The notes under the pieces were generated by a model. The model did no database searches, had not been told where the DNA came from, and saw only the letters and a list, made by a program, of their open reading frames with translations. Source: Candidatus Omnitrophota bacterium (GTDB taxonomy: Bacteria > Omnitrophota > Gorgyraeia > Zapsychrales > Fredricksoniimonadaceae). Taken from it: a DNA stretch of 55,851 nt. The DNA lies in contig CAIVRE010000023.1 of NCBI GenBank assembly GCA_903908245.1, forward strand, positions 1 to 55,851, in the 5' to 3' direction. The position numbers were made by a program, and so were the translations under genes. The stretch's first letter is position 1; each line of letters opens with the position of its first letter. This document shows, piece after piece, positions 1 to 55,851 of this stretch.

Positions 1-2370
1 CCATTTTACCCAAACCAGGATCAAATCTGCAAACTCAATTTTTCCCCAACATGTCCAATCGATGCTGACGCTCTACAGTCCGCGGTCTCCGCGCTGGCCG
101 CCATACCATTGGCGGCGGGAGAATCTTTTGACCCGACATCCACGTGGAGTGTCGTGGCTATTCTTTCTATCGGAGTTCCGGCGCTGGTTATGACTATGAG
201 ATATTGGACGATACAGCATTTCAAGTCGGTCCTACGGAAAACACAGGACCCGAAGGTTTTTTTCAAGGCGGCGGAGTCGTTGCGCTCTTTTGTGAAAGAA
301 GATGTTTGGCGTGATGAACTTCTGGCGCGTTATATGGATATGAACCCCGGGATCCGCGCGGCGGAGCGTGAGCTGTTTTCCAGGTTCGGTCAGATCGATC
401 CTTTATTTCGCTGGCTGGAGAGCAGGAATATCTTTGAGCAATTAAGACATCCCAATGCTCAGGTCCGGGATGGCGCAAAAGCCCTGATGGGGCAATTTCC
501 GTTCACTCCTCTGGAACGGGCCGAGGTCTGTCTTTTAGTGCTGGAAAGGGAATTGGGCCGGGATGTCCCTGCTTCTTTGAATATTGTCCAGGAGAATCTG
601 GCGGATCTTATTTCTTTCAGGAAGAAGGCCCGTTCCGCTTCAGTGGCCATGAATTCCCGGGAGAGGGCTTCGGCCGATTTTTTTGATCAGAAAATGATCT
701 ATATTCTTTCCAGGGTTTTGGGATGGGGGCCGGAGGCGTCTTTCCCTCTTGCCGTCAGCGGGCTTGATGAATTGGCCCCTGGGATGGAAAAGCATATCGA
801 TCTTTACCGTGATATCATTGAATCTTCGCCGAGATCGAAAGTCCGGATGGAGGTCTTTCAGCGCCTTCCGCTTCAAATGCAGAAAGAAATGGGAGACAGG
901 CTTTGGGACCGTTTCCGGGAGCCGCATATGTTCTTTGATGTATCGGTGCGGTTTTTCCTTGATACGGGCCTGGTCGGCCAGGGGCTTTTAACAGCCCGTG
1001 TTCTTGAGATCCTTAAGAAAAATCATTATATGCAGGATCCTCTTCGGGCTCCGCATATCCGGGCGCTTGAGACCCTTGGAGTGAAAGGTTTTTCGCAGGG
1101 CATGAGCCAGCGCCAGTTTGAGCAGGTCATTGATCAGGTCATGGCTTCTCAGCCGGACCGCGCCATGAGCCTTTCCGCTCTTTCTGTCCTGGCCGCGGCT
1201 CCCGTAGATCCGTCGGTGATCGATACGCTGGTGAACAGTCCTGTTGCCTGGGTTGTTGTGGGAGGGGTTGTTCTCGGCGCCTCTGTCGGCAGCGCTTTGC
1301 TGGTCCGGTACTGGAATATCCGGAAGCGTCAGCAACTGTTGTCCCGTGTTCATACCGGCAGCATGCCTTCTCGTATTGACGCGCTTATTGAATACAAAGG
1401 AAAAGTTCAGGAAGGTGCGGCCTATTATGAGTTTCTGGGGCTATTGAACGATCCATCGGCTGTTTTTATTTCCAGCGACCAGGAACGCCTGGAACAAGCC
1501 GGGTTTTCTTTCGGGAGATGGCTGGGTTATGACATGCCGGTCATGCTGATATCGACGGATAGCGAGGTCCGGGAACAGGCCAGGGGCCTTTTAAAGAACA
1601 AGGTTTCGCTGCTTGAGCAGGGGCTTGTACGGATCAGGGCGATCCATCGGGAGTATATGCGTCTTTCGAATACGAGGTATACGTATCGCACCAATGATAT
1701 TATCCTTGAGCTGGTTGATGACCTGTTAAGTGGCCGCAAGATCTTTCAGAATGCGGCCCTGGATCTGGAATTTGAAAAGGTCCTGCTGGAGCTGTTCCCT
1801 GTCGGGGATCTGCGTTCCATGCTCAAGATCAGGGACGCCCTGGTTGAACTGCGCCTGGGAAAGGACACATCCGATGCCAGCAGGACAGTGGTCCTGGGAA
1901 GGGTCAATGCGGAGCTTGGCGGCAAATTCCTGGAAAGGCTCAAACAGCCGTTGCCGGTCATGAACGTGAAGGATGTTGTTGTGTTCTTGTTGAATGTTAA
2001 CATTGGGAATCGGACCTTGATCCTTACGGATGTCATCAGCGTGCTGAGAAAACAGGGGCCTCAGATGGACGCATCTTTGAGAAAGAATTACAGCGATGCT
2101 TTGACGGCGTTGGGTTTGCCCGAGAAGGAGCAATGGCTGCAGGCGCCTTTGCTGGCGAAACCGGACGGGGACCGTCCGGATCCGTCCCAGGATATCAATG
2201 GTGGTATCGATGTCAGCGGCCTGAACGTTGAGCGTTCGGGGAAAGGTGTCGACGTTGTTTTTGATCCCGCCATGTTGACGGGATTTGCCAATGGCACGTT
2301 CAATGGGTTCACCCCCGTTATCGTTGGTTTTACTCCTGCCGGTAATATTCTTTCCGCGTTAGGGTTATGA
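1..2370 (+). CDS. Large modular protein of the GGID-tail family, 5'-truncated by the window; two diverged TM + helical-repeat modules and the conserved C-terminal GGID domain
   Basis: Frame 1 is open from base 1 (ORF track starts at 109). C-terminus GGIDVSG...GFTPVIVGFTP...LGL matches the tails of the ORFs at 16777, 21114 and 30792. A DRAM linker at 1156-1167 separates two similar modules. Confidence 0.75.
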   Translation, partial: PFYPNQDQICKLNFSPTCPIDADALQSAVSALAAIPLAAGESFDPTSTWSVVAILSIGVPALVMTMRYWTIQHFKSVLRKTQDPKVFFKAAESLRSFVKEDVWRDELLARYMDMNPGIRAAERELFSRFGQIDPLFRWLESRNIFEQLRHPNAQVRDGAKALMGQFPFTPLERAEVCLLVLERELGRDVPASLNIVQENLADLISFRKKARSASVAMNSRERASADFFDQKMIYILSRVLGWGPEASFPLAVSGLDELAPGMEKHIDLYRDIIESSPRSKVRMEVFQRLPLQMQKEMGDRLWDRFREPHMFFDVSVRFFLDTGLVGQGLLTARVLEILKKNHYMQDPLRAPHIRALETLGVKGFSQGMSQRQFEQVIDQVMASQPDRAMSLSALSVLAAAPVDPSVIDTLVNSPVAWVVVGGVVLGASVGSALLVRYWNIRKRQQLLSRVHTGSMPSRIDALIEYKGKVQEGAAYYEFLGLLNDPSAVFISSDQERLEQAGFSFGRWLGYDMPVMLISTDSEVREQARGLLKNKVSLLEQGLVRIRAIHREYMRLSNTRYTYRTNDIILELVDDLLSGRKIFQNAALDLEFEKVLLELFPVGDLRSMLKIRDALVELRLGKDTSDASRTVVLGRVNAELGGKFLERLKQPLPVMNVKDVVVFLLNVNIGNRTLILTDVISVLRKQGPQMDASLRKNYSDALTALGLPEKEQWLQAPLLAKPDGDRPDPSQDINGGIDVSGLNVERSGKGVDVVFDPAMLTGFANGTFNGFTPVIVGFTPAGNILSALGL

Positions 2371-2472
2371 TCCAAGGAAAGAGGGCGGATTGTCTTGATT
2401 GCACAAGGCCGGCAGGCAAGGTTATAATATTTAGAAATGTTGTTCGGGCGAGACCTTAAAAGGACGGTGCGA

Positions 2473-2880
2473 ATGCTTTTCGAATGGTCACCAAAATTCA
2501 TCCTTGGGGTTAAAGCCATTGATGACCAGCATCGCAAGCTGGTGGTTATTCTTAATCAGCTCGATGATCTCATCAAGAACGGCGCGCCACAAAGTGACAG
2601 CTGGGTGAGTATTTTCAATGAATTGCTGGAGTATGCGCAGTATCATTTCAAGACCGAGGAGGAATTGATGTTCGACCATTCTTTCGGTGGCCTTCAGGAC
2701 CATATCAAGGAACATGCTTTTTTCAGGTCCAAGATCACATCCCTGAAGAAAGGGCTGGATGCCAATGATCTGCATGCTATCGACGAGCTATTGTATTTCC
2801 TGATGGTATGGTTGCAGAACCATATCCTGGTCGTCGACAGGCGCTGTTGTGTTTTTCTTAATCAAGAAGGAGTGGTGTGA
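2473..2880 (+). CDS. Bacteriohemerythrin
   Basis: W...GVKAIDDQH, HFKTEEELM, HIKEH and WLQNHILVVD di-iron motifs; start chosen at ATG 2473. Confidence 0.9.
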   Translation: MLFEWSPKFILGVKAIDDQHRKLVVILNQLDDLIKNGAPQSDSWVSIFNELLEYAQYHFKTEEELMFDHSFGGLQDHIKEHAFFRSKITSLKKGLDANDLHAIDELLYFLMVWLQNHILVVDRRCCVFLNQEGVV

Positions 2881-3236
2881 AGAAATTGTCCTGGGTTGCA
2901 ATTGTGCTGATCATCGCTGTAGGGGGCATTCATATCGTCGGTGCGCCGGACTGTTTTAAGGAAGCCGCGTACAAGGGCTGGCTGTTCTATGCGAATGGGT
3001 TTGGCGCTATGGCTGCGGCTTACGGGATCTTCCGCCGGCAGGAATGGGGATGGTGCCTTGGGCTGATGGTCGCGGCAGGGTCTTTCCTGGGTTATGTCGC
3101 CAGCCGTACGGTCGGGCTTCCTCTTATTCCGGCGGAACCGGAGGCCTGGTTCGAACCTCTGGGCATTTCTTCGCTGATCGCGGAAGGCGCTTTCATCGCG
3201 CTCTTTTGGGCGCGATCGCTCAAAAGAATTGAATGA
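2877..3236 (+). CDS. Small integral membrane protein (about 4 TM), function unknown
   Basis: Hydrophobic segments; GTGA overlap with the hemerythrin stop and an upstream AGGAG. Confidence 0.7.
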   Translation: MKKLSWVAIVLIIAVGGIHIVGAPDCFKEAAYKGWLFYANGFGAMAAAYGIFRRQEWGWCLGLMVAAGSFLGYVASRTVGLPLIPAEPEAWFEPLGISSLIAEGAFIALFWARSLKRIE

Positions 3237-3342
3237 CCTTTCCTGCTTTAAGAGTTATAATCTCCGATCGTTGAAATGTTCCAGATCCTTTTACGACAAA
3301 TCAAAGTCTAACGTGGTTAGAAACAACAAACGGGAGGGCTTT

Positions 3343-4056
3343 ATGTTAAAAAAAGTTTTTTTGGTAACAAGTCTGTTTTTGGTTGCGGCTTTGGGCAGTG
3401 CCCAGGCAGCGGAGGACAAGTTCCTGCAGCTGTCTGTTTTTGAGCCGGTTCAGATGGTCCCCAAGGAAGAGTCTATCGGCGGTCTTCGTCTTAACCTCTT
3501 TTATACCAGAAACGTGAATATGACAGGGTTAAGCTACAGTGTTTTTGGTGTGAACCGTACGACCGGCGATGTGAAGGGTGTGGAACTTGGCCTTGGGAAC
3601 TGGACGGATGGCTCTTTTTATGGTTGGCAGCCTGGGCTGTTGAGCCGTACCGGCAAGCGTTTCGTGGGTTGGCAGGGTGGTATCGCGGCGGTCACGGAGG
3701 GAGACTTCACCGGGTTGCAATCCGGTCTTGTGGCTTATACGGAAGGTTTTTTCCATGGCTGGCAGGCGGGTTGGGTGAATTATACGGCCGGGCGTTTTGT
3801 GGGCTTGCAGAGCGGCCTGGTGAATGTTTCCAAGGGGGAGTTCAGCGGAGTGGCGCTGGGTGTGGCGAATTATGCCGACGGGTCTGTCAAGGGTTTCCAG
3901 GGTGGCGTGGTGAATTATGCCGCGGAAATGCATGGTTTTCAGCTGGGGTTATTTAATGTATCAAAATCGCTGGATGGTCTTCAGATCGGTTTCGGGAACT
4001 ATAATGGCAGCAAAGAACCGTTTGAATTCCTGCCTATTGTGAATTGGAAATTTTAA
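3343..4056 (+). CDS. Secreted/surface Gly-rich repeat protein (LA_2272-like)
   Basis: Signal peptide ending AQA; ~15-residue repeats of type GxQxGxVNxxxGxxx; C-terminal PIVNWKF; GGAGG SD before ATG 3343. Confidence 0.75.
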   Translation: MLKKVFLVTSLFLVAALGSAQAAEDKFLQLSVFEPVQMVPKEESIGGLRLNLFYTRNVNMTGLSYSVFGVNRTTGDVKGVELGLGNWTDGSFYGWQPGLLSRTGKRFVGWQGGIAAVTEGDFTGLQSGLVAYTEGFFHGWQAGWVNYTAGRFVGLQSGLVNVSKGEFSGVALGVANYADGSVKGFQGGVVNYAAEMHGFQLGLFNVSKSLDGLQIGFGNYNGSKEPFEFLPIVNWKF

Positions 4057-4084
4057 GTTATTTGTTTTGGGTTGGATTTATACA

Positions 4085-4124
4085 CCCCTGCTATTCCCTT
4101 ATTAAGGAATAGCAGGGGATTTTT
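4085..4124 (+). terminator. Intrinsic terminator
   Basis: CCCCTGCTATTCC / GGAATAGCAGGGG 13-bp stem followed by ATTTTT. Confidence 0.8.
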
Positions 4125-4170
4125 ATTTTAAAATTCCCTGACGGTTGAAATCGTGATATATTCCTTGGTT

Positions 4171-4195
4171 GTAGGGGGCGGTCCGGCGGGTCGCC
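4171..4195 (+). repeat. Degenerate GTAG REP-like palindrome
   Basis: GTAG followed by a GC-rich imperfect hairpin (GGCGGTCC-GGC-GGGTCGCC, pairing needs G-T wobble). Confidence 0.45.
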
Positions 4196-4270
4196 GGTAT
4201 GAATATCAAGGAGGATCTTATGAGGGAACACCTGGAGAATTTTTTTAATTTCAGATGGGGGGAGTTTAAC

Positions 4271-5266
4271 ATGAATAAAGGCACAACATTCTTTCTGGGT
4301 ACGATCATTGCGGCATTGTTCTTTTTCTGGATGTTCGTTGGCATTGTTGATATCAAGCCTACCGAGGTTGGTGTCGAGATCGACAAGGTCCAGGGCAAGG
4401 TGATGGAAATGCCACGCCTGGTTGGTTATCATGTCTATAATAAAGTTTCGACGGATATTGTGGTCTATCATGTGGCGGCGCGCGCGTTCCCCGGCGACGT
4501 GATGAAAAGCGAGAATTCGGACAATTACAGCCTGGACCTCAAGACGAATGATGGCCAGAATATCCGTGTTGACCTGACCATTCTTTATGCTTTAAAGGGC
4601 AATGAAGTCCCGGCGCTGCACCAGGCGATCGGCCCGAATTATGAGGACCAGATCCTGTTGCCGCAGATCCGTTCGGAAGCGCGGATCACGATCGGAAGCT
4701 ATGCCGCCGAGGAGATCTACAGCGGCAAGGTCCGCGATGCCATCCAGAAAGAGATCGCGGTGCGCTTGCAGAGCGCGGTGGCCAAGTTCCCGGCGATCCA
4801 GATCCAGGATGCCCTGATCCGGCATTTTGCGTTCAGCAGGGAGTTCGAGAGCGCGATCGAGCAGAAGAAGCTCGCGGCCCAGCAGGTGGAGATCAACAAG
4901 AATCGCGCGCTGGCCCAGGAAGAAGAGGCCAAGCGTCAGGAGGCAGAGGCCCGCGGGAGCAAGCTCAAGGCGATTCAGGATGCCGAAGGGCGTGCTCAAT
5001 CCGCCAGGATCGAGGCGGATGCCGAGCGTTATAAGCTGGAGCAGGAAGCGGCGGGCAAGCTGGCGAATTACAAGGCGGATGCGGAAGGCAAGAAGCTTCA
5101 GGCGGACGCTTTGGGCGGCGGTCAGAATGTGGTCGCGCTCAAGTTCGCGGAAAATATCCCGGATAAATTCCGTGTCTTTGCTGTTCCGATAGGGCAGAAT
5201 TCCACGAGCCTGATGGACCTTAACGGCATCTTCAAGGGGATGTTCTCGGGAGAAGCTCAGAAATAA
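4271..5266 (+). CDS. SPFH/prohibitin (band 7) family membrane protein
   Basis: N-terminal TM helix; KTNDGQNIRVDLTI and FESAIEQK motifs; Ala/Glu-rich AEA coiled coil; GGAG SD before ATG 4271. Confidence 0.85.
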   Translation: MNKGTTFFLGTIIAALFFFWMFVGIVDIKPTEVGVEIDKVQGKVMEMPRLVGYHVYNKVSTDIVVYHVAARAFPGDVMKSENSDNYSLDLKTNDGQNIRVDLTILYALKGNEVPALHQAIGPNYEDQILLPQIRSEARITIGSYAAEEIYSGKVRDAIQKEIAVRLQSAVAKFPAIQIQDALIRHFAFSREFESAIEQKKLAAQQVEINKNRALAQEEEAKRQEAEARGSKLKAIQDAEGRAQSARIEADAERYKLEQEAAGKLANYKADAEGKKLQADALGGGQNVVALKFAENIPDKFRVFAVPIGQNSTSLMDLNGIFKGMFSGEAQK

Positions 5267-5289
5267 ACGGGTTATTCGAGGAGGTCGAT

Positions 5290-5391
5290 ATGGTAGCATT
5301 TTTGGAAACAGCGGTATTGGTGCAATCGCTTATTATCGGTTTTTTGCTTTTCAAGGTCCTGGAATTGCAGAAAAGCAAAGATGATAAATAG
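5290..5391 (+). CDS. Unannotated 33-aa single-TM small protein
   Basis: GAGGAGGT SD, then MVAFLETAVLVQSLIIGFLLFKVLELQKSKDDK*; lies between the SPFH gene and its terminator. Confidence 0.6.
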   Translation: MVAFLETAVLVQSLIIGFLLFKVLELQKSKDDK

Positions 5392-5419
5392 GCGAAAGAG
5401 GTGTTAACCCGTGTTGATC

Positions 5420-5452
5420 AAAAGCCCTGGATGTTGAGTCCAGGGCTTTTTT
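5420..5452 (+). terminator. Intrinsic terminator (possibly bidirectional)
   Basis: AAAAGCCCTGGA / TCCAGGGCTTTTTT. Confidence 0.8.
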
Positions 5453-5467
5453 AGTCGGGAACGGTTC

Positions 5468-6208
5468 ATGACTTCGGGGAATGATATGGACGGAACGATG
5501 GTCTGGGACAGTCAGGGAATGCCGTGGTCGGTGGCTTTTGACGACCAGTATTTTTGCAAAGAATACGGGTATGAAGAGGCGCTTTATGTGGTCTGTCAGG
5601 GGAATAACCTCAAAGAGCGTTTTTCGTCGCTGGATTCGGCAGTCGACGGGGTATTCACCATTATTGAGACCGGATTCGGGACCGGCCTGGATTTCTGTTG
5701 TGCCTGGCAGTTGTGGGATGAGTGTGCGCCGCGTTCCTGGTCATTGCATTTCATATCGGTAGAGCTTTATCCTCTTTCGGCGGATCAGATCGTTCGCGCA
5801 TTGAGCTTGTGGCCCTGCCTTTCACCGCATAAAGAGGAATTGGCCGCGCAATATCGGCCGGGATCCGGGGGGATGGGGGATTTTTCCTTTGGATCGGGCC
5901 GGATCCGTCTGACGGTTATTTTTGATCATGTTATTCCGGCTTTGGCCGCGATCAAAGAACAGGGCCTTGCTCCGAACGGGGCGGATGCCTGGTCGCTGGA
6001 CGGGTTTGCGCCTTCCAAAAACCCTGAAATGTGGTCGGATGGCGTATTCTCGGGCATGGCCGCCCTGAGCCGCTGCGGCACGACGCTTGCGACTTTTACG
6101 GTGGCCGGATTTGTGCGCCGGGGGCTGGAGGCACAGGGATTTGAAGTTCAGAGGGTCCTTGGCCATGGCAGGAAGAAGAATGTACTGACCGGGCACTTCA
6201 AGGGATAG
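5468..6208 (+). CDS. mnmD: Stand-alone tRNA mnm5s2U34 methyltransferase domain (MnmC N-terminal domain / MnmD)
   Basis: FDDQYF, ETGFGTGL, FISVELYP, DAWSLDGFAPSKNPEMW, ATFTVAGFVRRGL motifs; no FAD oxidase half. Confidence 0.85.
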   Translation: MTSGNDMDGTMVWDSQGMPWSVAFDDQYFCKEYGYEEALYVVCQGNNLKERFSSLDSAVDGVFTIIETGFGTGLDFCCAWQLWDECAPRSWSLHFISVELYPLSADQIVRALSLWPCLSPHKEELAAQYRPGSGGMGDFSFGSGRIRLTVIFDHVIPALAAIKEQGLAPNGADAWSLDGFAPSKNPEMWSDGVFSGMAALSRCGTTLATFTVAGFVRRGLEAQGFEVQRVLGHGRKKNVLTGHFKG

Positions 6209-6214
6209 GATCGC

Positions 6215-8131
6215 ATGAACCTTTTTTATTCGCATGAGGCCCGGACTTTTCAAAAGGCGTTCGGCTTGCTCTGCCGCTTTATCCTTCCCGCGCTGGTGAC
6301 GTATTATCTCCTGCATGTCGAATTGTTCGGTATCTACGATGTCAGGATCAGCGGTATCCGGGTTTATTCGACGTTGGCAATGTTTATTTTCGGGTTGGGG
6401 TTGACCCTGGCCTGGTCGTGGTTCTTTTCTGTGCTGGCAGACCTGTCGACCGGGCGGGAGCTGGTGATGAGGCTCGCATCGGCCAGGAGCGGAGTTGTTT
6501 TTTGGCCTTTGGTCATCGCGGCGATCCTGTTCCCGCAGGTGATCCATTTTTGTGTTTATGTCATCACAGGCAAGAATATCTTTTCAGTGGAACAGATAAG
6601 CATTGTCCTGATCCCGCTGATCAGTTGGTCCATCGCCGGGTTTGTTTTGCGCAGCAAGGCGTATATCGACAGGGATCAGTTGTTCCAGGTATCTGTTCTG
6701 GACTTTTTGATTCTGTGTATGGCCGTGCTGGCAGGGCTTGTGTTGGATCAGATGACGCATGTCATGGCTAAAGCCGGTTTTTTAAAAGCATGTGCGTCAT
6801 TCCTGATCGAGATCGTGAAGTTGTTTGTCCTGTATTATGTCTTTTTTGCTTTGGCGCGAAAGCCTGAAGAGGAAAAGACACCCGGTGTACCGCGACGGGA
6901 GCTTATCCTTGTTAATCCGCTCTTGGGCGGGCATTTTTTCGGGATAGCGTATGCGGTATTGCGGGCCTATCCGATGTTCTTTGCTTCGATCCGTGCATTC
7001 ACGCCGTCCGGATACCGGGTCTTTGAGCTTAACCGGGTTTTCTGGATCGAGGAGTACGCGCGCAAGGACGTGCTGGTTGCGATCAGCTGTTATTCGTCGA
7101 ATGCGGCCATCGCGTATTCGATCGCCAGGACATTCCGCGCGGCGGGGGCGAAAGTCGTCATGGGAGGGCCCCACGCGGGGCTGTTCCCTGAAGAGGCCCT
7201 GGAATTCTGCGACGCGGTCGTGATCGGCCCTGCGGAAGGGGCCTGGGAGAAGGTCCTGGAGGACTACGAGAAGGGTGCGCTGGCCGGTATCTATCAGGGG
7301 AGTTGTTCGGACAGGGACCTTGACCGGCTTCATGGGTATCTTTTGACGACGGCGCCGATGGTGGCGGCCGAGACCGTGATGGTCAGCCGCGGGTGCAAGT
7401 TCCGCTGTTATTTCTGCACGCATACATCGATCCTTGATACTCCGGCACGCTCTTTGGACGACGTGCTCGCTTTACTCAAATGCAGCCGCGGGGCAGGGGT
7501 CGTTTTTGCGGATTCCAATATTTTTATGGACCCGGTTTATGCCAAAGAGCTTTTCAGGCGAATGGTCCCGCTCAAGATCAAATGGGGCGCGTGCGCGAGC
7601 ATTGATATTGCCCGGGATGATGAAGCGATCGCCCTTTTGAAGCAGAGCGGTTGTTGCGAGCTGATGATCGGCTACGAGATCGCGCCTGGATCGGATGAGG
7701 CAAAGCGCAAGGGCAAATTCCTGCTGGCACAGGACTATTACGCGTTGTCCCGGAAATTGAAGAAAGCGGGGATCAAGATCAAGGCCCAGTTCATGTTCGG
7801 TTTTCCGTCGGATAATTGGCAGAGCCTCTGGCGTTTATGGAAGTTCTCTTTTAAACTTTGCCCTGATGTGTCCGGGATGTCATATATGTCCCCTATGCCC
7901 GGGTCATTGTATTACGACGATATTGTGCGCGAGGACCGGCTGATCAACCTCAACTGGAGCAGTTGCAGCGGGCATAAAATGATATGTTCGCATCCGTTAA
8001 TGGGGTCGCCGGCCATTCTTAAAGACGGATTTATGCTTATGCATTCCCTGTTTTTCTTTACAACATCCCGTTTTGGTTTTTATTGTCTGGCTTTGTTGCT
8101 GGCAGGGGTCTGGTGTTTGTTCCAGCTGTGA
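6215..8131 (+). CDS. B12-binding radical SAM protein with N-terminal multi-TM domain
   Basis: VVMGGPHA and DAVVIGPAE (cobalamin domain); SRGCKFRCYFC CxxxCxxC; ~210 hydrophobic N-terminal residues. Confidence 0.85.
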   Translation: MNLFYSHEARTFQKAFGLLCRFILPALVTYYLLHVELFGIYDVRISGIRVYSTLAMFIFGLGLTLAWSWFFSVLADLSTGRELVMRLASARSGVVFWPLVIAAILFPQVIHFCVYVITGKNIFSVEQISIVLIPLISWSIAGFVLRSKAYIDRDQLFQVSVLDFLILCMAVLAGLVLDQMTHVMAKAGFLKACASFLIEIVKLFVLYYVFFALARKPEEEKTPGVPRRELILVNPLLGGHFFGIAYAVLRAYPMFFASIRAFTPSGYRVFELNRVFWIEEYARKDVLVAISCYSSNAAIAYSIARTFRAAGAKVVMGGPHAGLFPEEALEFCDAVVIGPAEGAWEKVLEDYEKGALAGIYQGSCSDRDLDRLHGYLLTTAPMVAAETVMVSRGCKFRCYFCTHTSILDTPARSLDDVLALLKCSRGAGVVFADSNIFMDPVYAKELFRRMVPLKIKWGACASIDIARDDEAIALLKQSGCCELMIGYEIAPGSDEAKRKGKFLLAQDYYALSRKLKKAGIKIKAQFMFGFPSDNWQSLWRLWKFSFKLCPDVSGMSYMSPMPGSLYYDDIVREDRLINLNWSSCSGHKMICSHPLMGSPAILKDGFMLMHSLFFFTTSRFGFYCLALLLAGVWCLFQL

Positions 8132-8740
8132 TCAGCGCAGGCGCAGGAGGGCGCGCAGGATGCTGACCGGCCGGATAAAGAAAGGCCAGGCGAAGGTGAG
8201 GGTGAAGAGATACAGGATCGTCGTCCACGAGATATTGATGTAGACCAGGATGGCAACAGGATAAAGGATAATAAAGAAACGTTTTAAGGACCGTTCCAGC
8301 TTTCCGTTAAAGTCAACGAATGATGTAAGGCGATACCGCCGGCCGAGGTCTTCGCCGAACTGGAAAAAAGTTCCTTTGGGCGGGGCATCAGGGTATAATC
8401 CGGTCACAAGTTCTTTGGAGAGTTCTATTAAGAGTTGTTTTTTGACGGCTTCGTACCGGAGGAAAAGCCCGAACGCAAGCAGCCCTGTCATGAGCATGGG
8501 GCCGGAGCGATACAGCAGGGCCGGAGCAATATTGGCCAGTGTTGCGGTCAGCGCCAGGAAGGACAGCCTGGCCTTGAAGTCGTGGCTTTTGTAGAGAGCG
8601 GAAGCTTTTGGCGAACAGCTGGCCAGCGGTTGACGGATATTCGCAGAGAGGCAAATATACCGCATCCAGAGTTCGGTGTTGATGTCGTTGCGGACGGTTT
8701 CGGATAATGAGCGTGGATTGACGAGGTCGGCTTTGATCAT
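8132..8740 (-). CDS. Hypothetical membrane protein
   Basis: 202-aa ORF exactly filling the gap between two + genes; about 4 hydrophobic segments. Confidence 0.6.
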   Translation of the reverse strand: MIKADLVNPRSLSETVRNDINTELWMRYICLSANIRQPLASCSPKASALYKSHDFKARLSFLALTATLANIAPALLYRSGPMLMTGLLAFGLFLRYEAVKKQLLIELSKELVTGLYPDAPPKGTFFQFGEDLGRRYRLTSFVDFNGKLERSLKRFFIILYPVAILVYINISWTTILYLFTLTFAWPFFIRPVSILRALLRLR

Positions 8741-8769
8741 AAATGTTAAGTGTTATTCTAGCGTGAGAT

Positions 8770-10533
8770 ATGGCCATGTCAATTAAACCCGGGAAGCAAA
8801 GCATCCCCTGGAGCCTGGGAGCCCTTGTCGCTGTGGCGGGGATCGTCCTTCTGCGCCTGGTGATCTGGAAGTTTTTTCGCGATGCCGGGACAATGGTGAA
8901 GGAGGACCTGAGCAACCTGATCGTGGCCGTCTGTCAGCTGGCCCTTGGCGCGGCGTTTGCCGCGCTGGCCATGCTTAAACGGGTAAAGCTTTCTGCGACG
9001 GGGTTTGAATGGCCGCTGGGGATACTGGTGGTTGTGTCCATGGTTTCGCTGTTTTATACGCTGGATTTCTCCGTGAGTATCCGGGTATGGCTTCCGCTGA
9101 TCGGCAGTATGGGCATGTTTTATGTTCTCGCCAATACATTGACTGATATCCGCCGGATAAAATGGTTCTTGTATTTTATTCTTGCCTGCGCGCTGGTTAC
9201 GTCTGTTTTTGGCATCCAGGAATTCTTTTATCTGTGTTCCCGTCACCCTCAGGCCGGAGATGCGAATATCGCGGAGTATAACAACAGCCTTTATTATATT
9301 TTGGTCAATCGCCGGGTGACCTCATTTCTGGGTTGGCCCAATTCCCTGGCCGGTTATTTGCTGCTGATCCTGCCTTTCGCGGGGTTATCGATCATGGCTT
9401 CCGGGCGGATATGGCTGCGCTGTCTGCTGGGGGTGGTGTTCGCGGTGCTGGTGGGGTGTTTGCTGGTGACTTTTTCATTTTTGGGGTGGCTGAACTTCCT
9501 GGTTGCCGCGGTTATTTTGTCGCCGCTGATCATCAGGAGGTTCGTTCCCCGGATGGATGTCCGTTTAAAGGCGGCACTTGTTGTTTTATGCGCGGTGTTC
9601 ATCGGGCTTTTTATCGTGGTTATCCTGCGAAAGAATTTTTCCGGGTCTATCGTGCCGCGGCTGGAATATTACAGCCAGGCGTGGCATCTGATCCTGGAAC
9701 GCCCGTTCCAGGGGTATGGGTACGGGACTTTCGGTTTTGCGGCCAGGCCCATGGTCGAATCGATCAATGCGTTCACGAATTATGCGCATAATGTCTACCT
9801 GCAGTGGTGGGTGGAATGCGGGGTCCTCGGCCTGGCCGGGATCCTTGGCCTTATCGGGGTTTTTATTGTCGCCGCGCGCCGTGTGCTGGAGCATTTCCGG
9901 GAGGGGGCCGAGAGCGTCGTGGCTTTGGCCGTGATATGGGGTTTGACGGCGTTCTTTATTGATAATTTCTTCAGCTTCACGTTCACCAAGCCGAATATCG
10001 CCGTGCATGGCTGGGCGATGCTGGGGGTTTTTGCTGCTCTTTATCAGCAAGCGCAGGGCGGGGGGAAGGAGCTTCCCGGCGGGCGCTTTGTTCCCGCGTT
10101 CGGATTCCTGATATGCGCCGGGACTTTTATACTGTCGTTCGTCCTTTGTACCGGGATCTTCTTTTTTCACTTCGGGGTCCTGGCCCTTAACCGAGGCAAT
10201 GTTGATGCGGCAGGGCAGTCGTTTGTTACGGGGTCTTTGATCGACCGCTGGTCGGCGTCATATCCCCTGGCGGCCGGAGATGCGGCGGCCGGGGTCTTTG
10301 CATCCAGTCGCAAGGAGGCGCATCTTCGCCTGGTCGAGGCCAATTACCTGGAGGCGGCGCGGCGTGAGCCTGTCCTGTACAACGCCCAGCTAATGCTTAG
10401 CCGCGTGTATCTTCTTCGGGGTGACCGCGAAAAAGCCCTGTCTTATGCCCGCGAGGCCCGTCGCCTGTCGCCCTTTGAGTACGACAGGGATATGGCCCGC
10501 ATTTCCCGCGTTTCCGCGCCTTCTGCAAAATGA
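8770..10533 (+). CDS. O-antigen ligase/Wzy-like family protein with C-terminal TPR-like region
   Basis: Multi-TM; RVTSFLGWPNSLAGYL, PFQGYGYGTF and AHNVYLQWWVECGVLG motifs; helical TPR-like tail. Confidence 0.85.
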   Translation: MAMSIKPGKQSIPWSLGALVAVAGIVLLRLVIWKFFRDAGTMVKEDLSNLIVAVCQLALGAAFAALAMLKRVKLSATGFEWPLGILVVVSMVSLFYTLDFSVSIRVWLPLIGSMGMFYVLANTLTDIRRIKWFLYFILACALVTSVFGIQEFFYLCSRHPQAGDANIAEYNNSLYYILVNRRVTSFLGWPNSLAGYLLLILPFAGLSIMASGRIWLRCLLGVVFAVLVGCLLVTFSFLGWLNFLVAAVILSPLIIRRFVPRMDVRLKAALVVLCAVFIGLFIVVILRKNFSGSIVPRLEYYSQAWHLILERPFQGYGYGTFGFAARPMVESINAFTNYAHNVYLQWWVECGVLGLAGILGLIGVFIVAARRVLEHFREGAESVVALAVIWGLTAFFIDNFFSFTFTKPNIAVHGWAMLGVFAALYQQAQGGGKELPGGRFVPAFGFLICAGTFILSFVLCTGIFFFHFGVLALNRGNVDAAGQSFVTGSLIDRWSASYPLAAGDAAAGVFASSRKEAHLRLVEANYLEAARREPVLYNAQLMLSRVYLLRGDREKALSYAREARRLSPFEYDRDMARISRVSAPSAK

Positions 10534-10535
10534 AT

Positions 10536-10565
10536 TTGACATAGGGTAGGGGGGTATGGTATATT
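10536..10565 (+). promoter_or_regulatory. sigma70-type promoter containing a CsoR-type operator
   Basis: TTGACA (10536-41), 18-bp spacer, extended -10 TGgTATATT. The spacer holds ATAGGGTAGGGGGGTAT, a G-tract flanked by ATA/TAT as in CsoR/RcnR operators. Confidence 0.75.
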
Positions 10566-10585
10566 CACCTTAGGGAGGATATGCT

Positions 10586-10873
10586 ATGGCACTGTCAAAG
10601 TCCATGTCTCATGTTGAACAGATCGTTGCGTTAAAGAAGATCGAAGGCCAGATCCGCGGTGTTGCGAAGATGATCGAGGAGGGGCGTTATTGCGTTGATA
10701 TACTGACGCAGGTCCAGTCCGTCGGCGGCGCCGTCAAGCGTGTGGAGAACGAGATCTTCCGGAAGCATCTGGAAGGCTGTGTTGCCGACGCTATTAAGGG
10801 GAAGTCGGAACTGGAAAGCAGGAAGAAGATCGATGAGGTTGTTGACCTTATTGTGCGTTTCAAAAAGGGGTAG
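10586..10873 (+). CDS. csoR: CsoR/RcnR family metal-sensing repressor
   Basis: LKKIEGQIRGV, YCVDIL and HLEGCV: the C-H-C Cu(I) ligand fingerprint. Confidence 0.9.
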   Translation: MALSKSMSHVEQIVALKKIEGQIRGVAKMIEEGRYCVDILTQVQSVGGAVKRVENEIFRKHLEGCVADAIKGKSELESRKKIDEVVDLIVRFKKG

Positions 10874-10875
10874 CT

Positions 10876-12165
10876 ATGAGACGAACGTTCGCAGGGTTCC
10901 TCATTGTTATATTTTTGGCGGCGCCAGTGGTCGCATCGGATATACCGATGGCGAAAGCGGCGGCATTGCCCAAGGCCTCATTAAATTCCCTGATCCAGGA
11001 GGCGTTAAAGAATAACCCCCGGTTGAAGGCCGCCCAATATCGTGCGGAGGCGGCCAAGGCGCGTGTTGCGCTCTTTCGTAATATCCCCGATCCCATGTTG
11101 GAGTATGAGTATGACAAGATCACTCCTGCCGCGTCCACGGCCGGCGGGGACAAGGTCCGTCCCATGAGGTCTCTGTCGGTTTCCCAGGAGATCCCTTTTC
11201 CTACCAAGATATTCATGCGGCAGAAATCGGCGCAGAAAGAGGCGAATGCGTTCGACCAGGAATATAAGGGAACGGAGCGGGGGGTCATTAAGGATGTTAA
11301 AGAGGCGTATGCGGGTTTGTACCTGAATCGCCGGAAGGTGGATTTTATCAGGGATTCATTGAGCTTGATGCGTCAGTTCGTTGATGTTACGAATACAAAG
11401 TATGCGGCGAACAAGGCCGGCCAGCAGGATGTGCTTCGCGCTCAAGTGGAGTATTCAAAGTTGTCGAATACCGTTATCCTTTATGAAAAAGAAGTAAGTA
11501 TCGCGGAAAGTCTGCTCATATCGTTGTTAGGCCGGGACGATGCCGCATCGATCGATATTGCCGAGGCCCAGCCGCTGGAAGATCTGAACATTAAAGAAGA
11601 GGATGTTATTGCAATGGCGAAAAAAGGCCGCCCCGAGCTTAAGTCGGTGAGGGAAATGCTTGAGAAGGCCCAGGCGGAAAGTTCTTTAAGTAAACAGGGA
11701 TTCCTTCCGGATATTACTTTGAAATACAAGCGGGACGAGGTCGATGGCAAGTTCAGCCGGCTGGATCAGGGGCAGTGGTCAGGGTCGGTCGGGATCAATG
11801 TTCCGCTTTGGTTCTGGGGAAAACAGCTTTCACAAGTGAGGGAGGCGAGGGCGGATCTTGAGGCAGCCAAAGCCGATTACAAGTCAGCCGAGAATACGGC
11901 CGTCTTTGAGGCGAGAAGTGCGTTCGCAAAGTATGATGCGGCCCGCCGGCTGGTGGAGATCTATGAGACCGGCGTCTTGCCCCAGGCGACATCGGCGGTC
12001 ATGACGGCCCGGCGTGCTTATGAGTCGGGGTCATTGAGTTTCCTGGAGCTTCTTGATTCGTTGCGGATGTTGCGCGACCTTCAGATGGAATATTTTGGAT
12101 CAGTGGCGGAATTGCAGGTGTCGTTCGCCGACCTGGAGCGGTCAGTGGGCGGAGATCTGCAATGA
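10876..12165 (+). CDS. cusC: TolC/CusC-family outer membrane efflux protein
   Basis: Signal peptide, ALKNNPRL, AYESGSLSFLELLD; position in csoR-OMF-MFP-RND operon. Confidence 0.8.
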   Translation: MRRTFAGFLIVIFLAAPVVASDIPMAKAAALPKASLNSLIQEALKNNPRLKAAQYRAEAAKARVALFRNIPDPMLEYEYDKITPAASTAGGDKVRPMRSLSVSQEIPFPTKIFMRQKSAQKEANAFDQEYKGTERGVIKDVKEAYAGLYLNRRKVDFIRDSLSLMRQFVDVTNTKYAANKAGQQDVLRAQVEYSKLSNTVILYEKEVSIAESLLISLLGRDDAASIDIAEAQPLEDLNIKEEDVIAMAKKGRPELKSVREMLEKAQAESSLSKQGFLPDITLKYKRDEVDGKFSRLDQGQWSGSVGINVPLWFWGKQLSQVREARADLEAAKADYKSAENTAVFEARSAFAKYDAARRLVEIYETGVLPQATSAVMTARRAYESGSLSFLELLDSLRMLRDLQMEYFGSVAELQVSFADLERSVGGDLQ

Positions 12166-12178
12166 CAGGAGAAACAGC

Positions 12179-13330
12179 ATGAGAAATAAAATATTCTTGG
12201 CGTTGATATTGGTTTTGTTCCTTGGTTCTTCAGGGATGATCGGCCTGTCGCTGGTGTTTGCGCAAGAGAAAGCGGGCCAGCATTCGGGTAAGGCCGTTTA
12301 TTTTTGCCCTATGCATCCGCAGATCACATCTGACCGTAAGGGGTCTTGCCCTATTTGCGGGATGGATCTTGTAAAGAAAGAGGAAGGTGCGGATGTGGCG
12401 GCGGTACCGGAAAAGAAAGAACGCAAGATCCTTTTTTATCGCAATCCCATGAACCCTGCCGTGACTTCACCGGCTCCGGCAAAGGATTCGATGGGGATGG
12501 AGTATGTTCCGGTCTATGAAGAGGAAAAGGGAGCGCCGGCGGGTGTTTCTATCAATTCAGGTAAACAGCAGTTGATCGGTGTTAAAAAAGATATTGTGAT
12601 GAAGCGCTCATTGTCGGTTGTTATTTCGACTGTCGGTAAAGTTGCGTATGATCCTGATCTTTATGTGGCGCAGGAAGAATATGTTCAGGCGGTTAAGACC
12701 GCCGCGGCAACAGAACACAGTGCTCTTGCTTCCATACGGGAGCAATCCGAGGGGTTACTCGCGTCGTCTGAGAGGAAACTGCTTTTGCTGGGCATGAGCA
12801 AGCCGGAAGTGGAAGCCCTTAAGAAAAGCGGATCGGCCCAGGACAGCCTTTATTTTCCGGGCAATTCCGGTAAAGCATGGATTTATATAACAGTTTATGA
12901 ATATGAACTGGGTCTGGTCAGGGAAGGCCTGGATGTTGTTGTAGATGCGGTCGCTTTTCCCGGTGAGGTCTTTAAGGGAAAGGTGGCGGGGTTAACGCCG
13001 GTCCTTAACGCTGAAAGCCGTTCGGTGCGTGTGCGGGCTTTCGTGGATGATAAGGACGGAAAACTTAAGCCCGAAATGTTCGTTAACGCGAAGATCAGCG
13101 TTGATCTTGGAACGAAATTATCTGTCCCGGAAGAAGCCGTGATGGATTCCGGCACGCGGAAGATCGTTTATGTTGTCAGCCGTGATCGTTTTGAGGCGAG
13201 GGAAGTAACGCTTGGCCCAAAGGCAGGTGAATATTATGAAGTCCTTGGCGGGCTCAAAGAGGGTGAAGAGGTGGTTACGAGCGGGAATTTTCTGATCGAT
13301 GCCGAGAGCAAGCTCAAAGGCTCTTTGTAG
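12179..13330 (+). CDS. cusB: CusB-like RND periplasmic adaptor with heavy-metal-binding (YxCPMHP) domain
   Basis: YFCPMHP...CPICGMDL, YRNPMNP...KDSMGMEYVPVY, LKPEMF, VVTSGNFLIDAES; AGGAG SD before ATG 12179. Confidence 0.88.
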   Translation: MRNKIFLALILVLFLGSSGMIGLSLVFAQEKAGQHSGKAVYFCPMHPQITSDRKGSCPICGMDLVKKEEGADVAAVPEKKERKILFYRNPMNPAVTSPAPAKDSMGMEYVPVYEEEKGAPAGVSINSGKQQLIGVKKDIVMKRSLSVVISTVGKVAYDPDLYVAQEEYVQAVKTAAATEHSALASIREQSEGLLASSERKLLLLGMSKPEVEALKKSGSAQDSLYFPGNSGKAWIYITVYEYELGLVREGLDVVVDAVAFPGEVFKGKVAGLTPVLNAESRSVRVRAFVDDKDGKLKPEMFVNAKISVDLGTKLSVPEEAVMDSGTRKIVYVVSRDRFEAREVTLGPKAGEYYEVLGGLKEGEEVVTSGNFLIDAESKLKGSL

Positions 13331-13333
13331 CAA

Positions 13334-13358
13334 GTAGGGGCGGCCCTTGCGGCCGCCC
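13334..13358 (+). repeat. GTAG REP-like palindrome
   Basis: GTAG-GGGCGGCC-CTTGC-GGCCGCCC, 25 bp, between cusB and cusA. Confidence 0.7.
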
Positions 13359-13382
13359 GGTGTATATACGGAGAATGATTTT

Positions 13383-16300
13383 ATGATCGAGAAGATCATC
13401 GAGTTCTCAGCGAAGAATAAATACATTGTCATTTTATTGACGCTGGTGGCTGTCCTGGGTGCTGTTTATTGCCTGCGCAATATCCCGTTGGATGCTATTC
13501 CCGACCTTTCCGATACGCAGGTTATCGTGTATTCCCGCTGGGACCGCTCGCCGGATATTATTGAAGACCAGGTCACCTATCCTATTGTCACTGCCCTGCT
13601 GGGGGCGCCTAATGTCAAAGCCATCCGGGGTTTTTCCGATTTCGGATATTCGTTTGTTTATATCATTTTTAAAGACGGAACGGATATTTACTGGGCGCGC
13701 AGCCGGACGCTGGAGTATTTGAGCAAGATATTGCCCAAGCTGCCGGAGGGGGTCAAGACCGAGATCGGGCCTGATGCGACATCGGTCGGGTGGGTCTATC
13801 AGTACGCGCTGGTCGACAAAACGGGCAAGAATGACCTGGCACAGCTGCGGTCATTCCAGGACTGGTATTTGCGTTACTGGCTGCAGTCTGTTCAGGGGGT
13901 CGCCGAGGTCGCGTCCGTCGGCGGGTTTCAGAAACAGTATCAGGTCAATGTCAACCCTAATGCGCTTTTGGCGTACAACATCCCTTTGATGAAGGTGACG
14001 GAGGCAATCCGCAGCGGCAACAATGATGTGGGCGGCCGTTTGGTTGAATTCGCCGGTACGGAATATATGGTGCGCGGACGGGGGTATATCAAGTCGCCCG
14101 GGGATATAGAGGATATTGTCCTTGGCAATGACACGAATGGCGTGCCGATCCTTGTAAAGAATGTGGCGTCGGTCGTGATCGGCCCGGAGATCCGCCGCGG
14201 TATTGCGGACCTTGACGGCGAAGGCGATACCGTGGGTGGTATTGTCCTGATGCGTTCGGGGGAGAATGCGCTTAATGTCATTGCACGGGTGAAAGAGAAG
14301 CTGAAGGAAGTGAAAGGGTCCCTGCCTCCGGGGGTTGAGGTCGTGACCACGTATGACCGGGCCGATCTCATCACGCGCGCCATTGAAACCCTGAAGCATC
14401 AGCTGACGGAAGAAATGATCATTGTGGCGCTCGTCATTATCTTTTTTCTGTGGCATTTCCCGTCTGCCAGCGTCCCGATCGTGACCATTCCGATCGCCGT
14501 GCTCTTGAGCTTTATCCCGATGTTCATGATGAAGCTGACGTCCAACATCATGTCGTTGGCCGGGATCGCCATATCGATCGGTGTCCTTGTGGACGGTGCG
14601 ATCATTGAAGTCGAGAACGCCTACAAGAAGCTTCAATTATGGGATGCCGGGGGCCGTAAAGGGGATTATCATGATGTGCTTTTGAAGGCTTTGAAAGAGG
14701 TCGGCCCATCGGTGTTCTTTTCGCTCCTGGTGATCGCGGTCGCGTTCCTGCCGGTGTTTACGCTGCTTGACCAGGAAGGCCGGCTGTTCCGCCCTCTTGC
14801 GTTCAGCAAGAATTTTGTGATGGCGATCGCGGCGGTGCTGGCGCTTACGCTTAATCCGGCCATGCGTATGTTCTTTACGCGTATCGATCCGGTCAATTTT
14901 CATCCCCGTTGGGCTTCTGTCTTTTTAAACAGTATTTTCGTCGGGAAATATTATCCGGAAGAAAAGCATCCCGTAAGCAAGGTGTTGTTCCGGTTTTACG
15001 AGCCGTTGTGCCGGTTCGTCCTCAGGTTCCGGAAAGAGACGCTGATCGCTGCAGGTATCCTGGTCCTGTCGACTCTTCCCGTTTTCTTCCGTTTGGGATC
15101 AGAGTTCATGCCGCCATTAAATGAAGGCACGATCCTTTATATGCCGACAACCCTTCCCGGTCTTTCCGTGACCGAAGCGGGAAAGCTTTTACAGCAGATG
15201 GATAAAGTGATCAAGACCGTTCCTGAGGTCGAGCGCGTGTTCGGCAAAGCCGGGCGCGCGGAGACATCAACGGATCCTGCGCCGTTCTCCATGATGGAAA
15301 CGACCATCATCCTTAAGCCCGAAAGCCAGTGGCGCAAGGAGATGAATTGGGAGAAGATCATTGCGGAGCTGGACCGGAAGATGCAATTTCCCGGCGTGTC
15401 CAATGCCTGGACCATGCCGATCAAGGCCAGGATCGACATGTTGTCGACGGGTATCCGCACGCCCGTTGGTATCAAGGTTTACGGGGCGGACCTGGCGCAG
15501 ATCGAGAAGATCGGGGTCCAGGTTGAGAGTATTGTGAAAAACATCAAAGGGGCGCGCAGTGTTTATGCCGAGCGCGTGACCGGCGGATATTTTATTGATT
15601 TTGATATCAAACGTGGCCAGATCGCGCGTTACGGGCTTTCGGTCAAGGATGTGGAAGAGATCATCATGACCGCGATCGGCGGGGAACCTGTGACCACCAC
15701 GGTCGAAGGCCGTGAGCGGTATACCGTGAATGTCCGTTATGCCCGTGAATTACGCGACGATCTACCGAAGCTTCGCCGGGTTCTTGTGCCGACGATGTCG
15801 GGCGCGCAGGTCCCGCTGGAACAGCTGGCCGATATCAGGCTGACCACAGGTCCCGCGATGATCCGTGACGAGAATGGCATGCTGGCGGGGTATGTGTATG
15901 TTGATATTGACGGCCGGGATGTCGGCAGTTTTGTGGAAGAGGCCAAAAGGGTTGTCGAGAAAGAATTGAAAGTTCCCACCGGATATTCGCTTCAATGGAG
16001 CGGGCAGTTCGAAAATATGCTGCGCGTGCGCGAGCGTTTGAAGGTGGTGGTCCCGATCACGTTGTTTCTGATCTTCATGCTTCTTTATTTGAACACCCGT
16101 TCACCGGTCAAAGCGGGCATTGTTATGCTGGCGGTGCCGTTCTCCCTGGTGGGCGCGGTCTGGTTCCTGTGGATGTTGGGCTATAATATGTCCATTGCGG
16201 TATGGGTAGGCATGATCGCGCTCATGGGGCTGGATGCCGAAACGGGCGTTTTTATGCTCTTGTTCCTGGACATGGCATATTACGATGCTGTCCGTCAGGG

Positions 16301-16607
16301 GAAAATGCGCACGAAAGAGGACCTTGAAGAGGCGATCGTTCATGGCGCAGTCAAGCGTATCCGTCCGAAATTGATGACGGTTGCCGCCATGTTCATGGGG
16401 CTTGTTCCCATCATGTGGTCCATGGGCGCCGGCGCGGATGTGATGAAGCGCATCGCCGCTCCCATGATCGGAGGGGTGTTCAGCAGTTTTCTTCTGGAGC
16501 TTCTGGTTTATCCGGTTGTTTATTTCATCTGGAAGTGGAATTATGAGATGAAACAAGGAACGGTTGATATGAGCAAACGGCCTGTTCCAGAACAACATGG
16601 CTATTAA
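13383..16607 (+). CDS. cusA: CusA/SilA heavy-metal RND efflux pump
   Basis: LDAIPDLSDTQVIV, GPDATSVGWVYQY; Met triad in FMPPLNEG / FSMMET / WTMPIK; RIRPKLMT. Confidence 0.95.
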   Translation: MIEKIIEFSAKNKYIVILLTLVAVLGAVYCLRNIPLDAIPDLSDTQVIVYSRWDRSPDIIEDQVTYPIVTALLGAPNVKAIRGFSDFGYSFVYIIFKDGTDIYWARSRTLEYLSKILPKLPEGVKTEIGPDATSVGWVYQYALVDKTGKNDLAQLRSFQDWYLRYWLQSVQGVAEVASVGGFQKQYQVNVNPNALLAYNIPLMKVTEAIRSGNNDVGGRLVEFAGTEYMVRGRGYIKSPGDIEDIVLGNDTNGVPILVKNVASVVIGPEIRRGIADLDGEGDTVGGIVLMRSGENALNVIARVKEKLKEVKGSLPPGVEVVTTYDRADLITRAIETLKHQLTEEMIIVALVIIFFLWHFPSASVPIVTIPIAVLLSFIPMFMMKLTSNIMSLAGIAISIGVLVDGAIIEVENAYKKLQLWDAGGRKGDYHDVLLKALKEVGPSVFFSLLVIAVAFLPVFTLLDQEGRLFRPLAFSKNFVMAIAAVLALTLNPAMRMFFTRIDPVNFHPRWASVFLNSIFVGKYYPEEKHPVSKVLFRFYEPLCRFVLRFRKETLIAAGILVLSTLPVFFRLGSEFMPPLNEGTILYMPTTLPGLSVTEAGKLLQQMDKVIKTVPEVERVFGKAGRAETSTDPAPFSMMETTIILKPESQWRKEMNWEKIIAELDRKMQFPGVSNAWTMPIKARIDMLSTGIRTPVGIKVYGADLAQIEKIGVQVESIVKNIKGARSVYAERVTGGYFIDFDIKRGQIARYGLSVKDVEEIIMTAIGGEPVTTTVEGRERYTVNVRYARELRDDLPKLRRVLVPTMSGAQVPLEQLADIRLTTGPAMIRDENGMLAGYVYVDIDGRDVGSFVEEAKRVVEKELKVPTGYSLQWSGQFENMLRVRERLKVVVPITLFLIFMLLYLNTRSPVKAGIVMLAVPFSLVGAVWFLWMLGYNMSIAVWVGMIALMGLDAETGVFMLLFLDMAYYDAVRQGKMRTKEDLEEAIVHGAVKRIRPKLMTVAAMFMGLVPIMWSMGAGADVMKRIAAPMIGGVFSSFLLELLVYPVVYFIWKWNYEMKQGTVDMSKRPVPEQHGY

Positions 16608-16673
16608 ACGTTGAGTTTTAGTATTTAAAACACGATTTAAAAGTCTTTAATATCAATTAATTGTGTCATATCG

Positions 16674-16687
16674 GGAAAACGTTTTCC
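16674..16687. promoter_or_regulatory. Candidate operator (LacI-family-like palindrome)
   Basis: Perfect palindrome GGAAAACGTTTTCC in the AT-rich intergenic region about 90 bp upstream of ORF 16777. Confidence 0.4.
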
Positions 16688-16776
16688 TGCTTTTCTTTCA
16701 GTCCCCCCTTATTTTACATATTAATAGTTTATACTTCCCTTAGGGCTTGGTGGCCATGGTCTAAAAGGGCGGGGAT

Positions 16777-19700
16777 ATGTTGCGAAAATTCTTTAAGAAG
16801 ACTGTTTGTTATATAACATTAGCGGCGTTCATTGTTATGAACGCGGGCCAGTCGTATGCCCAGTCTTTAACATTGCCTGCGCCGGGCATTCCGGTGGCAT
16901 TGTCGCAGGCCTTTCAGCCTGTCAATCTTAAAGGCATCAAGATCGATCCTGTCAATCCGCTGAGGTTCGATTTTATTATTGATAAAGGGACCTCCTTCAC
17001 CCCCGGGATGAAGGAGGTTGATTATCGGCTGATCAAATATTTTCTTGCCGCATTGACTGTTCCTGAAAAAGACCTTTGGGTCAACCTTTCGCCTTACGAA
17101 AAAGACCGTATCATCCCCGATGCATTTGGCCTGACGGAAATGGGCCGTGATCTTTTGGGGCAGGATTATATCCTTAAGCAGATCACATCCAGTTTGATGA
17201 ATCCGGATGACAATACCGGCAGGTCTTTTTGGAAGCGTGTTTACGAGGAGGCTTACAGGAAGTATGGCACAACGGATATTCCGGTCGATACTTTCAATAA
17301 AGTGTGGATCGTTCCGCAGGAGGCCAGGGTCTATGAACACAATGGCGCCGCGTTCGTCGTCAAAGCCAGGCTGAAGGTAATGTTAGAGACCGATTATCTT
17401 GCCATGCGTGTTGCGCGTGCAGGGGAGGGTTCCCAATCCTCCCAACAAGAAGCTCCCCGACAAGAAAGTTCCACACAGGACATATCCCGGCAGATCATTC
17501 GCGAGGTGATCCTTCCTATCCTTGAAACAGAGGTCAACGAAGGCCGGAATTTTTCCCGGTTACGGCAGATCTATAACGCCATGATCCTGTCGACATGGTT
17601 CAAGGTGAGTTTGAAGCAGAGCCTTGTCGGCCAGGTTTATGCGGACAGGAACAAGGTCAAGGGTATTGATATCGATGATAAAGATGCCAAGCTCAAGATC
17701 TATGATCAGTACCTTGCCGCGTTCCGAAAAGGGGTCGTTAATATTATTCGCGAGGAGAAAGATACAGTTTCTGACGAGGTTATTCCCAGAAAGTATTTTT
17801 CGGGAGGGTATTCGGCTACTGGTGCCGATGGCACCCGTTTGTCCGAGCTGGTCGGCAGGGATAAGGTGAACAGCCGGGACCGGTTATCCTCATCCGACCT
17901 TGCGTCGTTAACTGAAGGTGATTATTCGGAAGTCACGGTTGATCTCTCGGGTGATCATCGGGGCGCGGCTGTATCCAGGCCAGACATGGCCGCGCAATCG
18001 TCCGGTCATTTGACGGGCCAGGGCCGTGTGCATTTCAAGGATCCGGTGTATCTCAATGAGGCGAGTTCTTTTGCCAATGATAAAAGGTCTTTTCTGGACA
18101 GGCATTATATGCAATGGCAATGGCTTCAGCAGAAAGCCATGCCTTATCTTATCCGTCGGGCACTGGGACGCGCCCAAGAGGCCAAGGCAAGGCCGAGGCT
18201 GGTCGTGGCGGATCTCGGGGCCAGTACGGCCGAGGAAATGGCACGGATATTTTATGAGGTCACAATGGCCCTGGAAGTATCCGGGCAGGTTTTAAATGAT
18301 TGGGACCTGCAGGTCAATGGTTTTGAGATCGATCCGCAGATCGTTGCCGAGGGGAATAAACGGATCGGGGGCAGACAGCCTTTCTTTCGTGCACGCAGTA
18401 AAGAAGAACAGATCATGATCGATGGCCGATATTATGCCGACCGGATCATCGAGCGGTTGAACCAGTATGCCGAGAAATTTCAGGCCAGCGCAAGGCTTTT
18501 GAAGCAGGATATTCTGACGATCCCTTCCGGGGACCTGGCTGACGCGGACCTGGTCGTGTTGAATCACGTCCTGCGGATCTTTAAAGAAGAGGATCGCGGG
18601 GCGCTTGTAAAAAATTTGAGCCTGGACAGCTCCCATGCCATCCTGGCGGTCGGTGATTCATTGCTGGCGGGAGAAGCATGGAAATCCCGGGCGGGGGAGC
18701 ATATTTTTGTTGAGTCAGAAGGTTCTTCCGGAGGGACGCGTTATTCGTTCGGCCTGCCGGAAGAAGCGCTTGATGAAATCGACCTGTCACAGGCTTCCGG
18801 GTCGTCTGACCGTGCCGAGGCCGGCCCTTTGCCGCTCAAGCGGCAGTTGGCTGTTGAGACATATTTGAAATTGCGCAATGACCCTGACCCCGGAAAAGTG
18901 AGGATACGGGACCGGTATGTGATCGATCTTTTATCGGCGGCTTTCAAGTCGCCGAGACTTTTCGGACAATTGTCCGGTTATCTTTACGCCCGGTTGAATG
19001 TAACGACGAGTGATCAGGACAAGAAGGATCTTGTCCAGATATTGGCCTGGATGGGGGATCAGGGATTGCCGAAGTTCCTGGGGACGTTTGGAGAAGGGGC
19101 CTGGGATCTTTCGTTTGATGCCGCGCGGTATATTGACAATGGCCTGACCATTGAGGAAGAATTGAAGGCTGTTGCTCCGCTGGATATCAGGGTTGATCTG
19201 TCATGGATGAGCAAGGGTGTTTTTCAGGATGAGCGCCTTGTTTATGAAAGCAGCCGGGAAGACTTTCTTGACAATGATGTCAGGGTCAAGGTCATGATCC
19301 GCCGCGACGCGAAAGGGAGGCGGATCATTGAAAAAAGATTTACTGTCGACGGAGAGCGGGTCACGAAAGATACCCTGGAAATGGAACAGAAATGGATACA
19401 GGATTATCTGGCGTTGAAGTGGTTTAAAAAGCTTGGGTTCAGGGTCCCGGATGTGGTTTTAGTCCGTGAGGAAGGGGCCCTGCTTTTACGGGAAGTATTT
19501 ATTGAGGGCGCACAGACCATTGAAGAAGCATATCCTCAAAGAGACGGCGATATTCCGTCTTTTGTAAAGAAACAGCTTATTCCTTTTGGTTTGGCCGGGG
19601 TTGCGGCCTTAAGTTATGACATGCATCCTGGCAATTATTTGTTAAGTGGTCTGGACAAGGCGCGGGGGACGGGTGATGTTATCGGCATTGACATGGAGCA

Positions 19701-21027
19701 TTCTTTTGCCCCCTGGCCGGGGAAAGATGCGGAAGATGCTGTTTACGATATGCTTAAAGGGCCGTTCGGGCGAGGGGATGGAAATGTTGAGGAGATGCTG
19801 GGGTTGATGGGATTCAAGGACCTCAGGCACGGGTTCGGGTTGAGCCGGCAGGATCAGGACACATATTATCAATTACGGCGGCTGGCGACCCGGATCGCGC
19901 GTTTTTCTGATGAGGAAATGATCGAAATGGCCAAGGAGGCTTTTTCGCACTGGGGCGGTAAAAAGGATGGGCCGGTGGTCAGGAAATTGATCAACGACTG
20001 GCTTAAGGCCAAGGGAGCAGTGGGGGATTTCTTTATGGTTCCGCCGGTGCAGGCGGACCCCGCGATGAGCCAGTTCAAGGGGCTTATAAATCCGCAGACT
20101 CCTGATTTTTCGAGGATGATCAAACTTGGTAACGGCGGGCAAGGGGATGTTTATCAGGATCCGGATGATCCGTCAGTTTTTTATAAAGAAGCGCGAGCGG
20201 ATCCCCGTGAGATCAGGAGCACCAAGCGTTCGGCCGTGTATCTTCGTCAATTCAACCGGGTAGAGCGTGTGAGCGGTATTCCGGAACTTCTGGAGGTCGG
20301 TGGTGATGGGCGCAGCGGCTTCTGGATGAAATTGCGGGGCATTCCGCAAGGCGTGAGCCTGGACAAGGCTCCGTTGTTCTGGTTCGCCATGCCGATCCGT
20401 CAGAAGATCGATATTGTGACGCAGATCATCCGTATCCTTGAACGATTGCATGGGTTGGGCCTGGTGCATAATGATATTAAGCCGGCGAATATTGTTGTGA
20501 ACAAGGGCGGGGAGGTGATGCTGATCGATTATGGCGAAACAAACAGGATCCGCAAGAATCGCCGGGGTTTTTCACAGGGATATTCTTCCGAGGAGGACCA
20601 GGGCAGTGTCGTGTCCGATATTTACAGCCTGGGCAGGACCATGGCCTATATCTTGTCCGAGCATGATGCGTCAGATCCGGTCTTTGAGGCGCTCGATCCC
20701 GAGGTCGATCGATTGGTCAAAAGGATGACGATGTGGCAGGCGGCGCAGAGGTCGCCGCGCACGATGGAAGGTGTCCGGGAAGAATTAAAGAAGATCGCCG
20801 GCCGTGTGGCGGATCTTGAGCGATCAGGCGTTAGTGATGTGGGGGGTATCGATCTGACGGCAGGCCGGACCGGCCTTCAGATCCTGCGCGATGGCAACGG
20901 CGCACTGATCGCGATGTCGCCGCAGACCATTCAGAATATTGATATTGAAGGCTTCTATCCCGTGATCATTAATATCGTGCCGGTTATAAGCATGAAGGCT
21001 CTTTTGGGCCTTTCCATTTCTCCATAA
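16777..21027 (+). CDS. Large modular secreted protein: conserved N-domain + CheR-like methyltransferase + PI3/4K/HipA-like kinase + Ser/Thr kinase + GGID tail
   Basis: Signal peptide (SYA-Q); N-domain to PRKYFSGG (17808); ADLGASTAEE/GFEID/DLVVLNHVL; DMHPGNYL...IDMEHSF; LGNGGQGDVY/HNDIKPAN/IDYG; GGID at 20842. Confidence 0.8.
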   Translation: MLRKFFKKTVCYITLAAFIVMNAGQSYAQSLTLPAPGIPVALSQAFQPVNLKGIKIDPVNPLRFDFIIDKGTSFTPGMKEVDYRLIKYFLAALTVPEKDLWVNLSPYEKDRIIPDAFGLTEMGRDLLGQDYILKQITSSLMNPDDNTGRSFWKRVYEEAYRKYGTTDIPVDTFNKVWIVPQEARVYEHNGAAFVVKARLKVMLETDYLAMRVARAGEGSQSSQQEAPRQESSTQDISRQIIREVILPILETEVNEGRNFSRLRQIYNAMILSTWFKVSLKQSLVGQVYADRNKVKGIDIDDKDAKLKIYDQYLAAFRKGVVNIIREEKDTVSDEVIPRKYFSGGYSATGADGTRLSELVGRDKVNSRDRLSSSDLASLTEGDYSEVTVDLSGDHRGAAVSRPDMAAQSSGHLTGQGRVHFKDPVYLNEASSFANDKRSFLDRHYMQWQWLQQKAMPYLIRRALGRAQEAKARPRLVVADLGASTAEEMARIFYEVTMALEVSGQVLNDWDLQVNGFEIDPQIVAEGNKRIGGRQPFFRARSKEEQIMIDGRYYADRIIERLNQYAEKFQASARLLKQDILTIPSGDLADADLVVLNHVLRIFKEEDRGALVKNLSLDSSHAILAVGDSLLAGEAWKSRAGEHIFVESEGSSGGTRYSFGLPEEALDEIDLSQASGSSDRAEAGPLPLKRQLAVETYLKLRNDPDPGKVRIRDRYVIDLLSAAFKSPRLFGQLSGYLYARLNVTTSDQDKKDLVQILAWMGDQGLPKFLGTFGEGAWDLSFDAARYIDNGLTIEEELKAVAPLDIRVDLSWMSKGVFQDERLVYESSREDFLDNDVRVKVMIRRDAKGRRIIEKRFTVDGERVTKDTLEMEQKWIQDYLALKWFKKLGFRVPDVVLVREEGALLLREVFIEGAQTIEEAYPQRDGDIPSFVKKQLIPFGLAGVAALSYDMHPGNYLLSGLDKARGTGDVIGIDMEHSFAPWPGKDAEDAVYDMLKGPFGRGDGNVEEMLGLMGFKDLRHGFGLSRQDQDTYYQLRRLATRIARFSDEEMIEMAKEAFSHWGGKKDGPVVRKLINDWLKAKGAVGDFFMVPPVQADPAMSQFKGLINPQTPDFSRMIKLGNGGQGDVYQDPDDPSVFYKEARADPREIRSTKRSAVYLRQFNRVERVSGIPELLEVGGDGRSGFWMKLRGIPQGVSLDKAPLFWFAMPIRQKIDIVTQIIRILERLHGLGLVHNDIKPANIVVNKGGEVMLIDYGETNRIRKNRRGFSQGYSSEEDQGSVVSDIYSLGRTMAYILSEHDASDPVFEALDPEVDRLVKRMTMWQAAQRSPRTMEGVREELKKIAGRVADLERSGVSDVGGIDLTAGRTGLQILRDGNGALIAMSPQTIQNIDIEGFYPVIINIVPVISMKALLGLSISP
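17419..17443 (+). repeat. Degenerate REP-like palindrome within the coding sequence
   Basis: GCAG-GGGAGGGTT-CCC-AATCCTCCC; same position in the protein as the copy at 21792. Confidence 0.6.
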
Positions 21028-21113
21028 AGTGGCATTTTTGAGAATTTTGTGTTATTTTTTACTATCATCTGGGGAGAGTATTGCTTTTTGTTGAGATCTT
21101 TTAAGGGGGGCTT

Positions 21114-24100
21114 ATGTTCTCTGCAGCATTTAAAAGTTCAAGGCTGGTCCGATTTATTTCATTATGGCTTGTTTTTACCCTTTCCCTTCCGTTGCAACAG
21201 ATCCATGCGCAAACGGCCCTGGATTTGCCGGCGCCAGGCACAATGATCGGGATCAGTTCCGCCTATATTCCGGTCATGATGAAGGGTCTCAAGGTCCATC
21301 CTGAAAATCCACTTTTGTTTGATTTTATCCTTGATACAGGAAGATCCGGGCTTAAGACGGACGCAGGGGAATTCAAGGCCGAATCTGAAAAACTCATTAA
21401 ATATTTTCTTGCTTCCATTACGATCAAGGAAGACGACTTATGGGTTAATTTGTCGCCGTATGAACATGATCGCATGATCACGGAAGATCTGGGCAGGACC
21501 GAGCTTGGCCGCGATATGCTGGCCCAGGATTACATTCTTAAACAATTGACATCTTCTCTTATTTACCCTGAAAAGGATCTGGGTAAAGAGTTCTGGAAAA
21601 GGGTTTATGCCCAGGCGCAGGAGAAGTTCGGTTCAACGGATGTGCCGGTAGATACTTTTAATAAAGTCTGGATCGTTGCGGATAAGGCCAGGGTATTGGA
21701 GCGTAATAATACGGCGTATGTCGTCGGGGCCAATTTAAAAGTCATGCTGGAGGCCGATTATCTTGCCATGCGTGTCGCGCCAGTTGCGCATGTAGGGGAG
21801 GGTTCCAAACCCTCCCTCCAAGAACCATCCCCCCAACAAGACGTTCCCACACAGGATATATCCCGGCAGATCATCCGTGAAGTGATCATTCCGGAGATCG
21901 AGAAAGAAGTCAACCAGGGCCGGAATTTTGCCCCGTTACGCCAGATGTTTTATTCCATGATCCTGGCAACATGGTATCGACAGGCGTTGAAAGGGGCTTT
22001 CTTAAATCAGGTTTACAGTGATAAAGCAAAGACAGGTGGTGTTGAATCGGACGATCCGCAGGTCAAAGAAAAGATCTATGCTCAATATCTGGAAGCTTTT
22101 AAAAAAGGATCTTTTAATTACATTAAGGAAGAGGTCAATTCTTCAGGCGAAACTTTCCCAAGGAAATATTTTTCCGGAGGGTTGGCTCCTGATCTGGGTG
22201 TTCATCGGGTCATAAATATTGAAAAAGAACCTCAAGCGGACGATGACCTTTCGGCAGATGGCTCCATGGCCAATGTCCAAACGAATATGGCCGTAACGCA
22301 AGGCCGTAATGAGGCCATGGCGGAGCAGGTTGAGCGCGCGTTCAAGGCGAAGACGGCCGAAGGGTTCGTGGCGGATATCCATAATGATTATCTGGTTGAC
22401 GCTCCGGAGCGGCTGCAGAAGATCGCGACTTATATTACGGATACTGATCCGTATTTTACCAGGAGCATCATGACGCCGGAGCGGCTTACGTCGCAATGGA
22501 CAACGGAAGAGCTGATCAACAGTGCGGGGAAGAAATATACGGTGGATGTCTTGAACGTCCGCGCCGCGAACAGTTCCGCTCGGGGTGTGCCCAAGGGCGG
22601 TATTCGTGCTTTGTTGAATTATCTGGATAAGAGCCCGGAAAAAGAAGGGGCGCGCACGGCCAGTGATCTGATGCGGGATCCGGCGTTCAGAAAGGCTTTC
22701 GCCTGGCTTAATGAATTGGCGCCTACGGAAGGGCAGGTCAGGGCATTTATCCAGAAATGGATCGAGGAAGAGGCCAAGGCTTTATCATTGTGGATGTCGT
22801 TCAAGACCTCTGTTTTGGGGATCCCCCTGGGAGGAGGCAAAGGTGTTTTCTTTGTCGGGCAGATCAGCAAAAATTCCGACGGGACATTTTCAATAGCGGA
22901 TACAGAGCTTTGGCGGGACACGGATCAAGAGAATAATGCGCGGATCTCGCGGAGATATGTCCGGATCCTTTACGCGGCCGAGAGTGTCGGGCCGGATATC
23001 GATGTTCCGGCTCCGGACAAGCGGACGGATGGTGTGTCCATGGGATTTTTGACGGATGAATATATCCTTTTAAACCTGAAGGTGATCCAGAAGCGCGATC
23101 CGGCGCTTTACAACCGCCTAAAAGCGGCTTTGGACACGGCAACGGCAAATAATGGCGGTGTTTATCCGACAACGAGCACGGTCTTGGTGGAAGAGGCCAA
23201 CCGTTATTTGCATGAAACGAATGTGCCGGTGCCGGAATTGGCTGTTTTTACCGGAAAAAAGATCGAGCATGGCGGTGCTTTGGGAAGGACAGAGGCTACG
23301 GGTTTTGGCGTGGCGTCCACGATCCGCAATGTTCTGAAGGCTAAAGGCGTTGACATTCGCGGCAAGACACTTGGGCTTCAGGGGGCCGGAAATGTGGCCC
23401 TGTATGCGGCTCTTCAGGCGGTCCGGGATGGAATGATCGTCCAGATCCTGGCGGATGAAGGGACAACGCTTATCAAGAAAGATGGTTTCTCCGAGAAAGA
23501 GATCCTGGAGTTGATCCGTCGTTTTGAAAAGAACAAGGAAAAGATGTACCAGATCTGGAGGCAGGTTTTCTCTGCCGACAGTGTGGTCGCTGTTGAAGGC
23601 GATCGTGACGCCCAGGGTGCGGCGGTGTTGGAAGCGGATGTCGATGTATTAAGCCCTTGCGCGACCGAAGGGGTCATTACAGAGAAGAACGCCGGGCGGA
23701 TCAGGGCAAAGTTCATTGTTCCCGGTGCAAATGGTCCGATCACGTCGGCCGCATTGAAGATGCTTGAAGTGAATGGCATTATTGTTGTCCCCGACACGTT
23801 AACGAACGCGCGGGGTGTCCTGGTCTCTTATTTTGAACAGGTCCAGGCCTTGACGGGGCATATTTTTACAGCGGAAGAAGTTGCTTTGATCGCCGAGCGT
23901 GTTCATACGGCCGCATTTGCTGTGATGTGGGCTGAAAAGGAGAAAAGAGGGGTTTCTTTGACCGTGGCGGCGGATATTGTTTCGGCGCAGGGGATCATCC
24001 GGGCGCAATATCTGGGGTTGATCAAACGATTTAACGGTGATCTTAAAAAGATCAGTGACGAGCGCGGGTATGGAGAGTCTGAAAACAATCTTCGTCAGCA

Positions 24101-25760
24101 GATCGAAGCGTCGGGCCTGTCGGCTTATCTGAAGGCGATCGGGAACGATTCCCTTAAGATACGCGTTGTCAATCAAGGTGACGAGCCGGCAGTAAAAGCC
24201 GCATTGTCGTCCGCTGATGTTATTATCGCCGGTTCTTCTGTCCAGGCAAAGTCGTCATTCTTTATCAGTAAAAAAATGCTGGGAGAGATCGGGGAAGGGA
24301 AGCGGATCATTGATACGGTTGTCGATCAAACGAATGTTTTTGAAGACGGGAACACGGCACCCGGGGTTTGGCCAGGACAGCCTGCCTGGCTTGATGAACA
24401 CGGGAATTTGCGTTTTACTGTCGCGCATATGCCGGCAGTGTTCGGTTCCGTGGCCGCTGAACTTTTATCGCAGGCGACACAGGCGTTGACAAGAGAAATA
24501 GTCGCCGGAACTGCTCCGCGGAATGTTTCCGGGCTGCGTAGCGGCATCGTTGTTGCTAATGGCCGGTCTGTCAGTCGGGAGGCTCCGGTCACGGATGAAG
24601 AGTTCCTGAACCTGTTCACAACTTCGGATGGCCGGAAACGGACGATCGGTATTCCCAAAGAACGGTGGGCCGGTGAAACCCGTGTTGGCGCTACTCTGGA
24701 GGAGATCAAGGAATTCGTCGCTTCAGGTTATGAGGTCTTGGTCGAGCAGGGAGCCGGGGCAGCCAGCAGGATATCGGATATTGATTTTCAAAGGACCGGG
24801 GCAAAGATCGTTACGCGCAATGGCGTCTGGGGGGCGGATGTGATCCGTAAGGTTAAGTCTCCTTTAGCGGAAGAGTATCAATATTTTCGGCCGGGCATGA
24901 TCCTGGAATCATTTCTTTTCCTTGATCGTCCGGAGAACCAGGAGTTGAAACAGGAATTAACGGGCAAGGGAGTGACGGCTGTCGCTTATGAAGAGGTCAG
25001 GAAGTCGGGGCATCGCACGTTGCTTGACCGGGTGTTCTTTATGGAGGATGTCGGGGCCCCGGAAGATGAAGGGCGTTATATTCTCGATCCAATGTCACGG
25101 GTTGGCGGTTATGTCGCTGTTCTTTGGGCGGCGTTGTATGGCCGGGCGGATGTGAATGGCCGCGGGACAAAGGGATCATACAAAGACCTGGTCGGCGGGG
25201 ATGGGCTTCTTGAGACGTCTGTTGTTCAGGAGCGGCAGTTGCACCTGGACAGATTCCTGGCGAATATCGGGACTCATTTGCAGGAATTTGTCACCCATGG
25301 TTACGGGTTGCCTCCGGGATTGCTTAGGGATACAGGGATGGAGAGCCGGCTGGGCAAGGTCGTTGTCCTGGGCGGGACTTTGACAGCCCGTGAAGCCGCG
25401 TATTTAAGTTTGCTGTTCGGTGCGGAGAATGTTGAAGTGCTTGTTGCCGATGAGAATGAAAAGGACCTTCTGGAGCGACAATTCCGAAAAGCCGGATTAT
25501 TGAGGGATGTTGATCCGGCGGGGGCGGCAGATGATGCTGTAGCGGGAAAACCGGATATTCAGGGTGGTATCGACATGAACGCCAAAAATATGGAAATGGA
25601 TGTGTCCAGAGAAGGCAGAGGGGTCGAGGCCGGGCTTGACCCTGTTATTCTTGAGCAATTCAAGGGCGGTGATTTTTCCGGTGTGGTGCCGGTCATTATT
25701 CGTATCACGCCGGTCGCGAGCCCGATAGCAATTCTGGGAATGGAAGCAAGCCCGCCGTAA
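21114..25760 (+). CDS. Large modular secreted protein: conserved N-domain + Glu/Leu/Phe/Val (glutamate) dehydrogenase + circularly permuted alanine-dehydrogenase-like domain + GGID tail
   Basis: Signal peptide (IHA-Q); N-domain to PRKYFSGG (22181); KGGIR, MSFK, GGGKG, DVPAPD, GRTEATGFG, QGAGNV, GANGP, VSYFE; AlaDH-like IGIPKE...ETRV, KVKSP, PMSRVGG; GGID at 25563. Confidence 0.82.
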   Translation: MFSAAFKSSRLVRFISLWLVFTLSLPLQQIHAQTALDLPAPGTMIGISSAYIPVMMKGLKVHPENPLLFDFILDTGRSGLKTDAGEFKAESEKLIKYFLASITIKEDDLWVNLSPYEHDRMITEDLGRTELGRDMLAQDYILKQLTSSLIYPEKDLGKEFWKRVYAQAQEKFGSTDVPVDTFNKVWIVADKARVLERNNTAYVVGANLKVMLEADYLAMRVAPVAHVGEGSKPSLQEPSPQQDVPTQDISRQIIREVIIPEIEKEVNQGRNFAPLRQMFYSMILATWYRQALKGAFLNQVYSDKAKTGGVESDDPQVKEKIYAQYLEAFKKGSFNYIKEEVNSSGETFPRKYFSGGLAPDLGVHRVINIEKEPQADDDLSADGSMANVQTNMAVTQGRNEAMAEQVERAFKAKTAEGFVADIHNDYLVDAPERLQKIATYITDTDPYFTRSIMTPERLTSQWTTEELINSAGKKYTVDVLNVRAANSSARGVPKGGIRALLNYLDKSPEKEGARTASDLMRDPAFRKAFAWLNELAPTEGQVRAFIQKWIEEEAKALSLWMSFKTSVLGIPLGGGKGVFFVGQISKNSDGTFSIADTELWRDTDQENNARISRRYVRILYAAESVGPDIDVPAPDKRTDGVSMGFLTDEYILLNLKVIQKRDPALYNRLKAALDTATANNGGVYPTTSTVLVEEANRYLHETNVPVPELAVFTGKKIEHGGALGRTEATGFGVASTIRNVLKAKGVDIRGKTLGLQGAGNVALYAALQAVRDGMIVQILADEGTTLIKKDGFSEKEILELIRRFEKNKEKMYQIWRQVFSADSVVAVEGDRDAQGAAVLEADVDVLSPCATEGVITEKNAGRIRAKFIVPGANGPITSAALKMLEVNGIIVVPDTLTNARGVLVSYFEQVQALTGHIFTAEEVALIAERVHTAAFAVMWAEKEKRGVSLTVAADIVSAQGIIRAQYLGLIKRFNGDLKKISDERGYGESENNLRQQIEASGLSAYLKAIGNDSLKIRVVNQGDEPAVKAALSSADVIIAGSSVQAKSSFFISKKMLGEIGEGKRIIDTVVDQTNVFEDGNTAPGVWPGQPAWLDEHGNLRFTVAHMPAVFGSVAAELLSQATQALTREIVAGTAPRNVSGLRSGIVVANGRSVSREAPVTDEEFLNLFTTSDGRKRTIGIPKERWAGETRVGATLEEIKEFVASGYEVLVEQGAGAASRISDIDFQRTGAKIVTRNGVWGADVIRKVKSPLAEEYQYFRPGMILESFLFLDRPENQELKQELTGKGVTAVAYEEVRKSGHRTLLDRVFFMEDVGAPEDEGRYILDPMSRVGGYVAVLWAALYGRADVNGRGTKGSYKDLVGGDGLLETSVVQERQLHLDRFLANIGTHLQEFVTHGYGLPPGLLRDTGMESRLGKVVVLGGTLTAREAAYLSLLFGAENVEVLVADENEKDLLERQFRKAGLLRDVDPAGAADDAVAGKPDIQGGIDMNAKNMEMDVSREGRGVEAGLDPVILEQFKGGDFSGVVPVIIRITPVASPIAILGMEASPP
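21792..21816 (+). repeat. Intact GTAG REP-like palindrome within the coding sequence
   Basis: GTAG-GGGAGGGTT-CCA-AACCCTCCC; one base different from the copy at 28208. Confidence 0.75.
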
Positions 25761-25942
25761 GCATTCAATAAAGGGTAATGTCCTGGTTCTTGACTCCTCC
25801 GGGTATGTGTCATTTGATGCGTAACGGAGGTTTTCTTTTGACTTCAGGCATTAGTAAAAAGGTTTGCATTAAACTCCATTATTTAGATAATAGTTGGCGT
25901 GACTTTTTTGATCATTGTTGATTTACTTTCTGAAAGGATCTG

Positions 25943-27586
25943 ATGCTTATGAAGAATCTCCGTTTGGAACGCCACGGGATCACGATGTACGACGAGATCT
26001 TTTATAACCTTTCGCTTGATGAACTGATCAAACATGAGACTTCTCCTGAAACTCCGGCCAACGAGCGCGGGGTTATCACCGCGACCGGGGCCGTGGCCAT
26101 TGATACGGGGAAATTCACCGGCCGTTCGCCCAAAGACAAGTATGTGGTCAACGAAGAAACCTCCCACGACAAGATCTGGTGGGGGATCGGGCCTGTCGCA
26201 CCGACCACCAACAACTCGGATAATCAGCAGATCTCTGAAGAGACCTGGTATTACCTCAAGGATCTGGCTTTAAAGCGCCTTAACGGAAAGAAGTTGTATG
26301 TGATGGATGCTTTTTGCGGCGCCAATCCGGATTCCCGCCTGCGTGTCCGTCTTATTACCGAGATCGCCTGGAAAGCGCATTTTTTCAAGAACATGTTCAT
26401 CCGTCCGACCGAGGAAGAGCTGGCGGATTTTGTTCCGGACTGGACCATTATGGACAGCTGCAAGATCTCTTGTCCGCAGCCGCACCGCCATAATCTGCGG
26501 ACGGAAGTTTTTGTTGCGTTCAACATGATGGAGCGCATGACCCTTATCGGCGGCACCTGGTATGGCGGCGAGATCAAGAAGGGCGTTTTTTCGGTCATGA
26601 ATTATTTCCTGCCGATCAAGGGCATCGGTTCATTCCATTGTTCGGCCAATATGGGCAAGGACGGGGCTACTGCGCTGTTTTTCGGTCTTTCCGGCACGGG
26701 CAAGACCACGCTTTCCGCTGACCCCAAGCGCCTGCTGATCGGTGATGACGAGCATGGCTGGGATCATGACGGCATTTTTAATTTTGAAGGCGGCTGTTAT
26801 GCGAAATGCATCAACCTTTCGCCCAAGAATGAGCCGGATATTTACCGTGCCATTCGTAAGGACGCCCTTCTGGAGAACGTGGTTATCAATGATAAGGGCG
26901 AGCCGGATTATAATTCCGACAAGAAGACCGAGAATACCCGCGCTTCGTACCCGATCCATCATATTGATAACATTGTGCGCCCCATGTCTCGCGGCGGGCA
27001 TCCTTCCAAGATCATCTTTCTGACCTGCGACGCTTATGGCGTGCTTCCTCCGGTCGCCAAATTGACCCGGGACCAGGCGATGTATCATTTTTTAAGCGGT
27101 TATACGGCGCGTGTGGCAGGGACCGAGTTGGGCGTTACCGAGCCGAAGGCCACGTTCTCTGCCTGTTTTGGTCAGGCGTTCTTGCTGTTGCACCCTACGC
27201 GTTACGCGAAGATCCTCGGCGATCAGATGGATAAGCATGGTTCGCATGCTTATCTGGTGAATACCGGATGGGTCCGCGGGAAGTGCGGGGTCGGCCAGCG
27301 CATGGACCTTCCCAGTACGCGCAAGATCATTGACGCTGTTCTGGACGGGTCGCTGGAAAAAGCTGAGTTCGAGACCATGCCGATCTTTAATTTTCAGATC
27401 CCCAAGGCAGTGGCGGGAGTAGACCCGGCTATTTTGAATCCGCGCAACGGCTGGGCCGACAAAGGGGAGTACGACAAGACATACCGTAAGCTGGCGGGAA
27501 TGTTTGTGGCGCATTTTATTAATTTTACGGATACGGAAAAAGGCCGGTCTCTGGTCGATGCCGGTCCTCAGCTGAATGAGTCGTGA
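25943..27586 (+). CDS. pckA: Phosphoenolpyruvate carboxykinase (ATP)
   Basis: [65 protein letters not shown]. Confidence 0.97.
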
Positions 27587-28224
27587 TGTTAAGCTCTTTG
27601 CGGAGCTGGGTTGACCGGATATTTTATTCTTCAGCCGGAGAGACCTTGCGGGGCAAGGCTCTCCGGCTTAATGCGATCTACCGTTCTTTGGACAAAGAGA
27701 TATTTCGCTTTAAGGCCGCTTCGAGGATCGCGTGTCCCAGTCCTTGCGGCCAATGCTGTGTTAATTCAACCGTAGAAGCTTCCGAACTTGAAATGCTTCC
27801 GATGGCTTTTGAGCTTGTCCGTCTGGGTAAGGCGGATGAATGGTACGGCAAAGCGGAAGCGAAGGATTTTGAAGGGCAATGCGTTTTTTACAGCTCGAAC
27901 GACCTTTTGGGGCAGTGTTCGTATTATGCGTTTCGTCCTTTGGTATGCCGCCTGTTCGGTTTTGCCGGGAACAGGGATAAATACGGCCGGCCGCGCCTGG
28001 TGACCTGCGGGCGGATCAAGAAAGAGCACCCTCTGGGGATGGAACAGGTTCTGGAGAATGTTGCCAGTGGCCGGATCGTTCCGCCGATGATGAGTGACCT
28101 GGTCATGCGCGTTTCATCGGTGGATCCCGCGCTTTCCCGTGAAAGTATTCCCGTGAATATGGCGTTCAAGAAAGCTGTCGAGCGGGTTTTGTTAGGTCAA
28201 CAGTTGAGTAGGGGAGGGTTCTAA
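27583..28224 (+). CDS. YkgJ-family cysteine cluster protein
   Basis: CxxxCGxCC, then CVF...[15 protein letters not shown]. Confidence 0.85.
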
Positions 28225-28232
28225 ACCCTCCC
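28208..28232 (+). repeat. GTAG REP-like palindrome overlapping the YkgJ-family gene stop
   Basis: GTAG-GGGAGGGTT-CTA-AACCCTCCC; contains the TAA stop at 28222-24. Confidence 0.75.
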
Positions 28233-28259
28233 TTGAGAAATTTTAAAAGGGGATTTCCA

Positions 28260-30011
28260 ATGACATCTTATCAAGTGATCGATAACAAGATCATCCTGCA
28301 GATCCAGGGGAATATTTGCGCCACAGAAGCCGAGATCCTTGACAGCGACCTGTTCGAGGGCCTTGTGACCGTGGGCTTGAAGAAATTGATGAAACGCAAT
28401 TCGATCCTGCTCGATGTGTTCGGGAAGAGAGAGGTCGGGCCTGAAGAGATCAGTGTTTTTATCGAAGCCCTTAAATTCCTGATGAAAATGCCTATCGCCC
28501 AGGTGCGTTGTGCTTATCCGGCAGCGGAAGGCCTGCTTAAGAACACGTCTTTGCTCAATGACCTGATCGAATATCTTTATAATTTCTGGCGCAGTTACGA
28601 CCGTTTTATCATCACTGACCGTAAAGAGTGCGAAGATTGTGATACAAAACCCTATCGCACTTTCAATCTTACCGTCGGGCATTTGACCAATCTGATCCGC
28701 GGTATGTATCGCGATATCCAGGAGAATGTTACCGGCCGGCATCCGCATATTTACCGCCAGGTAGCGGCAGGCGGAGAGGTCGCGACCATTGCCATCAAGC
28801 ACGGGGTGCCTTTGCCGTCGGAATATTCGGAGCTTAACCGGATCCCCATGATCCGTCAGATCCTTTTGTATCCTCCGCTCATCCTGAAGCCTCCGATGAA
28901 CAAGCGTACTGGGCGTATTGAGCCGGTAGCCGAAAGCCCGCTCAAAGGGCTTACGTTCAATCCTCAGGAGTGGCTGTGCTATCCGGCGAAAGTCGGTGAT
29001 CTGGTCATCCTGGTGTATTTTCACAATTCTTTTACCGAGCTCGGGCATTCGCTGTGCAATCTGTTCGAGATGGCCAGTGATGAAGATCTCAAGCGTCAGC
29101 CCGATGCTGTTTATGCTTATGGTGTTCCTGAAGCGGCGCTCGTACGGTTTGGCCAGCCTCAGGTGTTTTTTGACGACCGGAAGAATAATATCCTGGTCGC
29201 CGCTATTCCGCTCAAGGCGGAGTTCGGCTATTTCGGTTATGTGAAGAAGATGGTCTTGACCCTTCATAACGTTATCATGATGAAGCGCGGGCGTCTTCCG
29301 TTCCATGGCGCTATGGTGCGCATCATCATGAAAGGCGACATTGACCGCAATCTGCTTTTTATCGGTGACACCGGCGCCGGAAAGTCTGAAACGCTTGAAG
29401 CGCTGCGCGGTTTGGGGGAAGATGTGATCCAGGACCTTATTATTATCGCGGATGATATGGGGTCGATCGATCTGGGGTACAATGGTGATGTTCTTGGTTA
29501 TGGCACGGAGATCGGGGCATTCCTGCGGCTTGATGACCTTCAGCCGGGCTATGCGCTGGGCCAGATCGACCGCGCTATTATCATGAGCGCCAACCAGGTC
29601 AATGCGCGCATTATCATTCCTGTTACGACTTTCGAGAATGTTATCAAGGGGCACAGGATCGATTTTGTGCTTTACGCGAACAACTATGATGATATTGATG
29701 ACGAGCATCCCATTATCGAACGGTTCAAGACCCCGGAGCAGGCCATGAGCGTGTTCCGCGAGGGGACGGCGATGAGCAAAGGGACGACTACGACCACCGG
29801 CCTCGTGCATTCCTATTACGCTAATGTTTTTGGCCCAGCGCAGTTCAAGGAGCTGCATGAACCGCTGGCGAAGAGGTATTTCGAGGCGTTTTTCAAGAAT
29901 AATGTGTTTGTGGGCCAGATGCGCAGCCGCCTTGGATTGGCCGGGTGGGAGCAGAAGGGCCCGCAGGAAGCCGCCAAAGAACTTTTACGGGTTATTCAGA
30001 GAAACGGTTGA
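28260..30011 (+). CDS. Divergent PEP carboxykinase-like P-loop protein
   Basis: YFGYVKKMVLTLHN, PFHGAM, GDTGAGKSE Walker A, IIADDMG, GTEIGAF, ANVFGP: same order of motifs as in the PEPCK/HprK fold. Confidence 0.7.
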   Translation: MTSYQVIDNKIILQIQGNICATEAEILDSDLFEGLVTVGLKKLMKRNSILLDVFGKREVGPEEISVFIEALKFLMKMPIAQVRCAYPAAEGLLKNTSLLNDLIEYLYNFWRSYDRFIITDRKECEDCDTKPYRTFNLTVGHLTNLIRGMYRDIQENVTGRHPHIYRQVAAGGEVATIAIKHGVPLPSEYSELNRIPMIRQILLYPPLILKPPMNKRTGRIEPVAESPLKGLTFNPQEWLCYPAKVGDLVILVYFHNSFTELGHSLCNLFEMASDEDLKRQPDAVYAYGVPEAALVRFGQPQVFFDDRKNNILVAAIPLKAEFGYFGYVKKMVLTLHNVIMMKRGRLPFHGAMVRIIMKGDIDRNLLFIGDTGAGKSETLEALRGLGEDVIQDLIIIADDMGSIDLGYNGDVLGYGTEIGAFLRLDDLQPGYALGQIDRAIIMSANQVNARIIIPVTTFENVIKGHRIDFVLYANNYDDIDDEHPIIERFKTPEQAMSVFREGTAMSKGTTTTTGLVHSYYANVFGPAQFKELHEPLAKRYFEAFFKNNVFVGQMRSRLGLAGWEQKGPQEAAKELLRVIQRNG

Positions 30012-30051
30012 GGGGGTCGTAAGTTATTTTTGCCTGTCCCGACCAAAAGGT

Positions 30052-30645
30052 ATGAGAGTATTCCTGTCCCTCCTCATTTGCCTGGGGGTGTTGATGACCG
30101 AACCGCAAGCCGCTCCGTTGCAGAAAGCCACATTTGCGGGAGGCTGTTTTTGGTGCATGCAGCCGCCGTATGATAAACTTGCCGGAGTTGTTTCAACGAC
30201 CGTTGGATATACCGGCGGGAATGTGCCCAACCCCACGTATGAACAGGTTTCTTCCGGGATGACCGGCCATTTGGAAGCTATCCAGGTGGTTTACGACCCG
30301 TCGCAAACGTCTTATCGTGAATTGCTGCGTGTTTTCTGGATGTCGATCGACCCTACCGATAATGGCGGGCAGTTCGCGGACCAGGGTTCGCAGTATCAGC
30401 CGGCTATTTTTGTTCATGATGAACAACAGCGCCTGGAGGCCGAGGCATCCAAGAAGGAATTGGCTGCGTCAGGCCGTTTTAAGAAGCCGATCGTGACAGC
30501 CGTTTTACCTGCCAAAGAGTTCTATCCGGCGGAAGCCTATCATCAGAAGTATTATCAGAAGAATTCACCGCATTATAATGCTTACAAGGCCGGTTCCGGC
30601 AGGGCCGGGTTCATCGAAAAGTCCTGGCCCGAGGCTCATCGTTAA
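30052..30645 (+). CDS. msrA: Peptide methionine sulfoxide reductase A, with predicted signal peptide
   Basis: FAGGCFWC, VGYTGG, GHLEAIQV, GGQFADQG, FYPAEAYHQKYY; hydrophobic leader from ATG 30052. Confidence 0.93.
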   Translation: MRVFLSLLICLGVLMTEPQAAPLQKATFAGGCFWCMQPPYDKLAGVVSTTVGYTGGNVPNPTYEQVSSGMTGHLEAIQVVYDPSQTSYRELLRVFWMSIDPTDNGGQFADQGSQYQPAIFVHDEQQRLEAEASKKELAASGRFKKPIVTAVLPAKEFYPAEAYHQKYYQKNSPHYNAYKAGSGRAGFIEKSWPEAHR

Positions 30646-30647
30646 GG

Positions 30648-30704
30648 AAAAAACCGGGACACATTGCATTTTTGTGTAAAAAATGCAATGTGTCCCGGTT
30701 TTTT
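30648..30704. repeat. Perfect 26-bp inverted repeat (terminator-like / GGGACA-TGTCCC element)
   Basis: AAAAAACCGGGACACATTGCATTTTT - GTGTA - AAAAATGCAATGTGTCCCGGTTTTTT immediately after the msrA stop. Confidence 0.85.
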
Positions 30705-30791
30705 GTCTGGGCTTCTTGGATGGTTTTTTAACTATTTATAATTTATACTTATTAAAGGTTTGGGCAAGGGTGTATTTACAGGAAAAGGGCT

Positions 30792-33700
30792 ATGATTTAT
30801 CTGGATTTCTTCAAGAAAAGCATTACATGGCTTGTTCTTGTGGCTTTTTTAGTCACCGGGGTGCCAGGGGCTTATGCCCAGGAAGCCCTTATACTTCCTG
30901 CAGCAGGAAGCCGTTTGGCATTGAGCCCCGCGTTTGTTCCGCCGTTACTTAAAGGGATCAAAGTTTATCGTAACGACCCTTTCCGTCTTGATTTCATTCT
31001 TGATCAAGGCGATGCCGTTGACCCGGGCCCGCAGTTGAAAAATGAATCGGATCGTTTGATCAAATATTTTCTTGCCTCGCTCACTGTTCCTGAAAAAGAC
31101 TTGTGGGTCAACCTGTCGCCTTATGAAAAAGACCGTATTGTCCCCGATGCCTTTGGCCAGACGGAAATGGGGCGTGATCTTCTGGCCCAGGATTATATTC
31201 TCAAACAGATGACCGCGTCCGTTATTTATCCGGAAGGAGATGTTGGCAAGGTTTTTTGGGCAAAAGTCTATGCGGAAGCCCAGAAACGTTATGGCACGAC
31301 AGATATGCCGGTCGATACGTTCAACAAGGTTTGGATCGTCCCTGAAACAGCGACGGTTTATGAGAATAGAGATGCGGCATTCGTTGTTGAAAGCAGACTT
31401 AAGGTCATGCTGGAATCCGATTATCTCGCGCAGGAACAAAATGCTGGGATCCCAATGCCGGCCGAAGTCCCTCATGGGAATGTCCAGTCGCACAACGATA
31501 CGAAAGAGATCCTCCGCGAGATCGTTATCCCCATTCTTGAGAAAGAGATCAATGAAGGGAAGAATTTTGCTCAATTGCGTCAGGTTTACAATTCCCTTAT
31601 TCTTGCCGCCTGGTATAAACGAAAGATAAAGAAAAGTTTGATGGGAGAGGCCTATGCGGATAAGAACAAGACCGCAGGCGTTGAGATCAGCGACAAGAAA
31701 GAAAAAGACAGGATCTGGGCGCAGTATGTTGAGGCGTTCAAGAAGGGCGTTTTTGATCTGGTCAAAGAAGAAAAAGACGAGCTGTCCGGCGAAACCGTTC
31801 CGCGCAAATATTTCTCCGGCGGTGTCGGCGCGTATCGCATTGGAAGTGTTCTGCGGGAGACTTCGGACCCATCCATGCTGCCGTCCGATAGCCGAGGGAG
31901 GATGGTGATCGCGGCCAGTTTTAAGGTGGCGGATGCTTCGGCCTCTTCGGATCTGTCCGGGGATGACCGTGTTATGCGGGCCTCTGCCGCAGGATACAAG
32001 AAGTACCTGGAGGCGAAGGTCCGTTTGAGATGGGAGGACCTTCCCCGGGAGGCCAGGGAAATCATTGAACAGGCGGATATGGAAAGCCTTGTTGTTATGG
32101 CACAGAATGCCGCGGGTGAGGCGGATTATTTGTTTGAGTACGGATTTGTCGCTTTAAGAAAGATCCTTACCCTGGAAGAGATCAGAGCATTCTGGCCGGA
32201 TCTGGTCAGGATGACTGCGGCTTCAAGAGAGCAATCAGGCGAGCTTTTTCATCGAGGGCTTCCGGCATTAAAACAGGCATTGGGGAACGATCTGTTCAAG
32301 GCGTATTGGCCTGGGCTGACGAATGCGGTCCAGATTGCAGGCTGGTATTCTTCGGTTTTTCTGCAGTTCGCTTTCTCGTCGGTACGAAATATTGTTACAG
32401 CAGAGAACATTAATGAGGTGGGAGAGAGCCTCTCGGGCATTTCCCGATTGGAAGGCGGCGATCCCGGAGCATTTTATCAGTATGCGCTTCCTGCTATTGC
32501 CAGAAGGATCAAGTCCGTCAGTGATTTAAAGTTTTGGATCGATCGGCTTAAGCAGGCGGTCCGATCGATGGACATTGAACAGGAAGGGCTGTTCGTCGGG
32601 TATTTGGATAATGATCGTTTTGTCGATGATCTTCAGGCCATGAAGGATGAGACCGCGTCCAATCCTTTCGGGATCGCCCGCCTTTTGCTGGAATATGCGG
32701 CAGGCCGGCGGGAGGTTTTGCATATATTCCTTGAGCCATGGGCGTTTAGCCATGCCGGCGAGTTAACGCCGGCGCTTTCGGAACAGATCGCGTTATCTTT
32801 TCAGATGACACAGGAATTGAAGTATTTCTTTTATTATATCTCTGTTAACAGCCATACTCGCCAGGATACCCGCCGGAAAGTAAAAGATATTTTAAAAGCC
32901 CTTAGATCGCGCAATGTTTTTTCTTTGCATGGGCCTGTAGAAAGGTTGCTGGCCAAAGGAGAAAAAAGGGTCCTTATCGTTCAGAACATCGATGATGGCG
33001 TCGGGGATGAACAGGTCCGTGTGCTGCCGATCTTAAACGGGCTTTTGGCGTTGAATCCGGAGCTTAACGTGAAAATTGTTACCGGGAAGCCCGATCTATA
33101 CAATCACCCGAGGGTGACGGTGCTTTCGATAGATGAGGTCTTTTCAGCTGTTTTGAAGCATGCCATTGATATTCAGACGGCATCGTATGATGCGGTGATC
33201 AATTTTTATGATGAGAATCTGCCCTCGTATAGCCGGTCGCTGGAGATGGCTGTCAGGGCCCGCGATAAAGGAAAGATTTTTATCACGACAGGACGGGGGC
33301 GGGAAGATACTTTTATTTTTGATAAAGTTTTTGTTGAAGGCTCGGAATACGCTTTATCGTTAGGGTTGAACCAGGCAAGGGTTGACAGTGTGTATGAGCC
33401 GGGGTTTCGTCTTTTGGCGGAATTGGGGCTGCCTGTTTCAGCCGGCGGTGTTGTCTCCCGGGAAGGCTCGGCCATGACGGCTCTTCTTTATCCTGTCGCC
33501 GAAACGCGGTGGCGCGAGGCCATGACAGCGTTGAACAATGAGAAACATACAAGCCCGGTTATTCTTTTTAGCCCTTATGGTGGTCAATTGGAAGCGAAAG
33601 GATTTACTCGTAGTGAGGCGGATCGCGAAGAATTGCGTGATATTGTTACAGAGATCGTGAAGAAAGGGAACAAGGTTGTTGTACTCGCTAATGGGACTTC

Positions 33701-34214
33701 CTGGGGTACCAGGGAAACTGCCGAAGCGTTACAGGCAAGCCTTCCGGATGATGTCCGTTCGGAAGTCTTTGTCGTTGATCCCGGAAAAGATTTTCGGCTT
33801 CCGACTTATTTTTCCGCGTATGCGGATCTTAATTTGATGGTCGAAGGCAAGATGGCTCACACGGCAGGGAATATCGGGAAACCATTCCGCGTATTTTTAA
33901 AACCTGGCGCCAGCCAGCGGAGATGGATCCCGTATGGCCAGGCAGAGCATGGCGTTGTCGATGATATCAGCCAGGTCCTGGGCCGTCTTCAGGCACAATG
34001 GACCGCCAGGTCCGATCGGGCGACGGTCATGAAGGGTGGTATTGACCTTGATCCTGATAGAATGAATTTGAATATGAAAGATCCGGTCGAGCCGCTGGAA
34101 TTTAATTTTACCCGGGTCCAGTTCGAAGCGCTCAATGCCGCCTCCGGCGTTAGCCCTGTAATCATAAATATCATCCCGCTGGAAGACCTTCGTACATTCC
34201 TTTCTGTCCCGTAG
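30792..34214 (+). CDS. Large modular secreted protein: conserved N-domain + helical domain + GT9 (heptosyltransferase-like) domain + GGID tail
   Basis: Signal peptide (AYA-Q); N-domain to PRKYFSGG (31823); RVLIV...GVGDEQVRVLPILNGL...PELNVKIVT and ADLNLMVEGKMAHTA resemble GT9; GGID at 34035. Confidence 0.78.
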   Translation: MIYLDFFKKSITWLVLVAFLVTGVPGAYAQEALILPAAGSRLALSPAFVPPLLKGIKVYRNDPFRLDFILDQGDAVDPGPQLKNESDRLIKYFLASLTVPEKDLWVNLSPYEKDRIVPDAFGQTEMGRDLLAQDYILKQMTASVIYPEGDVGKVFWAKVYAEAQKRYGTTDMPVDTFNKVWIVPETATVYENRDAAFVVESRLKVMLESDYLAQEQNAGIPMPAEVPHGNVQSHNDTKEILREIVIPILEKEINEGKNFAQLRQVYNSLILAAWYKRKIKKSLMGEAYADKNKTAGVEISDKKEKDRIWAQYVEAFKKGVFDLVKEEKDELSGETVPRKYFSGGVGAYRIGSVLRETSDPSMLPSDSRGRMVIAASFKVADASASSDLSGDDRVMRASAAGYKKYLEAKVRLRWEDLPREAREIIEQADMESLVVMAQNAAGEADYLFEYGFVALRKILTLEEIRAFWPDLVRMTAASREQSGELFHRGLPALKQALGNDLFKAYWPGLTNAVQIAGWYSSVFLQFAFSSVRNIVTAENINEVGESLSGISRLEGGDPGAFYQYALPAIARRIKSVSDLKFWIDRLKQAVRSMDIEQEGLFVGYLDNDRFVDDLQAMKDETASNPFGIARLLLEYAAGRREVLHIFLEPWAFSHAGELTPALSEQIALSFQMTQELKYFFYYISVNSHTRQDTRRKVKDILKALRSRNVFSLHGPVERLLAKGEKRVLIVQNIDDGVGDEQVRVLPILNGLLALNPELNVKIVTGKPDLYNHPRVTVLSIDEVFSAVLKHAIDIQTASYDAVINFYDENLPSYSRSLEMAVRARDKGKIFITTGRGREDTFIFDKVFVEGSEYALSLGLNQARVDSVYEPGFRLLAELGLPVSAGGVVSREGSAMTALLYPVAETRWREAMTALNNEKHTSPVILFSPYGGQLEAKGFTRSEADREELRDIVTEIVKKGNKVVVLANGTSWGTRETAEALQASLPDDVRSEVFVVDPGKDFRLPTYFSAYADLNLMVEGKMAHTAGNIGKPFRVFLKPGASQRRWIPYGQAEHGVVDDISQVLGRLQAQWTARSDRATVMKGGIDLDPDRMNLNMKDPVEPLEFNFTRVQFEALNAASGVSPVIINIIPLEDLRTFLSVP

Positions 34215-34235
34215 GGGCGACCTGTCAGGTCGCCC
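34211..34235 (+). repeat. GTAG REP-like palindrome overlapping a stop codon
   Basis: GTAG-GGGCGACCTG-T-CAGGTCGCCC; its TAG is the stop of ORF 30792. Confidence 0.75.
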
Positions 34236-34327
34236 GGTGATCAAACTATATTCTATGCACCGCGCCGAAAGAATTTAACACTTCATCTTGTTATTCCATT
34301 TATTCTGAATTTGGTTAGAATAAGTTC

Positions 34328-35080
34328 ATGCTTTCATTGAAGAATGTTTTTGTCCGCAAAGGCGGGAAAGATATTTTAAAGGATATAACCTGGGTGACTT
34401 GTCCAGGTGAGCATTGGTTCGTGATGGGCGGCAATGGCTCAGGCAAGACCACCCTGATGGAATTGCTGGCCGGGTATGTTTGGCCGCAGAGGGGCGAGGT
34501 CGCGGTCCTGGGGGAGAAATTCGGACGGGTGAACCTTCTTGATCTGCGCGGCCGGGTCGGATTTGTGTCGCCCTGGATATTTCGCCGGATGGCACAGGAA
34601 GTTCCTTTGGAAGATGTGGTGGCTTCGGGTTTTGACGGTTCGGTCGGCCATTGCGGGCGCAAGAGCGCGAAAGTGTCTGCTGCGGTCCGTCGTCAGTTGC
34701 GATTTTTCGGGTGCGAGGACCTCAAGGGCAGGGAGTTCGGCACATTGTCGTCCGGTCAGCAGCTTAAAGCGGTATTGGCCCGTGCATTGGTCCATTTGCC
34801 GAGGATACTTATTCTGGACGAGCCGTTCTCTTTGCTTGATATCGGCGCCCGGCTCGATATGTACTCGCTTTTGTTGAAGCTGGCCGAGGCGAAGAATGCG
34901 CCGCAGATCATTATGGTCACGCATCATCGGGAAGATATTTTACCGGTCTTTACCCGGGGGCTTTTGTTGAAAGACGGGCGGATATTATATAAAGGCCCGC
35001 GGGAAAAAGCTTTTCAGCCCGGGGTATTGGCAAAATGTTTCGGGTTGTCCGTCGCCACTTTAAAGAAGGTGCTTGTTTAA
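34328..35080 (+). CDS. ABC ATP-binding protein (ModF/YlmA-like)
   Basis: GGNGSGKTT Walker A, LSSGQQ signature, LILDEP Walker B, VTHH. Confidence 0.9.
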   Translation: MLSLKNVFVRKGGKDILKDITWVTCPGEHWFVMGGNGSGKTTLMELLAGYVWPQRGEVAVLGEKFGRVNLLDLRGRVGFVSPWIFRRMAQEVPLEDVVASGFDGSVGHCGRKSAKVSAAVRRQLRFFGCEDLKGREFGTLSSGQQLKAVLARALVHLPRILILDEPFSLLDIGARLDMYSLLLKLAEAKNAPQIIMVTHHREDILPVFTRGLLLKDGRILYKGPREKAFQPGVLAKCFGLSVATLKKVLV

Positions 35081-35757
35081 TGCTGCTTTTAAAATTCATC
35101 CTGGCTTTTTGCGGTTTATCCTACGAGCTGATCCTGGCCCAGGGGCTTTCGGCGTTCCTGGATAACACGGTCCTGCGTTACAGTACGACCATTGGCCTTT
35201 ACATGTTCGCGATGGGGCTGGGGGCTCTGGCATCCGCCACGGCCGATGCCCGTCGACCGGCGTTGGCTCTTTGGCAGACGGAGGTATTGCTGGCGTTCGC
35301 GGGAGCGGGAGGGATCATCAGCCTTTTTATTGTATCGGGGATGCATGTGCCGGTTGTTTTGATCGTTATTTGGGCGTATTGGCTTGTTGCGGTCATCGGG
35401 TTCCTGACGGGGTTGGAATTGCCGCTGATGCTGATGATGGCCGGCAGGGCAGATGGTCGGCCATCCCGGGGCAGCCTGATCGGGATCGATTATGCCGGGG
35501 CTTGTGCCGCTACTTTGGTGTTCGTATTCTATTTTTATCCTTTGGCAGGCCTGGTGCGTTCGGCCATGGCGGTCGTTCTGCTGAACGCGCTGGCTGCGGT
35601 TGCTGTTGTCATCCAGTATCGTGATGACCTGGCGGAGTTCCGTGATCCCGCCTTGCTTGCGTCGCTGGCGCTGGCGGGGGGGGTATCTGCGTTGCTTTTT
35701 GTGAGCGGCCCTCTGGAGGCGCATTTATTGGCATTGTATTTAAGGCAGGGATATTGA
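35080..35757 (+). CDS. Membrane protein resembling the N-terminal TM domain of membrane-fused spermidine synthases
   Basis: AFCGLSYEL, IGLYMFAMGLG, GLELPL and DYAGA all recur in the N-terminus of 36116..37867; no catalytic domain. Confidence 0.75.
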   Translation: MLLLKFILAFCGLSYELILAQGLSAFLDNTVLRYSTTIGLYMFAMGLGALASATADARRPALALWQTEVLLAFAGAGGIISLFIVSGMHVPVVLIVIWAYWLVAVIGFLTGLELPLMLMMAGRADGRPSRGSLIGIDYAGACAATLVFVFYFYPLAGLVRSAMAVVLLNALAAVAVVIQYRDDLAEFRDPALLASLALAGGVSALLFVSGPLEAHLLALYLRQGY

Positions 35758-36119
35758 TGGAGATACAGGATCATTCTTTCGGAAAGCATTATCTGGTGGA
35801 GTTCATCGGTTGTCCGTCCCGGCGGATCGCTTATATTGATGATATCCGTGAAGTTTTTCTTGAGGCCGCCCGCCTGAGCGGGGCGACCATCCTTGAGTCG
35901 TATTTCCATCAGTTCGAGCCGCAGGGAGTTACGGGGATGATATTCATCGCGGAGTCGCATTTTTCCATTCATACATGGCCGGAGTCCGGGTATGCCGCTT
36001 TTGATATCCTGACTTGCGGTGCAATGGCCCCGGAGAAGGCGATCGATCATTTAAAACAGGCTTTACAGGCGGCGCGGGTTGAGGTGCGGGTGTTCACGCG
36101 CGGGTTCAACGACCTATGA
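35754..36119 (+). CDS. speD: S-adenosylmethionine decarboxylase proenzyme
   Basis: GKHYLVE, HQFEPQGVT, AESHFSIHTWPE (pyruvoyl cleavage E-S), DILTCG. Confidence 0.93.
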   Translation: MMEIQDHSFGKHYLVEFIGCPSRRIAYIDDIREVFLEAARLSGATILESYFHQFEPQGVTGMIFIAESHFSIHTWPESGYAAFDILTCGAMAPEKAIDHLKQALQAARVEVRVFTRGFNDL

Positions 36120-37867
36120 CATTTATTTATTCATTCAGTTTTGTCCTGGCTTTCTGCGCGCTGCTTTATGAGCTCTTGATCGCGCGGGTCGTATCGTTGT
36201 GGGCGGTCAATAATGCGGTCTGGTATGCCCTGGTTATCGGTATTTTTATCGGAGGCATGGGGCTGGGCGCCTGGTTCGCCGAGCGCGGGCCAAGGGAAGA
36301 ACCGGCGTGGCCCAGGCTTTTCCGGGTTGAGTTCTGCCTGGCTTTGGCCGGCGGGTTTTCGGTTCTGGCGGTTTATTGCGCGGCTTTAGGCGGGCTTTTT
36401 CTGGGTTTGTGCGGGTTTGAGGTTTGGGGCAGGGTCCTTTTTTTCGGGGTTGCTTTCGTTGCGGCGCTGGGGGTGGGGATCGGGGCGGGGATGGAGTTGC
36501 CGCTCTTGATGTCCATGGCGGATGATGTTCCTGGCGGGACATCGTATGAAAAGGCGTCCCGCGTGCTTTTAATGGATTATGCCGGCGCCCTCGCGGCCGG
36601 GGTCTTTTTCCCCTTGGCCATTATTCCTTTTATGAGCGCAATGTCCGCAGTTGTTCTGGTGGCCCTGGTCAATGCTGTTGCGGCGGTATGGTTGTTATGG
36701 CATTACCGGTCTTCCTTCGGGCGTAAGCGTGTATGGCTGTTGATGCTGCTGCTGGCGGTCGTTTATTGTTCTTCTGTCCGGATCGAGGCGTATTTTACCT
36801 CCAAATATTATTTCAGTTTTCAGGATACCCTTTCTTTTAAGGAATTTTTTAAACCACGTGTCTATCCTGGCCGGGTAGAACATTTGCGTTCGCCTTATCA
36901 GCTGGTGGACCTTGTGACGGTGGATGATATCGGCCCCGAAGCGCGTGGGTTGCTGGCGGCGTATATTAAGCCAGGCCCTGCCGTTAATAAAGATATAGAG
37001 GGGACTGTATTATTCCTGAACAATGATTTTCAGTTCGCGGTTTCTTTTGAACGGATCTATCATGAAGCGTTCGCGCATATTCCGATCTCGGTGACGGCTC
37101 GCATTCCGGTGAAGGTCCTTGTTTTGGGCGCGGGGGATGGCCTTCTTTTAAGGGAAATATTGAAATATCCCGAAGTTAAAGAAGTTGTTCTGGTCGATAT
37201 TGACCCGAAGGTCCTGGGGTTGTTCAGGAATGTCAAGGCGCTGGCGGATTTGAATGATAACGCGTTGCGGGACCCGCGCGTGCGGGTGGTCCTGGGGGAT
37301 GCGTACCAGTATGTCCGGCGCTTGCGGGAGAATTTCGATATGATCTTTTGTGATTTCCCCAATCCCGACGATTATGACCTGGCCAAATTGTACAGCCGTG
37401 AATTTTATGTTTTTATCCGGTCGCGCCTGCGGCCTGGAGGATCGCTGGTGGTTGATGCGCCGGGTTTGGCTTATGAAAAGGCGCAGAGAGGCCGCAATGT
37501 GTGGCATGTTCTAAGCAATAGTCTTGCTTCGGCGGGATTTAAGGCGATCGTGCCATTCTTTTCAAGGCTTGAGGATGATAATCCTGCTGCGTTGGCGCTC
37601 CTGGATGGGGATAGGGATGCTTTGCGCGGGTATCTTGACGGGCTGACCGCGGGTTTTATCATGGCCTCGGGTGATGAGCGGTCGTTGACCTTTGCCCGGC
37701 CGTTAAATGTCAGCGGCCTTAGAGTGATGACGGATGACCGGGTTCGGCTAGGCCTGGCAGAGTCCGGGCAGTATGTTCTTGAAAAGGACCCGTTGGCCGT
37801 TAATTCTATTCTTCGTCCGTTATTTCCGTTACGCGGGGATGCCGGAAAGGTCCGTAGCGCTTTTTGA
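36116..37867 (+). CDS. speE: Membrane-fused spermidine synthase (aminopropyltransferase)
   Basis: ~7 TM N-terminus; SPYQ, YHEAF, VLVLGAGDG, VDID, GDA, DFPNP, KLYSREFY. Confidence 0.85.
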   Translation: MTFIYSFSFVLAFCALLYELLIARVVSLWAVNNAVWYALVIGIFIGGMGLGAWFAERGPREEPAWPRLFRVEFCLALAGGFSVLAVYCAALGGLFLGLCGFEVWGRVLFFGVAFVAALGVGIGAGMELPLLMSMADDVPGGTSYEKASRVLLMDYAGALAAGVFFPLAIIPFMSAMSAVVLVALVNAVAAVWLLWHYRSSFGRKRVWLLMLLLAVVYCSSVRIEAYFTSKYYFSFQDTLSFKEFFKPRVYPGRVEHLRSPYQLVDLVTVDDIGPEARGLLAAYIKPGPAVNKDIEGTVLFLNNDFQFAVSFERIYHEAFAHIPISVTARIPVKVLVLGAGDGLLLREILKYPEVKEVVLVDIDPKVLGLFRNVKALADLNDNALRDPRVRVVLGDAYQYVRRLRENFDMIFCDFPNPDDYDLAKLYSREFYVFIRSRLRPGGSLVVDAPGLAYEKAQRGRNVWHVLSNSLASAGFKAIVPFFSRLEDDNPAALALLDGDRDALRGYLDGLTAGFIMASGDERSLTFARPLNVSGLRVMTDDRVRLGLAESGQYVLEKDPLAVNSILRPLFPLRGDAGKVRSAF

Positions 37868-37954
37868 TCCGGAAATAAACAAGATTATCACCCTGAAAGA
37901 ACGAGTTTGTTATAGAATAAAGATGGTTGTTCAAACTTTAACAAGGAGGGGCTT

Positions 37955-38635
37955 ATGTACGGATGGGATCAGATCATTTTAGACCCGGTCAAAACAATGC
38001 TCACCAAGGTGGCGTTGTTTGTTCCGGTGCTGTTTGGTGCGTTGGTGATACTGCTCGCGGGTTGGGTGGTTGCCAAGGTTGTCAGCGGCCTCGTGCAGAA
38101 AGCGTTGGATGGGATCAAGTTCAATGATTTTTCAGCCAAAATAGGGTTGACCGATCTGCTGCTTAAAGGGAACGTGGTATTGCCTCCGTCCGCGTTATTG
38201 GTTTCGGCGGTGTACTGGGCGGCGATGATCGTTGTTTTCGCGATCACGGTCGATGCCATTGGTCTTAATGTGGCGGCAACGCTCCTGGTGAAGGTTTCTT
38301 CTTATATCCCGAATGTTATTTCCGCGGTATTTGTTCTGATCGTGGGGATGTTCCTGGCCAACCTGATCAGCGGTGTGATCAAGGCGGCAGCGTCCGATGC
38401 GGGCCTGTCCCGTGCCGAATTCCTGGGCAGTATTGCCAAGGGCGCGATCCTGGTCTTTACGACAGTTGTTGTCCTCGAAGAGCTGAATGTGGCCTCGTTT
38501 TTTGTGACCACAACATTCCAGATCTTTTTCGCGGCGACTTGTCTGGCTTTGGCTCTGGCGTTCGGCCTTGGCGGCAAGGACCTGGCGGCCAAGATCCTCT
38601 GGGATTTCTTTAATAAACAGAACATCAATAAGTAA
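37955..38635 (+). CDS. MscS-associated TM-helix repeat protein (CmpX-like)
   Basis: Two PxL/VxxAxxILxxG repeats; ALALAFGLGGKD C-terminal motif; AGGAGG SD. Confidence 0.8.
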   Translation: MYGWDQIILDPVKTMLTKVALFVPVLFGALVILLAGWVVAKVVSGLVQKALDGIKFNDFSAKIGLTDLLLKGNVVLPPSALLVSAVYWAAMIVVFAITVDAIGLNVAATLLVKVSSYIPNVISAVFVLIVGMFLANLISGVIKAAASDAGLSRAEFLGSIAKGAILVFTTVVVLEELNVASFFVTTTFQIFFAATCLALALAFGLGGKDLAAKILWDFFNKQNINK

Positions 38636-38640
38636 TTCCT

Positions 38641-40614
38641 ATGAGTATTTCCGGTTTGCTGAAAAGCGCAGGGTTCATTCCCTGCGCTTTTTTATTGGGG
38701 GTTGTTTGTGCCGCGGCCCAGGTGTTGTTGTTCCGGGAGCTGATGGTATCCCTTTATGGGAATGAGCTGATCTTTGTGGGGCTTATGGCGGCCTGGTCTG
38801 CGGGGATCGCCTGCGGAGGGGTTTTGGGCCGGCGGTTCCGTAATGCCTGGGGGGTTCTTTTTTCAGGAGTCATCCTGCTTGTTCTGGTGCTTTGGGCTTG
38901 CCGTTATGCCCGGAGTGTTCTTGGCTGGCCTGTCGGGGTGACCGGGGCCTTGTTCCCGTCCTTGCTTGTTGCCGGTGTTTTGGTGTTTTCTCCGGCATTT
39001 TGTCTGGGGGCATGTTTTGCGGCAATGGTTTCAGGCCAGGGGAAAGACAAAGGCCCGCAGGTTTACGCGGTTGAAACGCTGGGCTTTGCGGCCGGGGCAT
39101 TGTTAATGGTGGGTTTTCTGGTCAGTCCATTTTGCGCCGTGAGCGTTGAGGCCCGTTCCCCTCAATGGCCGGGATACCGGGTTGTTGCGGCGCGCGAAAC
39201 ACCGCAGGCATCGTGGGTTGTGGTGGAGCGTCAGGGGGAGCGGAGCCTTTTTGAGAACGGATCGCATGTGGCAACGACCCACGACCGGTTGACGGCCGAA
39301 GAGAATGTCCATTATGCGCTTCTCGCGCATCCCCTCCCGCGGCGGGTCCTTTTGATCGGCGGGGCGGCTTCCGGGGCGATTGAGGAGGCATTGAAATATC
39401 CTGGTCTTTTGGTTGATGTGGTGGAGCCGGATCCGGCGGTATTTGATCTTGTCCGTTCGTTCTTTCCGGATGCTGCGGCAGCCATTCGCGATCCACGGGT
39501 ACGGGTTTTGGCGGGGGACGCGCGCCGCCTGGTCAGGACGTCGAGCGAGAGATACGATGTTATTATTGTCCTGGCCGGAGAGCCGTATTCTTTGTTGGTC
39601 AACCGGTATTTTACAGCGGATCTTTTCGCGGATGCCCGTGCCCGTCTCGCATTCGGCGGGATCCTGTGTCTGTCTTTGCCGGCTTCTGAAAATTATGTGA
39701 ATGAGGAAGGGCGTAGAGCGCTCGGGGGCATGTATTCAACGTTGGCGTCCGTCTTTTCGGAGGTCAGGGTTATTCCCGGTGGAAAATATATTTTTCTTGC
39801 TTCCGGTCGATCGGGGGGGATATCCGTTGATCCGGCGATCCTGGCCGGCCGACTTAAGGCGCGCGGCATCATGACGCAGTTCGTTCGTCCCGAATATTTT
39901 AATGACCGGCTCGGGGCCTCACGGCTTAAAGAGGCGACGGAGGTTGTCGCTGCTGGCGGCAGTATCAATTTGGATATCAGGCCGTCGGGCCTGGTGGATG
40001 CGTTGGCATATTGGGCGACACGGTCGGGTTCGTTATTTTCGGGTGTTGTGGAGGCGTTTCGACGCTATGGCGTTGTGTTGTGGTTGTTCCCTGTTCTGTT
40101 GTTATTACTTGTCCGCAAGAATAATGGCGTTGTTGTCCCGGCCGTGATCGGGTTCGGGCAGATGTCTTTTCAGACAGCCGTTGTCATGCTTTTTCAAAGC
40201 GCGTTCGGGAATGTTTACAGCATGATCGGGTTGCTTACGGCGGGTATGATGCTGGGGCTTTTTGCCGGGACGAGAGGCAGATCCTGGGATAAAAGGATCG
40301 CGCCATTCCTGGCCGGGGCTTTTGTGTTTGCGGCCGCGGCGGCTTGGGTACCGTGGATCGCGGGGAATGATCTTTCAGCCGGTGTTTTCTTTCTGGTCTT
40401 CCCGTTCCTGGCCGGAGTGTGTGGCGGCCGGCAGTTCGCCTTGGCGGTTACGCGGAATAATGCCGCAAAGGTTTATAGTTCCGACGTTCTTGGCAGCGGG
40501 GCAGGCGCTTTGTTCGGCGGCCTTTTTTTGATCCCGCTTTGGGGCATTCCCCAAACGCTTCTTTTCGCCGCTGCCCTTCAGCTTGCGGTTATTCGTCAAA
40601 GTAATTTTGATTGA
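38641..40614 (+). CDS. Fused MFS-like/spermidine-synthase-like membrane protein
   Basis: AQVLLFREL...GNEL TM region; VLLIGG, VEPDP, GDAR, YDVII; C-terminal TM block with YSSDVLGS. Confidence 0.78.
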   Translation: MSISGLLKSAGFIPCAFLLGVVCAAAQVLLFRELMVSLYGNELIFVGLMAAWSAGIACGGVLGRRFRNAWGVLFSGVILLVLVLWACRYARSVLGWPVGVTGALFPSLLVAGVLVFSPAFCLGACFAAMVSGQGKDKGPQVYAVETLGFAAGALLMVGFLVSPFCAVSVEARSPQWPGYRVVAARETPQASWVVVERQGERSLFENGSHVATTHDRLTAEENVHYALLAHPLPRRVLLIGGAASGAIEEALKYPGLLVDVVEPDPAVFDLVRSFFPDAAAAIRDPRVRVLAGDARRLVRTSSERYDVIIVLAGEPYSLLVNRYFTADLFADARARLAFGGILCLSLPASENYVNEEGRRALGGMYSTLASVFSEVRVIPGGKYIFLASGRSGGISVDPAILAGRLKARGIMTQFVRPEYFNDRLGASRLKEATEVVAAGGSINLDIRPSGLVDALAYWATRSGSLFSGVVEAFRRYGVVLWLFPVLLLLLVRKNNGVVVPAVIGFGQMSFQTAVVMLFQSAFGNVYSMIGLLTAGMMLGLFAGTRGRSWDKRIAPFLAGAFVFAAAAAWVPWIAGNDLSAGVFFLVFPFLAGVCGGRQFALAVTRNNAAKVYSSDVLGSGAGALFGGLFLIPLWGIPQTLLFAAALQLAVIRQSNFD

Positions 40615-40677
40615 TCATCAATCATTCTTATGGTATTTTTTGCTACAAAGCTATTGCAGATCTTGCGGCAGGGAGGA

Positions 40678-40830
40678 TTATCCGGCGAGGGTGTTCGGGC
40701 TGCGGTAGTAGCGGGCTTCTTTTATTCCGTTCGGGGGCGTGGTTTTCGGTGTGAATAAACCGGATATCCGGCCAAGAACGGGCCCGATGACCGCGAGTGC
40801 GCATATTTTCAGGAATTGTTTTCTGGTCAT
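40678..40830 (-). CDS. 50-aa peptide with twin-arginine-like signal
   Basis: ATGA overlap with the amrS stop; MTRKQFLK + hydrophobic stretch + IKEARYY. Confidence 0.5.
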   Translation of the reverse strand: MTRKQFLKICALAVIGPVLGRISGLFTPKTTPPNGIKEARYYRSPNTLAG

Positions 40831-41801
40831 TGCCATATCCCCGGGATCGGCGCTTTGCAGTATCCGCATTTTCCACCGTCCATGTGGTTTTCCAATATTT
40901 GATATCCGTAACGCTTGATGATGATCTTTTCGCACGACGGGCATTTCGTACTGTTTCCCGGATGTTCGGGAATGTTCCCCACATAAACGTAGTCCAGCCC
41001 TTCGGCGCGGGAGATATCCCAGGCCCGTGATAGTGTGGTTTCCGGCGTGGGAGGCAGATTCTGGAGTTTATGCATGGGCCAGAAACGGGAAAGATGCAGC
41101 GGCGTTTCTTTGCCGCAGTTCTCTTTGACCCAGCGGGCCAGCCCGCGGATGTCGTCATCACTGTCGTTCCAGGTGGGGATCACCAGATTGATGATCTCGA
41201 CCCATACACCTTTCTTTTTCATGGCGAGAATGGCGTCCTGTACGGGCCTGAGCGTGGCATTGCACATTTTTTTGTAAAAGTCATCGGTGATGCCTTTGAG
41301 GTTCACGCTGGCGGCATCGGTGACTTTACAGAGTTCCAGCAGAGGTTCCTGTTCGATATACCCCGCGGTGACGATAATATTCCTGATGTTCTTTTCTCTG
41401 GCCAGGCGCGATGTATCAAGGGTGTATTCGTAGAACACGACCGGTTCGGAATAGGTATAGGCGATACTGCGGCAACCGGCCTGCAGGGTACTGGCCACGA
41501 CGATCTCCGGTGCCATTGCGGAGTTGCGGGTTTCTTCCGGCTGGCTTTGGGATATCTCCCAGTTCTGACAGTACAGGCAGTGCAGGTTACAGCCGGCGGT
41601 CGCGATGGAAAAAGCGGTTGTACCCGGGAGCATATGGAACACCGGTTTCTTTTCGATAGGGTCAACATGCACAGCGCAGGGATTCCCGTAGACGAGAGAA
41701 AAGAGTTTGCCATTCACGTTCGTGCGTACGCGGCAGTCCCCCCGCTGGCCTTGGGCAAGCTTGCAATGACGAGGGCATAAAGTACATTCAACTTTGTTCA
41801 T
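40827..41801 (-). CDS. amrS: AmmeMemoRadiSam system radical SAM enzyme
   Basis: CTLCPRHC, VDPIEKKP, GCNLHCLYCQNWEISQ, AYTYSEP, YVYVGN, CPSC...CGYC. Confidence 0.92.
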   Translation of the reverse strand: MNKVECTLCPRHCKLAQGQRGDCRVRTNVNGKLFSLVYGNPCAVHVDPIEKKPVFHMLPGTTAFSIATAGCNLHCLYCQNWEISQSQPEETRNSAMAPEIVVASTLQAGCRSIAYTYSEPVVFYEYTLDTSRLAREKNIRNIIVTAGYIEQEPLLELCKVTDAASVNLKGITDDFYKKMCNATLRPVQDAILAMKKKGVWVEIINLVIPTWNDSDDDIRGLARWVKENCGKETPLHLSRFWPMHKLQNLPPTPETTLSRAWDISRAEGLDYVYVGNIPEHPGNSTKCPSCEKIIIKRYGYQILENHMDGGKCGYCKAPIPGIWQ

Positions 41802-41805
41802 AAGA

Positions 41806-42006
41806 TCATTTTACCGCGTTCCAATATTTTGCGGGATGTAATTTTATTCCTTTGGCGTCCATTGCAGCCAGCATGGCGGTGACCTGTGCGGGCGAAAGTT
41901 CCTGCGCGATCAATGACGGGGCGCGGGCAAGGCGGATGTTCTCCGCGGCATGGAAGGTCATCAGGGCGACAGCAAGCATGATAATGAGGATCAGCGGTTG
42001 TTTCAT
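41806..42006 (-). CDS. Short exported/membrane-anchored ORF; probable frameshifted N-terminus of amrS
   Basis: GGAAGG SD-like sequence, MKQPLILIIMLAVAL... ending LHPAKYWNAVK*; removing one A joins it in frame to amrS. Confidence 0.5.
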   Translation of the reverse strand: MKQPLILIIMLAVALMTFHAAENIRLARAPSLIAQELSPAQVTAMLAAMDAKGIKLHPAKYWNAVK

Positions 42007-43166
42007 CCCTTCCTCCCCAGTGACAGGAAGTCCCGTTTGCAGGCCGGCAAACATTTGCCGCACAAGATGCATTCGGCCGCATTGATCGTGATGCCTTTGC
42101 CGCAAGGAGTAATAGCCCCGACTGGACACACCATTATGCATGCACCGCAGGCGTCACAATTGTCGCTGGCCTTGATCTTTATCGGGGCGATAGTAGCGCA
42201 AATGCCCAAAAGTGCACCGGCCGGGCAAAGATATCGGCACCAGAAATGGCTGTAAAATACGCTGGCGATGAGGGACAGGCCGAGCAACCCCCAGGCAATA
42301 ATGGTCCCGTTGCCAGTGAATAAGGTGGTATAGGCCTCGATGTTCGCCGCTGCCGCATTCCCGATGATAAAACAGAAAGTCAGGATGATGGTAAGGATCA
42401 AATATTTAATATGCCACGGGTTGAAAGAATAAAGGGATCGTTCGATCGCAGGGTGATGGGGCGTCCGGCGATCCAAGGTCCCTAATCCTTCCTGTACCAG
42501 GGCAAAAGGGCACAGGCCCGAGCAGTATATCCTTCCGATAATAAATGCGGGGAGGAGGCTTACGGCAAGCGTTATCCACCATAAGGCATTGATAGCAAAG
42601 AGGGGAATATGCAGCAGGGCCGCGTTGCTGACCTGCACAATAGAGAACATGGTTTTGGTAATAAGGCCGAAATAGATAAATCCTGCGGACATCGCGGCCC
42701 AGTGCAATTTTCGATCTTTGAGCAGGAGGGCGGCCAGTGCCAGGGGCAGTAAAAGCAGAGGGATGACAATATCCCAGGGGTTAACGTGATGCCGGTAAGC
42801 TGCCGGCTGGCCTTTGACAGCGGCGTGGACGGCGTCCGTGACCGCCCGGCTTGTGACCGTTGCGCCGGTGATGCCGTCAATATCTTTGCCGAGTTCAATG
42901 GTATTCGTTGTGTCCTTGCCGTTGAACTGGGCCAGGAACCTTTCCGGATCGTTGATATAGGAGGGTGTCTCGTTATGCCCGAGGATCGAAAGGCTTTTGA
43001 TGCGGCCGTCGGCTGTGCGTACCAGGTCAAGCGTGATGGTGCCGCCGTAGCCGTCGGTCCTTAGTATCGCCCCTTCATGCGGCGGTTCCCGGTGGCGGAA
43101 AAGGTTCAGGGCCGCGCCCAGAAGGAAAAGGGCGGCAAGGATGATCGCGATGGTCCGGGTGAACAT
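42003..43166 (-). CDS. FMN-binding / 4Fe-4S membrane protein (NosR/NapH-like)
   Basis: GYGG and IDGITGATVTS flavinylation motif; GRIYCSGLCP and WCRYLCPAG; two CxxCxxCxxxC clusters. Confidence 0.88.
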   Translation of the reverse strand: MFTRTIAIILAALFLLGAALNLFRHREPPHEGAILRTDGYGGTITLDLVRTADGRIKSLSILGHNETPSYINDPERFLAQFNGKDTTNTIELGKDIDGITGATVTSRAVTDAVHAAVKGQPAAYRHHVNPWDIVIPLLLLPLALAALLLKDRKLHWAAMSAGFIYFGLITKTMFSIVQVSNAALLHIPLFAINALWWITLAVSLLPAFIIGRIYCSGLCPFALVQEGLGTLDRRTPHHPAIERSLYSFNPWHIKYLILTIILTFCFIIGNAAAANIEAYTTLFTGNGTIIAWGLLGLSLIASVFYSHFWCRYLCPAGALLGICATIAPIKIKASDNCDACGACIMVCPVGAITPCGKGITINAAECILCGKCLPACKRDFLSLGRKG

Positions 43167-43194
43167 AAGCCTATTTTATCACAAGGGCTGTTCA

Positions 43195-43215
43195 TATCGA
43201 GAAAGTTTCTCGATA
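43195..43215. promoter_or_regulatory. Palindromic operator candidate
   Basis: TATCGAGAAA-G-TTTCTCGATA (10-bp arms) in the divergent intergenic region; half-site ATCGAGAAA repeated at 43289-43297. Confidence 0.55.
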
Positions 43216-43248
43216 GTCCGTCGTAAGGGAATTATACGAATAATTATC

Positions 43249-43277
43249 TTGCCAAGGTCGCACGGCTTTCCTATAAT
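43249..43277 (+). promoter_or_regulatory. sigma70-type promoter of the hydrogenase operon
   Basis: TTGCCA - 17 bp - TATAAT, 68 bp upstream of the hydC ATG. Confidence 0.7.
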
Positions 43278-43344
43278 CGAAGCTCTTAATCGAGAAATCA
43301 TTCATCATTGGATTTTCAGGTTTTCAATGGAAAGAGGACGGGTT

Positions 43345-43827
43345 ATGGTCGAGGAAACACTGGTCGAAGATGTCAAGAAGGTCGTGGAGCGCTGGAAAGA
43401 AAAAAGAGGCAACCTGATCATGGTCCTGCATGATGTCCAGGACCGTTACGGCTATGTTCCGCGCGAAGCCTCGCTGGAAGTGTCACGCCAGCTTGATGTG
43501 CCGCTGGCCCGTATTTATGAAGTCCTTACTTTTTATAATTATTTTAAACTGCAGTCTCCGGGCAAGTTCAATATTTCGGTTTGCCTGGGTACAGCCTGTT
43601 ATCTGAAAGGCGCACCGGCGCTTATCGACGAGGTGCGTCATCTTCTTCATGTGGAGGAAGGCCAGTCGACCAAGGACGGCCTTTTTCATCTGCAGATCGT
43701 GCGTTGCCTGGGTTGCTGCGGCCTGGCACCTGTTATTACGGTCAAAGACAAGGTGTACAGCGCGGTCAAAAGGGCGGATGTGGTCAACATTATCGCGGAA
43801 CATTCCAACCAGAAGGTCGAGGTTTGA
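43345..43827 (+). CDS. hydC: [FeFe]-hydrogenase NuoE-like 2Fe-2S subunit (HydC/HndA)
   Basis: VLTFYNYF, VCLGTACYLKGA, RCLGCCGLAP. Confidence 0.88.
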   Translation: MVEETLVEDVKKVVERWKEKRGNLIMVLHDVQDRYGYVPREASLEVSRQLDVPLARIYEVLTFYNYFKLQSPGKFNISVCLGTACYLKGAPALIDEVRHLLHVEEGQSTKDGLFHLQIVRCLGCCGLAPVITVKDKVYSAVKRADVVNIIAEHSNQKVEV

Positions 43828-43829
43828 TT

Positions 43830-44171
43830 ATGGGTATCATGAAGCAGGATCTTGATCGTATCAAAGAAGAATCGGGGAAGAACGTTTCGAAGAACTGGAT
43901 CCGTGTCGGTTATAGCACCTGCGGGGTTGCCGCCGGGGCGGATGTGGTCTATCAGGTTTTGTCCGAAGATGCCAAGGCCAGGGGGCTGGCGGTCGAGGTC
44001 AAGAAGTGCGGTTGTGTCGGCATGTGTTCGGCGGAACCGCTGGTCGAGGTCAATGTGGAAGGCGCGCCGCATGTGTTTTACGGCAAGGTCACCAGGGAAG
44101 TCGCTCACAAGATCATGGACGAACATGTCTGCCAGAAGAAACTGGTCGAGAATCATATTTTTGAACTATAA
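43830..44171 (+). CDS. hydD: Thioredoxin-like (2Fe-2S) ferredoxin-fold subunit (HydD/HndB)
   Basis: IRVGYSTCGVAAGA, GCVGMCSAEPLVEV, YGKVT. Confidence 0.82.
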   Translation: MGIMKQDLDRIKEESGKNVSKNWIRVGYSTCGVAAGADVVYQVLSEDAKARGLAVEVKKCGCVGMCSAEPLVEVNVEGAPHVFYGKVTREVAHKIMDEHVCQKKLVENHIFEL

Positions 44172-44206
44172 ATTTTATTCGCGGATAATTAATAGGAAAA
44201 GACCAT

Positions 44207-45940
44207 ATGAAACAGATCTTGATCCAGGATACGAACGGGAACCTTCGCAAAGAATTGAGGGATTTCCTTGTTTCTTTGACCAGTCAGCTGCGCGACCGGA
44301 GCCTTGCCGATACGGTCCAGGTGGTGACGGTGGCGGATATCGGCATTTATCAAAAAGGCATTGTGGCCAAAGTCCTGCCGGAAGGGTTTGTTTACGGGAA
44401 CCTTGAAGTGAAGCATATCCCGGAGATCATTGAAAAGACCATTCAGAAGGGGGAAAAGGTCGCGGCGCTCGCGCTGGACCGGAAGAATAAGCAGATGCGC
44501 ATTGTTCTGCGCAATTGCGGCCGTATTAACCCCGAGTGCTTTGAGGATTATGTGGCCTGTGACGGTTATCAGGGGCTGGCGAAGGCGCTTGAGATGGGGC
44601 CGGAGAAGGTTATCGAGGAAATGAAGAAGTCCGGGTTGCGTGGCCGCGGCGGCGCGGGGTTCCCCACCTGGATGAAATGGAACATTACGCGCGGGGTGAG
44701 CGGCGCGGTCAAATATATTATTTGTAACGGTGATGAAGGCGACCCGGGTGCGTACATGGACCGTTCGGTCCTGGAGGGCGATCCTCATTCCGTGATCGAG
44801 GGGCTTATGATCGGAGGGCTTGCGATCGGGGCTTCCAACGGGGTTTTTTATATAAGAGCCGAGTATCCGCTGGCCATCGAGCGTATCCAGAAGGCCATTA
44901 ACGAGTGTTATGCCAGGGGGTTGCTGGGCAAGAATATCCTCGGCAGTAATTTTAATTTTGATGTTGAGATCCGCCTGGGCGCCGGGGCTTTTGTGTGCGG
45001 TGAGGAAACCGCGCTCATCGCATCCGTGGAAGGCTTGCGCGGCTATCCGCGCCCGCGCCCTCCGTTCCCGTCCGTCAAAGGCCTTTGGGAGAAGCCGACC
45101 GCCATTAACAATGTTGAGACACTGGCGAATGTGCCTTATATCCTTTTTCATGGCGGTGAGTCGTTCGGCAAGATCGGGGTCGAGGGTTCGACCGGTACCA
45201 AAGTGTTCGCGCTCACCGGCAAGGTCCGTAATTCCGGATTGGTCGAGGTGCCGATGGGGATTACGTTGCGAGAGGTGGTATTCGATATTGGCGGCGGGGT
45301 TTTTAATAACCGTGCCATCAAGGCCATTCAGACTGGCGGGCCGTCGGGTGGTGTTATTCCCGAGCAGTTCTTTGATACCGGGATCGGTTATGAAAGCTTG
45401 CAGAAACTTGGCTCTATCATGGGTTCGGGCGGGATGATCGTTCTTGACGAGAATGATTGCATGGTCGATATTTCCAAATTCTATCTTGGGTTTTGCGTGG
45501 ATGAGTCTTGCGGAAAATGCGCGCCCTGCCGGATCGGCGGCACACAGATGTTGGCTATTCTTAAGCGGATCTCGGATGGTAAAGGGGAGGATGATGATCT
45601 TAAGAAGCTCAATGAGATCGCGTCGGCCATGCAAAAAGCTTCTTTGTGCGGGCTTGGGCAAACGGCGCCGAACCCGGTATTGTCGACGCTCAAGTATTTC
45701 GATGCCGAGTATAAAGCCCATGTGGTGGACAAGAAGTGCCCGTCGGGGAAGTGCGCGAGCCTGGTGACGTATTCGATCACCAAGGATAAATGCACCTCGT
45801 GCGGCATGTGCGCGCGCGTTTGTCCGGCCGAGGCTATTACCGGTTCGCGGGCGGATAAATACACGATCGATCCCGCAAAGTGTATCAGTTGCGGGCAGTG
45901 TTTTGATGTGTGCAAGTTCGCGGCAGTTCTTCGTCAATAA
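44207..45940 (+). CDS. hydB: [FeFe]-hydrogenase NuoF-like FMN/NAD-binding subunit (HydB/HndC)
   Basis: GLRGRGGAGFPT, CNGDEGDPGAYMDR, GAGAFVCGEETALI, ESCGKCAPCR; C-terminal 2x[4Fe-4S]. Confidence 0.93.
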   Translation: MKQILIQDTNGNLRKELRDFLVSLTSQLRDRSLADTVQVVTVADIGIYQKGIVAKVLPEGFVYGNLEVKHIPEIIEKTIQKGEKVAALALDRKNKQMRIVLRNCGRINPECFEDYVACDGYQGLAKALEMGPEKVIEEMKKSGLRGRGGAGFPTWMKWNITRGVSGAVKYIICNGDEGDPGAYMDRSVLEGDPHSVIEGLMIGGLAIGASNGVFYIRAEYPLAIERIQKAINECYARGLLGKNILGSNFNFDVEIRLGAGAFVCGEETALIASVEGLRGYPRPRPPFPSVKGLWEKPTAINNVETLANVPYILFHGGESFGKIGVEGSTGTKVFALTGKVRNSGLVEVPMGITLREVVFDIGGGVFNNRAIKAIQTGGPSGGVIPEQFFDTGIGYESLQKLGSIMGSGGMIVLDENDCMVDISKFYLGFCVDESCGKCAPCRIGGTQMLAILKRISDGKGEDDDLKKLNEIASAMQKASLCGLGQTAPNPVLSTLKYFDAEYKAHVVDKKCPSGKCASLVTYSITKDKCTSCGMCARVCPAEAITGSRADKYTIDPAKCISCGQCFDVCKFAAVLRQ

Positions 45941-45986
45941 ACGATTTTAAGAACGAATTCGTTCGTCAGTATACAGGAGATAAAGC

Positions 45987-47747
45987 ATGGCAACGGTCAC
46001 TATGATAAAAGCGCTTATTAACGGGATCCCGGTCGAGATCGAGCAGGGGACGTCTATCCTTGATGCCGCGCGCAAGGTTCAGGTTAATATTCCGACGCTC
46101 TGTAAGCATGCGGACCTGGCGGCATCGGCTGGTTGCGGGATCTGTATCGTCAAGATCAAGAACAGCCGCAAGATGTTGCGTTCGTGCTGTACGCCTCTTG
46201 AGAATAATATGGAGATCATTACGCATGACCCCGAGATCGTGCAGACCCGCCGGACGGTGCTGGAGCTGATCCTTTCCAATCATCCGAAAGACTGCCTGAT
46301 CTGCGGCCGTAATAATGATTGCGAGTTGCAGAAGATCGCGGCGGATTTCGGTATCCGTCAGGATCGTTTTGATCATATCCTGCCCGAGATCCCGGTGGAC
46401 AGATCAACGGGGACGATCATCCTTGATCCCAAGAAGTGCATCAAGTGCGGCCGTTGTGTGGATGTCTGTCAGAACAGGCAGGATGTTTGGGCGTTGTCGT
46501 TCATTCAGAGGGGGTTCAAGACGCGTATTTCGCCGGCCGGGGATATTAAGCTGGCGGATTCGCCGTGTGTCCGCTGCGGCCAGTGCTCGGCGCATTGTCC
46601 GACTGGAGCTATTTTTGAGAATGATGAGACGCAGAAGGTCTGGGACCTTTTACAGGATCAGGACAAGTTCTGTGTGGTCCAGATCGCGCCGGCCGTTCGT
46701 GTGGCTGTCGGCGAAGGGTTCGGCTATCCTGTCGGGACCAATCTGACCAAGAAGCTTTACGCCTTGTTGCGCCGGTTGGGGTTCAAGACGGTGTTCGATA
46801 CGAATTTCGGTGCGGATCTGACCATCCTGGAGGAGGCGGCCGAGTTTGTTGAGCGTTTTGTGAATAAGAAGGGGCCTTTGCCGCTCATCACCAGCTGCTG
46901 CCCGGCGTGGGTTGATTATCTTGAGAAATATTATGGCGACATGATCGGATTGTTTTCGTCCGCCAAAAGCCCGCATGAGATGGTGGGGGCGATGACCAAA
47001 ACGTATTACGCGCAGAAGAAGAATATCGATCCGGCAAAGATCAAGGTGATCTCGATCATGCCGTGTACGGCCAAGAAATACGAGATCTCGCGCACGTCGG
47101 ATATGTCTGCGTCCGGTTTTCAGGATGTGGATGTGGTGCTGACTACGCGCGAGCTTATCCGGATGATCAAGCAGGCGGGGGTAGACTTTAATAACCTTCC
47201 TGATGAAGATGCGGACCTGATCCTGGGTGATTATGCCGGAGCCGGAACGATCTTCGGCGCAACGGGCGGTGTAATGGAAGCGGCTTTGCGCACGGCTTAT
47301 TTCAATGTTACCGGTGAGAACCTGAAGAATGTGAATTTTACGGCTGTTCGCGGGCTGGAAGGTGTTAAGGAAACGACGGTTGATGTTAAGGGGATCCAGG
47401 TCAAGATCGCGGTGGCCCATGGTTTGGCCAATGTGAAGTTTGTTATGGATAAGGTGCAGGATGCGATCAAGAATGGCCAGCCGGTGCCGTATCATTTCAT
47501 AGAAGTCATGGCTTGTCCGGGCGGCTGTGTTGGTGGCGGCGGTCAGCCGTATATGGTAACCGACGAGATCCGCAAGCAGCGCGCAAAAGGGCTTTATGAT
47601 GAAGATGCTGCAGCCAAGGTCCGCTGTTCGCATGAGAATTTCCATGTTCAGCAGCTCTACAGGGAGTTCCTGGAAAAGCCGTTGTCGCATAAAGCGCATG
47701 AGCTGTTGCATACGCATTACAAGTCGCGTCCGCTGTACGTAAAGTAG
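45987..47747 (+). CDS. hydA: [FeFe]-hydrogenase catalytic subunit (group A, M3-type)
   Basis: H-cluster motifs ITSCCPAW, IMPCTAKKYE, EVMACPGGCVGGGGQP; N-terminal 2Fe-2S, His-ligated 4Fe-4S and 2x4Fe-4S. Confidence 0.96.
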   Translation: MATVTMIKALINGIPVEIEQGTSILDAARKVQVNIPTLCKHADLAASAGCGICIVKIKNSRKMLRSCCTPLENNMEIITHDPEIVQTRRTVLELILSNHPKDCLICGRNNDCELQKIAADFGIRQDRFDHILPEIPVDRSTGTIILDPKKCIKCGRCVDVCQNRQDVWALSFIQRGFKTRISPAGDIKLADSPCVRCGQCSAHCPTGAIFENDETQKVWDLLQDQDKFCVVQIAPAVRVAVGEGFGYPVGTNLTKKLYALLRRLGFKTVFDTNFGADLTILEEAAEFVERFVNKKGPLPLITSCCPAWVDYLEKYYGDMIGLFSSAKSPHEMVGAMTKTYYAQKKNIDPAKIKVISIMPCTAKKYEISRTSDMSASGFQDVDVVLTTRELIRMIKQAGVDFNNLPDEDADLILGDYAGAGTIFGATGGVMEAALRTAYFNVTGENLKNVNFTAVRGLEGVKETTVDVKGIQVKIAVAHGLANVKFVMDKVQDAIKNGQPVPYHFIEVMACPGGCVGGGGQPYMVTDEIRKQRAKGLYDEDAAAKVRCSHENFHVQQLYREFLEKPLSHKAHELLHTHYKSRPLYVK

Positions 47748-47768
47748 GGGCGGGTTCTAAACCCGCCC
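47744..47768 (+). repeat. GTAG REP-like palindrome overlapping the hydA stop
   Basis: GTAG-GGGCGGGTT-CTA-AACCCGCCC; its TAG is the hydA stop. Confidence 0.75.
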
Positions 47769-47836
47769 GTGTGTTTTTCTGATCCTGAAGCCAGGCATAG
47801 TGCTGAAGCCAGGGACAAAACAGGGATTTTTTTGAT

Positions 47837-47872
47837 CCCCCGTTCTGTCTCTGACAGAACGGGGGTTTTTTT
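47837..47872 (+). terminator. Intrinsic terminator/attenuator directly abutting the next start codon
   Basis: CCCCCGTTCTGTC-TCT-GACAGAACGGGGG followed by T7, then ATG at 47873. Confidence 0.8.
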
Positions 47873-48121
47873 ATGGATAAACGTTTAGGGTTCGTTGGCA
47901 TTATTATTGAAGACCGGAAAAAGTCGGCGCCGCTGGTGAATAAGATCCTTTCGGATTATGGTGACGAGATCCTGGCCAGGGTTGGTTTGCCGCATAAACA
48001 GCGCAATTGCAGTGTGATCACGCTGACGGTCGAGATGACGCCGGACGAGATCGGGAGCCTGGCTGGAAAGCTGGGAGCGATCCAGGGTGTGGCGGTCAAA
48101 TCCTCCCTGGGAAAGGTATGA
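47873..48121 (+). CDS. TM1266-family iron-only hydrogenase system putative regulator
   Basis: 82 aa; RLGFVGIIIE, VNKILS, RVGLP, LAGKLG...GVAVKS; located before the hyd maturation genes. Confidence 0.85.
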   Translation: MDKRLGFVGIIIEDRKKSAPLVNKILSDYGDEILARVGLPHKQRNCSVITLTVEMTPDEIGSLAGKLGAIQGVAVKSSLGKV

Positions 48122-49515
48122 TCATGGGATATCGTACAGAAAAAGATGCTTTAGGGGAGAAGCAGGTCCCGGCAGAAGCCTATTGGGGTATCCATACTCA
48201 GCGGGCGTTGGAGAATTTCTGTCTTGGCGGAGAGAAGGTTTTGCCGTCGCTTATTCGCGCGCTGGCTATGGTCAAGAAGGCGGCGGTAATGGCGAACAAG
48301 GAGTTGGGGGACCTCCCTCAGGATAAAGCGGATGCCATTATTACGGCCTGTGACGAGGTGCAGGAAGGCAAATGGAATGCGGAGTTTCCGCTCGAGGCCC
48401 TGCAGGGCGGAGCCGGGACATCGACCAATATGAATGTGAATGAAGTCCTTGCCAATCGGGCGAATGAGCTTCTGGGGGGGAAGAAAGGCGAATACGTTTT
48501 GATCCATCCGCTGGATCATGTAAATATGCATCAGTCCACCAATGATGTGTATCCGACAGCATTAAAATGCGCGGCCATATCGGCTCTACGGGTGTTGAGC
48601 GATACGGCGGCGCTTTTACAGGGGGCGCTTCAGCGCAAGGAGAAAGAGTTCGCGCATATCATCAAGATCGGACGGACCGAATTACAGGACGCGGTTCCAA
48701 TGACCCTGGGGGCGGAGTTTTCCGCCTGGGCTGAAGCCGTGTCACGGGACCGTTGGCGCGCGTTTAAATGTGAAGAGCGTTTGCGGGTGGTCAACCTGGG
48801 CGGGACAGCGATCGGCACCGGCCTTGGGAGTCCGCGTGATTATATTTTTCTGGTCATTGAGCGCTTGCGGGATATTTCCGGGTTAGGGCTTGCCCGCGGG
48901 GAGAATATTCCCGGGGAAACAGCCAATGCCGATGCATATGTGGAAGTGTCGGGGATACTCAAAGCGCACGCAGTCAACTTGATCAAGATCTCCAATGATC
49001 TTCGCCTGCTGAATTTCCTCGGGGAGGTCCGGCTTCCGGTTTGCCAGGCCGGTTCATCCATTATGCCGGGGAAGGTGAACCCTGTTATTCCGGAAGCCGT
49101 GATCCAGGCAGCGCTCAGGGTCATGGCGAATGACTTGTTGGCGACAGAGGCGGCTTCCCGCAGTTCGCTGCAGATCAATGAGTTCTTGCCGTTGTTGGCG
49201 CAGGCATTGTTGGGGTCTATCGGGCTTTTGACTGCGGCCAACAAGGTCCTGGCGGCTCATATTGACGGGATCCAGGCGGATGAGGCGCGCTGCCGGCATT
49301 CTTTTGAGCACAGCCGCATGTGCGTGACGGCCCTGGTCCCGTTGATCGGCTATGATAATGCCGGGGCGCTTTTAAAGGAATTTGATGCTTCAGGCCGGGA
49401 TGACCTGCGTTCTTTTCTTGAGGAACGGGTTGGCCGGGAAAAAGTGGCGGAAGCTTTCAGCCCGCAGGCATTGATGTCGCTTGGTCACAGGAGGGGTCAT
49501 GGCGGAAAAAGTTAA
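48118..49515 (+). CDS. aspA: Aspartate ammonia-lyase (fumarase/aspartase superfamily)
   Basis: GGAGTSTNMNVNEV, STNDVYPT, GRTELQDA, GSSIMPGKVNP. Confidence 0.9.
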   Translation: MIMGYRTEKDALGEKQVPAEAYWGIHTQRALENFCLGGEKVLPSLIRALAMVKKAAVMANKELGDLPQDKADAIITACDEVQEGKWNAEFPLEALQGGAGTSTNMNVNEVLANRANELLGGKKGEYVLIHPLDHVNMHQSTNDVYPTALKCAAISALRVLSDTAALLQGALQRKEKEFAHIIKIGRTELQDAVPMTLGAEFSAWAEAVSRDRWRAFKCEERLRVVNLGGTAIGTGLGSPRDYIFLVIERLRDISGLGLARGENIPGETANADAYVEVSGILKAHAVNLIKISNDLRLLNFLGEVRLPVCQAGSSIMPGKVNPVIPEAVIQAALRVMANDLLATEAASRSSLQINEFLPLLAQALLGSIGLLTAANKVLAAHIDGIQADEARCRHSFEHSRMCVTALVPLIGYDNAGALLKEFDASGRDDLRSFLEERVGREKVAEAFSPQALMSLGHRRGHGGKS

Positions 49516-50122
49516 GAGAACATATGACGAGTTTTTTGTACTGGGCTGGGTTGTGGGGATCGGCTGTCTGCTGGACCTGATGGCCAATATGGGTGATCCT
49601 TTTGAGATCCTGTGGTTTTGTTCGGCGACCGCGTTGCTTTTAAGTGTCGGGTTGTTCCGTAAGAATACGATCATTATTACGATGGTTTTCTTAATGGCCG
49701 TTCCGGCCCAGTTTTTCTGGATCGCGGATTTTATATTGCAGAATTTCGGGGTTGGCTTGGGGAGGACGGCATTGCTGTCGACTTCCGGTCCTTTTGTTTA
49801 TTGGACATCGCTTCTGTTGCATGTTTTGTTGATCCCTGTTTCTACGTACGGGGTCTGGAAACTCGGTTTTAATGCCCGTGCGTTCTGGCCTTCGCTGGGG
49901 TATGGATGGGGATTGTTGATATTGTCTTATTTTCTGACGGCCCCGGTCTTAAATCATAATTGTGTATTTTTCTCCTGTGACGGGATGGATCCGGGCGGCG
50001 GGTATCAGGTTTATTTTATGCGGTCGCTGCTCACCTGGAGTGCTGTTTTTATCCTTTATTTTACGGTCATGCGGGTGATCTTTGTGTATAAGGCGATATT
50101 GGATGACAGGCGCAATGGATAA
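49499..50122 (+). CDS. Hypothetical multi-TM membrane protein
   Basis: About 6 hydrophobic segments; overlaps both aspA and hydF. Confidence 0.65.
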   Translation: MAEKVKRTYDEFFVLGWVVGIGCLLDLMANMGDPFEILWFCSATALLLSVGLFRKNTIIITMVFLMAVPAQFFWIADFILQNFGVGLGRTALLSTSGPFVYWTSLLLHVLLIPVSTYGVWKLGFNARAFWPSLGYGWGLLILSYFLTAPVLNHNCVFFSCDGMDPGGGYQVYFMRSLLTWSAVFILYFTVMRVIFVYKAILDDRRNG

Positions 50123-51452
50123 AACCCCCAGATCCCTTCGATTGCATATCGGCCTGTTCGGCCGGATCAATGTCGGGAAATCCAGTTTCTTGAACATGGT
50201 TTCGGGCCAGGATGTGGCGATCACGTCCCCGGTGCCGGGGACAACGACGGATGTGGTCGAGAAGGCCATGGAATTCCTGCCTCTTGGCCCGGTGGTGTTC
50301 CTGGATACGGCGGGGCTTGATGATGTGTCATCGCTGGGCGAGCAGCGGCTGGAACGGACGATGCGGGCGCTGGACCGGACGGATGTGGCGCTGGTGCTGG
50401 TTGAACCGAATATATGGGGATCGGCGGAAAAGAACATCGTCCGTCTTCTTAGGGAAAAAAAGAAGCCTTTTGCGGTGGTCGTTAACAAGGCGGATACGGT
50501 TTCACTTTCGGAGGGATTCCTGGCGGAAGCCAGGGCGCAGGCAGACCGGGTCCTGGTCGTTTCAAGCGTGCAGCCGGAGCTGCGTGACAGGCATGTCAAT
50601 GCGCTCAAGGAGGCATTGATCCATTGTTGCCCGGAAGAACGGCTGTCATCGGGAAGGCTCATCGGTGATCTGTTGATGCCGGGCGGATTGGTGGTGCTGG
50701 TGGTGCCGATCGACCTGCAGGCGCCCAAGGGCAGGCTGATCCTGCCGCAGGTCCAGGCTATTCGTGATGTGCTGGATAATGATGCCGCCGTGCTGGTGGT
50801 CAAGGAGCGTGAATACTCGGCATATCTGAGGAAGTTAAAAGAGCTTCCGGCGCTGGTGGTTTGTGATTCACAGTCGGTCATGAAGGTTGTGGCTGATACA
50901 CCGCCGGGTGTTAAATGCACGACTTTTTCTATCCTTTTTGCCCGTTTTAAAGGCGACCTGGAGGAATTGGCACGGGGGGCTGCTTATATTGAGCGGTTGA
51001 GATCAGGGGATCGGGTCCTTATTGCGGAGAGTTGTTCTCATCATGCCGCGCAAGACGATATCGGACGGGTTAAGATCCCGCGGTGGCTCAGGCAGTACAC
51101 GGGTGTTGACCTGGATGTGGGCCATTGTTCCGGCCGGGATTATCCCGGGGACCTGGAGAAGTATCAGCTGATCATCCATTGCGGTTCATGCATGCTGACG
51201 CGGGGCGAGATGATGCTGCGTATTTATCAGGCGAAGGAGCGTGGTGTGCCGATAACGAATTACGGTGTCGCGATCGCGTTCGTGCAGGGGGTGTTGAAAC
51301 GCGTGCTGGGACCATTTCCGTCGGCATTGGAGTTTTTTGAACAAGAAGCTGAGAAAGCGAAAAGAACCCCGCTGCCAACCGGGGGACATGTTGTCCCCGG
51401 AGATGGGCAGGGAGGGACAACGTGTCCCCAGGCCGGTTGCCAATCGCAATAG
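50115..51452 (+). CDS. hydF: [FeFe]-hydrogenase maturation GTPase HydF
   Basis: GRINVGKSS, GTTTD, DTAG, NKAD, APKGRLILPQVQ, ESCSHH, HCGSCM, TNYG. Confidence 0.95.
   Translation: MDKTPRSLRLHIGLFGRINVGKSSFLNMVSGQDVAITSPVPGTTTDVVEKAMEFLPLGPVVFLDTAGLDDVSSLGEQRLERTMRALDRTDVALVLVEPNIWGSAEKNIVRLLREKKKPFAVVVNKADTVSLSEGFLAEARAQADRVLVVSSVQPELRDRHVNALKEALIHCCPEERLSSGRLIGDLLMPGGLVVLVVPIDLQAPKGRLILPQVQAIRDVLDNDAAVLVVKEREYSAYLRKLKELPALVVCDSQSVMKVVADTPPGVKCTTFSILFARFKGDLEELARGAAYIERLRSGDRVLIAESCSHHAAQDDIGRVKIPRWLRQYTGVDLDVGHCSGRDYPGDLEKYQLIIHCGSCMLTRGEMMLRIYQAKERGVPITNYGVAIAFVQGVLKRVLGPFPSALEFFEQEAEKAKRTPLPTGGHVVPGDGQGGTTCPQAGCQSQ
51382..51429. repeat. GGGACA/TGTCCC inverted-repeat element inside the hydF 3' end
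   Basis: GGGGACATGTTGTCCC ... GGGACAACGTGTCCCC (15/16 inverted match); each arm is itself palindromic. Confidence 0.6.
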
Positions 51453-51514
51453 GGCTGAATGTGAAAGCAACCCAGGTCTCAACGGTAGCGAACCATTTTA
51501 TTTGAAAGGTTTTT

Positions 51515-53005
51515 ATGGAAAAGGTTTCAGCATCCTGGGCCGGTCAGCGCATCAAGCGCGGTCAGGTCGAGAAGTATATGGATAATGGCCGGGATTTTAT
51601 CAATGAGGGCCTTATTCATTCTCAGCTGGCGGCCGCGCCCAAAGAACCGGCGCCGCAGCAGGTGCGTGATATCCTGGCCAAGTCGCTTACGGTCAAGGAT
51701 CTCACACCCGAAGAGGTTGCGGTCCTTATTAACGTGACGGACAAGGGGATGCTCGAAGAGATGCGTGCGGCCGCGCAGGCCATTAAGCTTAAGATCTACG
51801 ACAATCGCATTGTGACGTTTGCGCCTTTTTATTTGGGGAATTACTGTGTGAACCGCTGCGTGTATTGCGGGTTTAACAACGATAATCATGACGCCCGTCG
51901 CAAGGTCCTGGACCAGGAAGAGATCAAAAAAGAGGTTGCGGTCCTGGCGGGCAAGATCGGCCATAAACGGTTGATCGTTGTTTATGGCGAACATCCCAGG
52001 AATGACGTGGATTATATTGTTGAAAGCCTCAAGACCATTTATTCGGTGCGCGTTAAAACGAAGAACGGGCATGCTTCGATCCGCCGGGTGAATGTGAATG
52101 CCCCGGCATTTTCTATTGAGGACCTTAAGCGTATCAATGAAGCGGGGATCGGCACGTATCAGGTCTTTCAGGAGACTTATCATAAAGCAACGTATGCCAG
52201 GATGCATCCTGCCGATACGATCAAGGGCGATTATCATTGGCGTCTGTACTGCATGCATCGCGCGATGGAGGCCGGCATCGACGATGTCGGCATCGGTGTC
52301 CTGTTCGGGCTTTACGACTGGCGGTTTGAGCTCATGTCGCTGATCTACCATACCCAGGAACTGGAAAAGAAACTTGGGATCGGCGCGCATACGATCTCGT
52401 TCCCGCGGCTGGTGCCGGCGCTTAATTCGATGATCGGCCCTGACTGGAAGTATCTGGTGAATGATGAGGACTTTAAGAAGATCATGCTTATTATCCGCCT
52501 GGCGGTCCCGTATACGGGGATGATCATTACCGCGCGCGAGAAGGCTTCTATCCGTGACGAGGCGGTGCTGATGGGCGTGACCCAGATGGATGCGTCTTCC
52601 CGCATCGCGATCGGCGGGTATTCGGATGTTGTTGTCGCCCAGGCAGAGAATAAACAGCAGTTTATCCTGGGGGATACCCGTTCGCTTGATGAGTTGATCC
52701 GTGACCTTGCACGAAAAGGCGTCATTACATCGTTTTGTACTGCGGGGTATCGCTGCGGTCGGACCGGTAAATGCATTATGGACCTGTTGCGCAGCGGTGC
52801 GGAGGGAAAATTCTGCAAGCTCAACGCGATCCTGACGTTCCAGGAATGGCTTGATGATTTTGGCAGTGAGGAAACACGCAAGGTGGGGTTACCTTTGATC
52901 GAAAAAGAGATCGAACAGGTCAAGGCAAAGAATCCCAATGCTCTGGAGATCTTTATGGATTATCACGCGCGGATCAAGAAGGGCGAACGGGATTTATATT
53001 TATAA
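51515..53005 (+). CDS. hydG: [FeFe]-hydrogenase maturation radical SAM HydG
   Basis: IVTFAPFYLGNYCVNRCVYC, FQETYH, DDVGIGVLFGL, HTISFPR; C-terminal CX5CX19C. Confidence 0.95.
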   Translation: MEKVSASWAGQRIKRGQVEKYMDNGRDFINEGLIHSQLAAAPKEPAPQQVRDILAKSLTVKDLTPEEVAVLINVTDKGMLEEMRAAAQAIKLKIYDNRIVTFAPFYLGNYCVNRCVYCGFNNDNHDARRKVLDQEEIKKEVAVLAGKIGHKRLIVVYGEHPRNDVDYIVESLKTIYSVRVKTKNGHASIRRVNVNAPAFSIEDLKRINEAGIGTYQVFQETYHKATYARMHPADTIKGDYHWRLYCMHRAMEAGIDDVGIGVLFGLYDWRFELMSLIYHTQELEKKLGIGAHTISFPRLVPALNSMIGPDWKYLVNDEDFKKIMLIIRLAVPYTGMIITAREKASIRDEAVLMGVTQMDASSRIAIGGYSDVVVAQAENKQQFILGDTRSLDELIRDLARKGVITSFCTAGYRCGRTGKCIMDLLRSGAEGKFCKLNAILTFQEWLDDFGSEETRKVGLPLIEKEIEQVKAKNPNALEIFMDYHARIKKGERDLYL

Positions 53006-53006
53006 T

Positions 53007-53294
53007 ATGGATAATAATAAAATTGTCGAAGTTTTTGATAAATTGTCCCCGATCGTTGCCGATATGGTCGGCGGCCCGGTTTATCTCGTGAAGGTCAGCG
53101 GCCCGCGCTGGTCATATGTTGCCGGTCACATTCCATCGGACCTTCCTTTTGTCGAGCCGCAGAAAGTCCTGTTATTCGATGATTGGGCGGTCCTGTATTA
53201 TCCGGAAGCTGCCCGAAAAGTTCTGCCGGAACAGGTGCGGCAGATGTTCCTGGATGTCCGGGAGGACGAGAATGACGCGCGCCGAGATCCTTGA
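53007..53294 (+). CDS. Hypothetical protein
   Basis: 95-aa ORF tightly packed between hydG and hydE. Confidence 0.55.
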   Translation: MDNNKIVEVFDKLSPIVADMVGGPVYLVKVSGPRWSYVAGHIPSDLPFVEPQKVLLFDDWAVLYYPEAARKVLPEQVRQMFLDVREDENDARRDP

Positions 53295-54258
53295 CCTGTT
53301 GGCTGTCGCGGACCCGTCGGCGCTTTACGCGCGCGCTGACCAGATCCGCCGGGAGAATGTGGGCGATGCCGTGCATTTGCGCGGGCTTATTGAATTTTCG
53401 AATATCTGCGGGCGGGACTGCCTGTATTGCGGTTTGCGCCGCAGCAACCGGAAGGTGGATCGTTACTGCATGGGGATCGATGAGATCTGTGCAGCCGCCT
53501 GTAATGCGGCCAGCCTGGGGTATAAAAGCGTTGTCCTGCAGTCGGGGGAAAACGAGCGTTATCCGACAGAAAATATATGCAGCCTGGTCCGGCGTATCAA
53601 GCAGGACCTGAAACTGGCCGTTACACTATCGATCGGCGAGAAAACCCGTGAGGAATATGCCGCGTTAAGAGCGGCCGGAGCTGACCGCTATCTCTTGCGT
53701 TTTGAAACATCCTCTGAAATGCTTTTTGGCGGGCTGAAACCGGATTCTTCGTATGAACAGCGGATGCGCTGTTTGGCCTGGCTGCGTGAACTGGGGTTCC
53801 AGGTCGGCTCCGGGATCATGGTCGGTCTTCCAGGACAGACCATAGAGATGATCGCGGATGATATCCTATTAATGGAGAAGCTTGATCTTGATATGATCGG
53901 CATCGGGCCGTTCATTCCCAATCCCCAAACGCCTTTGGAAGGTGCGGTTGGGGGAACCCTTGACCTGACGTTAAGGACGCTGGCCGTTATCCGTATTGTG
54001 ACAAAGAATGCGCATTTGCCCGCGACAACGGCGATGGGGTCGATCGACCCGATCGGCCGCCAGAAAGCTCTTCAATGCGGGGCTAATGTCCTGATGCCCA
54101 ATGTTACTCCCACTCAATACCGTTCCAGTTATCAGCTTTATCCGGGCAAGATATGTATTGAGGATAAGCCCGGAGACTGTTTTCTCTGCGTTTCCGGTAT
54201 GCTCAAGATGCTTGGACGGACCATTGCCCGTGACCCCGGCCATAGTTTAAAGTTGTAA
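53272..54258 (+). CDS. hydE: [FeFe]-hydrogenase maturation radical SAM HydE
   Basis: LRGLIEFSNICGRDCLYC, VLQSGE, RYLLRFET, GIGPFIP, PATTA, GANVLMPN, YQLYPGK. Confidence 0.93.
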   Translation: MTRAEILDLLAVADPSALYARADQIRRENVGDAVHLRGLIEFSNICGRDCLYCGLRRSNRKVDRYCMGIDEICAAACNAASLGYKSVVLQSGENERYPTENICSLVRRIKQDLKLAVTLSIGEKTREEYAALRAAGADRYLLRFETSSEMLFGGLKPDSSYEQRMRCLAWLRELGFQVGSGIMVGLPGQTIEMIADDILLMEKLDLDMIGIGPFIPNPQTPLEGAVGGTLDLTLRTLAVIRIVTKNAHLPATTAMGSIDPIGRQKALQCGANVLMPNVTPTQYRSSYQLYPGKICIEDKPGDCFLCVSGMLKMLGRTIARDPGHSLKL

Positions 54259-54287
54259 GTTTTTATGGGGTATTTTGACTAAATTCC

Positions 54288-54818
54288 ATGAGATCTTTAT
54301 ACATTACTTTTTGTGTGATCTTGTTTATGCTTCTTTCCGGAGGATTTCTTATGGCAGATGATCAAAAAGGGGTTGTTGCCAATACGCTTTGTCCTTTGCC
54401 GAAATTCTCCCATGGAGCTCCAAAGACGGAAGATCAATGGAAAAAGGTCTTAACGCCTGAAGAATATAAGGTTTTGCGTGAAAAAGGCACGGAAGCGCCT
54501 TTTAGCGGTGTTTATCAGGACAATCATGAAGTTGGTGTATATCACTGCGCTGCATGTGGTTCCGTATTGTTTAAGTCAAAAGATAAATTTGACTCCGGTA
54601 CTGGTTGGCCCAGTTTTGTACGCCCTGCGCCAGATAATAATGTTGGTTTTCGTGAAGATAACAGCCTTGGGGTGAAGCGTACCGAGGTTTATTGCAAGAT
54701 TTGCGGGGGGCATCTTGGTCATGTGTTTGATGATGGGCCACAGCCTACAGGTAAGCGTTTTTGCATTAATTCCGCCGCTCTTCACTTTAAAGCTGAGGCG
54801 AAAGGGCAATATCCGTGA
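54288..54818 (+). CDS. msrB: Peptide methionine sulfoxide reductase B, with predicted signal peptide
   Basis: [36 protein letters not shown]; two CxxC Zn motifs; hydrophobic leader. Confidence 0.94.
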
Positions 54819-54866
54819 CGATGGGTGATGTTTGTGGTCTTTTTCTAACATATTTCACTGAAGGAC

Positions 54867-54894
54867 TTGACAAAACAAAAGTGGATGTTACACT
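54867..54894 (+). promoter_or_regulatory. Putative sigma70 promoter
   Basis: TTGACA - 16 bp - TACACT with TGn extension, in the AT-rich region upstream of 55024. Confidence 0.45.
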
Positions 54895-55023
54895 TGTTCT
54901 ATCCAAAGTGATGTTCTACAAGAAACAAACAAGTATAGTTTTCTCTCGTTTAGCTGGATTCTTTTATTTTTCTACTTTCTAAAAAAATAAAAATCTAAAC
55001 TGAACAAACAAAAAGGAGTAGTT

Positions 55024-55638
55024 ATGAAAAAATCAACGAGTTTTATTTTGGCAGGGTTGTTCTTCTTAACAACGACAGGAGTGCTTTGGGCGGCAACAGT
55101 ATTCACGCTTACAGCGGTGGTTCCGGCCGCGACAGGTGTTAGTATCTCTGTTGCTTCTGTGGTTGAAAATCCGACGACGCATGCGATCATCTCGTCTACT
55201 CCTGTTACAGGGACGGCGCTGACGTACAGCACGATGACCTTTGATGCGACGAACAAGATCTGGACACCTCCGAATTACTTCGCGATCGATATTGCGAATA
55301 TCGGCGCCGGCAGTCCGCATGTTACCGTTGCCTATGCTGAGGGTTCGAAGCCGACAAGTCAGGTTCAGGGTCTTGGCAACAGAGCGACGGTCACCTATAA
55401 AAAGGTTGTTTGGGTAGATGCGACTCACAATACTGAAACGGATATTAGTGGTCATCCGAAAGAGGCTCTTATTGCCGCGAATGATGATTTTCTGCCTGCG
55501 TTGACGCAGGGCGGTTGGTTCAAGATGTATGTGGGCGTCGCTACTGATGCTACGGTCACCAACGCTTCTCCGTTCACCAATGCGGATCTGCCTGGTACAT
55601 ACACGGGAACATTGACGGTAACTACGTCCCTTACGTAA
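55024..55638 (+). CDS. Secreted Thr/Val-rich beta-strand protein (pilin/WxL-like surface subunit candidate)
   Basis: AAGGAG SD; signal peptide ending LWA; C-terminal PGTYTGTLTVT strand. Confidence 0.7.
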   Translation: MKKSTSFILAGLFFLTTTGVLWAATVFTLTAVVPAATGVSISVASVVENPTTHAIISSTPVTGTALTYSTMTFDATNKIWTPPNYFAIDIANIGAGSPHVTVAYAEGSKPTSQVQGLGNRATVTYKKVVWVDATHNTETDISGHPKEALIAANDDFLPALTQGGWFKMYVGVATDATVTNASPFTNADLPGTYTGTLTVTTSLT

Positions 55639-55643
55639 TTCAT

Positions 55644-55688
55644 AAAGCTCCACGATCATATTCATTATGGTCGTGGAGCTTTTCTTTT
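55644..55688 (+). terminator. Intrinsic terminator
   Basis: AAAGCTCCACGATCATA / TATGGTCGTGGAGCTTT followed by a T-rich tract. Confidence 0.8.
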
Positions 55689-55726
55689 AAAAATCTAAGC
55701 TGATTAAACAAGAAAAAGAGGTGTTT

Positions 55727-55851
55727 GTGAAGAAATCAACGAGTTTTATTTTGGCAGGGTTGTTCTTCTTAACAACGACAGGAGTGCTTTGGGCGGCAAC
55801 AGTATTCACGCTTACAGCGGTGGTTCCGGCCGCGACAGGTGTTAGTATCTC
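55727..55851 (+). CDS. Tandem paralogue of 55024..55638, 3'-truncated by the window
   Basis: GTG start after GAGG; 55733-55851 is identical to 55030-55148 (119 bp). Confidence 0.8.
   Translation, partial: MKKSTSFILAGLFFLTTTGVLWAATVFTLTAVVPAATGVSI

What the first reader, a model, noticed from the sequence alone, without database searches (positions are those of the whole stretch)
1156..34025. Recurrent D-x-A-M-like linker at cargo boundaries: candidate processing site or shuffling junction
Seen: DRAM (1156), DMAA (17983), DRAE (18808), DPAM (20056), NEAM (22308), DDAV (25530), DRVM (31965) and DRAT (34014). Each follows a short S/A/P/G-rich spacer and lies where one recognisable domain ends and the next begins, or just before the GGID tail. 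Codons vary (gac/gat, cgc/cgt/cgg, gcc/gcg), which favours protein-level selection. Exceptions: none is obvious between GDH and AlaDH, or before the tail of ORF 16777. Inference: a protease or autoprocessing site releasing individual enzymes from a polyprotein, the Met possibly being the captured start of the cargo gene.
Basis: partly seen in the sequence, partly recalled or inferred. Interest (0 to 1): 0.78.

Follow-up and report, generated by a model that had tools for sequence, protein, structure and literature searches.

The report
Boundary tetrapeptide in modular Omnitrophota proteins
A four-residue motif, Asp-x-Ala-Met, marks nearly every junction between the conserved ends and the enzyme modules of a large uncharacterised family of signal-peptide-bearing Omnitrophota proteins, and it is most plausibly a cutting or docking site.

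Summary
All eight tetrapeptides are at the stated coordinates.

Homologues show the motif is real. The four ORFs belong to a family with no Pfam or NCBIfam model: signal peptide, ~375-aa N-module ending KYFSGG, variable enzyme cargo, ~60-aa GGID tail.
- D-x-A-M is the most enriched gapped word after the N-module (82 observed, about 2 expected) and before the tail.
- In 2,000-5,000-aa members it punctuates the cargo: 212 observed, 25.8 expected.
- None of 52 sites examined lies inside a Pfam envelope; 11.6 were expected.
- Non-family ORFs in the same loci show no enrichment: 25 observed, 23.6 expected.
- Codon use points to selection on the amino acids.

The window's genome uses a weaker D-x-A-[E/M] form.

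A processing site is my preferred reading (about 0.42), but cleavage is not shown and I found no protease. The DNA shuffling junction is not supported. The captured-start idea fails as a general rule.

The parts
1..2370 (+). P0001, a family member cut by the contig start. It has two weakly similar helical modules, each preceded by a hydrophobic segment, then the GGID tail.
   Evidence: Translation; tail HMM hit; internal repeat at E 1e-4; no Pfam family.
1156..1167 (+). DRAM: strict consensus copy at the start of the second module of P0001.
2179..2190 (+). DPSQ: pre-tail copy in the D-x-[AS]-[MQE] class, 7 residues before GGID.
   Evidence: typical spacing of 5-10 residues.
2200..2367 (+). GGID tail of P0001, containing the in-tail copy DPAM at 2263-2274.
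16777..21027 (+). P0003: signal peptide, N-module, weakly methyltransferase-like part, part with no Pfam match, Ser/Thr kinase, GGID tail (20842-21024).
17920..17931 (+). DYSE: copy at the start of the last beta-strand of the N-module. Relatives carry DRAM-IV at this position.
17983..17994 (+). DMAA: decayed copy at the end of the N-module linker. Relatives carry DMAM here.
18781..18819 (+). Tandem DLSQ (18781) and DRAE (18808) between the first and second cargo parts of P0003.
   Evidence: DRAE occurs 6 times against 0.64 expected in this genome's family proteins.
20056..20067 (+). DPAM: strict consensus copy about 15 residues before the inferred start of the kinase domain.
   Evidence: Pkinase profile position 95 aligns at residue 1205.
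21114..25760 (+). P0004: signal peptide, N-module, GDH, AlaDH-like part, GGID tail (25563-25757).
22257..22268 (+). DGSM: copy at the start of the last strand of the N-module.
22308..22319 (+). NEAM: copy in the N-x-A-M class at the N-module/cargo boundary.
   Evidence: N-x-A-M occurs 42 times against 18 expected in long relatives.
25530..25541 (+). DDAV: weak, decayed pre-tail copy 11 residues before GGID.
30792..34214 (+). P0005: signal peptide, N-module (about residues 27-378), cargo with no Pfam match, GGID tail (34035-34211).
31866..31877 (+). DPSM: ordered copy inside the N-module extension, at the family position [ST]-x-D-x-[AS]-[MQ]-L-P.
   Evidence: AF2 places a short helical turn here in a stretch with pLDDT 84-90.
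31965..31976 (+). DRVM: copy in the flexible linker between the N-module and the cargo. The closest relative, P0006, has DQAM at the matching place.
   Evidence: pLDDT is below 50 over P0005 residues 388-401.
34014..34025 (+). DRAT: decayed pre-tail copy 8 residues before GGID.

Best explanation
D-x-A-M (D-x-A-[E/M] in this genome) is a family-specific punctuation motif. The family is found in some Omnitrophota lineages. Each member has a signal peptide, a conserved N-module of about 375 aa with no detected structural relative, one to many unrelated cargo modules that are mostly enzymes of cytoplasmic type, and a conserved GGID tail of about 60 aa.

The motif sits in short hydrophilic linkers, shown to be predicted flexible in the one case modelled: after the N-module, between cargo modules, and 5-10 residues before the tail.

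I think it is most likely the recognition site of a dedicated endopeptidase. That enzyme would cut the exported precursor at each junction and release the cargo modules from the N-module and the tail.

Shown: the motif exists, is residue-specific, is restricted to boundaries, is restricted to this family, and is selected at the amino-acid level.

Inferred: that it is cleaved, which bond is cut, and which enzyme does it.
For: 1. Unbiased enumeration of gapped words ranks D.AM first in the post-N-module linker (82 observed, 2.07 expected from the cargo rate). D.AQ, D.AM and D.AE rank first before the tail.
2. In 111 long members, D.AM occurs 212 times in cargo against 25.8 expected. Of 140 gaps between successive sites, 88 are 151-500 aa (median 326 of gaps over 30 aa) and 18 are tandem, at 30 aa or less.
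3. None of 52 cargo sites in 16 Pfam-annotated long members lies inside a Pfam envelope, against 11.6 expected (p 2e-6). Sites abut domain ends: PP2C of P0198 is bracketed by sites at 698 and 971, and others sit next to TIM, guanylate kinase and HATPase_c.
4. Each position is specific. Position 1: D 212/27, N 42/18, E 42/30. Position 3: A only. Position 4 inside cargo: M only. Beta-branched residues are rare at position 2. Flanks are unconserved apart from small or polar residues after M.
5. Family-specific: family ORFs 165 observed, 15.6 expected; 592 neighbouring non-family ORFs in the same loci 25 observed, 23.6 expected. The non-family proteome of this genome gives 54 observed, 74.5 expected.
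6. Codon use fits selection on the amino acids.
7. AF2 puts the P0005 linker copy in a stretch with pLDDT below 50, between the ordered N-module and the first cargo helix.
8. The gap-1 pair D.A is depleted in homologue cargo (221 observed, 323 expected). This is a weak hint that the site is avoided inside modules.
Against: - No cleavage data of any kind.
- No protease is universal to the family. No neighbour gene recurs next to the family genes of this genome.
- The N-module has no detectable protease-like fold: best VIA Z is 3.4 and Foldseek gives nothing at E 0.001 or better.
- Some copies are predicted to be structural rather than exposed. Those inside the N-module extension have pLDDT 84-90, and the in-tail DPAM position starts a predicted helix.
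- In this genome the motif is degenerate. Strict D.AM is absent from the 26 linkers and 21 pre-tails. The broad class is not enriched in cargo (17 observed, 26.9 expected). D.A depletion is weak here (0.87).
- 42 of 114 long members have no internal D.AM, and several clear domain junctions lack it, for example aldolase/GAPDH in P0201 and GDH/AlaDH in the window.
Confidence: 0.42

Rival explanations
1. Docking motif that is not cleaved. D-x-A-M would be a short linear motif bound by a common partner, such as a chaperone, an export or sorting factor, or the N-module or tail itself. It would mark each module for handling during or after Sec export.
For: The evidence on position, specificity and flexibility fits this as well as it fits cleavage. 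Repeated and tandem copies suit avidity. Copies also sit within ordered parts of the N-module and the tail.
Against: No partner is known. No neighbour gene recurs. The sharp preference for module starts, with small residues after M, is not required by a docking role.
Confidence: 0.2
2. Structural cap. Each copy would be a helix N-cap or turn (Asp cap, then x, Ala, then Met/Gln/Glu) that begins a module and insulates the folding of neighbouring domains. There would be no recognition by another protein.
For: In the P0005 models the position aligned with the tail's DPAM starts a predicted helix, and DPSM forms a helical turn. The M/Q/E alternation resembles the N3 position of a capping box; that resemblance is recalled.
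Against: Ordinary proteins in the same genomes, which contain many helices, show no D.AM enrichment: 25 observed with 23.6 expected, and 54 observed with 74.5 expected. Internal sites are strictly M rather than E or Q. Tandem copies 6-20 aa apart make little sense as caps. The linker copy in P0005 is predicted disordered.
Confidence: 0.1
3. Relic start codons or internal translation starts. The Met would be the original start of each captured gene, still used or not, and D-x-A would be upstream context.
For: Internal sites are strictly ATG (149 of 149). In some relatives the M lies 2-16 residues before Pfam profile position 1 of the next enzyme. The residues after M resemble native N-termini (the resemblance is recalled).
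Against: - D and A are selected as amino acids: both D codons occur at background ratio, E (GAR) is barely enriched, and N (AAY) is accepted.
- Q or E replaces M in linker and pre-tail copies, and in this genome.
- Copies occur before the tail, and in tandem.
- Reading frames stay open across thousands of members.
- The GDH module's Met is about 67 aa upstream of the native start.

The Shine-Dalgarno test was uninformative: 11 of 149 at the motif against 8 of 69 at presumed real starts.
Confidence: 0.1
4. Recombination junction. The motif would reflect a DNA sequence used to swap cargo cassettes between family genes.
For: Cargo is highly varied on a constant frame, so cassettes do move over evolutionary time.
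Against: There is no nucleotide conservation beyond what the amino acids require. No junction repeats occur in the window, where paralogues share 65-77% nucleotide identity.
Confidence: 0.04
5. Chance. The eight window instances would be a post-hoc selection from a loose pattern.
For: The loose pattern hits 25 times against 24.9±4.8 in the window's four proteins.
Against: Enrichment is 8- to 40-fold at the same positions in two sets of 120 relatives and in 103 family ORFs from genome records, with flat controls.
Confidence: 0.02

Closest known systems
MARTX multifunctional-autoprocessing toxins (recalled from the literature)
   Same: Conserved N- and C-terminal parts frame a variable string of unrelated modules. 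Short sites in unstructured inter-module linkers release the modules.
   Different: The four window proteins have no C80 cysteine protease domain and no RTX-type repeats. They carry a Sec-type signal peptide rather than a type I secretion signal. The site is D-x-A-M, not X-Leu|small. The cargo is mostly housekeeping-type enzymes. Cleavage is not shown here.
Gingipain/HagA-type bacterial polyproteins and viral polyproteins with 3C-like Q/E sites (recalled)
   Same: One long precursor with a repeated short site at domain boundaries. The Met/Gln/Glu alternation at one position resembles a P1 pocket that accepts unbranched side chains.
   Different: No family-encoded protease was found. Sequence, fold and taxon are unrelated.
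C-terminal sorting domains with a cleavage site just upstream: type IX secretion CTD/PorU, LPXTG, PEP-CTERM (recalled)
   Same: A conserved C-terminal domain of about 60 aa is preceded, 5-10 residues upstream, by a short conserved site.
   Different: The tail matches no Pfam or NCBIfam model. The same site also occurs after the N-module and between modules.
Demarcation motifs of polymorphic toxins: VENN in CdiA, DPxGL in Rhs (recalled)
   Same: A short conserved peptide marks the border between constant and variable parts.
   Different: Here the variable parts are internal, often multiple, and enzyme-like. No immunity-gene logic was seen. The motif repeats between modules.
Giant Omnitrophota proteins, 'Archaeovorins' (West-Roberts et al. 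2023 preprint, 10.1101/2023.11.21.568195; I read passages only)
   Same: Same phylum and the same kinds of cargo domain (HATPase_c, Radical_SAM, PPDK_N, NUDIX, HEAT). That paper asks whether such proteins are cleaved and says that cleavage points are unknown.
   Different: This genome's own 22,400-aa open frame with a C39 domain has no N-module, no GGID tail and no D.AM enrichment (4 observed, 4.0 expected). The motif therefore belongs to the N-module/GGID family, not to that giant.

Membership tests
N-module/GGID-tail family (unnamed; defined here) | N-terminal hydrophobic signal-peptide-like segment followed by the ~315-aa N-domain ending KYFSGG | tested here: met
   P0003, P0004 and P0005 score 438-567 bits against the N-domain HMM. 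All 26 N-domain ORFs of the genome have such a leader. P0001 is cut at the contig start and cannot be judged.
N-module/GGID-tail family (unnamed; defined here) | C-terminal GGID...P-V-I-I-x-I-x-P tail of about 60 aa | tested here: met
   All four window ORFs match. In the genome, 21 ORFs have the tail.
N-module/GGID-tail family (unnamed; defined here) | D-x-A-M-class motif after the N-module and before the tail | tested here: met
   Present in degenerate form in the window. In this genome D.[AS][MQE] gives 18 observed, 4.0 expected in linkers and 10 observed, 1.4 expected before tails.
MARTX toxins | Internal cysteine protease domain (Peptidase_C80) | tested here: not met
   Pfam scan of the four window proteins at E 0.01 or better gives only kinase, GDH and AlaDH families.
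MARTX toxins | Glycine-rich RTX-type repeat regions at both ends | tested here: not met
   No such Pfam or NCBIfam match.
Type IX secretion cargo | Por_Secre_tail / TIGR04183 C-terminal domain | tested here: not met
   No Pfam or NCBIfam match to the tails at E 0.01 or better.
Type IX secretion cargo | Type IX machinery (PorU, PorV and others) in the genome | not tested
   No search was made.
Omnitrophota giant proteins ('Archaeovorins') | Very long (tens of thousands of aa), many TM segments, C39 or S8 peptidase domain near the N-terminus (as in the passages read) | tested here: not met
   The window proteins are 789 aa or more (cut), 1416, 1548 and 1140 aa, with no peptidase family. The genome's C39-bearing 22,400-aa frame is a separate gene without the motif.
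Ser/Lys-dyad peptidases (S24, S26, S41) as a model for the N-module | Fold similar to LexA, signal peptidase or Tsp | tested here: inconclusive
   No such chain appears among the matches: Foldseek gives nothing at E 0.001 or better, and the best VIA Z is 3.4. An invariant Ser (P0005 S109) and Lys (K138) exist, but that alone is not evidence.
Protease-processed polyprotein (generic) | Demonstrated cleavage at the linker sites | not testable with these tools
   Needs proteomics or biochemistry.

The most novel reading that the evidence does not exclude
Certain Omnitrophota lineages export strings of cytoplasm-type enzymes as Sec-targeted polyproteins. The enzymes include glycolytic enzymes, kinases, methyltransferases and radical-SAM proteins. 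A carrier N-module with no detected structural relative leads each string. A so far unknown D-x-A|M-specific endopeptidase, possibly the N-module itself through its invariant Ser and Lys, releases the modules outside the cytoplasm or inside a host or prey cell. This would be a previously undescribed bacterial system for polyprotein processing and delivery.
Probability: 0.22. Interest if true: 0.92.

Novelty: new variant of a known kind. Interest (0 to 1): 0.8.

Why it matters
The family is very large. More than 4,671 near-length relatives and 1,131 relatives of 2,000-5,000 aa scored E 0.001 or better, and the first search hit its candidate limit. It makes up about 27 genes in this 2.16-Mb genome. 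Neither the N-module nor the tail has a Pfam or NCBIfam model.

I found no description of the family or of the motif. Five full-text searches found nothing. A term search of the 2026 Omnitrophota preprint found no use of cleav-, linker, motif, proteol-, polyprotein or processing. The 2023 preprint states that cleavage points in Omnitrophota multi-enzyme proteins are unknown.

A strict tetrapeptide that is specific to module boundaries gives a concrete hypothesis for how these proteins are taken apart or handled. It can be tested by mutation and by searching for peptides. It also gives a practical rule for cutting the proteins into modules for annotation and structure prediction.

It sharpens a puzzle as well: why enzymes that need cytoplasmic cofactors sit behind a signal peptide.

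Tried and rejected
- Complex prediction (N-module against pre-tail plus tail of P0005) was never accepted because the queue was full. There is no result, so whether the tail docks on the N-module stays open.
- The first large alignment failed internally. I repeated it with 50 sequences.
- The full-length AF2 model of P0005 was poor (mean pLDDT 54). I used it only for confidence and secondary structure along the chain.
- Fold searches of the N-module model gave nothing significant. Foldseek's weak top rows were NheA, MakB and MakE at E 0.2-1. The best VIA-wide Z was 3.4, and latherin/SPLUNC1 scored about 2.3-2.9.
- PDB sequence search with the N-module: 0 hits at E 1 or better.
- ESM Atlas returned only unnamed Omnitrophota clusters.
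- Clustering the neighbours of the 27 family genes showed no recurrent partner or protease.
- Candidate proteases in this genome: two M48, two S41, one C39 (inside the 22,400-aa frame) and no S8 (genome 92.4% complete). One M48 lies about 1 kb from a family gene but forms an ordinary-looking pair with an ORF that I judged LemA-like by eye, with no family search. I treated it as coincidence.
- The Shine-Dalgarno test for internal initiation had no power.
- D.A depletion as 'site avoidance' is clear in homologue cargo (0.68) but weak in this genome's cargo (0.87). I keep it only as a hint.
- MsrA/MsrB next to family genes: 3 of 80 loci, two of them syntenic with each other, plus the window. That is too weak to link to the conserved Met.

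Full report
**What is in the window.** Four plus-strand ORFs end in a similar tail of about 60 aa that begins GGID:
- P0001 (1-2370), cut by the contig start.
- P0003 (16777-21027).
- P0004 (21114-25760).
- P0005 (30792-34214).

P0003, P0004 and P0005 also share a hydrophobic signal-peptide-like leader and a domain of about 315 aa ending PRKYFSGG. Pfam and NCBIfam recognise only cargo: a Ser/Thr kinase in P0003, and GDH plus an AlaDH-like part in P0004. Nothing matches the N-domain, the tail, P0001 or P0005. The other genes in the window include no protease.

**Checking the observation in the window.** The pattern needed to cover all eight, [DN]-x-[AV]-[MAEVT], is not enriched. It hits 25 times in the four proteins, against 24.9±4.8 in shuffles. 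Strict D-x-A-M hits 3 times against 0.7. The window alone could not establish a motif.

**Relatives establish it.**
- *Size of the family.* The N-domain of P0005 finds more than 4,671 proteins of 627-1,995 aa at E 0.001 or better, and the candidate limit was reached. They come mostly from Omnitrophota metagenome bins and carry many different cargo Pfam families.
- *Near-length set.* I used the best 120 plus the three window proteins. The 108 with a KYF[ST]GG anchor were counted and 15 were dropped. D-x-A-M observed/expected: N-domain 2/3.4, the 75 residues after it 82/2.3, cargo 24/8.3, the 20 residues before the tail 14/0.5, the tail 35/1.1.
- *Unbiased word search.* Enumerating all gapped 3- and 4-letter words against the cargo rate ranks D.AM first in the linker. 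D.AQ, D.AM and D.AE rank first before the tail.
- *Coverage.* 96 of 108 linkers carry at least one D-x-[AS]-[MQE]. 55 of 104 pre-tail stretches carry one, mostly 5-10 residues before GGID. Flanks are not conserved.
- *Layout.* An alignment shows up to four copies after KYFSGG: directly after it, in [ST]-x-D-x-[AS]-[MQ]-L-P, at the start of a beta-strand (DRAM-IV), and 1-10 residues after that strand.
- *The window's copies.* DMAA, NEAM and DRVM sit at the last of these positions. DRAT and DDAV sit at the pre-tail position.

**Internal boundaries.** A search for longer relatives gave 1,131 proteins of 1,996-5,000 aa.
- *Counts.* In the best 120 (111 with the anchor), strict D.AM occurs 212 times in cargo against 25.8 expected. 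The linker gives 99/2.4 and the pre-tail 29/0.7.
- *Spread.* 72 of 114 have at least one internal site, 32 have three or more, and the maximum is 11. Of 140 gaps between successive sites, 88 are 151-500 aa and 18 are 30 aa or less.
- *Position relative to domains.* I took 16 of the 120, chosen because they had several precomputed Pfam domains, so the choice was not blind. None of their 52 cargo sites lies inside a listed Pfam envelope. Those envelopes cover 22.3% of the cargo, so 11.6 were expected (p 2e-6). Only the best stretch of each family was used, so coverage is a lower bound.
- *Examples.* PP2C of P0198 is bracketed by sites at 698 and 971. A site lies 8 aa before guanylate kinase in P0202, 9 aa after TIM in P0201, and at the last residue of HATPase_c in P0208. 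In the near-length set the same holds for P0042, P0047 and P0062.

**Specificity and controls.**
- *Residue specificity.* In long-set cargo, position 1 is D (212/27), with N as a minor form (42/18) and E barely enriched (42/30). Position 3 is A only. Position 4 is M only (Q 58/50, E 43/87). Position 2 favours R, A, Q, S and G and avoids I, T and V. After M come T/N/L/A, then A/S/T/G. Hydrophobicity dips only within about 3 residues of the motif.
- *Same-locus control.* In 80 loci from GTDB genome records, 103 family ORFs have 165 sites against 15.6 expected. The 592 non-family ORFs in those loci have 25 against 23.6.
- *Other controls.* The non-family proteome of this genome gives 54 against 74.5. 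Its 22,400-aa open frame with a C39 domain gives 4 against 4.0.
- *Codons.* At 149 sites, D codons match background (GAT 100, GAC 49; p 0.54). Ala codons are GCC 59, GCG 65, GCA 9 and GCT 16. Other Ala-Met pairs give 102, 74, 28 and 32 (p 0.048), so the skew is largely a general codon-pair effect.
- *Conclusion on selection.* Selection acts on the amino acids, not on a DNA or RNA signal.

**This genome.** The genome (2.16 Mb, 92.4% complete) has 26 N-domain ORFs and 21 tails, including members of 3,232 and 5,164 aa. All 26 have a leader.

Its motif is degenerate. D-x-[AS]-[MQE] gives 18/4.0 in linkers (13 of 26), 10/1.4 before tails (9 of 21) and 17/26.9 in cargo. Strict D.AM is absent from linkers and pre-tails.

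The family is patchy. It was found in 5 of 81 genomes sampled across the phylum, counting this one. All five lie in one class, and three of them have at least 15 matches.

**Structure.** An AF2 model of P0005 residues 27-423 has mean pLDDT 76.8 and pTM 0.79. It shows that the N-module continues to about residue 378. DPSM forms a short helical turn and RMVIAAS forms a strand, both in a stretch with pLDDT 84-90.

Residues 388-401, which include DRVM, fall below pLDDT 50. They lie just before the first cargo helix.

The full-length model is poor (mean pLDDT 54). It shows the pre-tail region below 50. The tail scores 62-72, with a strand and then a helix at the position aligned with the family's DPAM.

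The N-module has no detectable structural or sequence relative in the PDB.

**Mechanism.** The data show a strict, family-specific tetrapeptide, selected at the amino-acid level, in short linkers at module junctions; the one linker modelled is predicted flexible. Cleavage by a dedicated endopeptidase is the simplest account, and I give it 0.42.

I recall that Ala at P1 is typical of Ser/Lys-dyad peptidases and of the CtpA site in the D1 precursor. I also recall that a pocket accepting Met, Gln or Glu recalls 3C-like enzymes. These are leads, not tests.

A docking motif that is not cleaved (0.20) fits almost as well. A purely structural cap (0.10) is weakened by the flat controls and the tandem copies. 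Relic or internal start codons (0.10) are weakened by four things:
- D and A are selected as amino acids.
- Q and E replace M in many copies.
- Copies occur before the tail.
- The GDH module's Met lies about 67 residues upstream of the native start.

A DNA recombination site (0.04) is not supported.

**Against my reading.**
- There are no cleavage data.
- No protease was identified.
- Some copies are predicted to be ordered.
- 42 of 114 long members have no internal site.
- Some clear junctions carry no motif.
- The motif is weak in this genome.

**Literature.** Five full-text searches found no description of the family or the motif. I read only passages of two preprints.
- West-Roberts et al. 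2023 (10.1101/2023.11.21.568195) asks whether giant Omnitrophota proteins are cleaved, and says that cleavage points are unknown.
- A 2026 preprint (10.64898/2026.06.07.730766) contains none of the words cleav-, linker, motif, proteol-, polyprotein or processing.

I could not see the supplements of either preprint. They may hold domain tables that bear on this family.

Noticed in passing
window 21114-25760 (P0004 residues 1020-1300): The AlaDH-like part is in permuted order. AlaDh_PNT_C (1020-1152) comes before AlaDh_PNT_N (1179-1300), and no D-x-A-M separates it from the GDH part.
   Followed up: no
window 17419-17444, 21792-17 and 28208-28233: A hairpin-like 26-mer, GTAGGGGAGGGTTCyAAACCCTCCCT, occurs inside the variable loop of the N-modules of P0003 and P0004. 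A third copy lies at the end of ORF 27583-28224. The copies are 85-96% identical.
   Followed up: no
window 29824-30645 and 54288-54818; L049, L060, L031: MsrA lies directly upstream of P0005, and MsrB lies further downstream. msrB and/or msrA also adjoin family genes in 3 of 80 related loci, two of which are syntenic with each other. This is suggestive given the conserved Met, but weak.
   Followed up: partly
own genome, contig C8 (whole contig, 67,427 nt, minus strand): One open frame of 22,400 aa with a Peptidase_C39 match near its N-terminal end, resembling the giant Omnitrophota proteins in the literature. It has no N-module, no GGID tail and no D.AM enrichment.
   Followed up: partly
window 1-2370 (P0001) and several relatives (e.g. 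P0012, P0013, P0063): A hydrophobic, transmembrane-like segment follows the motif in some members. Examples are DRAM-SLSALSVLAAAP...RYWNIRK in P0001 and a similar unit at the window start. If so, cargo modules may lie on alternating sides of a membrane.
   Followed up: no
family-wide (P0126-P0245): Behind a signal peptide, the cargo includes TIM, class-I aldolase, GAPDH, isocitrate lyase, malate synthase, PPDK, radical-SAM/B12 enzymes, SNF2 helicases and repeated M48+ABC1 pairs. How such cofactor-dependent enzymes would work outside the cytoplasm is unexplained.
   Followed up: no
window 28221-30011: Two long ORFs overlap on opposite strands: 28233-30011 (+, 592 aa) and 28221-29858 (-, 545 aa). 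Neither has a Pfam match.
   Followed up: no
window 10876-16607 and 44207-54258: Ordinary context genes: a CusCBA-type heavy-metal efflux system, and a [FeFe]-hydrogenase with NuoF-like and HydF plus radical-SAM maturase genes.
   Followed up: no

Follow-up and report, generated by a model that had tools for sequence, protein, structure and literature searches.

The window, here the whole 55,851-nucleotide stretch of DNA analysed, lies in a 2.16 Mb Omnitrophota genome and carries members of a massively expanded family of modular, putatively Sec-exported proteins, so far found almost exclusively in genomes that bear the label Omnitrophota. The proteins are built of four parts: a putatively cleavable, signal-peptide-like leader, a conserved head of ~320 aa, a variable middle and a conserved tail of ~60 aa. 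Because the GGID peptide of the tail is predicted to dock onto the most conserved surface of the head, we propose as a new reading that the constant ends look like a matched receptor–ligand 'clasp'. The architecture, copy number, strict coupling of head and tail, cargo turnover and lack of a known family are established; for the whole explanation, family and clasp together, the chances are judged to be about even.

Architecture and copy number

An earlier note on this DNA had described three ORFs in which a Sec-type signal peptide, a conserved head and a GGID tail enclose mutually unrelated middles, with the same tail in a truncated fourth ORF, and each of these observations was borne out. The three ORFs, P0001 (16777–21027, 1416 aa), P0002 (21114–25760, 1548 aa) and P0003 (30792–34214, 1140 aa), are intact, with a purine-rich Shine–Dalgarno-like stretch ahead of all three ATGs, and their heads are 57–58 % identical (E 1e-119 to 1e-129). 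The tail was found in all four ORFs (Table 1); the truncated one, P0004, may or may not have had a head, as the contig begins inside it. The count of four paralogues was too low, as the genome encodes 26 head-bearing genes plus the 5'-truncated P0004.

The head is N-terminal in all 26 copies, and 23 of them carry the tail (E<=1e-3); in a 24th the tail has degenerated to GGVD (E 0.16), one is split such that the next ORF carries the tail, and one has none. Apart from the contig-truncated P0004 and the second half of the split gene, no headless ORF of the genome carries a tail. In other genomes (80 loci), 62 of the 70 head ORFs complete at the 3' end terminate in the tail. Middles range from ~150 to ~4,800 aa, most family proteins being 500–3,000 aa long and the longest of the genome 5,163 aa, and when 28 middles were compared all against all by BLASTP, just two pairs were related.

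Neither end could be assigned to a named family, as had been noted: the head matched nothing in Pfam or NCBIfam and no sequence or fold in the PDB, and the tail matched nothing in NCBIfam or Pfam. For the predicted P0001 head structure, the top Foldseek match against the PDB had E 0.018 and TM 0.10, and VIA-align over 48,161 chains gave a top Z of 3.8. The head alignment contains 28 invariant columns, with the invariant motifs DLWVNLSP, QDYILKQ, NKVWIVP and LRQ, and paralogous heads within the genome are 43–58 % identical at the protein level.

Table 1. Positions of family members and their parts in the window
Feature	Position	Strand	Remarks
P0004, family member, 5' end cut by contig start, 789 aa seen	1..2370	+	2 internal hydrophobic segments; no Pfam match
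P0004 C-terminal tail GGID...PVIV	2200..2367	+	tail HMM E 4.6e-16
P0001 signal-peptide-like segment, aa 1-28, site SYA/Q	16777..16860	+	Shine-Dalgarno-like GGGCGGGG just upstream
P0001 conserved head, aa ~29-345	16861..17811	+	AF2 pLDDT 87.5, pTM 0.85
P0001 cargo, 43% identity to methyltransferase-like region of paralogue C6:169331-172540	18073..18759	+	
P0001 cargo, Hanks-type protein kinase domain	20095..20697	+	G-loop GNGGQG, HNDIKPAN, DYG present
P0001 tail GGID...PVIINIVP, aa 1356-1416	20842..21024	+	
P0002 signal-peptide-like segment, aa 1-32, site IHA/Q	21114..21209	+	AAGGGGGG upstream
P0002 conserved head	21210..22187	+	
P0002 cargo, Glu/Leu/Phe/Val dehydrogenase (ELFV_dehydrog_N + ELFV_dehydrog)	22710..24008	+	GGGKG present
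P0002 cargo, alanine dehydrogenase/PNT-like, C domain precedes N domain	24171..25013	+	
P0002 tail GGID...PVIIRITP, aa 1484-1548	25563..25757	+	
P0003 signal-peptide-like segment, aa 1-29, site AYA/Q	30792..30878	+	GGAAAAGGG upstream
P0003 conserved head	30879..31832	+	
P0003 cargo, GT9-like	32889..34001	+	language-model features only; without HMM support
P0003 tail GGID...PVIINIIP, aa 1082-1140	34035..34211	+	

Cargo and distribution

The kinase and the glutamate and alanine dehydrogenases named in the earlier note were recovered as a Pkinase domain in P0001 (E 2.9e-10, with matches to PDB kinases) and as Glu/Leu/Phe/Val dehydrogenase and AlaDh_PNT domains in P0002, with intact kinase and dehydrogenase signatures. 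These are the sole Pkinase and the sole ELFV matches of the genome, which is 92 % complete. The two other assignments of the note are less secure. Support for the CheR-like methyltransferase is indirect, P0001 residues ~433–661 being 43 % identical to a paralogue whose own CheR/Methyltransf matches are sub-threshold; P0003 resembles GT9 only in language-model features (score 0.95, 175 of 256 features), and neither Pfam, NCBIfam nor PDB sequences support the assignment.

Relatives carry as cargo, among others, PGK, GAPDH, transketolase, PGM/PMM, NDK, a MutS_V ATPase, a SNF2 helicase, PP2C plus kinase, Response_reg and kinases. The cytoplasmic type of the cargo is thus more pronounced than had been noted, which sharpens the paradox of finding such enzymes downstream of a signal peptide. 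By its type, the cargo points to a site having ATP, NAD(P) and DNA. MutS ATPase, SNF2 helicase, GAPDH and response regulators have no obvious use outside the cytoplasm. Recognisable cargo is absent from 17 of the 24 family proteins scanned on the other contigs of the genome and from 72 of the 120 relatives listed. Overall, the middles are fast-evolving and either 'dark' or of enzyme families handling nucleotides, phospho-sugars or DNA.

The family comprises 7,971 cluster representatives. Of 301 genomes taken from across the phylum, 70 had matches to it, at most 65 per genome and 10–65 in the window's family-level lineage. The P0001 cargo was found in none of four same-genus genomes, with a lone partial match among 25 relatives; the P0002 cargo had partial matches at 36–37 % identity in two relatives, its remaining matches being short free-standing genes at ~30 % identity. 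Across these comparisons, cargo repertoires are species-specific and middles unconserved even within the genus, in agreement with the earlier picture of constant ends around an interchangeable middle.

Putative export and site of action

The leaders of P0001–P0003 have a positive n-region, a hydrophobic core of 10–15 residues and a small-x-small site (..YA/Q, ..HA/Q). All 26 family genes of the genome pass a signal-peptide test that is a crude sequence heuristic rather than SignalP, and in all 26 positive charges precede a short hydrophobic core. The leader region has no consensus residue and closes in a conserved A-Q in signal-peptide fashion. We infer that the family proteins are exported through Sec-type N-termini. 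Against this, a public gene call begins P0001 at residue 21, so that the leader is lost.

The earlier note took the constant ends as a delivery chassis carrying enzymes from the producer into host or prey cytoplasm; the observation behind it is confirmed and the interpretation partly supported, delivery itself not being among the supported parts. Cargo kinases, dehydrogenases, glycolytic enzymes, helicases and regulators would then rewire the victim, and the family would be the effector arsenal of a host-dependent nanobacterium. Delivery would be compatible with a clasp, for example as a latch holding the cargo closed during export. The leaders, the overwhelmingly cytoplasmic cargo types, the intact enzyme signatures in the window genes and the large, species-specific repertoires are all consistent with it, and seven secretin genes and a BamA homologue in the genome mean that outer-membrane exits exist. 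There is also precedent in the phylum: one Omnitrophota bacterium in culture preys on or parasitises an archaeon, and many others have been proposed to depend on hosts (PMC10066038).

However, no injection device could be linked to the family, and the 4–7 secretin genes of four relatives without it span the same range as in carriers. The neighbourhoods of family genes held no immunity-like genes, as had been noted for small genes, nor any conserved partner, recurrent neighbour or candidate machine. Internal hydrophobic segments occur in 12 of 28 family ORFs, with 13 in one ORF, and one member has a TolC-like OEP domain; both features count against purely soluble injected cargo, and such members probably stay in the envelope of the producer. 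The many middles with no recognisable cargo likewise weigh against delivery. We regard delivery to another cell as possible but doubtful. Assembly in the envelope or outside the cell is viewed with similar reserve, an envelope location leaving the cargo unexplained because such enzymes lack obvious extracytoplasmic use. The remaining probability lies with the other readings discussed below and with none of these.

Predicted docking of head and tail

The tail bears a GGID(L) motif and a G(F/L)xPVIIxIxP motif. Modelled alone, it gave a pTM of 0.21 and almost no regular secondary structure beyond a single five-residue helix, as expected for a peptide ligand. Complex prediction placed the invariant GGID peptide on the most conserved surface of the head with a score of 0.78 (runs 0.80, 0.78 and 0.77, sharing at least 49 % of contacts), the best of three controls scoring 0.00. 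The mark applied is passed by 58 of 80 solved complexes versus 2 of 110 mismatched pairs, counts that are only a rough calibration here since own alignments were used as input. The docked tail has a pLDDT of 46–48, so its fold is uncertain, and the confident interface holds only the GGID half, with the conserved PVIIxIxP half outside. Docking is thus predicted, the score being the model's own confidence rather than a measurement.

Invariant residues make up 10 of 43 positions at the interface versus 18 of 281 elsewhere in the head (Fisher p 0.0013), a test that does not single out the tail as ligand because any functional surface is expected to be conserved. The head positions covarying most with the tail (278, 265, 184 and 269) fall in the predicted interface (Mann–Whitney p 0.02, 12 vs 159 positions). 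Tail class switches 18 times on the head tree vs 62 with shuffled labels, and an independent-pairs test of covariation (eight pairs) was not significant; head–tail covariation is mostly co-inheritance.

In the proposed mechanism, the tail would be the ligand of the head, its invariant GGIDL stretch resting on a beta-hairpin at head residues 175–188 and the docking surface being lined by the four invariant head motifs. The clasp might close each protein on itself, or join proteins head to tail as mixed chains at the envelope.

Alternatively, the docking may be a modelling artefact, head and tail being two sorting signals for a dedicated export or anchoring machine, much as type IX cargo is recognised through its C-terminal domain. 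Their strict coupling to a signal peptide, the tail's position at the extreme C-terminus in those 62 of 70 complete relatives, its conserved half outside the interface and its disorder when alone would fit such signals. Against this, no candidate machine adjoins the genes, and the tail, besides matching no NCBIfam or Pfam family, has no transmembrane helix and basic cluster typical of sortase- or exosortase-type signals. A 320-aa head with so many invariant columns far exceeds the needs of targeting, and the docking score exceeds all three controls by 0.78. We consider this alternative unlikely; on the predicted complex, the ends are better read as a mutually binding pair than as two independent export signals.

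Possible membrane anchoring and assembly check

It was also considered whether the proteins are membrane-tethered enzymes of the producer's own metabolism. In that case the hydrophobic N-terminus would not be cleaved but would serve as an anchor or belong to the fold, the cargo would act in the producer's cytoplasm or an unusual internal compartment, and head and tail would cluster the enzymes. The genome's only ELFV dehydrogenase and Pkinase are family cargo, core glycolytic enzymes occur among the cargo, and the leader helix has an AF2 pLDDT of 92–96 in the P0001 head model; in Omnitrophota giant proteins, too, metabolic enzyme domains occur together with signal peptides or transmembrane helices (10.64898/2026.06.07.730766). 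The charge placement, short cores and small-x-small site of the leaders, however, form an export signature, not that of a cytoplasm-facing anchor, and the leader sequence is unconserved, unlike the remaining head. The genome has a canonical free-standing glycogen synthase as well as the family's GT5 copy, and the cargo differs between species, unlike housekeeping metabolism. Such a role is highly improbable.

That the fusions are chimeras of repeated heads mis-joined in metagenome assembly is next to inconceivable: some family genes sit at the very ends of contigs (C1:59, C13:55, C14:340, C23:1), and the free ends of contigs from other samples are concentrated in the head region 16990–17186, but contigs of two other samples cover 16777–18081, 17482–18518 and 20510–24279 with 0–1 differences, the architecture repeats in the complete genes of independent assemblies, and the paralogous heads are too divergent to mis-join. 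Those contigs span the P0001 and P0002 head–cargo junctions and the P0001–P0002 join; the P0002 cargo–tail junction is also bridged, while no single contig crosses that of P0001. Because the checked junctions are bridged, the fusions there are not assembly chimeras.

Comparison with known systems

The family shares constant trafficking parts and swappable enzymatic parts with polymorphic toxins (CDI, Rhs) and MARTX, and with MARTX the variable effectors in the middle. The likeness drawn in the earlier note nevertheless broke down on every membership feature tested: the family has no immunity genes or recurrent neighbours, its cargo is not of toxin families, and its putative route of export is Sec, by way of the leader, and not type I, V or VI secretion. 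Its variable part is internal, unlike in CDI and Rhs, and domain searches matched neither RTX repeats nor a cysteine protease domain.

As in large effector arsenals of modular enzymes that are specific to a species, for example the Legionella Dot/Icm substrates, and as in PE/PPE families, paralogues number in the tens per genome and occupy about 5 % of coding capacity, with kinases, phosphatases and methyl- and glycosyltransferases in repertoires that vary between close species. Those proteins leave the cytoplasm without Sec leaders via known machines, and the family has two conserved ends, not one. Type IX secretion, known from Bacteroidota, likewise places diverse cargo between a Sec leader and a C-terminal element that is conserved, with many paralogues per genome. 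Its C-terminal domain is an ~80-aa beta-sandwich, whereas the family tail is ~60 aa and unstructured alone; no NCBIfam or Pfam match to such a domain was found in the family, and type IX cargo lacks a conserved head of 320 aa.

Giant proteins of the same phylum ('Archaeovorins', 'multi-enzyme metabolic clusters') also join signal peptides or transmembrane helices to enzyme domains, and in the available parts of two reports (10.64898/2026.06.07.730766; 10.1101/2023.11.21.568195) methyltransferase, HATPase_c, GNAT, HAD, starch-synthase, PGM/PMM, response-regulator and PPDK_N domains are common to them and the family. The proteins treated in these reports measure at least 10,000 aa, against mostly 500–3,000 aa here; in the same parts, their N-terminal regions have no identifiable domains and neither head nor tail is mentioned.

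Cohesin–dockerin pairs of cellulosomes are comparable in that a short C-terminal module on varied enzymes docks onto a receptor domain and so brings unrelated catalytic units together outside the cytoplasm, and dockerin-type giant proteins occur in Omnitrophota, in the available part of one report (10.1101/2023.11.21.568195). The family shows no sequence or fold relation to them and no Pfam match on head or tail. Each family protein has one receptor and one ligand, with no multi-cohesin scaffoldin, the cargo is mainly not carbohydrate-active, and binding is predicted only.

The family differs from donor-strand complementation in chaperone–usher and type V pili in several respects: its head, which matched nothing in the PDB, does not have the Ig-like fold of pilins; neither usher nor chaperone genes were found near family genes; the subunits bear 150–4,800 aa of enzyme cargo; and the clasp might be either a closure in cis or a linkage in trans. 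The likeness is that a terminal peptide of one family subunit is predicted to add strands to a sheet of the receptor domain, which would permit head-to-tail chains of Sec-exported subunits.

Family genes in the window and their surroundings

The first ~345 and the last ~60 residues are common to the three intact family ORFs in the window (P0001, P0002 and P0003), and the last ~60 residues are also shared by P0004, which is truncated by the contig start. The heads, the conserved domains that follow the leader, were 57–58 % identical among the three intact ORFs (E 1e-119 to 1e-129). The genome G000 comprises 2.16 Mb in 34 contigs and is 92 % complete; the window is its contig C23.

Head-tail family ORFs in the window
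ORF	Position	Strand	Description
P0001	16777-21027	+	Intact ORF, head and tail
P0002	21114-25760	+	Intact ORF, head and tail
P0003	30792-34214	+	Intact ORF, head and tail
P0004	1-2370	+	Runs off contig start; tail seen

Nearly all genes in the window lie on the + strand. Those between the family members are of ordinary types, such as an SPFH protein, a methyltransferase, a B12-radical SAM enzyme, an O-antigen-ligase-like protein, a CusCBA-type efflux pump, PEP carboxykinase, MsrA and an ABC transporter. Directly after msrA, ~90 bases ahead of the P0003 gene, a long perfect hairpin with a T run behind it (30650–30700) looks like an intrinsic terminator, and the P0003 gene therefore probably has its own promoter.

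Several other loci in the window were recorded. Two overlapping ORFs on opposite strands occupy 28221–30011 (28233–30011 on the + strand, 592 aa; 28221–29858 on the − strand, 545 aa), neither with a Pfam match. Three adjacent ORFs at 35035–40614 are paralogous to each other and to G000:C33:78196–80220, which is near another family member; two of these paralogues have spermidine-synthase-like domains inside long, probably membrane-bound, proteins. The region 43141–54258 carries an electron-bifurcating-type [FeFe] hydrogenase set (NuoE-like, NuoF-like and HydA-like) with the maturase HydF and two radical-SAM maturases, and an aspartate-ammonia-lyase/fumarase-type gene among them.

The possibility that the fusions are assembly chimeras, raised in the earlier note, was checked against contigs of two further samples in the same study. 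These covered 16777–18081, 17482–18518 and 20510–24279 with 0–1 differences, bridging the head-cargo junctions of P0001 and P0002, the join between the two genes and the cargo-tail junction of P0002; for the cargo-tail junction of P0001, no single other-sample contig was shown to span it. At the bridged junctions the fusions are thus not assembly artefacts. Some bins had no read cover in two runs (X5, X6). Loose contig ends clustered at 16990–17186, inside the conserved head, at which point paralogues would make an assembly graph fork, and the family accounts for some of the assembly breaks in these MAGs.

Size and distribution of the family

The earlier note had described four paralogues with shared ends. 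The shared ends are real, but the number was an undercount, as the head was found in 26 ORFs of G000 alone, invariably at the N-terminus of ORFs of 517–5,163 aa. With P0004 and a split gene included, the family amounts to 35,614 aa in G000, or ~107 kb and 4.9 % of the genome. A tail model built from 21 tails matched 25 ORFs of G000 at E≤1e-3, namely 23 of the 26 head ORFs, P0004 and the second half of the split gene (C15:2237–5248), and no ORF of any other kind; the GGID tail previously noticed in P0001–P0003 and P0004 was recovered by this model. One remaining head ORF has a degenerate GGVD tail (E 0.16), and the tail model found none in the head ORF C13:55–2442.

The split gene (L100) consists of a head ORF of 517 aa and a tail-bearing ORF of 483 aa separated by 6 bases, and the tail-less ORF (L090) encodes 795 aa with HATPase_c cargo. 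Similar split or head-only ORFs also occur in other genomes (L006, L013, L017).

The family was present in 37 of 41 close relatives of G000; genomes of the same family-level lineage had as many as 65 matches each, those of the order's other families 0–14. In a sample of the phylum, 70 of 301 genomes had matches at E≤1e-10, all from the same class, and one other family in this sample had 1–6 divergent copies in 29 of its 41 genomes. The single-copy distant members were 1,120–4,891 aa in length, with a GGID motif near the end and housekeeping surroundings (in G133 and G135, the neighbours were housekeeping genes only). HMMER over 1.84 billion cluster representatives returned 7,971 matches at E≤1e-3 and 6,152 at E≤1e-30, and a word-indexed search returned 5,027 proteins at E≤1e-30 (length band 778–2,478 aa). 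The largest open frame in relatives was 6,720 aa.

Among the best 80 loci of public relatives, 61 were labelled by their submitters as Omnitrophota, 18 as Planctomycetales and one as Elulimicrobium. The tail stood at the end of 62 of the 70 3'-complete head ORFs in these fetched loci, and tail-only ORFs were either cut by a contig end or downstream of a split. The locus labelled Candidatus Elulimicrobium (L052, DYOU01000048.1; Patescibacteria group in the NCBI taxonomy) has three consecutive family genes; either its label or bin is wrong, or the family extends outside Omnitrophota.

Cargo between the conserved ends

Only two related pairs were found among the middles of the 28 family ORFs, consistent with the earlier description of the middles as mutually unrelated. 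The cargo of P0001 contains a protein kinase domain in which the G-loop, HxD..N and DxG signatures are present, and that of P0002 contains Glu/Leu/Phe/Val dehydrogenase and alanine-dehydrogenase/PNT domains, in agreement with the first assignments. The case for the CheR-like methyltransferase assigned at the same time is indirect: a segment upstream of the P0001 kinase shares 43 % identity with a paralogue whose CheR/methyltransferase matches are sub-threshold. No HMM matches to Pfam or NCBIfam were found for the cargo of P0003 and P0004, and the proposed GT9 in P0003 corresponds to a language-model likeness only.

Pfam matches were found in 9 of the 28 family ORFs (the 5,163-aa member was scanned with its head excluded). 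In addition to the kinase and dehydrogenases, they comprised starch-synthase-like GT5, methyltransferases, DUF1861, HATPase_c, UDPGP, UPF0489 and a TolC-like OEP domain. Among the 120 relatives listed, 72 had no precomputed Pfam domain and 48 had one or more, and 24 of 35 scanned relatives had no Pfam domain. The cargo of relatives included enzymes of central metabolism (PGK, GAPDH, transketolase/E1-like, PGM/PMM, NDK, EPSP-synthase-like, proline dehydrogenase and PPDK_N/PEP-utilisers), DNA handling (MutS domain V and SNF2 helicase) and signalling (PP2C with kinase, ABC1 kinase with M48 peptidase, and Response_reg), as well as GNAT, HAD, methyltransferases, WD40 and pentapeptide families. The named cargo families are users of ATP, NAD(P), SAM, phospho-sugars or DNA.

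The cargo shows no conservation between species. The 936-aa cargo of P0001 was found in none of the four same-genus genomes, and among 25 relatives it had one partial kinase match only. For the P0002 cargo, partial matches of 36–37 % were found in two relatives and otherwise only free-standing dehydrogenase genes at ~30 %.

Within the 92 %-complete G000, the sole ELFV dehydrogenase and the sole Hanks-type kinase domain are the cargo of the adjacent P0002 and P0001. A canonical glycogen synthase coexists with the family's GT5 copy in this genome.

Leader and predicted export

The N-termini of P0001–P0003 have Lys/Arg residues, a hydrophobic core of 10–15 residues and a small-x-small site followed by a conserved Gln, and purine-rich ribosome-binding stretches precede all three ATGs. 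By our own heuristic, 26 of 26 head genes in G000 have a Sec-type leader, in line with the signal peptides first reported. In public gene calls (an ESM Atlas record and the 1396-aa cluster P0156), P0001 begins at Met21, past the leader (window 16777–16839). Automated annotation, shown here to be able to clip the leader, may therefore hide the export signal of the family. Across 106 sequences the leader region had zero consensus residues, whereas the following domain had 28 invariant and 57 nearly invariant columns; this difference is what gives the leader its likeness to a cleaved signal peptide. From these sequence features we infer Sec export and leader cleavage of the family proteins.

Internal hydrophobic 19-mers were found in 12 of the 28 family ORFs, several directly behind the head, with 13 in one ORF and none in P0001, P0002 or P0003. 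Family proteins that are rich in hydrophobic segments, or that carry a TolC-like domain, resemble residents of the envelope.

Structure of the head and tail

In the predicted head (pLDDT 87.5, pTM 0.85), three beta-hairpins pack against about nine helices. Foldseek against the PDB, suggested in the earlier note along with structure prediction, gave a best E of 0.018 at TM 0.10, VIA-align a best Z of 3.8 (48,161 chains) and the head profile against PDB sequences a best E of 0.38. Pfam on 106 heads returned no meaningful family (best DUF896, E 0.0027, in 20 of 106), Pfam and NCBIfam gave no match on the head or tail of P0001–P0004, and in the ESM Atlas the head matched only unnamed Omnitrophota clusters. 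A known family for the head was accordingly rejected, and the earlier statement that neither conserved end could be assigned to a named family stands for Pfam, NCBIfam and the PDB profile; since only the entire head served as the query, this is a case of no match found rather than of a new fold proven.

The top Foldseek row was NheA of the ClyA/Nhe alpha-pore-forming toxins (E 0.018, TM 0.10–0.11, rmsd 21 Å). These toxins feature an elongated helical bundle with a beta-tongue, and none was among the VIA-align rows for the head.

The tail was rejected as an autonomous domain, as AF2 on the tail alone gave pTM 0.21 and no strands. The head ends in a nearly invariant PRKYFSGG followed by I/V/L/Y, resembling the GGI(D) of the tail (17790–17811, 22160–22187, 31805–31832), with which it could in principle compete for one groove.

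Predicted docking of the tail on the head

Head and tail were chosen for complex prediction because, splits and tail-less ORFs aside, they are never found apart. The predicted complex scored 0.78 (0.80, 0.78, 0.77), against 0.00 for the best of three controls; among 80 solved complexes 58 attained this mark, and among 110 mismatched pairs 2 did, counts that are only rough because our own alignments were used. Runs shared at least 49 % of contacts, and the tail's own fold in the complex is uncertain, its pLDDT as partner being at least 46. The confident interface is predicted to involve the tail's GGIDL stretch with the ten residues that follow it, and residues 100–107, 126–134, 175–188, 204, 207 and 262–278 of the head, where the modelled contacts include the motifs DLWVNLSP, QDYILKQ, NKVWIVP and LRQ. 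Invariant residues made up 10 of 43 in the predicted interface vs 18 of 281 elsewhere (p 0.0013). The tail is predicted to dock on the head.

Covariation was calculated from 189 non-redundant head-tail pairs. The strongest inter-domain signals linked head positions 278, 279, 265 and 269 with tail position 54, others linked head 55, 68 and 70 with tail 45–47, 65 and 73, and variable interface positions outscored the remaining ones (p 0.02; 12 vs 159). The tail class changed 18 times on the head tree vs 62 with shuffled labels, and an independent-pairs test of coevolution was not significant (8 pairs). Much of the covariation is co-inheritance of two classes, and it lends docking weak support.

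The two classes are matched between head and tail with a concordance of about 95 % across the 189 pairs. In one class, Leu at head 279, a non-Lys residue at 278 and Ile at 265 accompany a large residue at tail 54, and in the other, Ile or Val at 279, Lys at 278 and Val at 265 accompany Ala, Ser or Thr there.

Possible modes of action

The genomes directly show an architecture of four parts, how large the family is, that its ends go together and that the middle turns over; export is inferred and docking predicted. We therefore read the constant ends as a clasp, with the tail as ligand and the head as receptor. The clasp may close each protein into a loop, perhaps after the C-terminus leaves the translocon, or alternatively may join proteins head to tail as mixed chains.

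The chemistry of the cargo argues for a cytoplasm-like milieu as the working place, which keeps alive the idea in the earlier note that the enzymes are delivered into another cell. Delivery would also fit the species-specific cargo repertoires and a phylum which, according to PMC10066038, includes a known predator and for which host dependence is proposed. Against this, no injection device was tied to the family, some members resemble envelope residents and secretin genes are also present in the four relatives without the family, leaving delivery possible but doubtful. The number of secretins was rejected as a correlate of the family, being 4–11 in all 41 relatives, carriers or not. Seven secretin (PF00263) genes in the 2.16-Mb G000, and such counts in its relatives, represent unusually many outer-membrane secretion or pilus channels for genomes so small.

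A broader form of the clasp reading, which we put forward only tentatively, is that head and tail are a self-contained docking code by which dozens of different exported enzymes in each cell would chain head to tail or latch shut until they reach a target. The glycolytic, nucleotide, DNA and signalling enzymes would then form an extracellular or injected "second cytoplasm" exploiting other cells. If this is true, an uncultured phylum would have a protein-assembly principle and a class of effector system that are both new.

We regard the head-tail family as a system of a new kind, whose mechanism is predicted. About 5 % of G000 coding capacity is held by a family without a curated name, whose head has no known fold. 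The family offers a handle on a puzzle of Omnitrophota biology, namely the presence of central-metabolism, DNA-handling and signalling enzymes behind export signals. If docking is real, a 320-aa receptor and a ~20–60-aa peptide would be a compact genetically encoded pair assembling arbitrary enzymes, of interest to protein engineers and cell biologists alike. Should they be delivered to other cells, the family proteins would constitute the first effector catalogue for the phylum and a direct route to its hosts.

Comparison with known systems

The family is akin in layout to type IX cargo, polymorphic toxins, MARTX and effector arsenals, and in logic to cohesin-dockerin or donor-strand systems. 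On every testable feature, it falls outside the known systems to which it was likened. In polymorphic toxins (CDI/Rhs), the variable toxin domain lies at the extreme C-terminus behind a conserved trafficking region and a cognate immunity gene is directly downstream, whereas here the conserved tail occupies the extreme C-terminus and the variability lies inside the protein. When the ORFs up to 6 kb away from each of the 28 family ORFs were clustered, no recurrent immunity or partner gene emerged, with no neighbour family beyond 2–3 loci, antisense shadow ORFs apart, which extends to all 28 family ORFs the earlier remark that adjacent immunity-like genes are lacking. MARTX toxins have glycine-rich RTX-type repeats at both ends and a cysteine protease (C80) domain, neither of which matched P0001–P0004 in Pfam or NCBIfam at E≤0.01, and they use type I secretion without a Sec leader, in contrast to the heuristic leaders of the family. 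The likeness to MARTX and polymorphic toxins drawn in the earlier note therefore did not hold for the features tested.

Type IX cargo carries a CTD sorting domain known to curated models, whereas the family tails had no Pfam or NCBIfam match. Sortase and exosortase signals (LPXTG, PEP-CTERM, GlyGly-CTERM) combine a short motif, a transmembrane helix and a terminal basic cluster; the tail was rejected as such a signal, as a hydrophobic 19-mer overlaps it in only 4 of 28 family ORFs, its terminal residues are FLG/LGL-type with no Arg/Lys cluster and NCBIfam gave no match. Autotransporters (type V) end in a beta-barrel of ~250 aa or more, compared with a conserved C-terminal element of ~60 aa here, and no autotransporter Pfam match was found in the family proteins. 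Cohesin and dockerin are recognizable by profile, and no such Pfam family was found in the 106 heads or in the tails of P0001–P0004; the C-terminal module of that system physically binds its receptor, whereas binding in the head-tail family is predicted only.

A literature search for the motifs GGIDL, GGID, WVNLSPYE and PRKYFSGG returned only unrelated work. The head and tail are not mentioned in the available parts of PMC10066038, 10.1101/2023.11.21.568195 and 10.64898/2026.06.07.730766, the supplements of which might list such clusters. According to the available parts of the latter two, the domains of Omnitrophota giant proteins lie behind a signal peptide or transmembrane helices. These giants have ≥10,000 aa (or ORFs above 20 kb), as against 517–5,163 aa for the members in G000, and their repertoire of methyltransferase, HATPase_c, GNAT, HAD, starch synthase, PGM/PMM, Response_reg and PPDK_N domains is also found as family cargo. 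The giant proteins are thus the nearest biological kin of the head-tail family, having the cargo repertoire, though not the size, in common with it.
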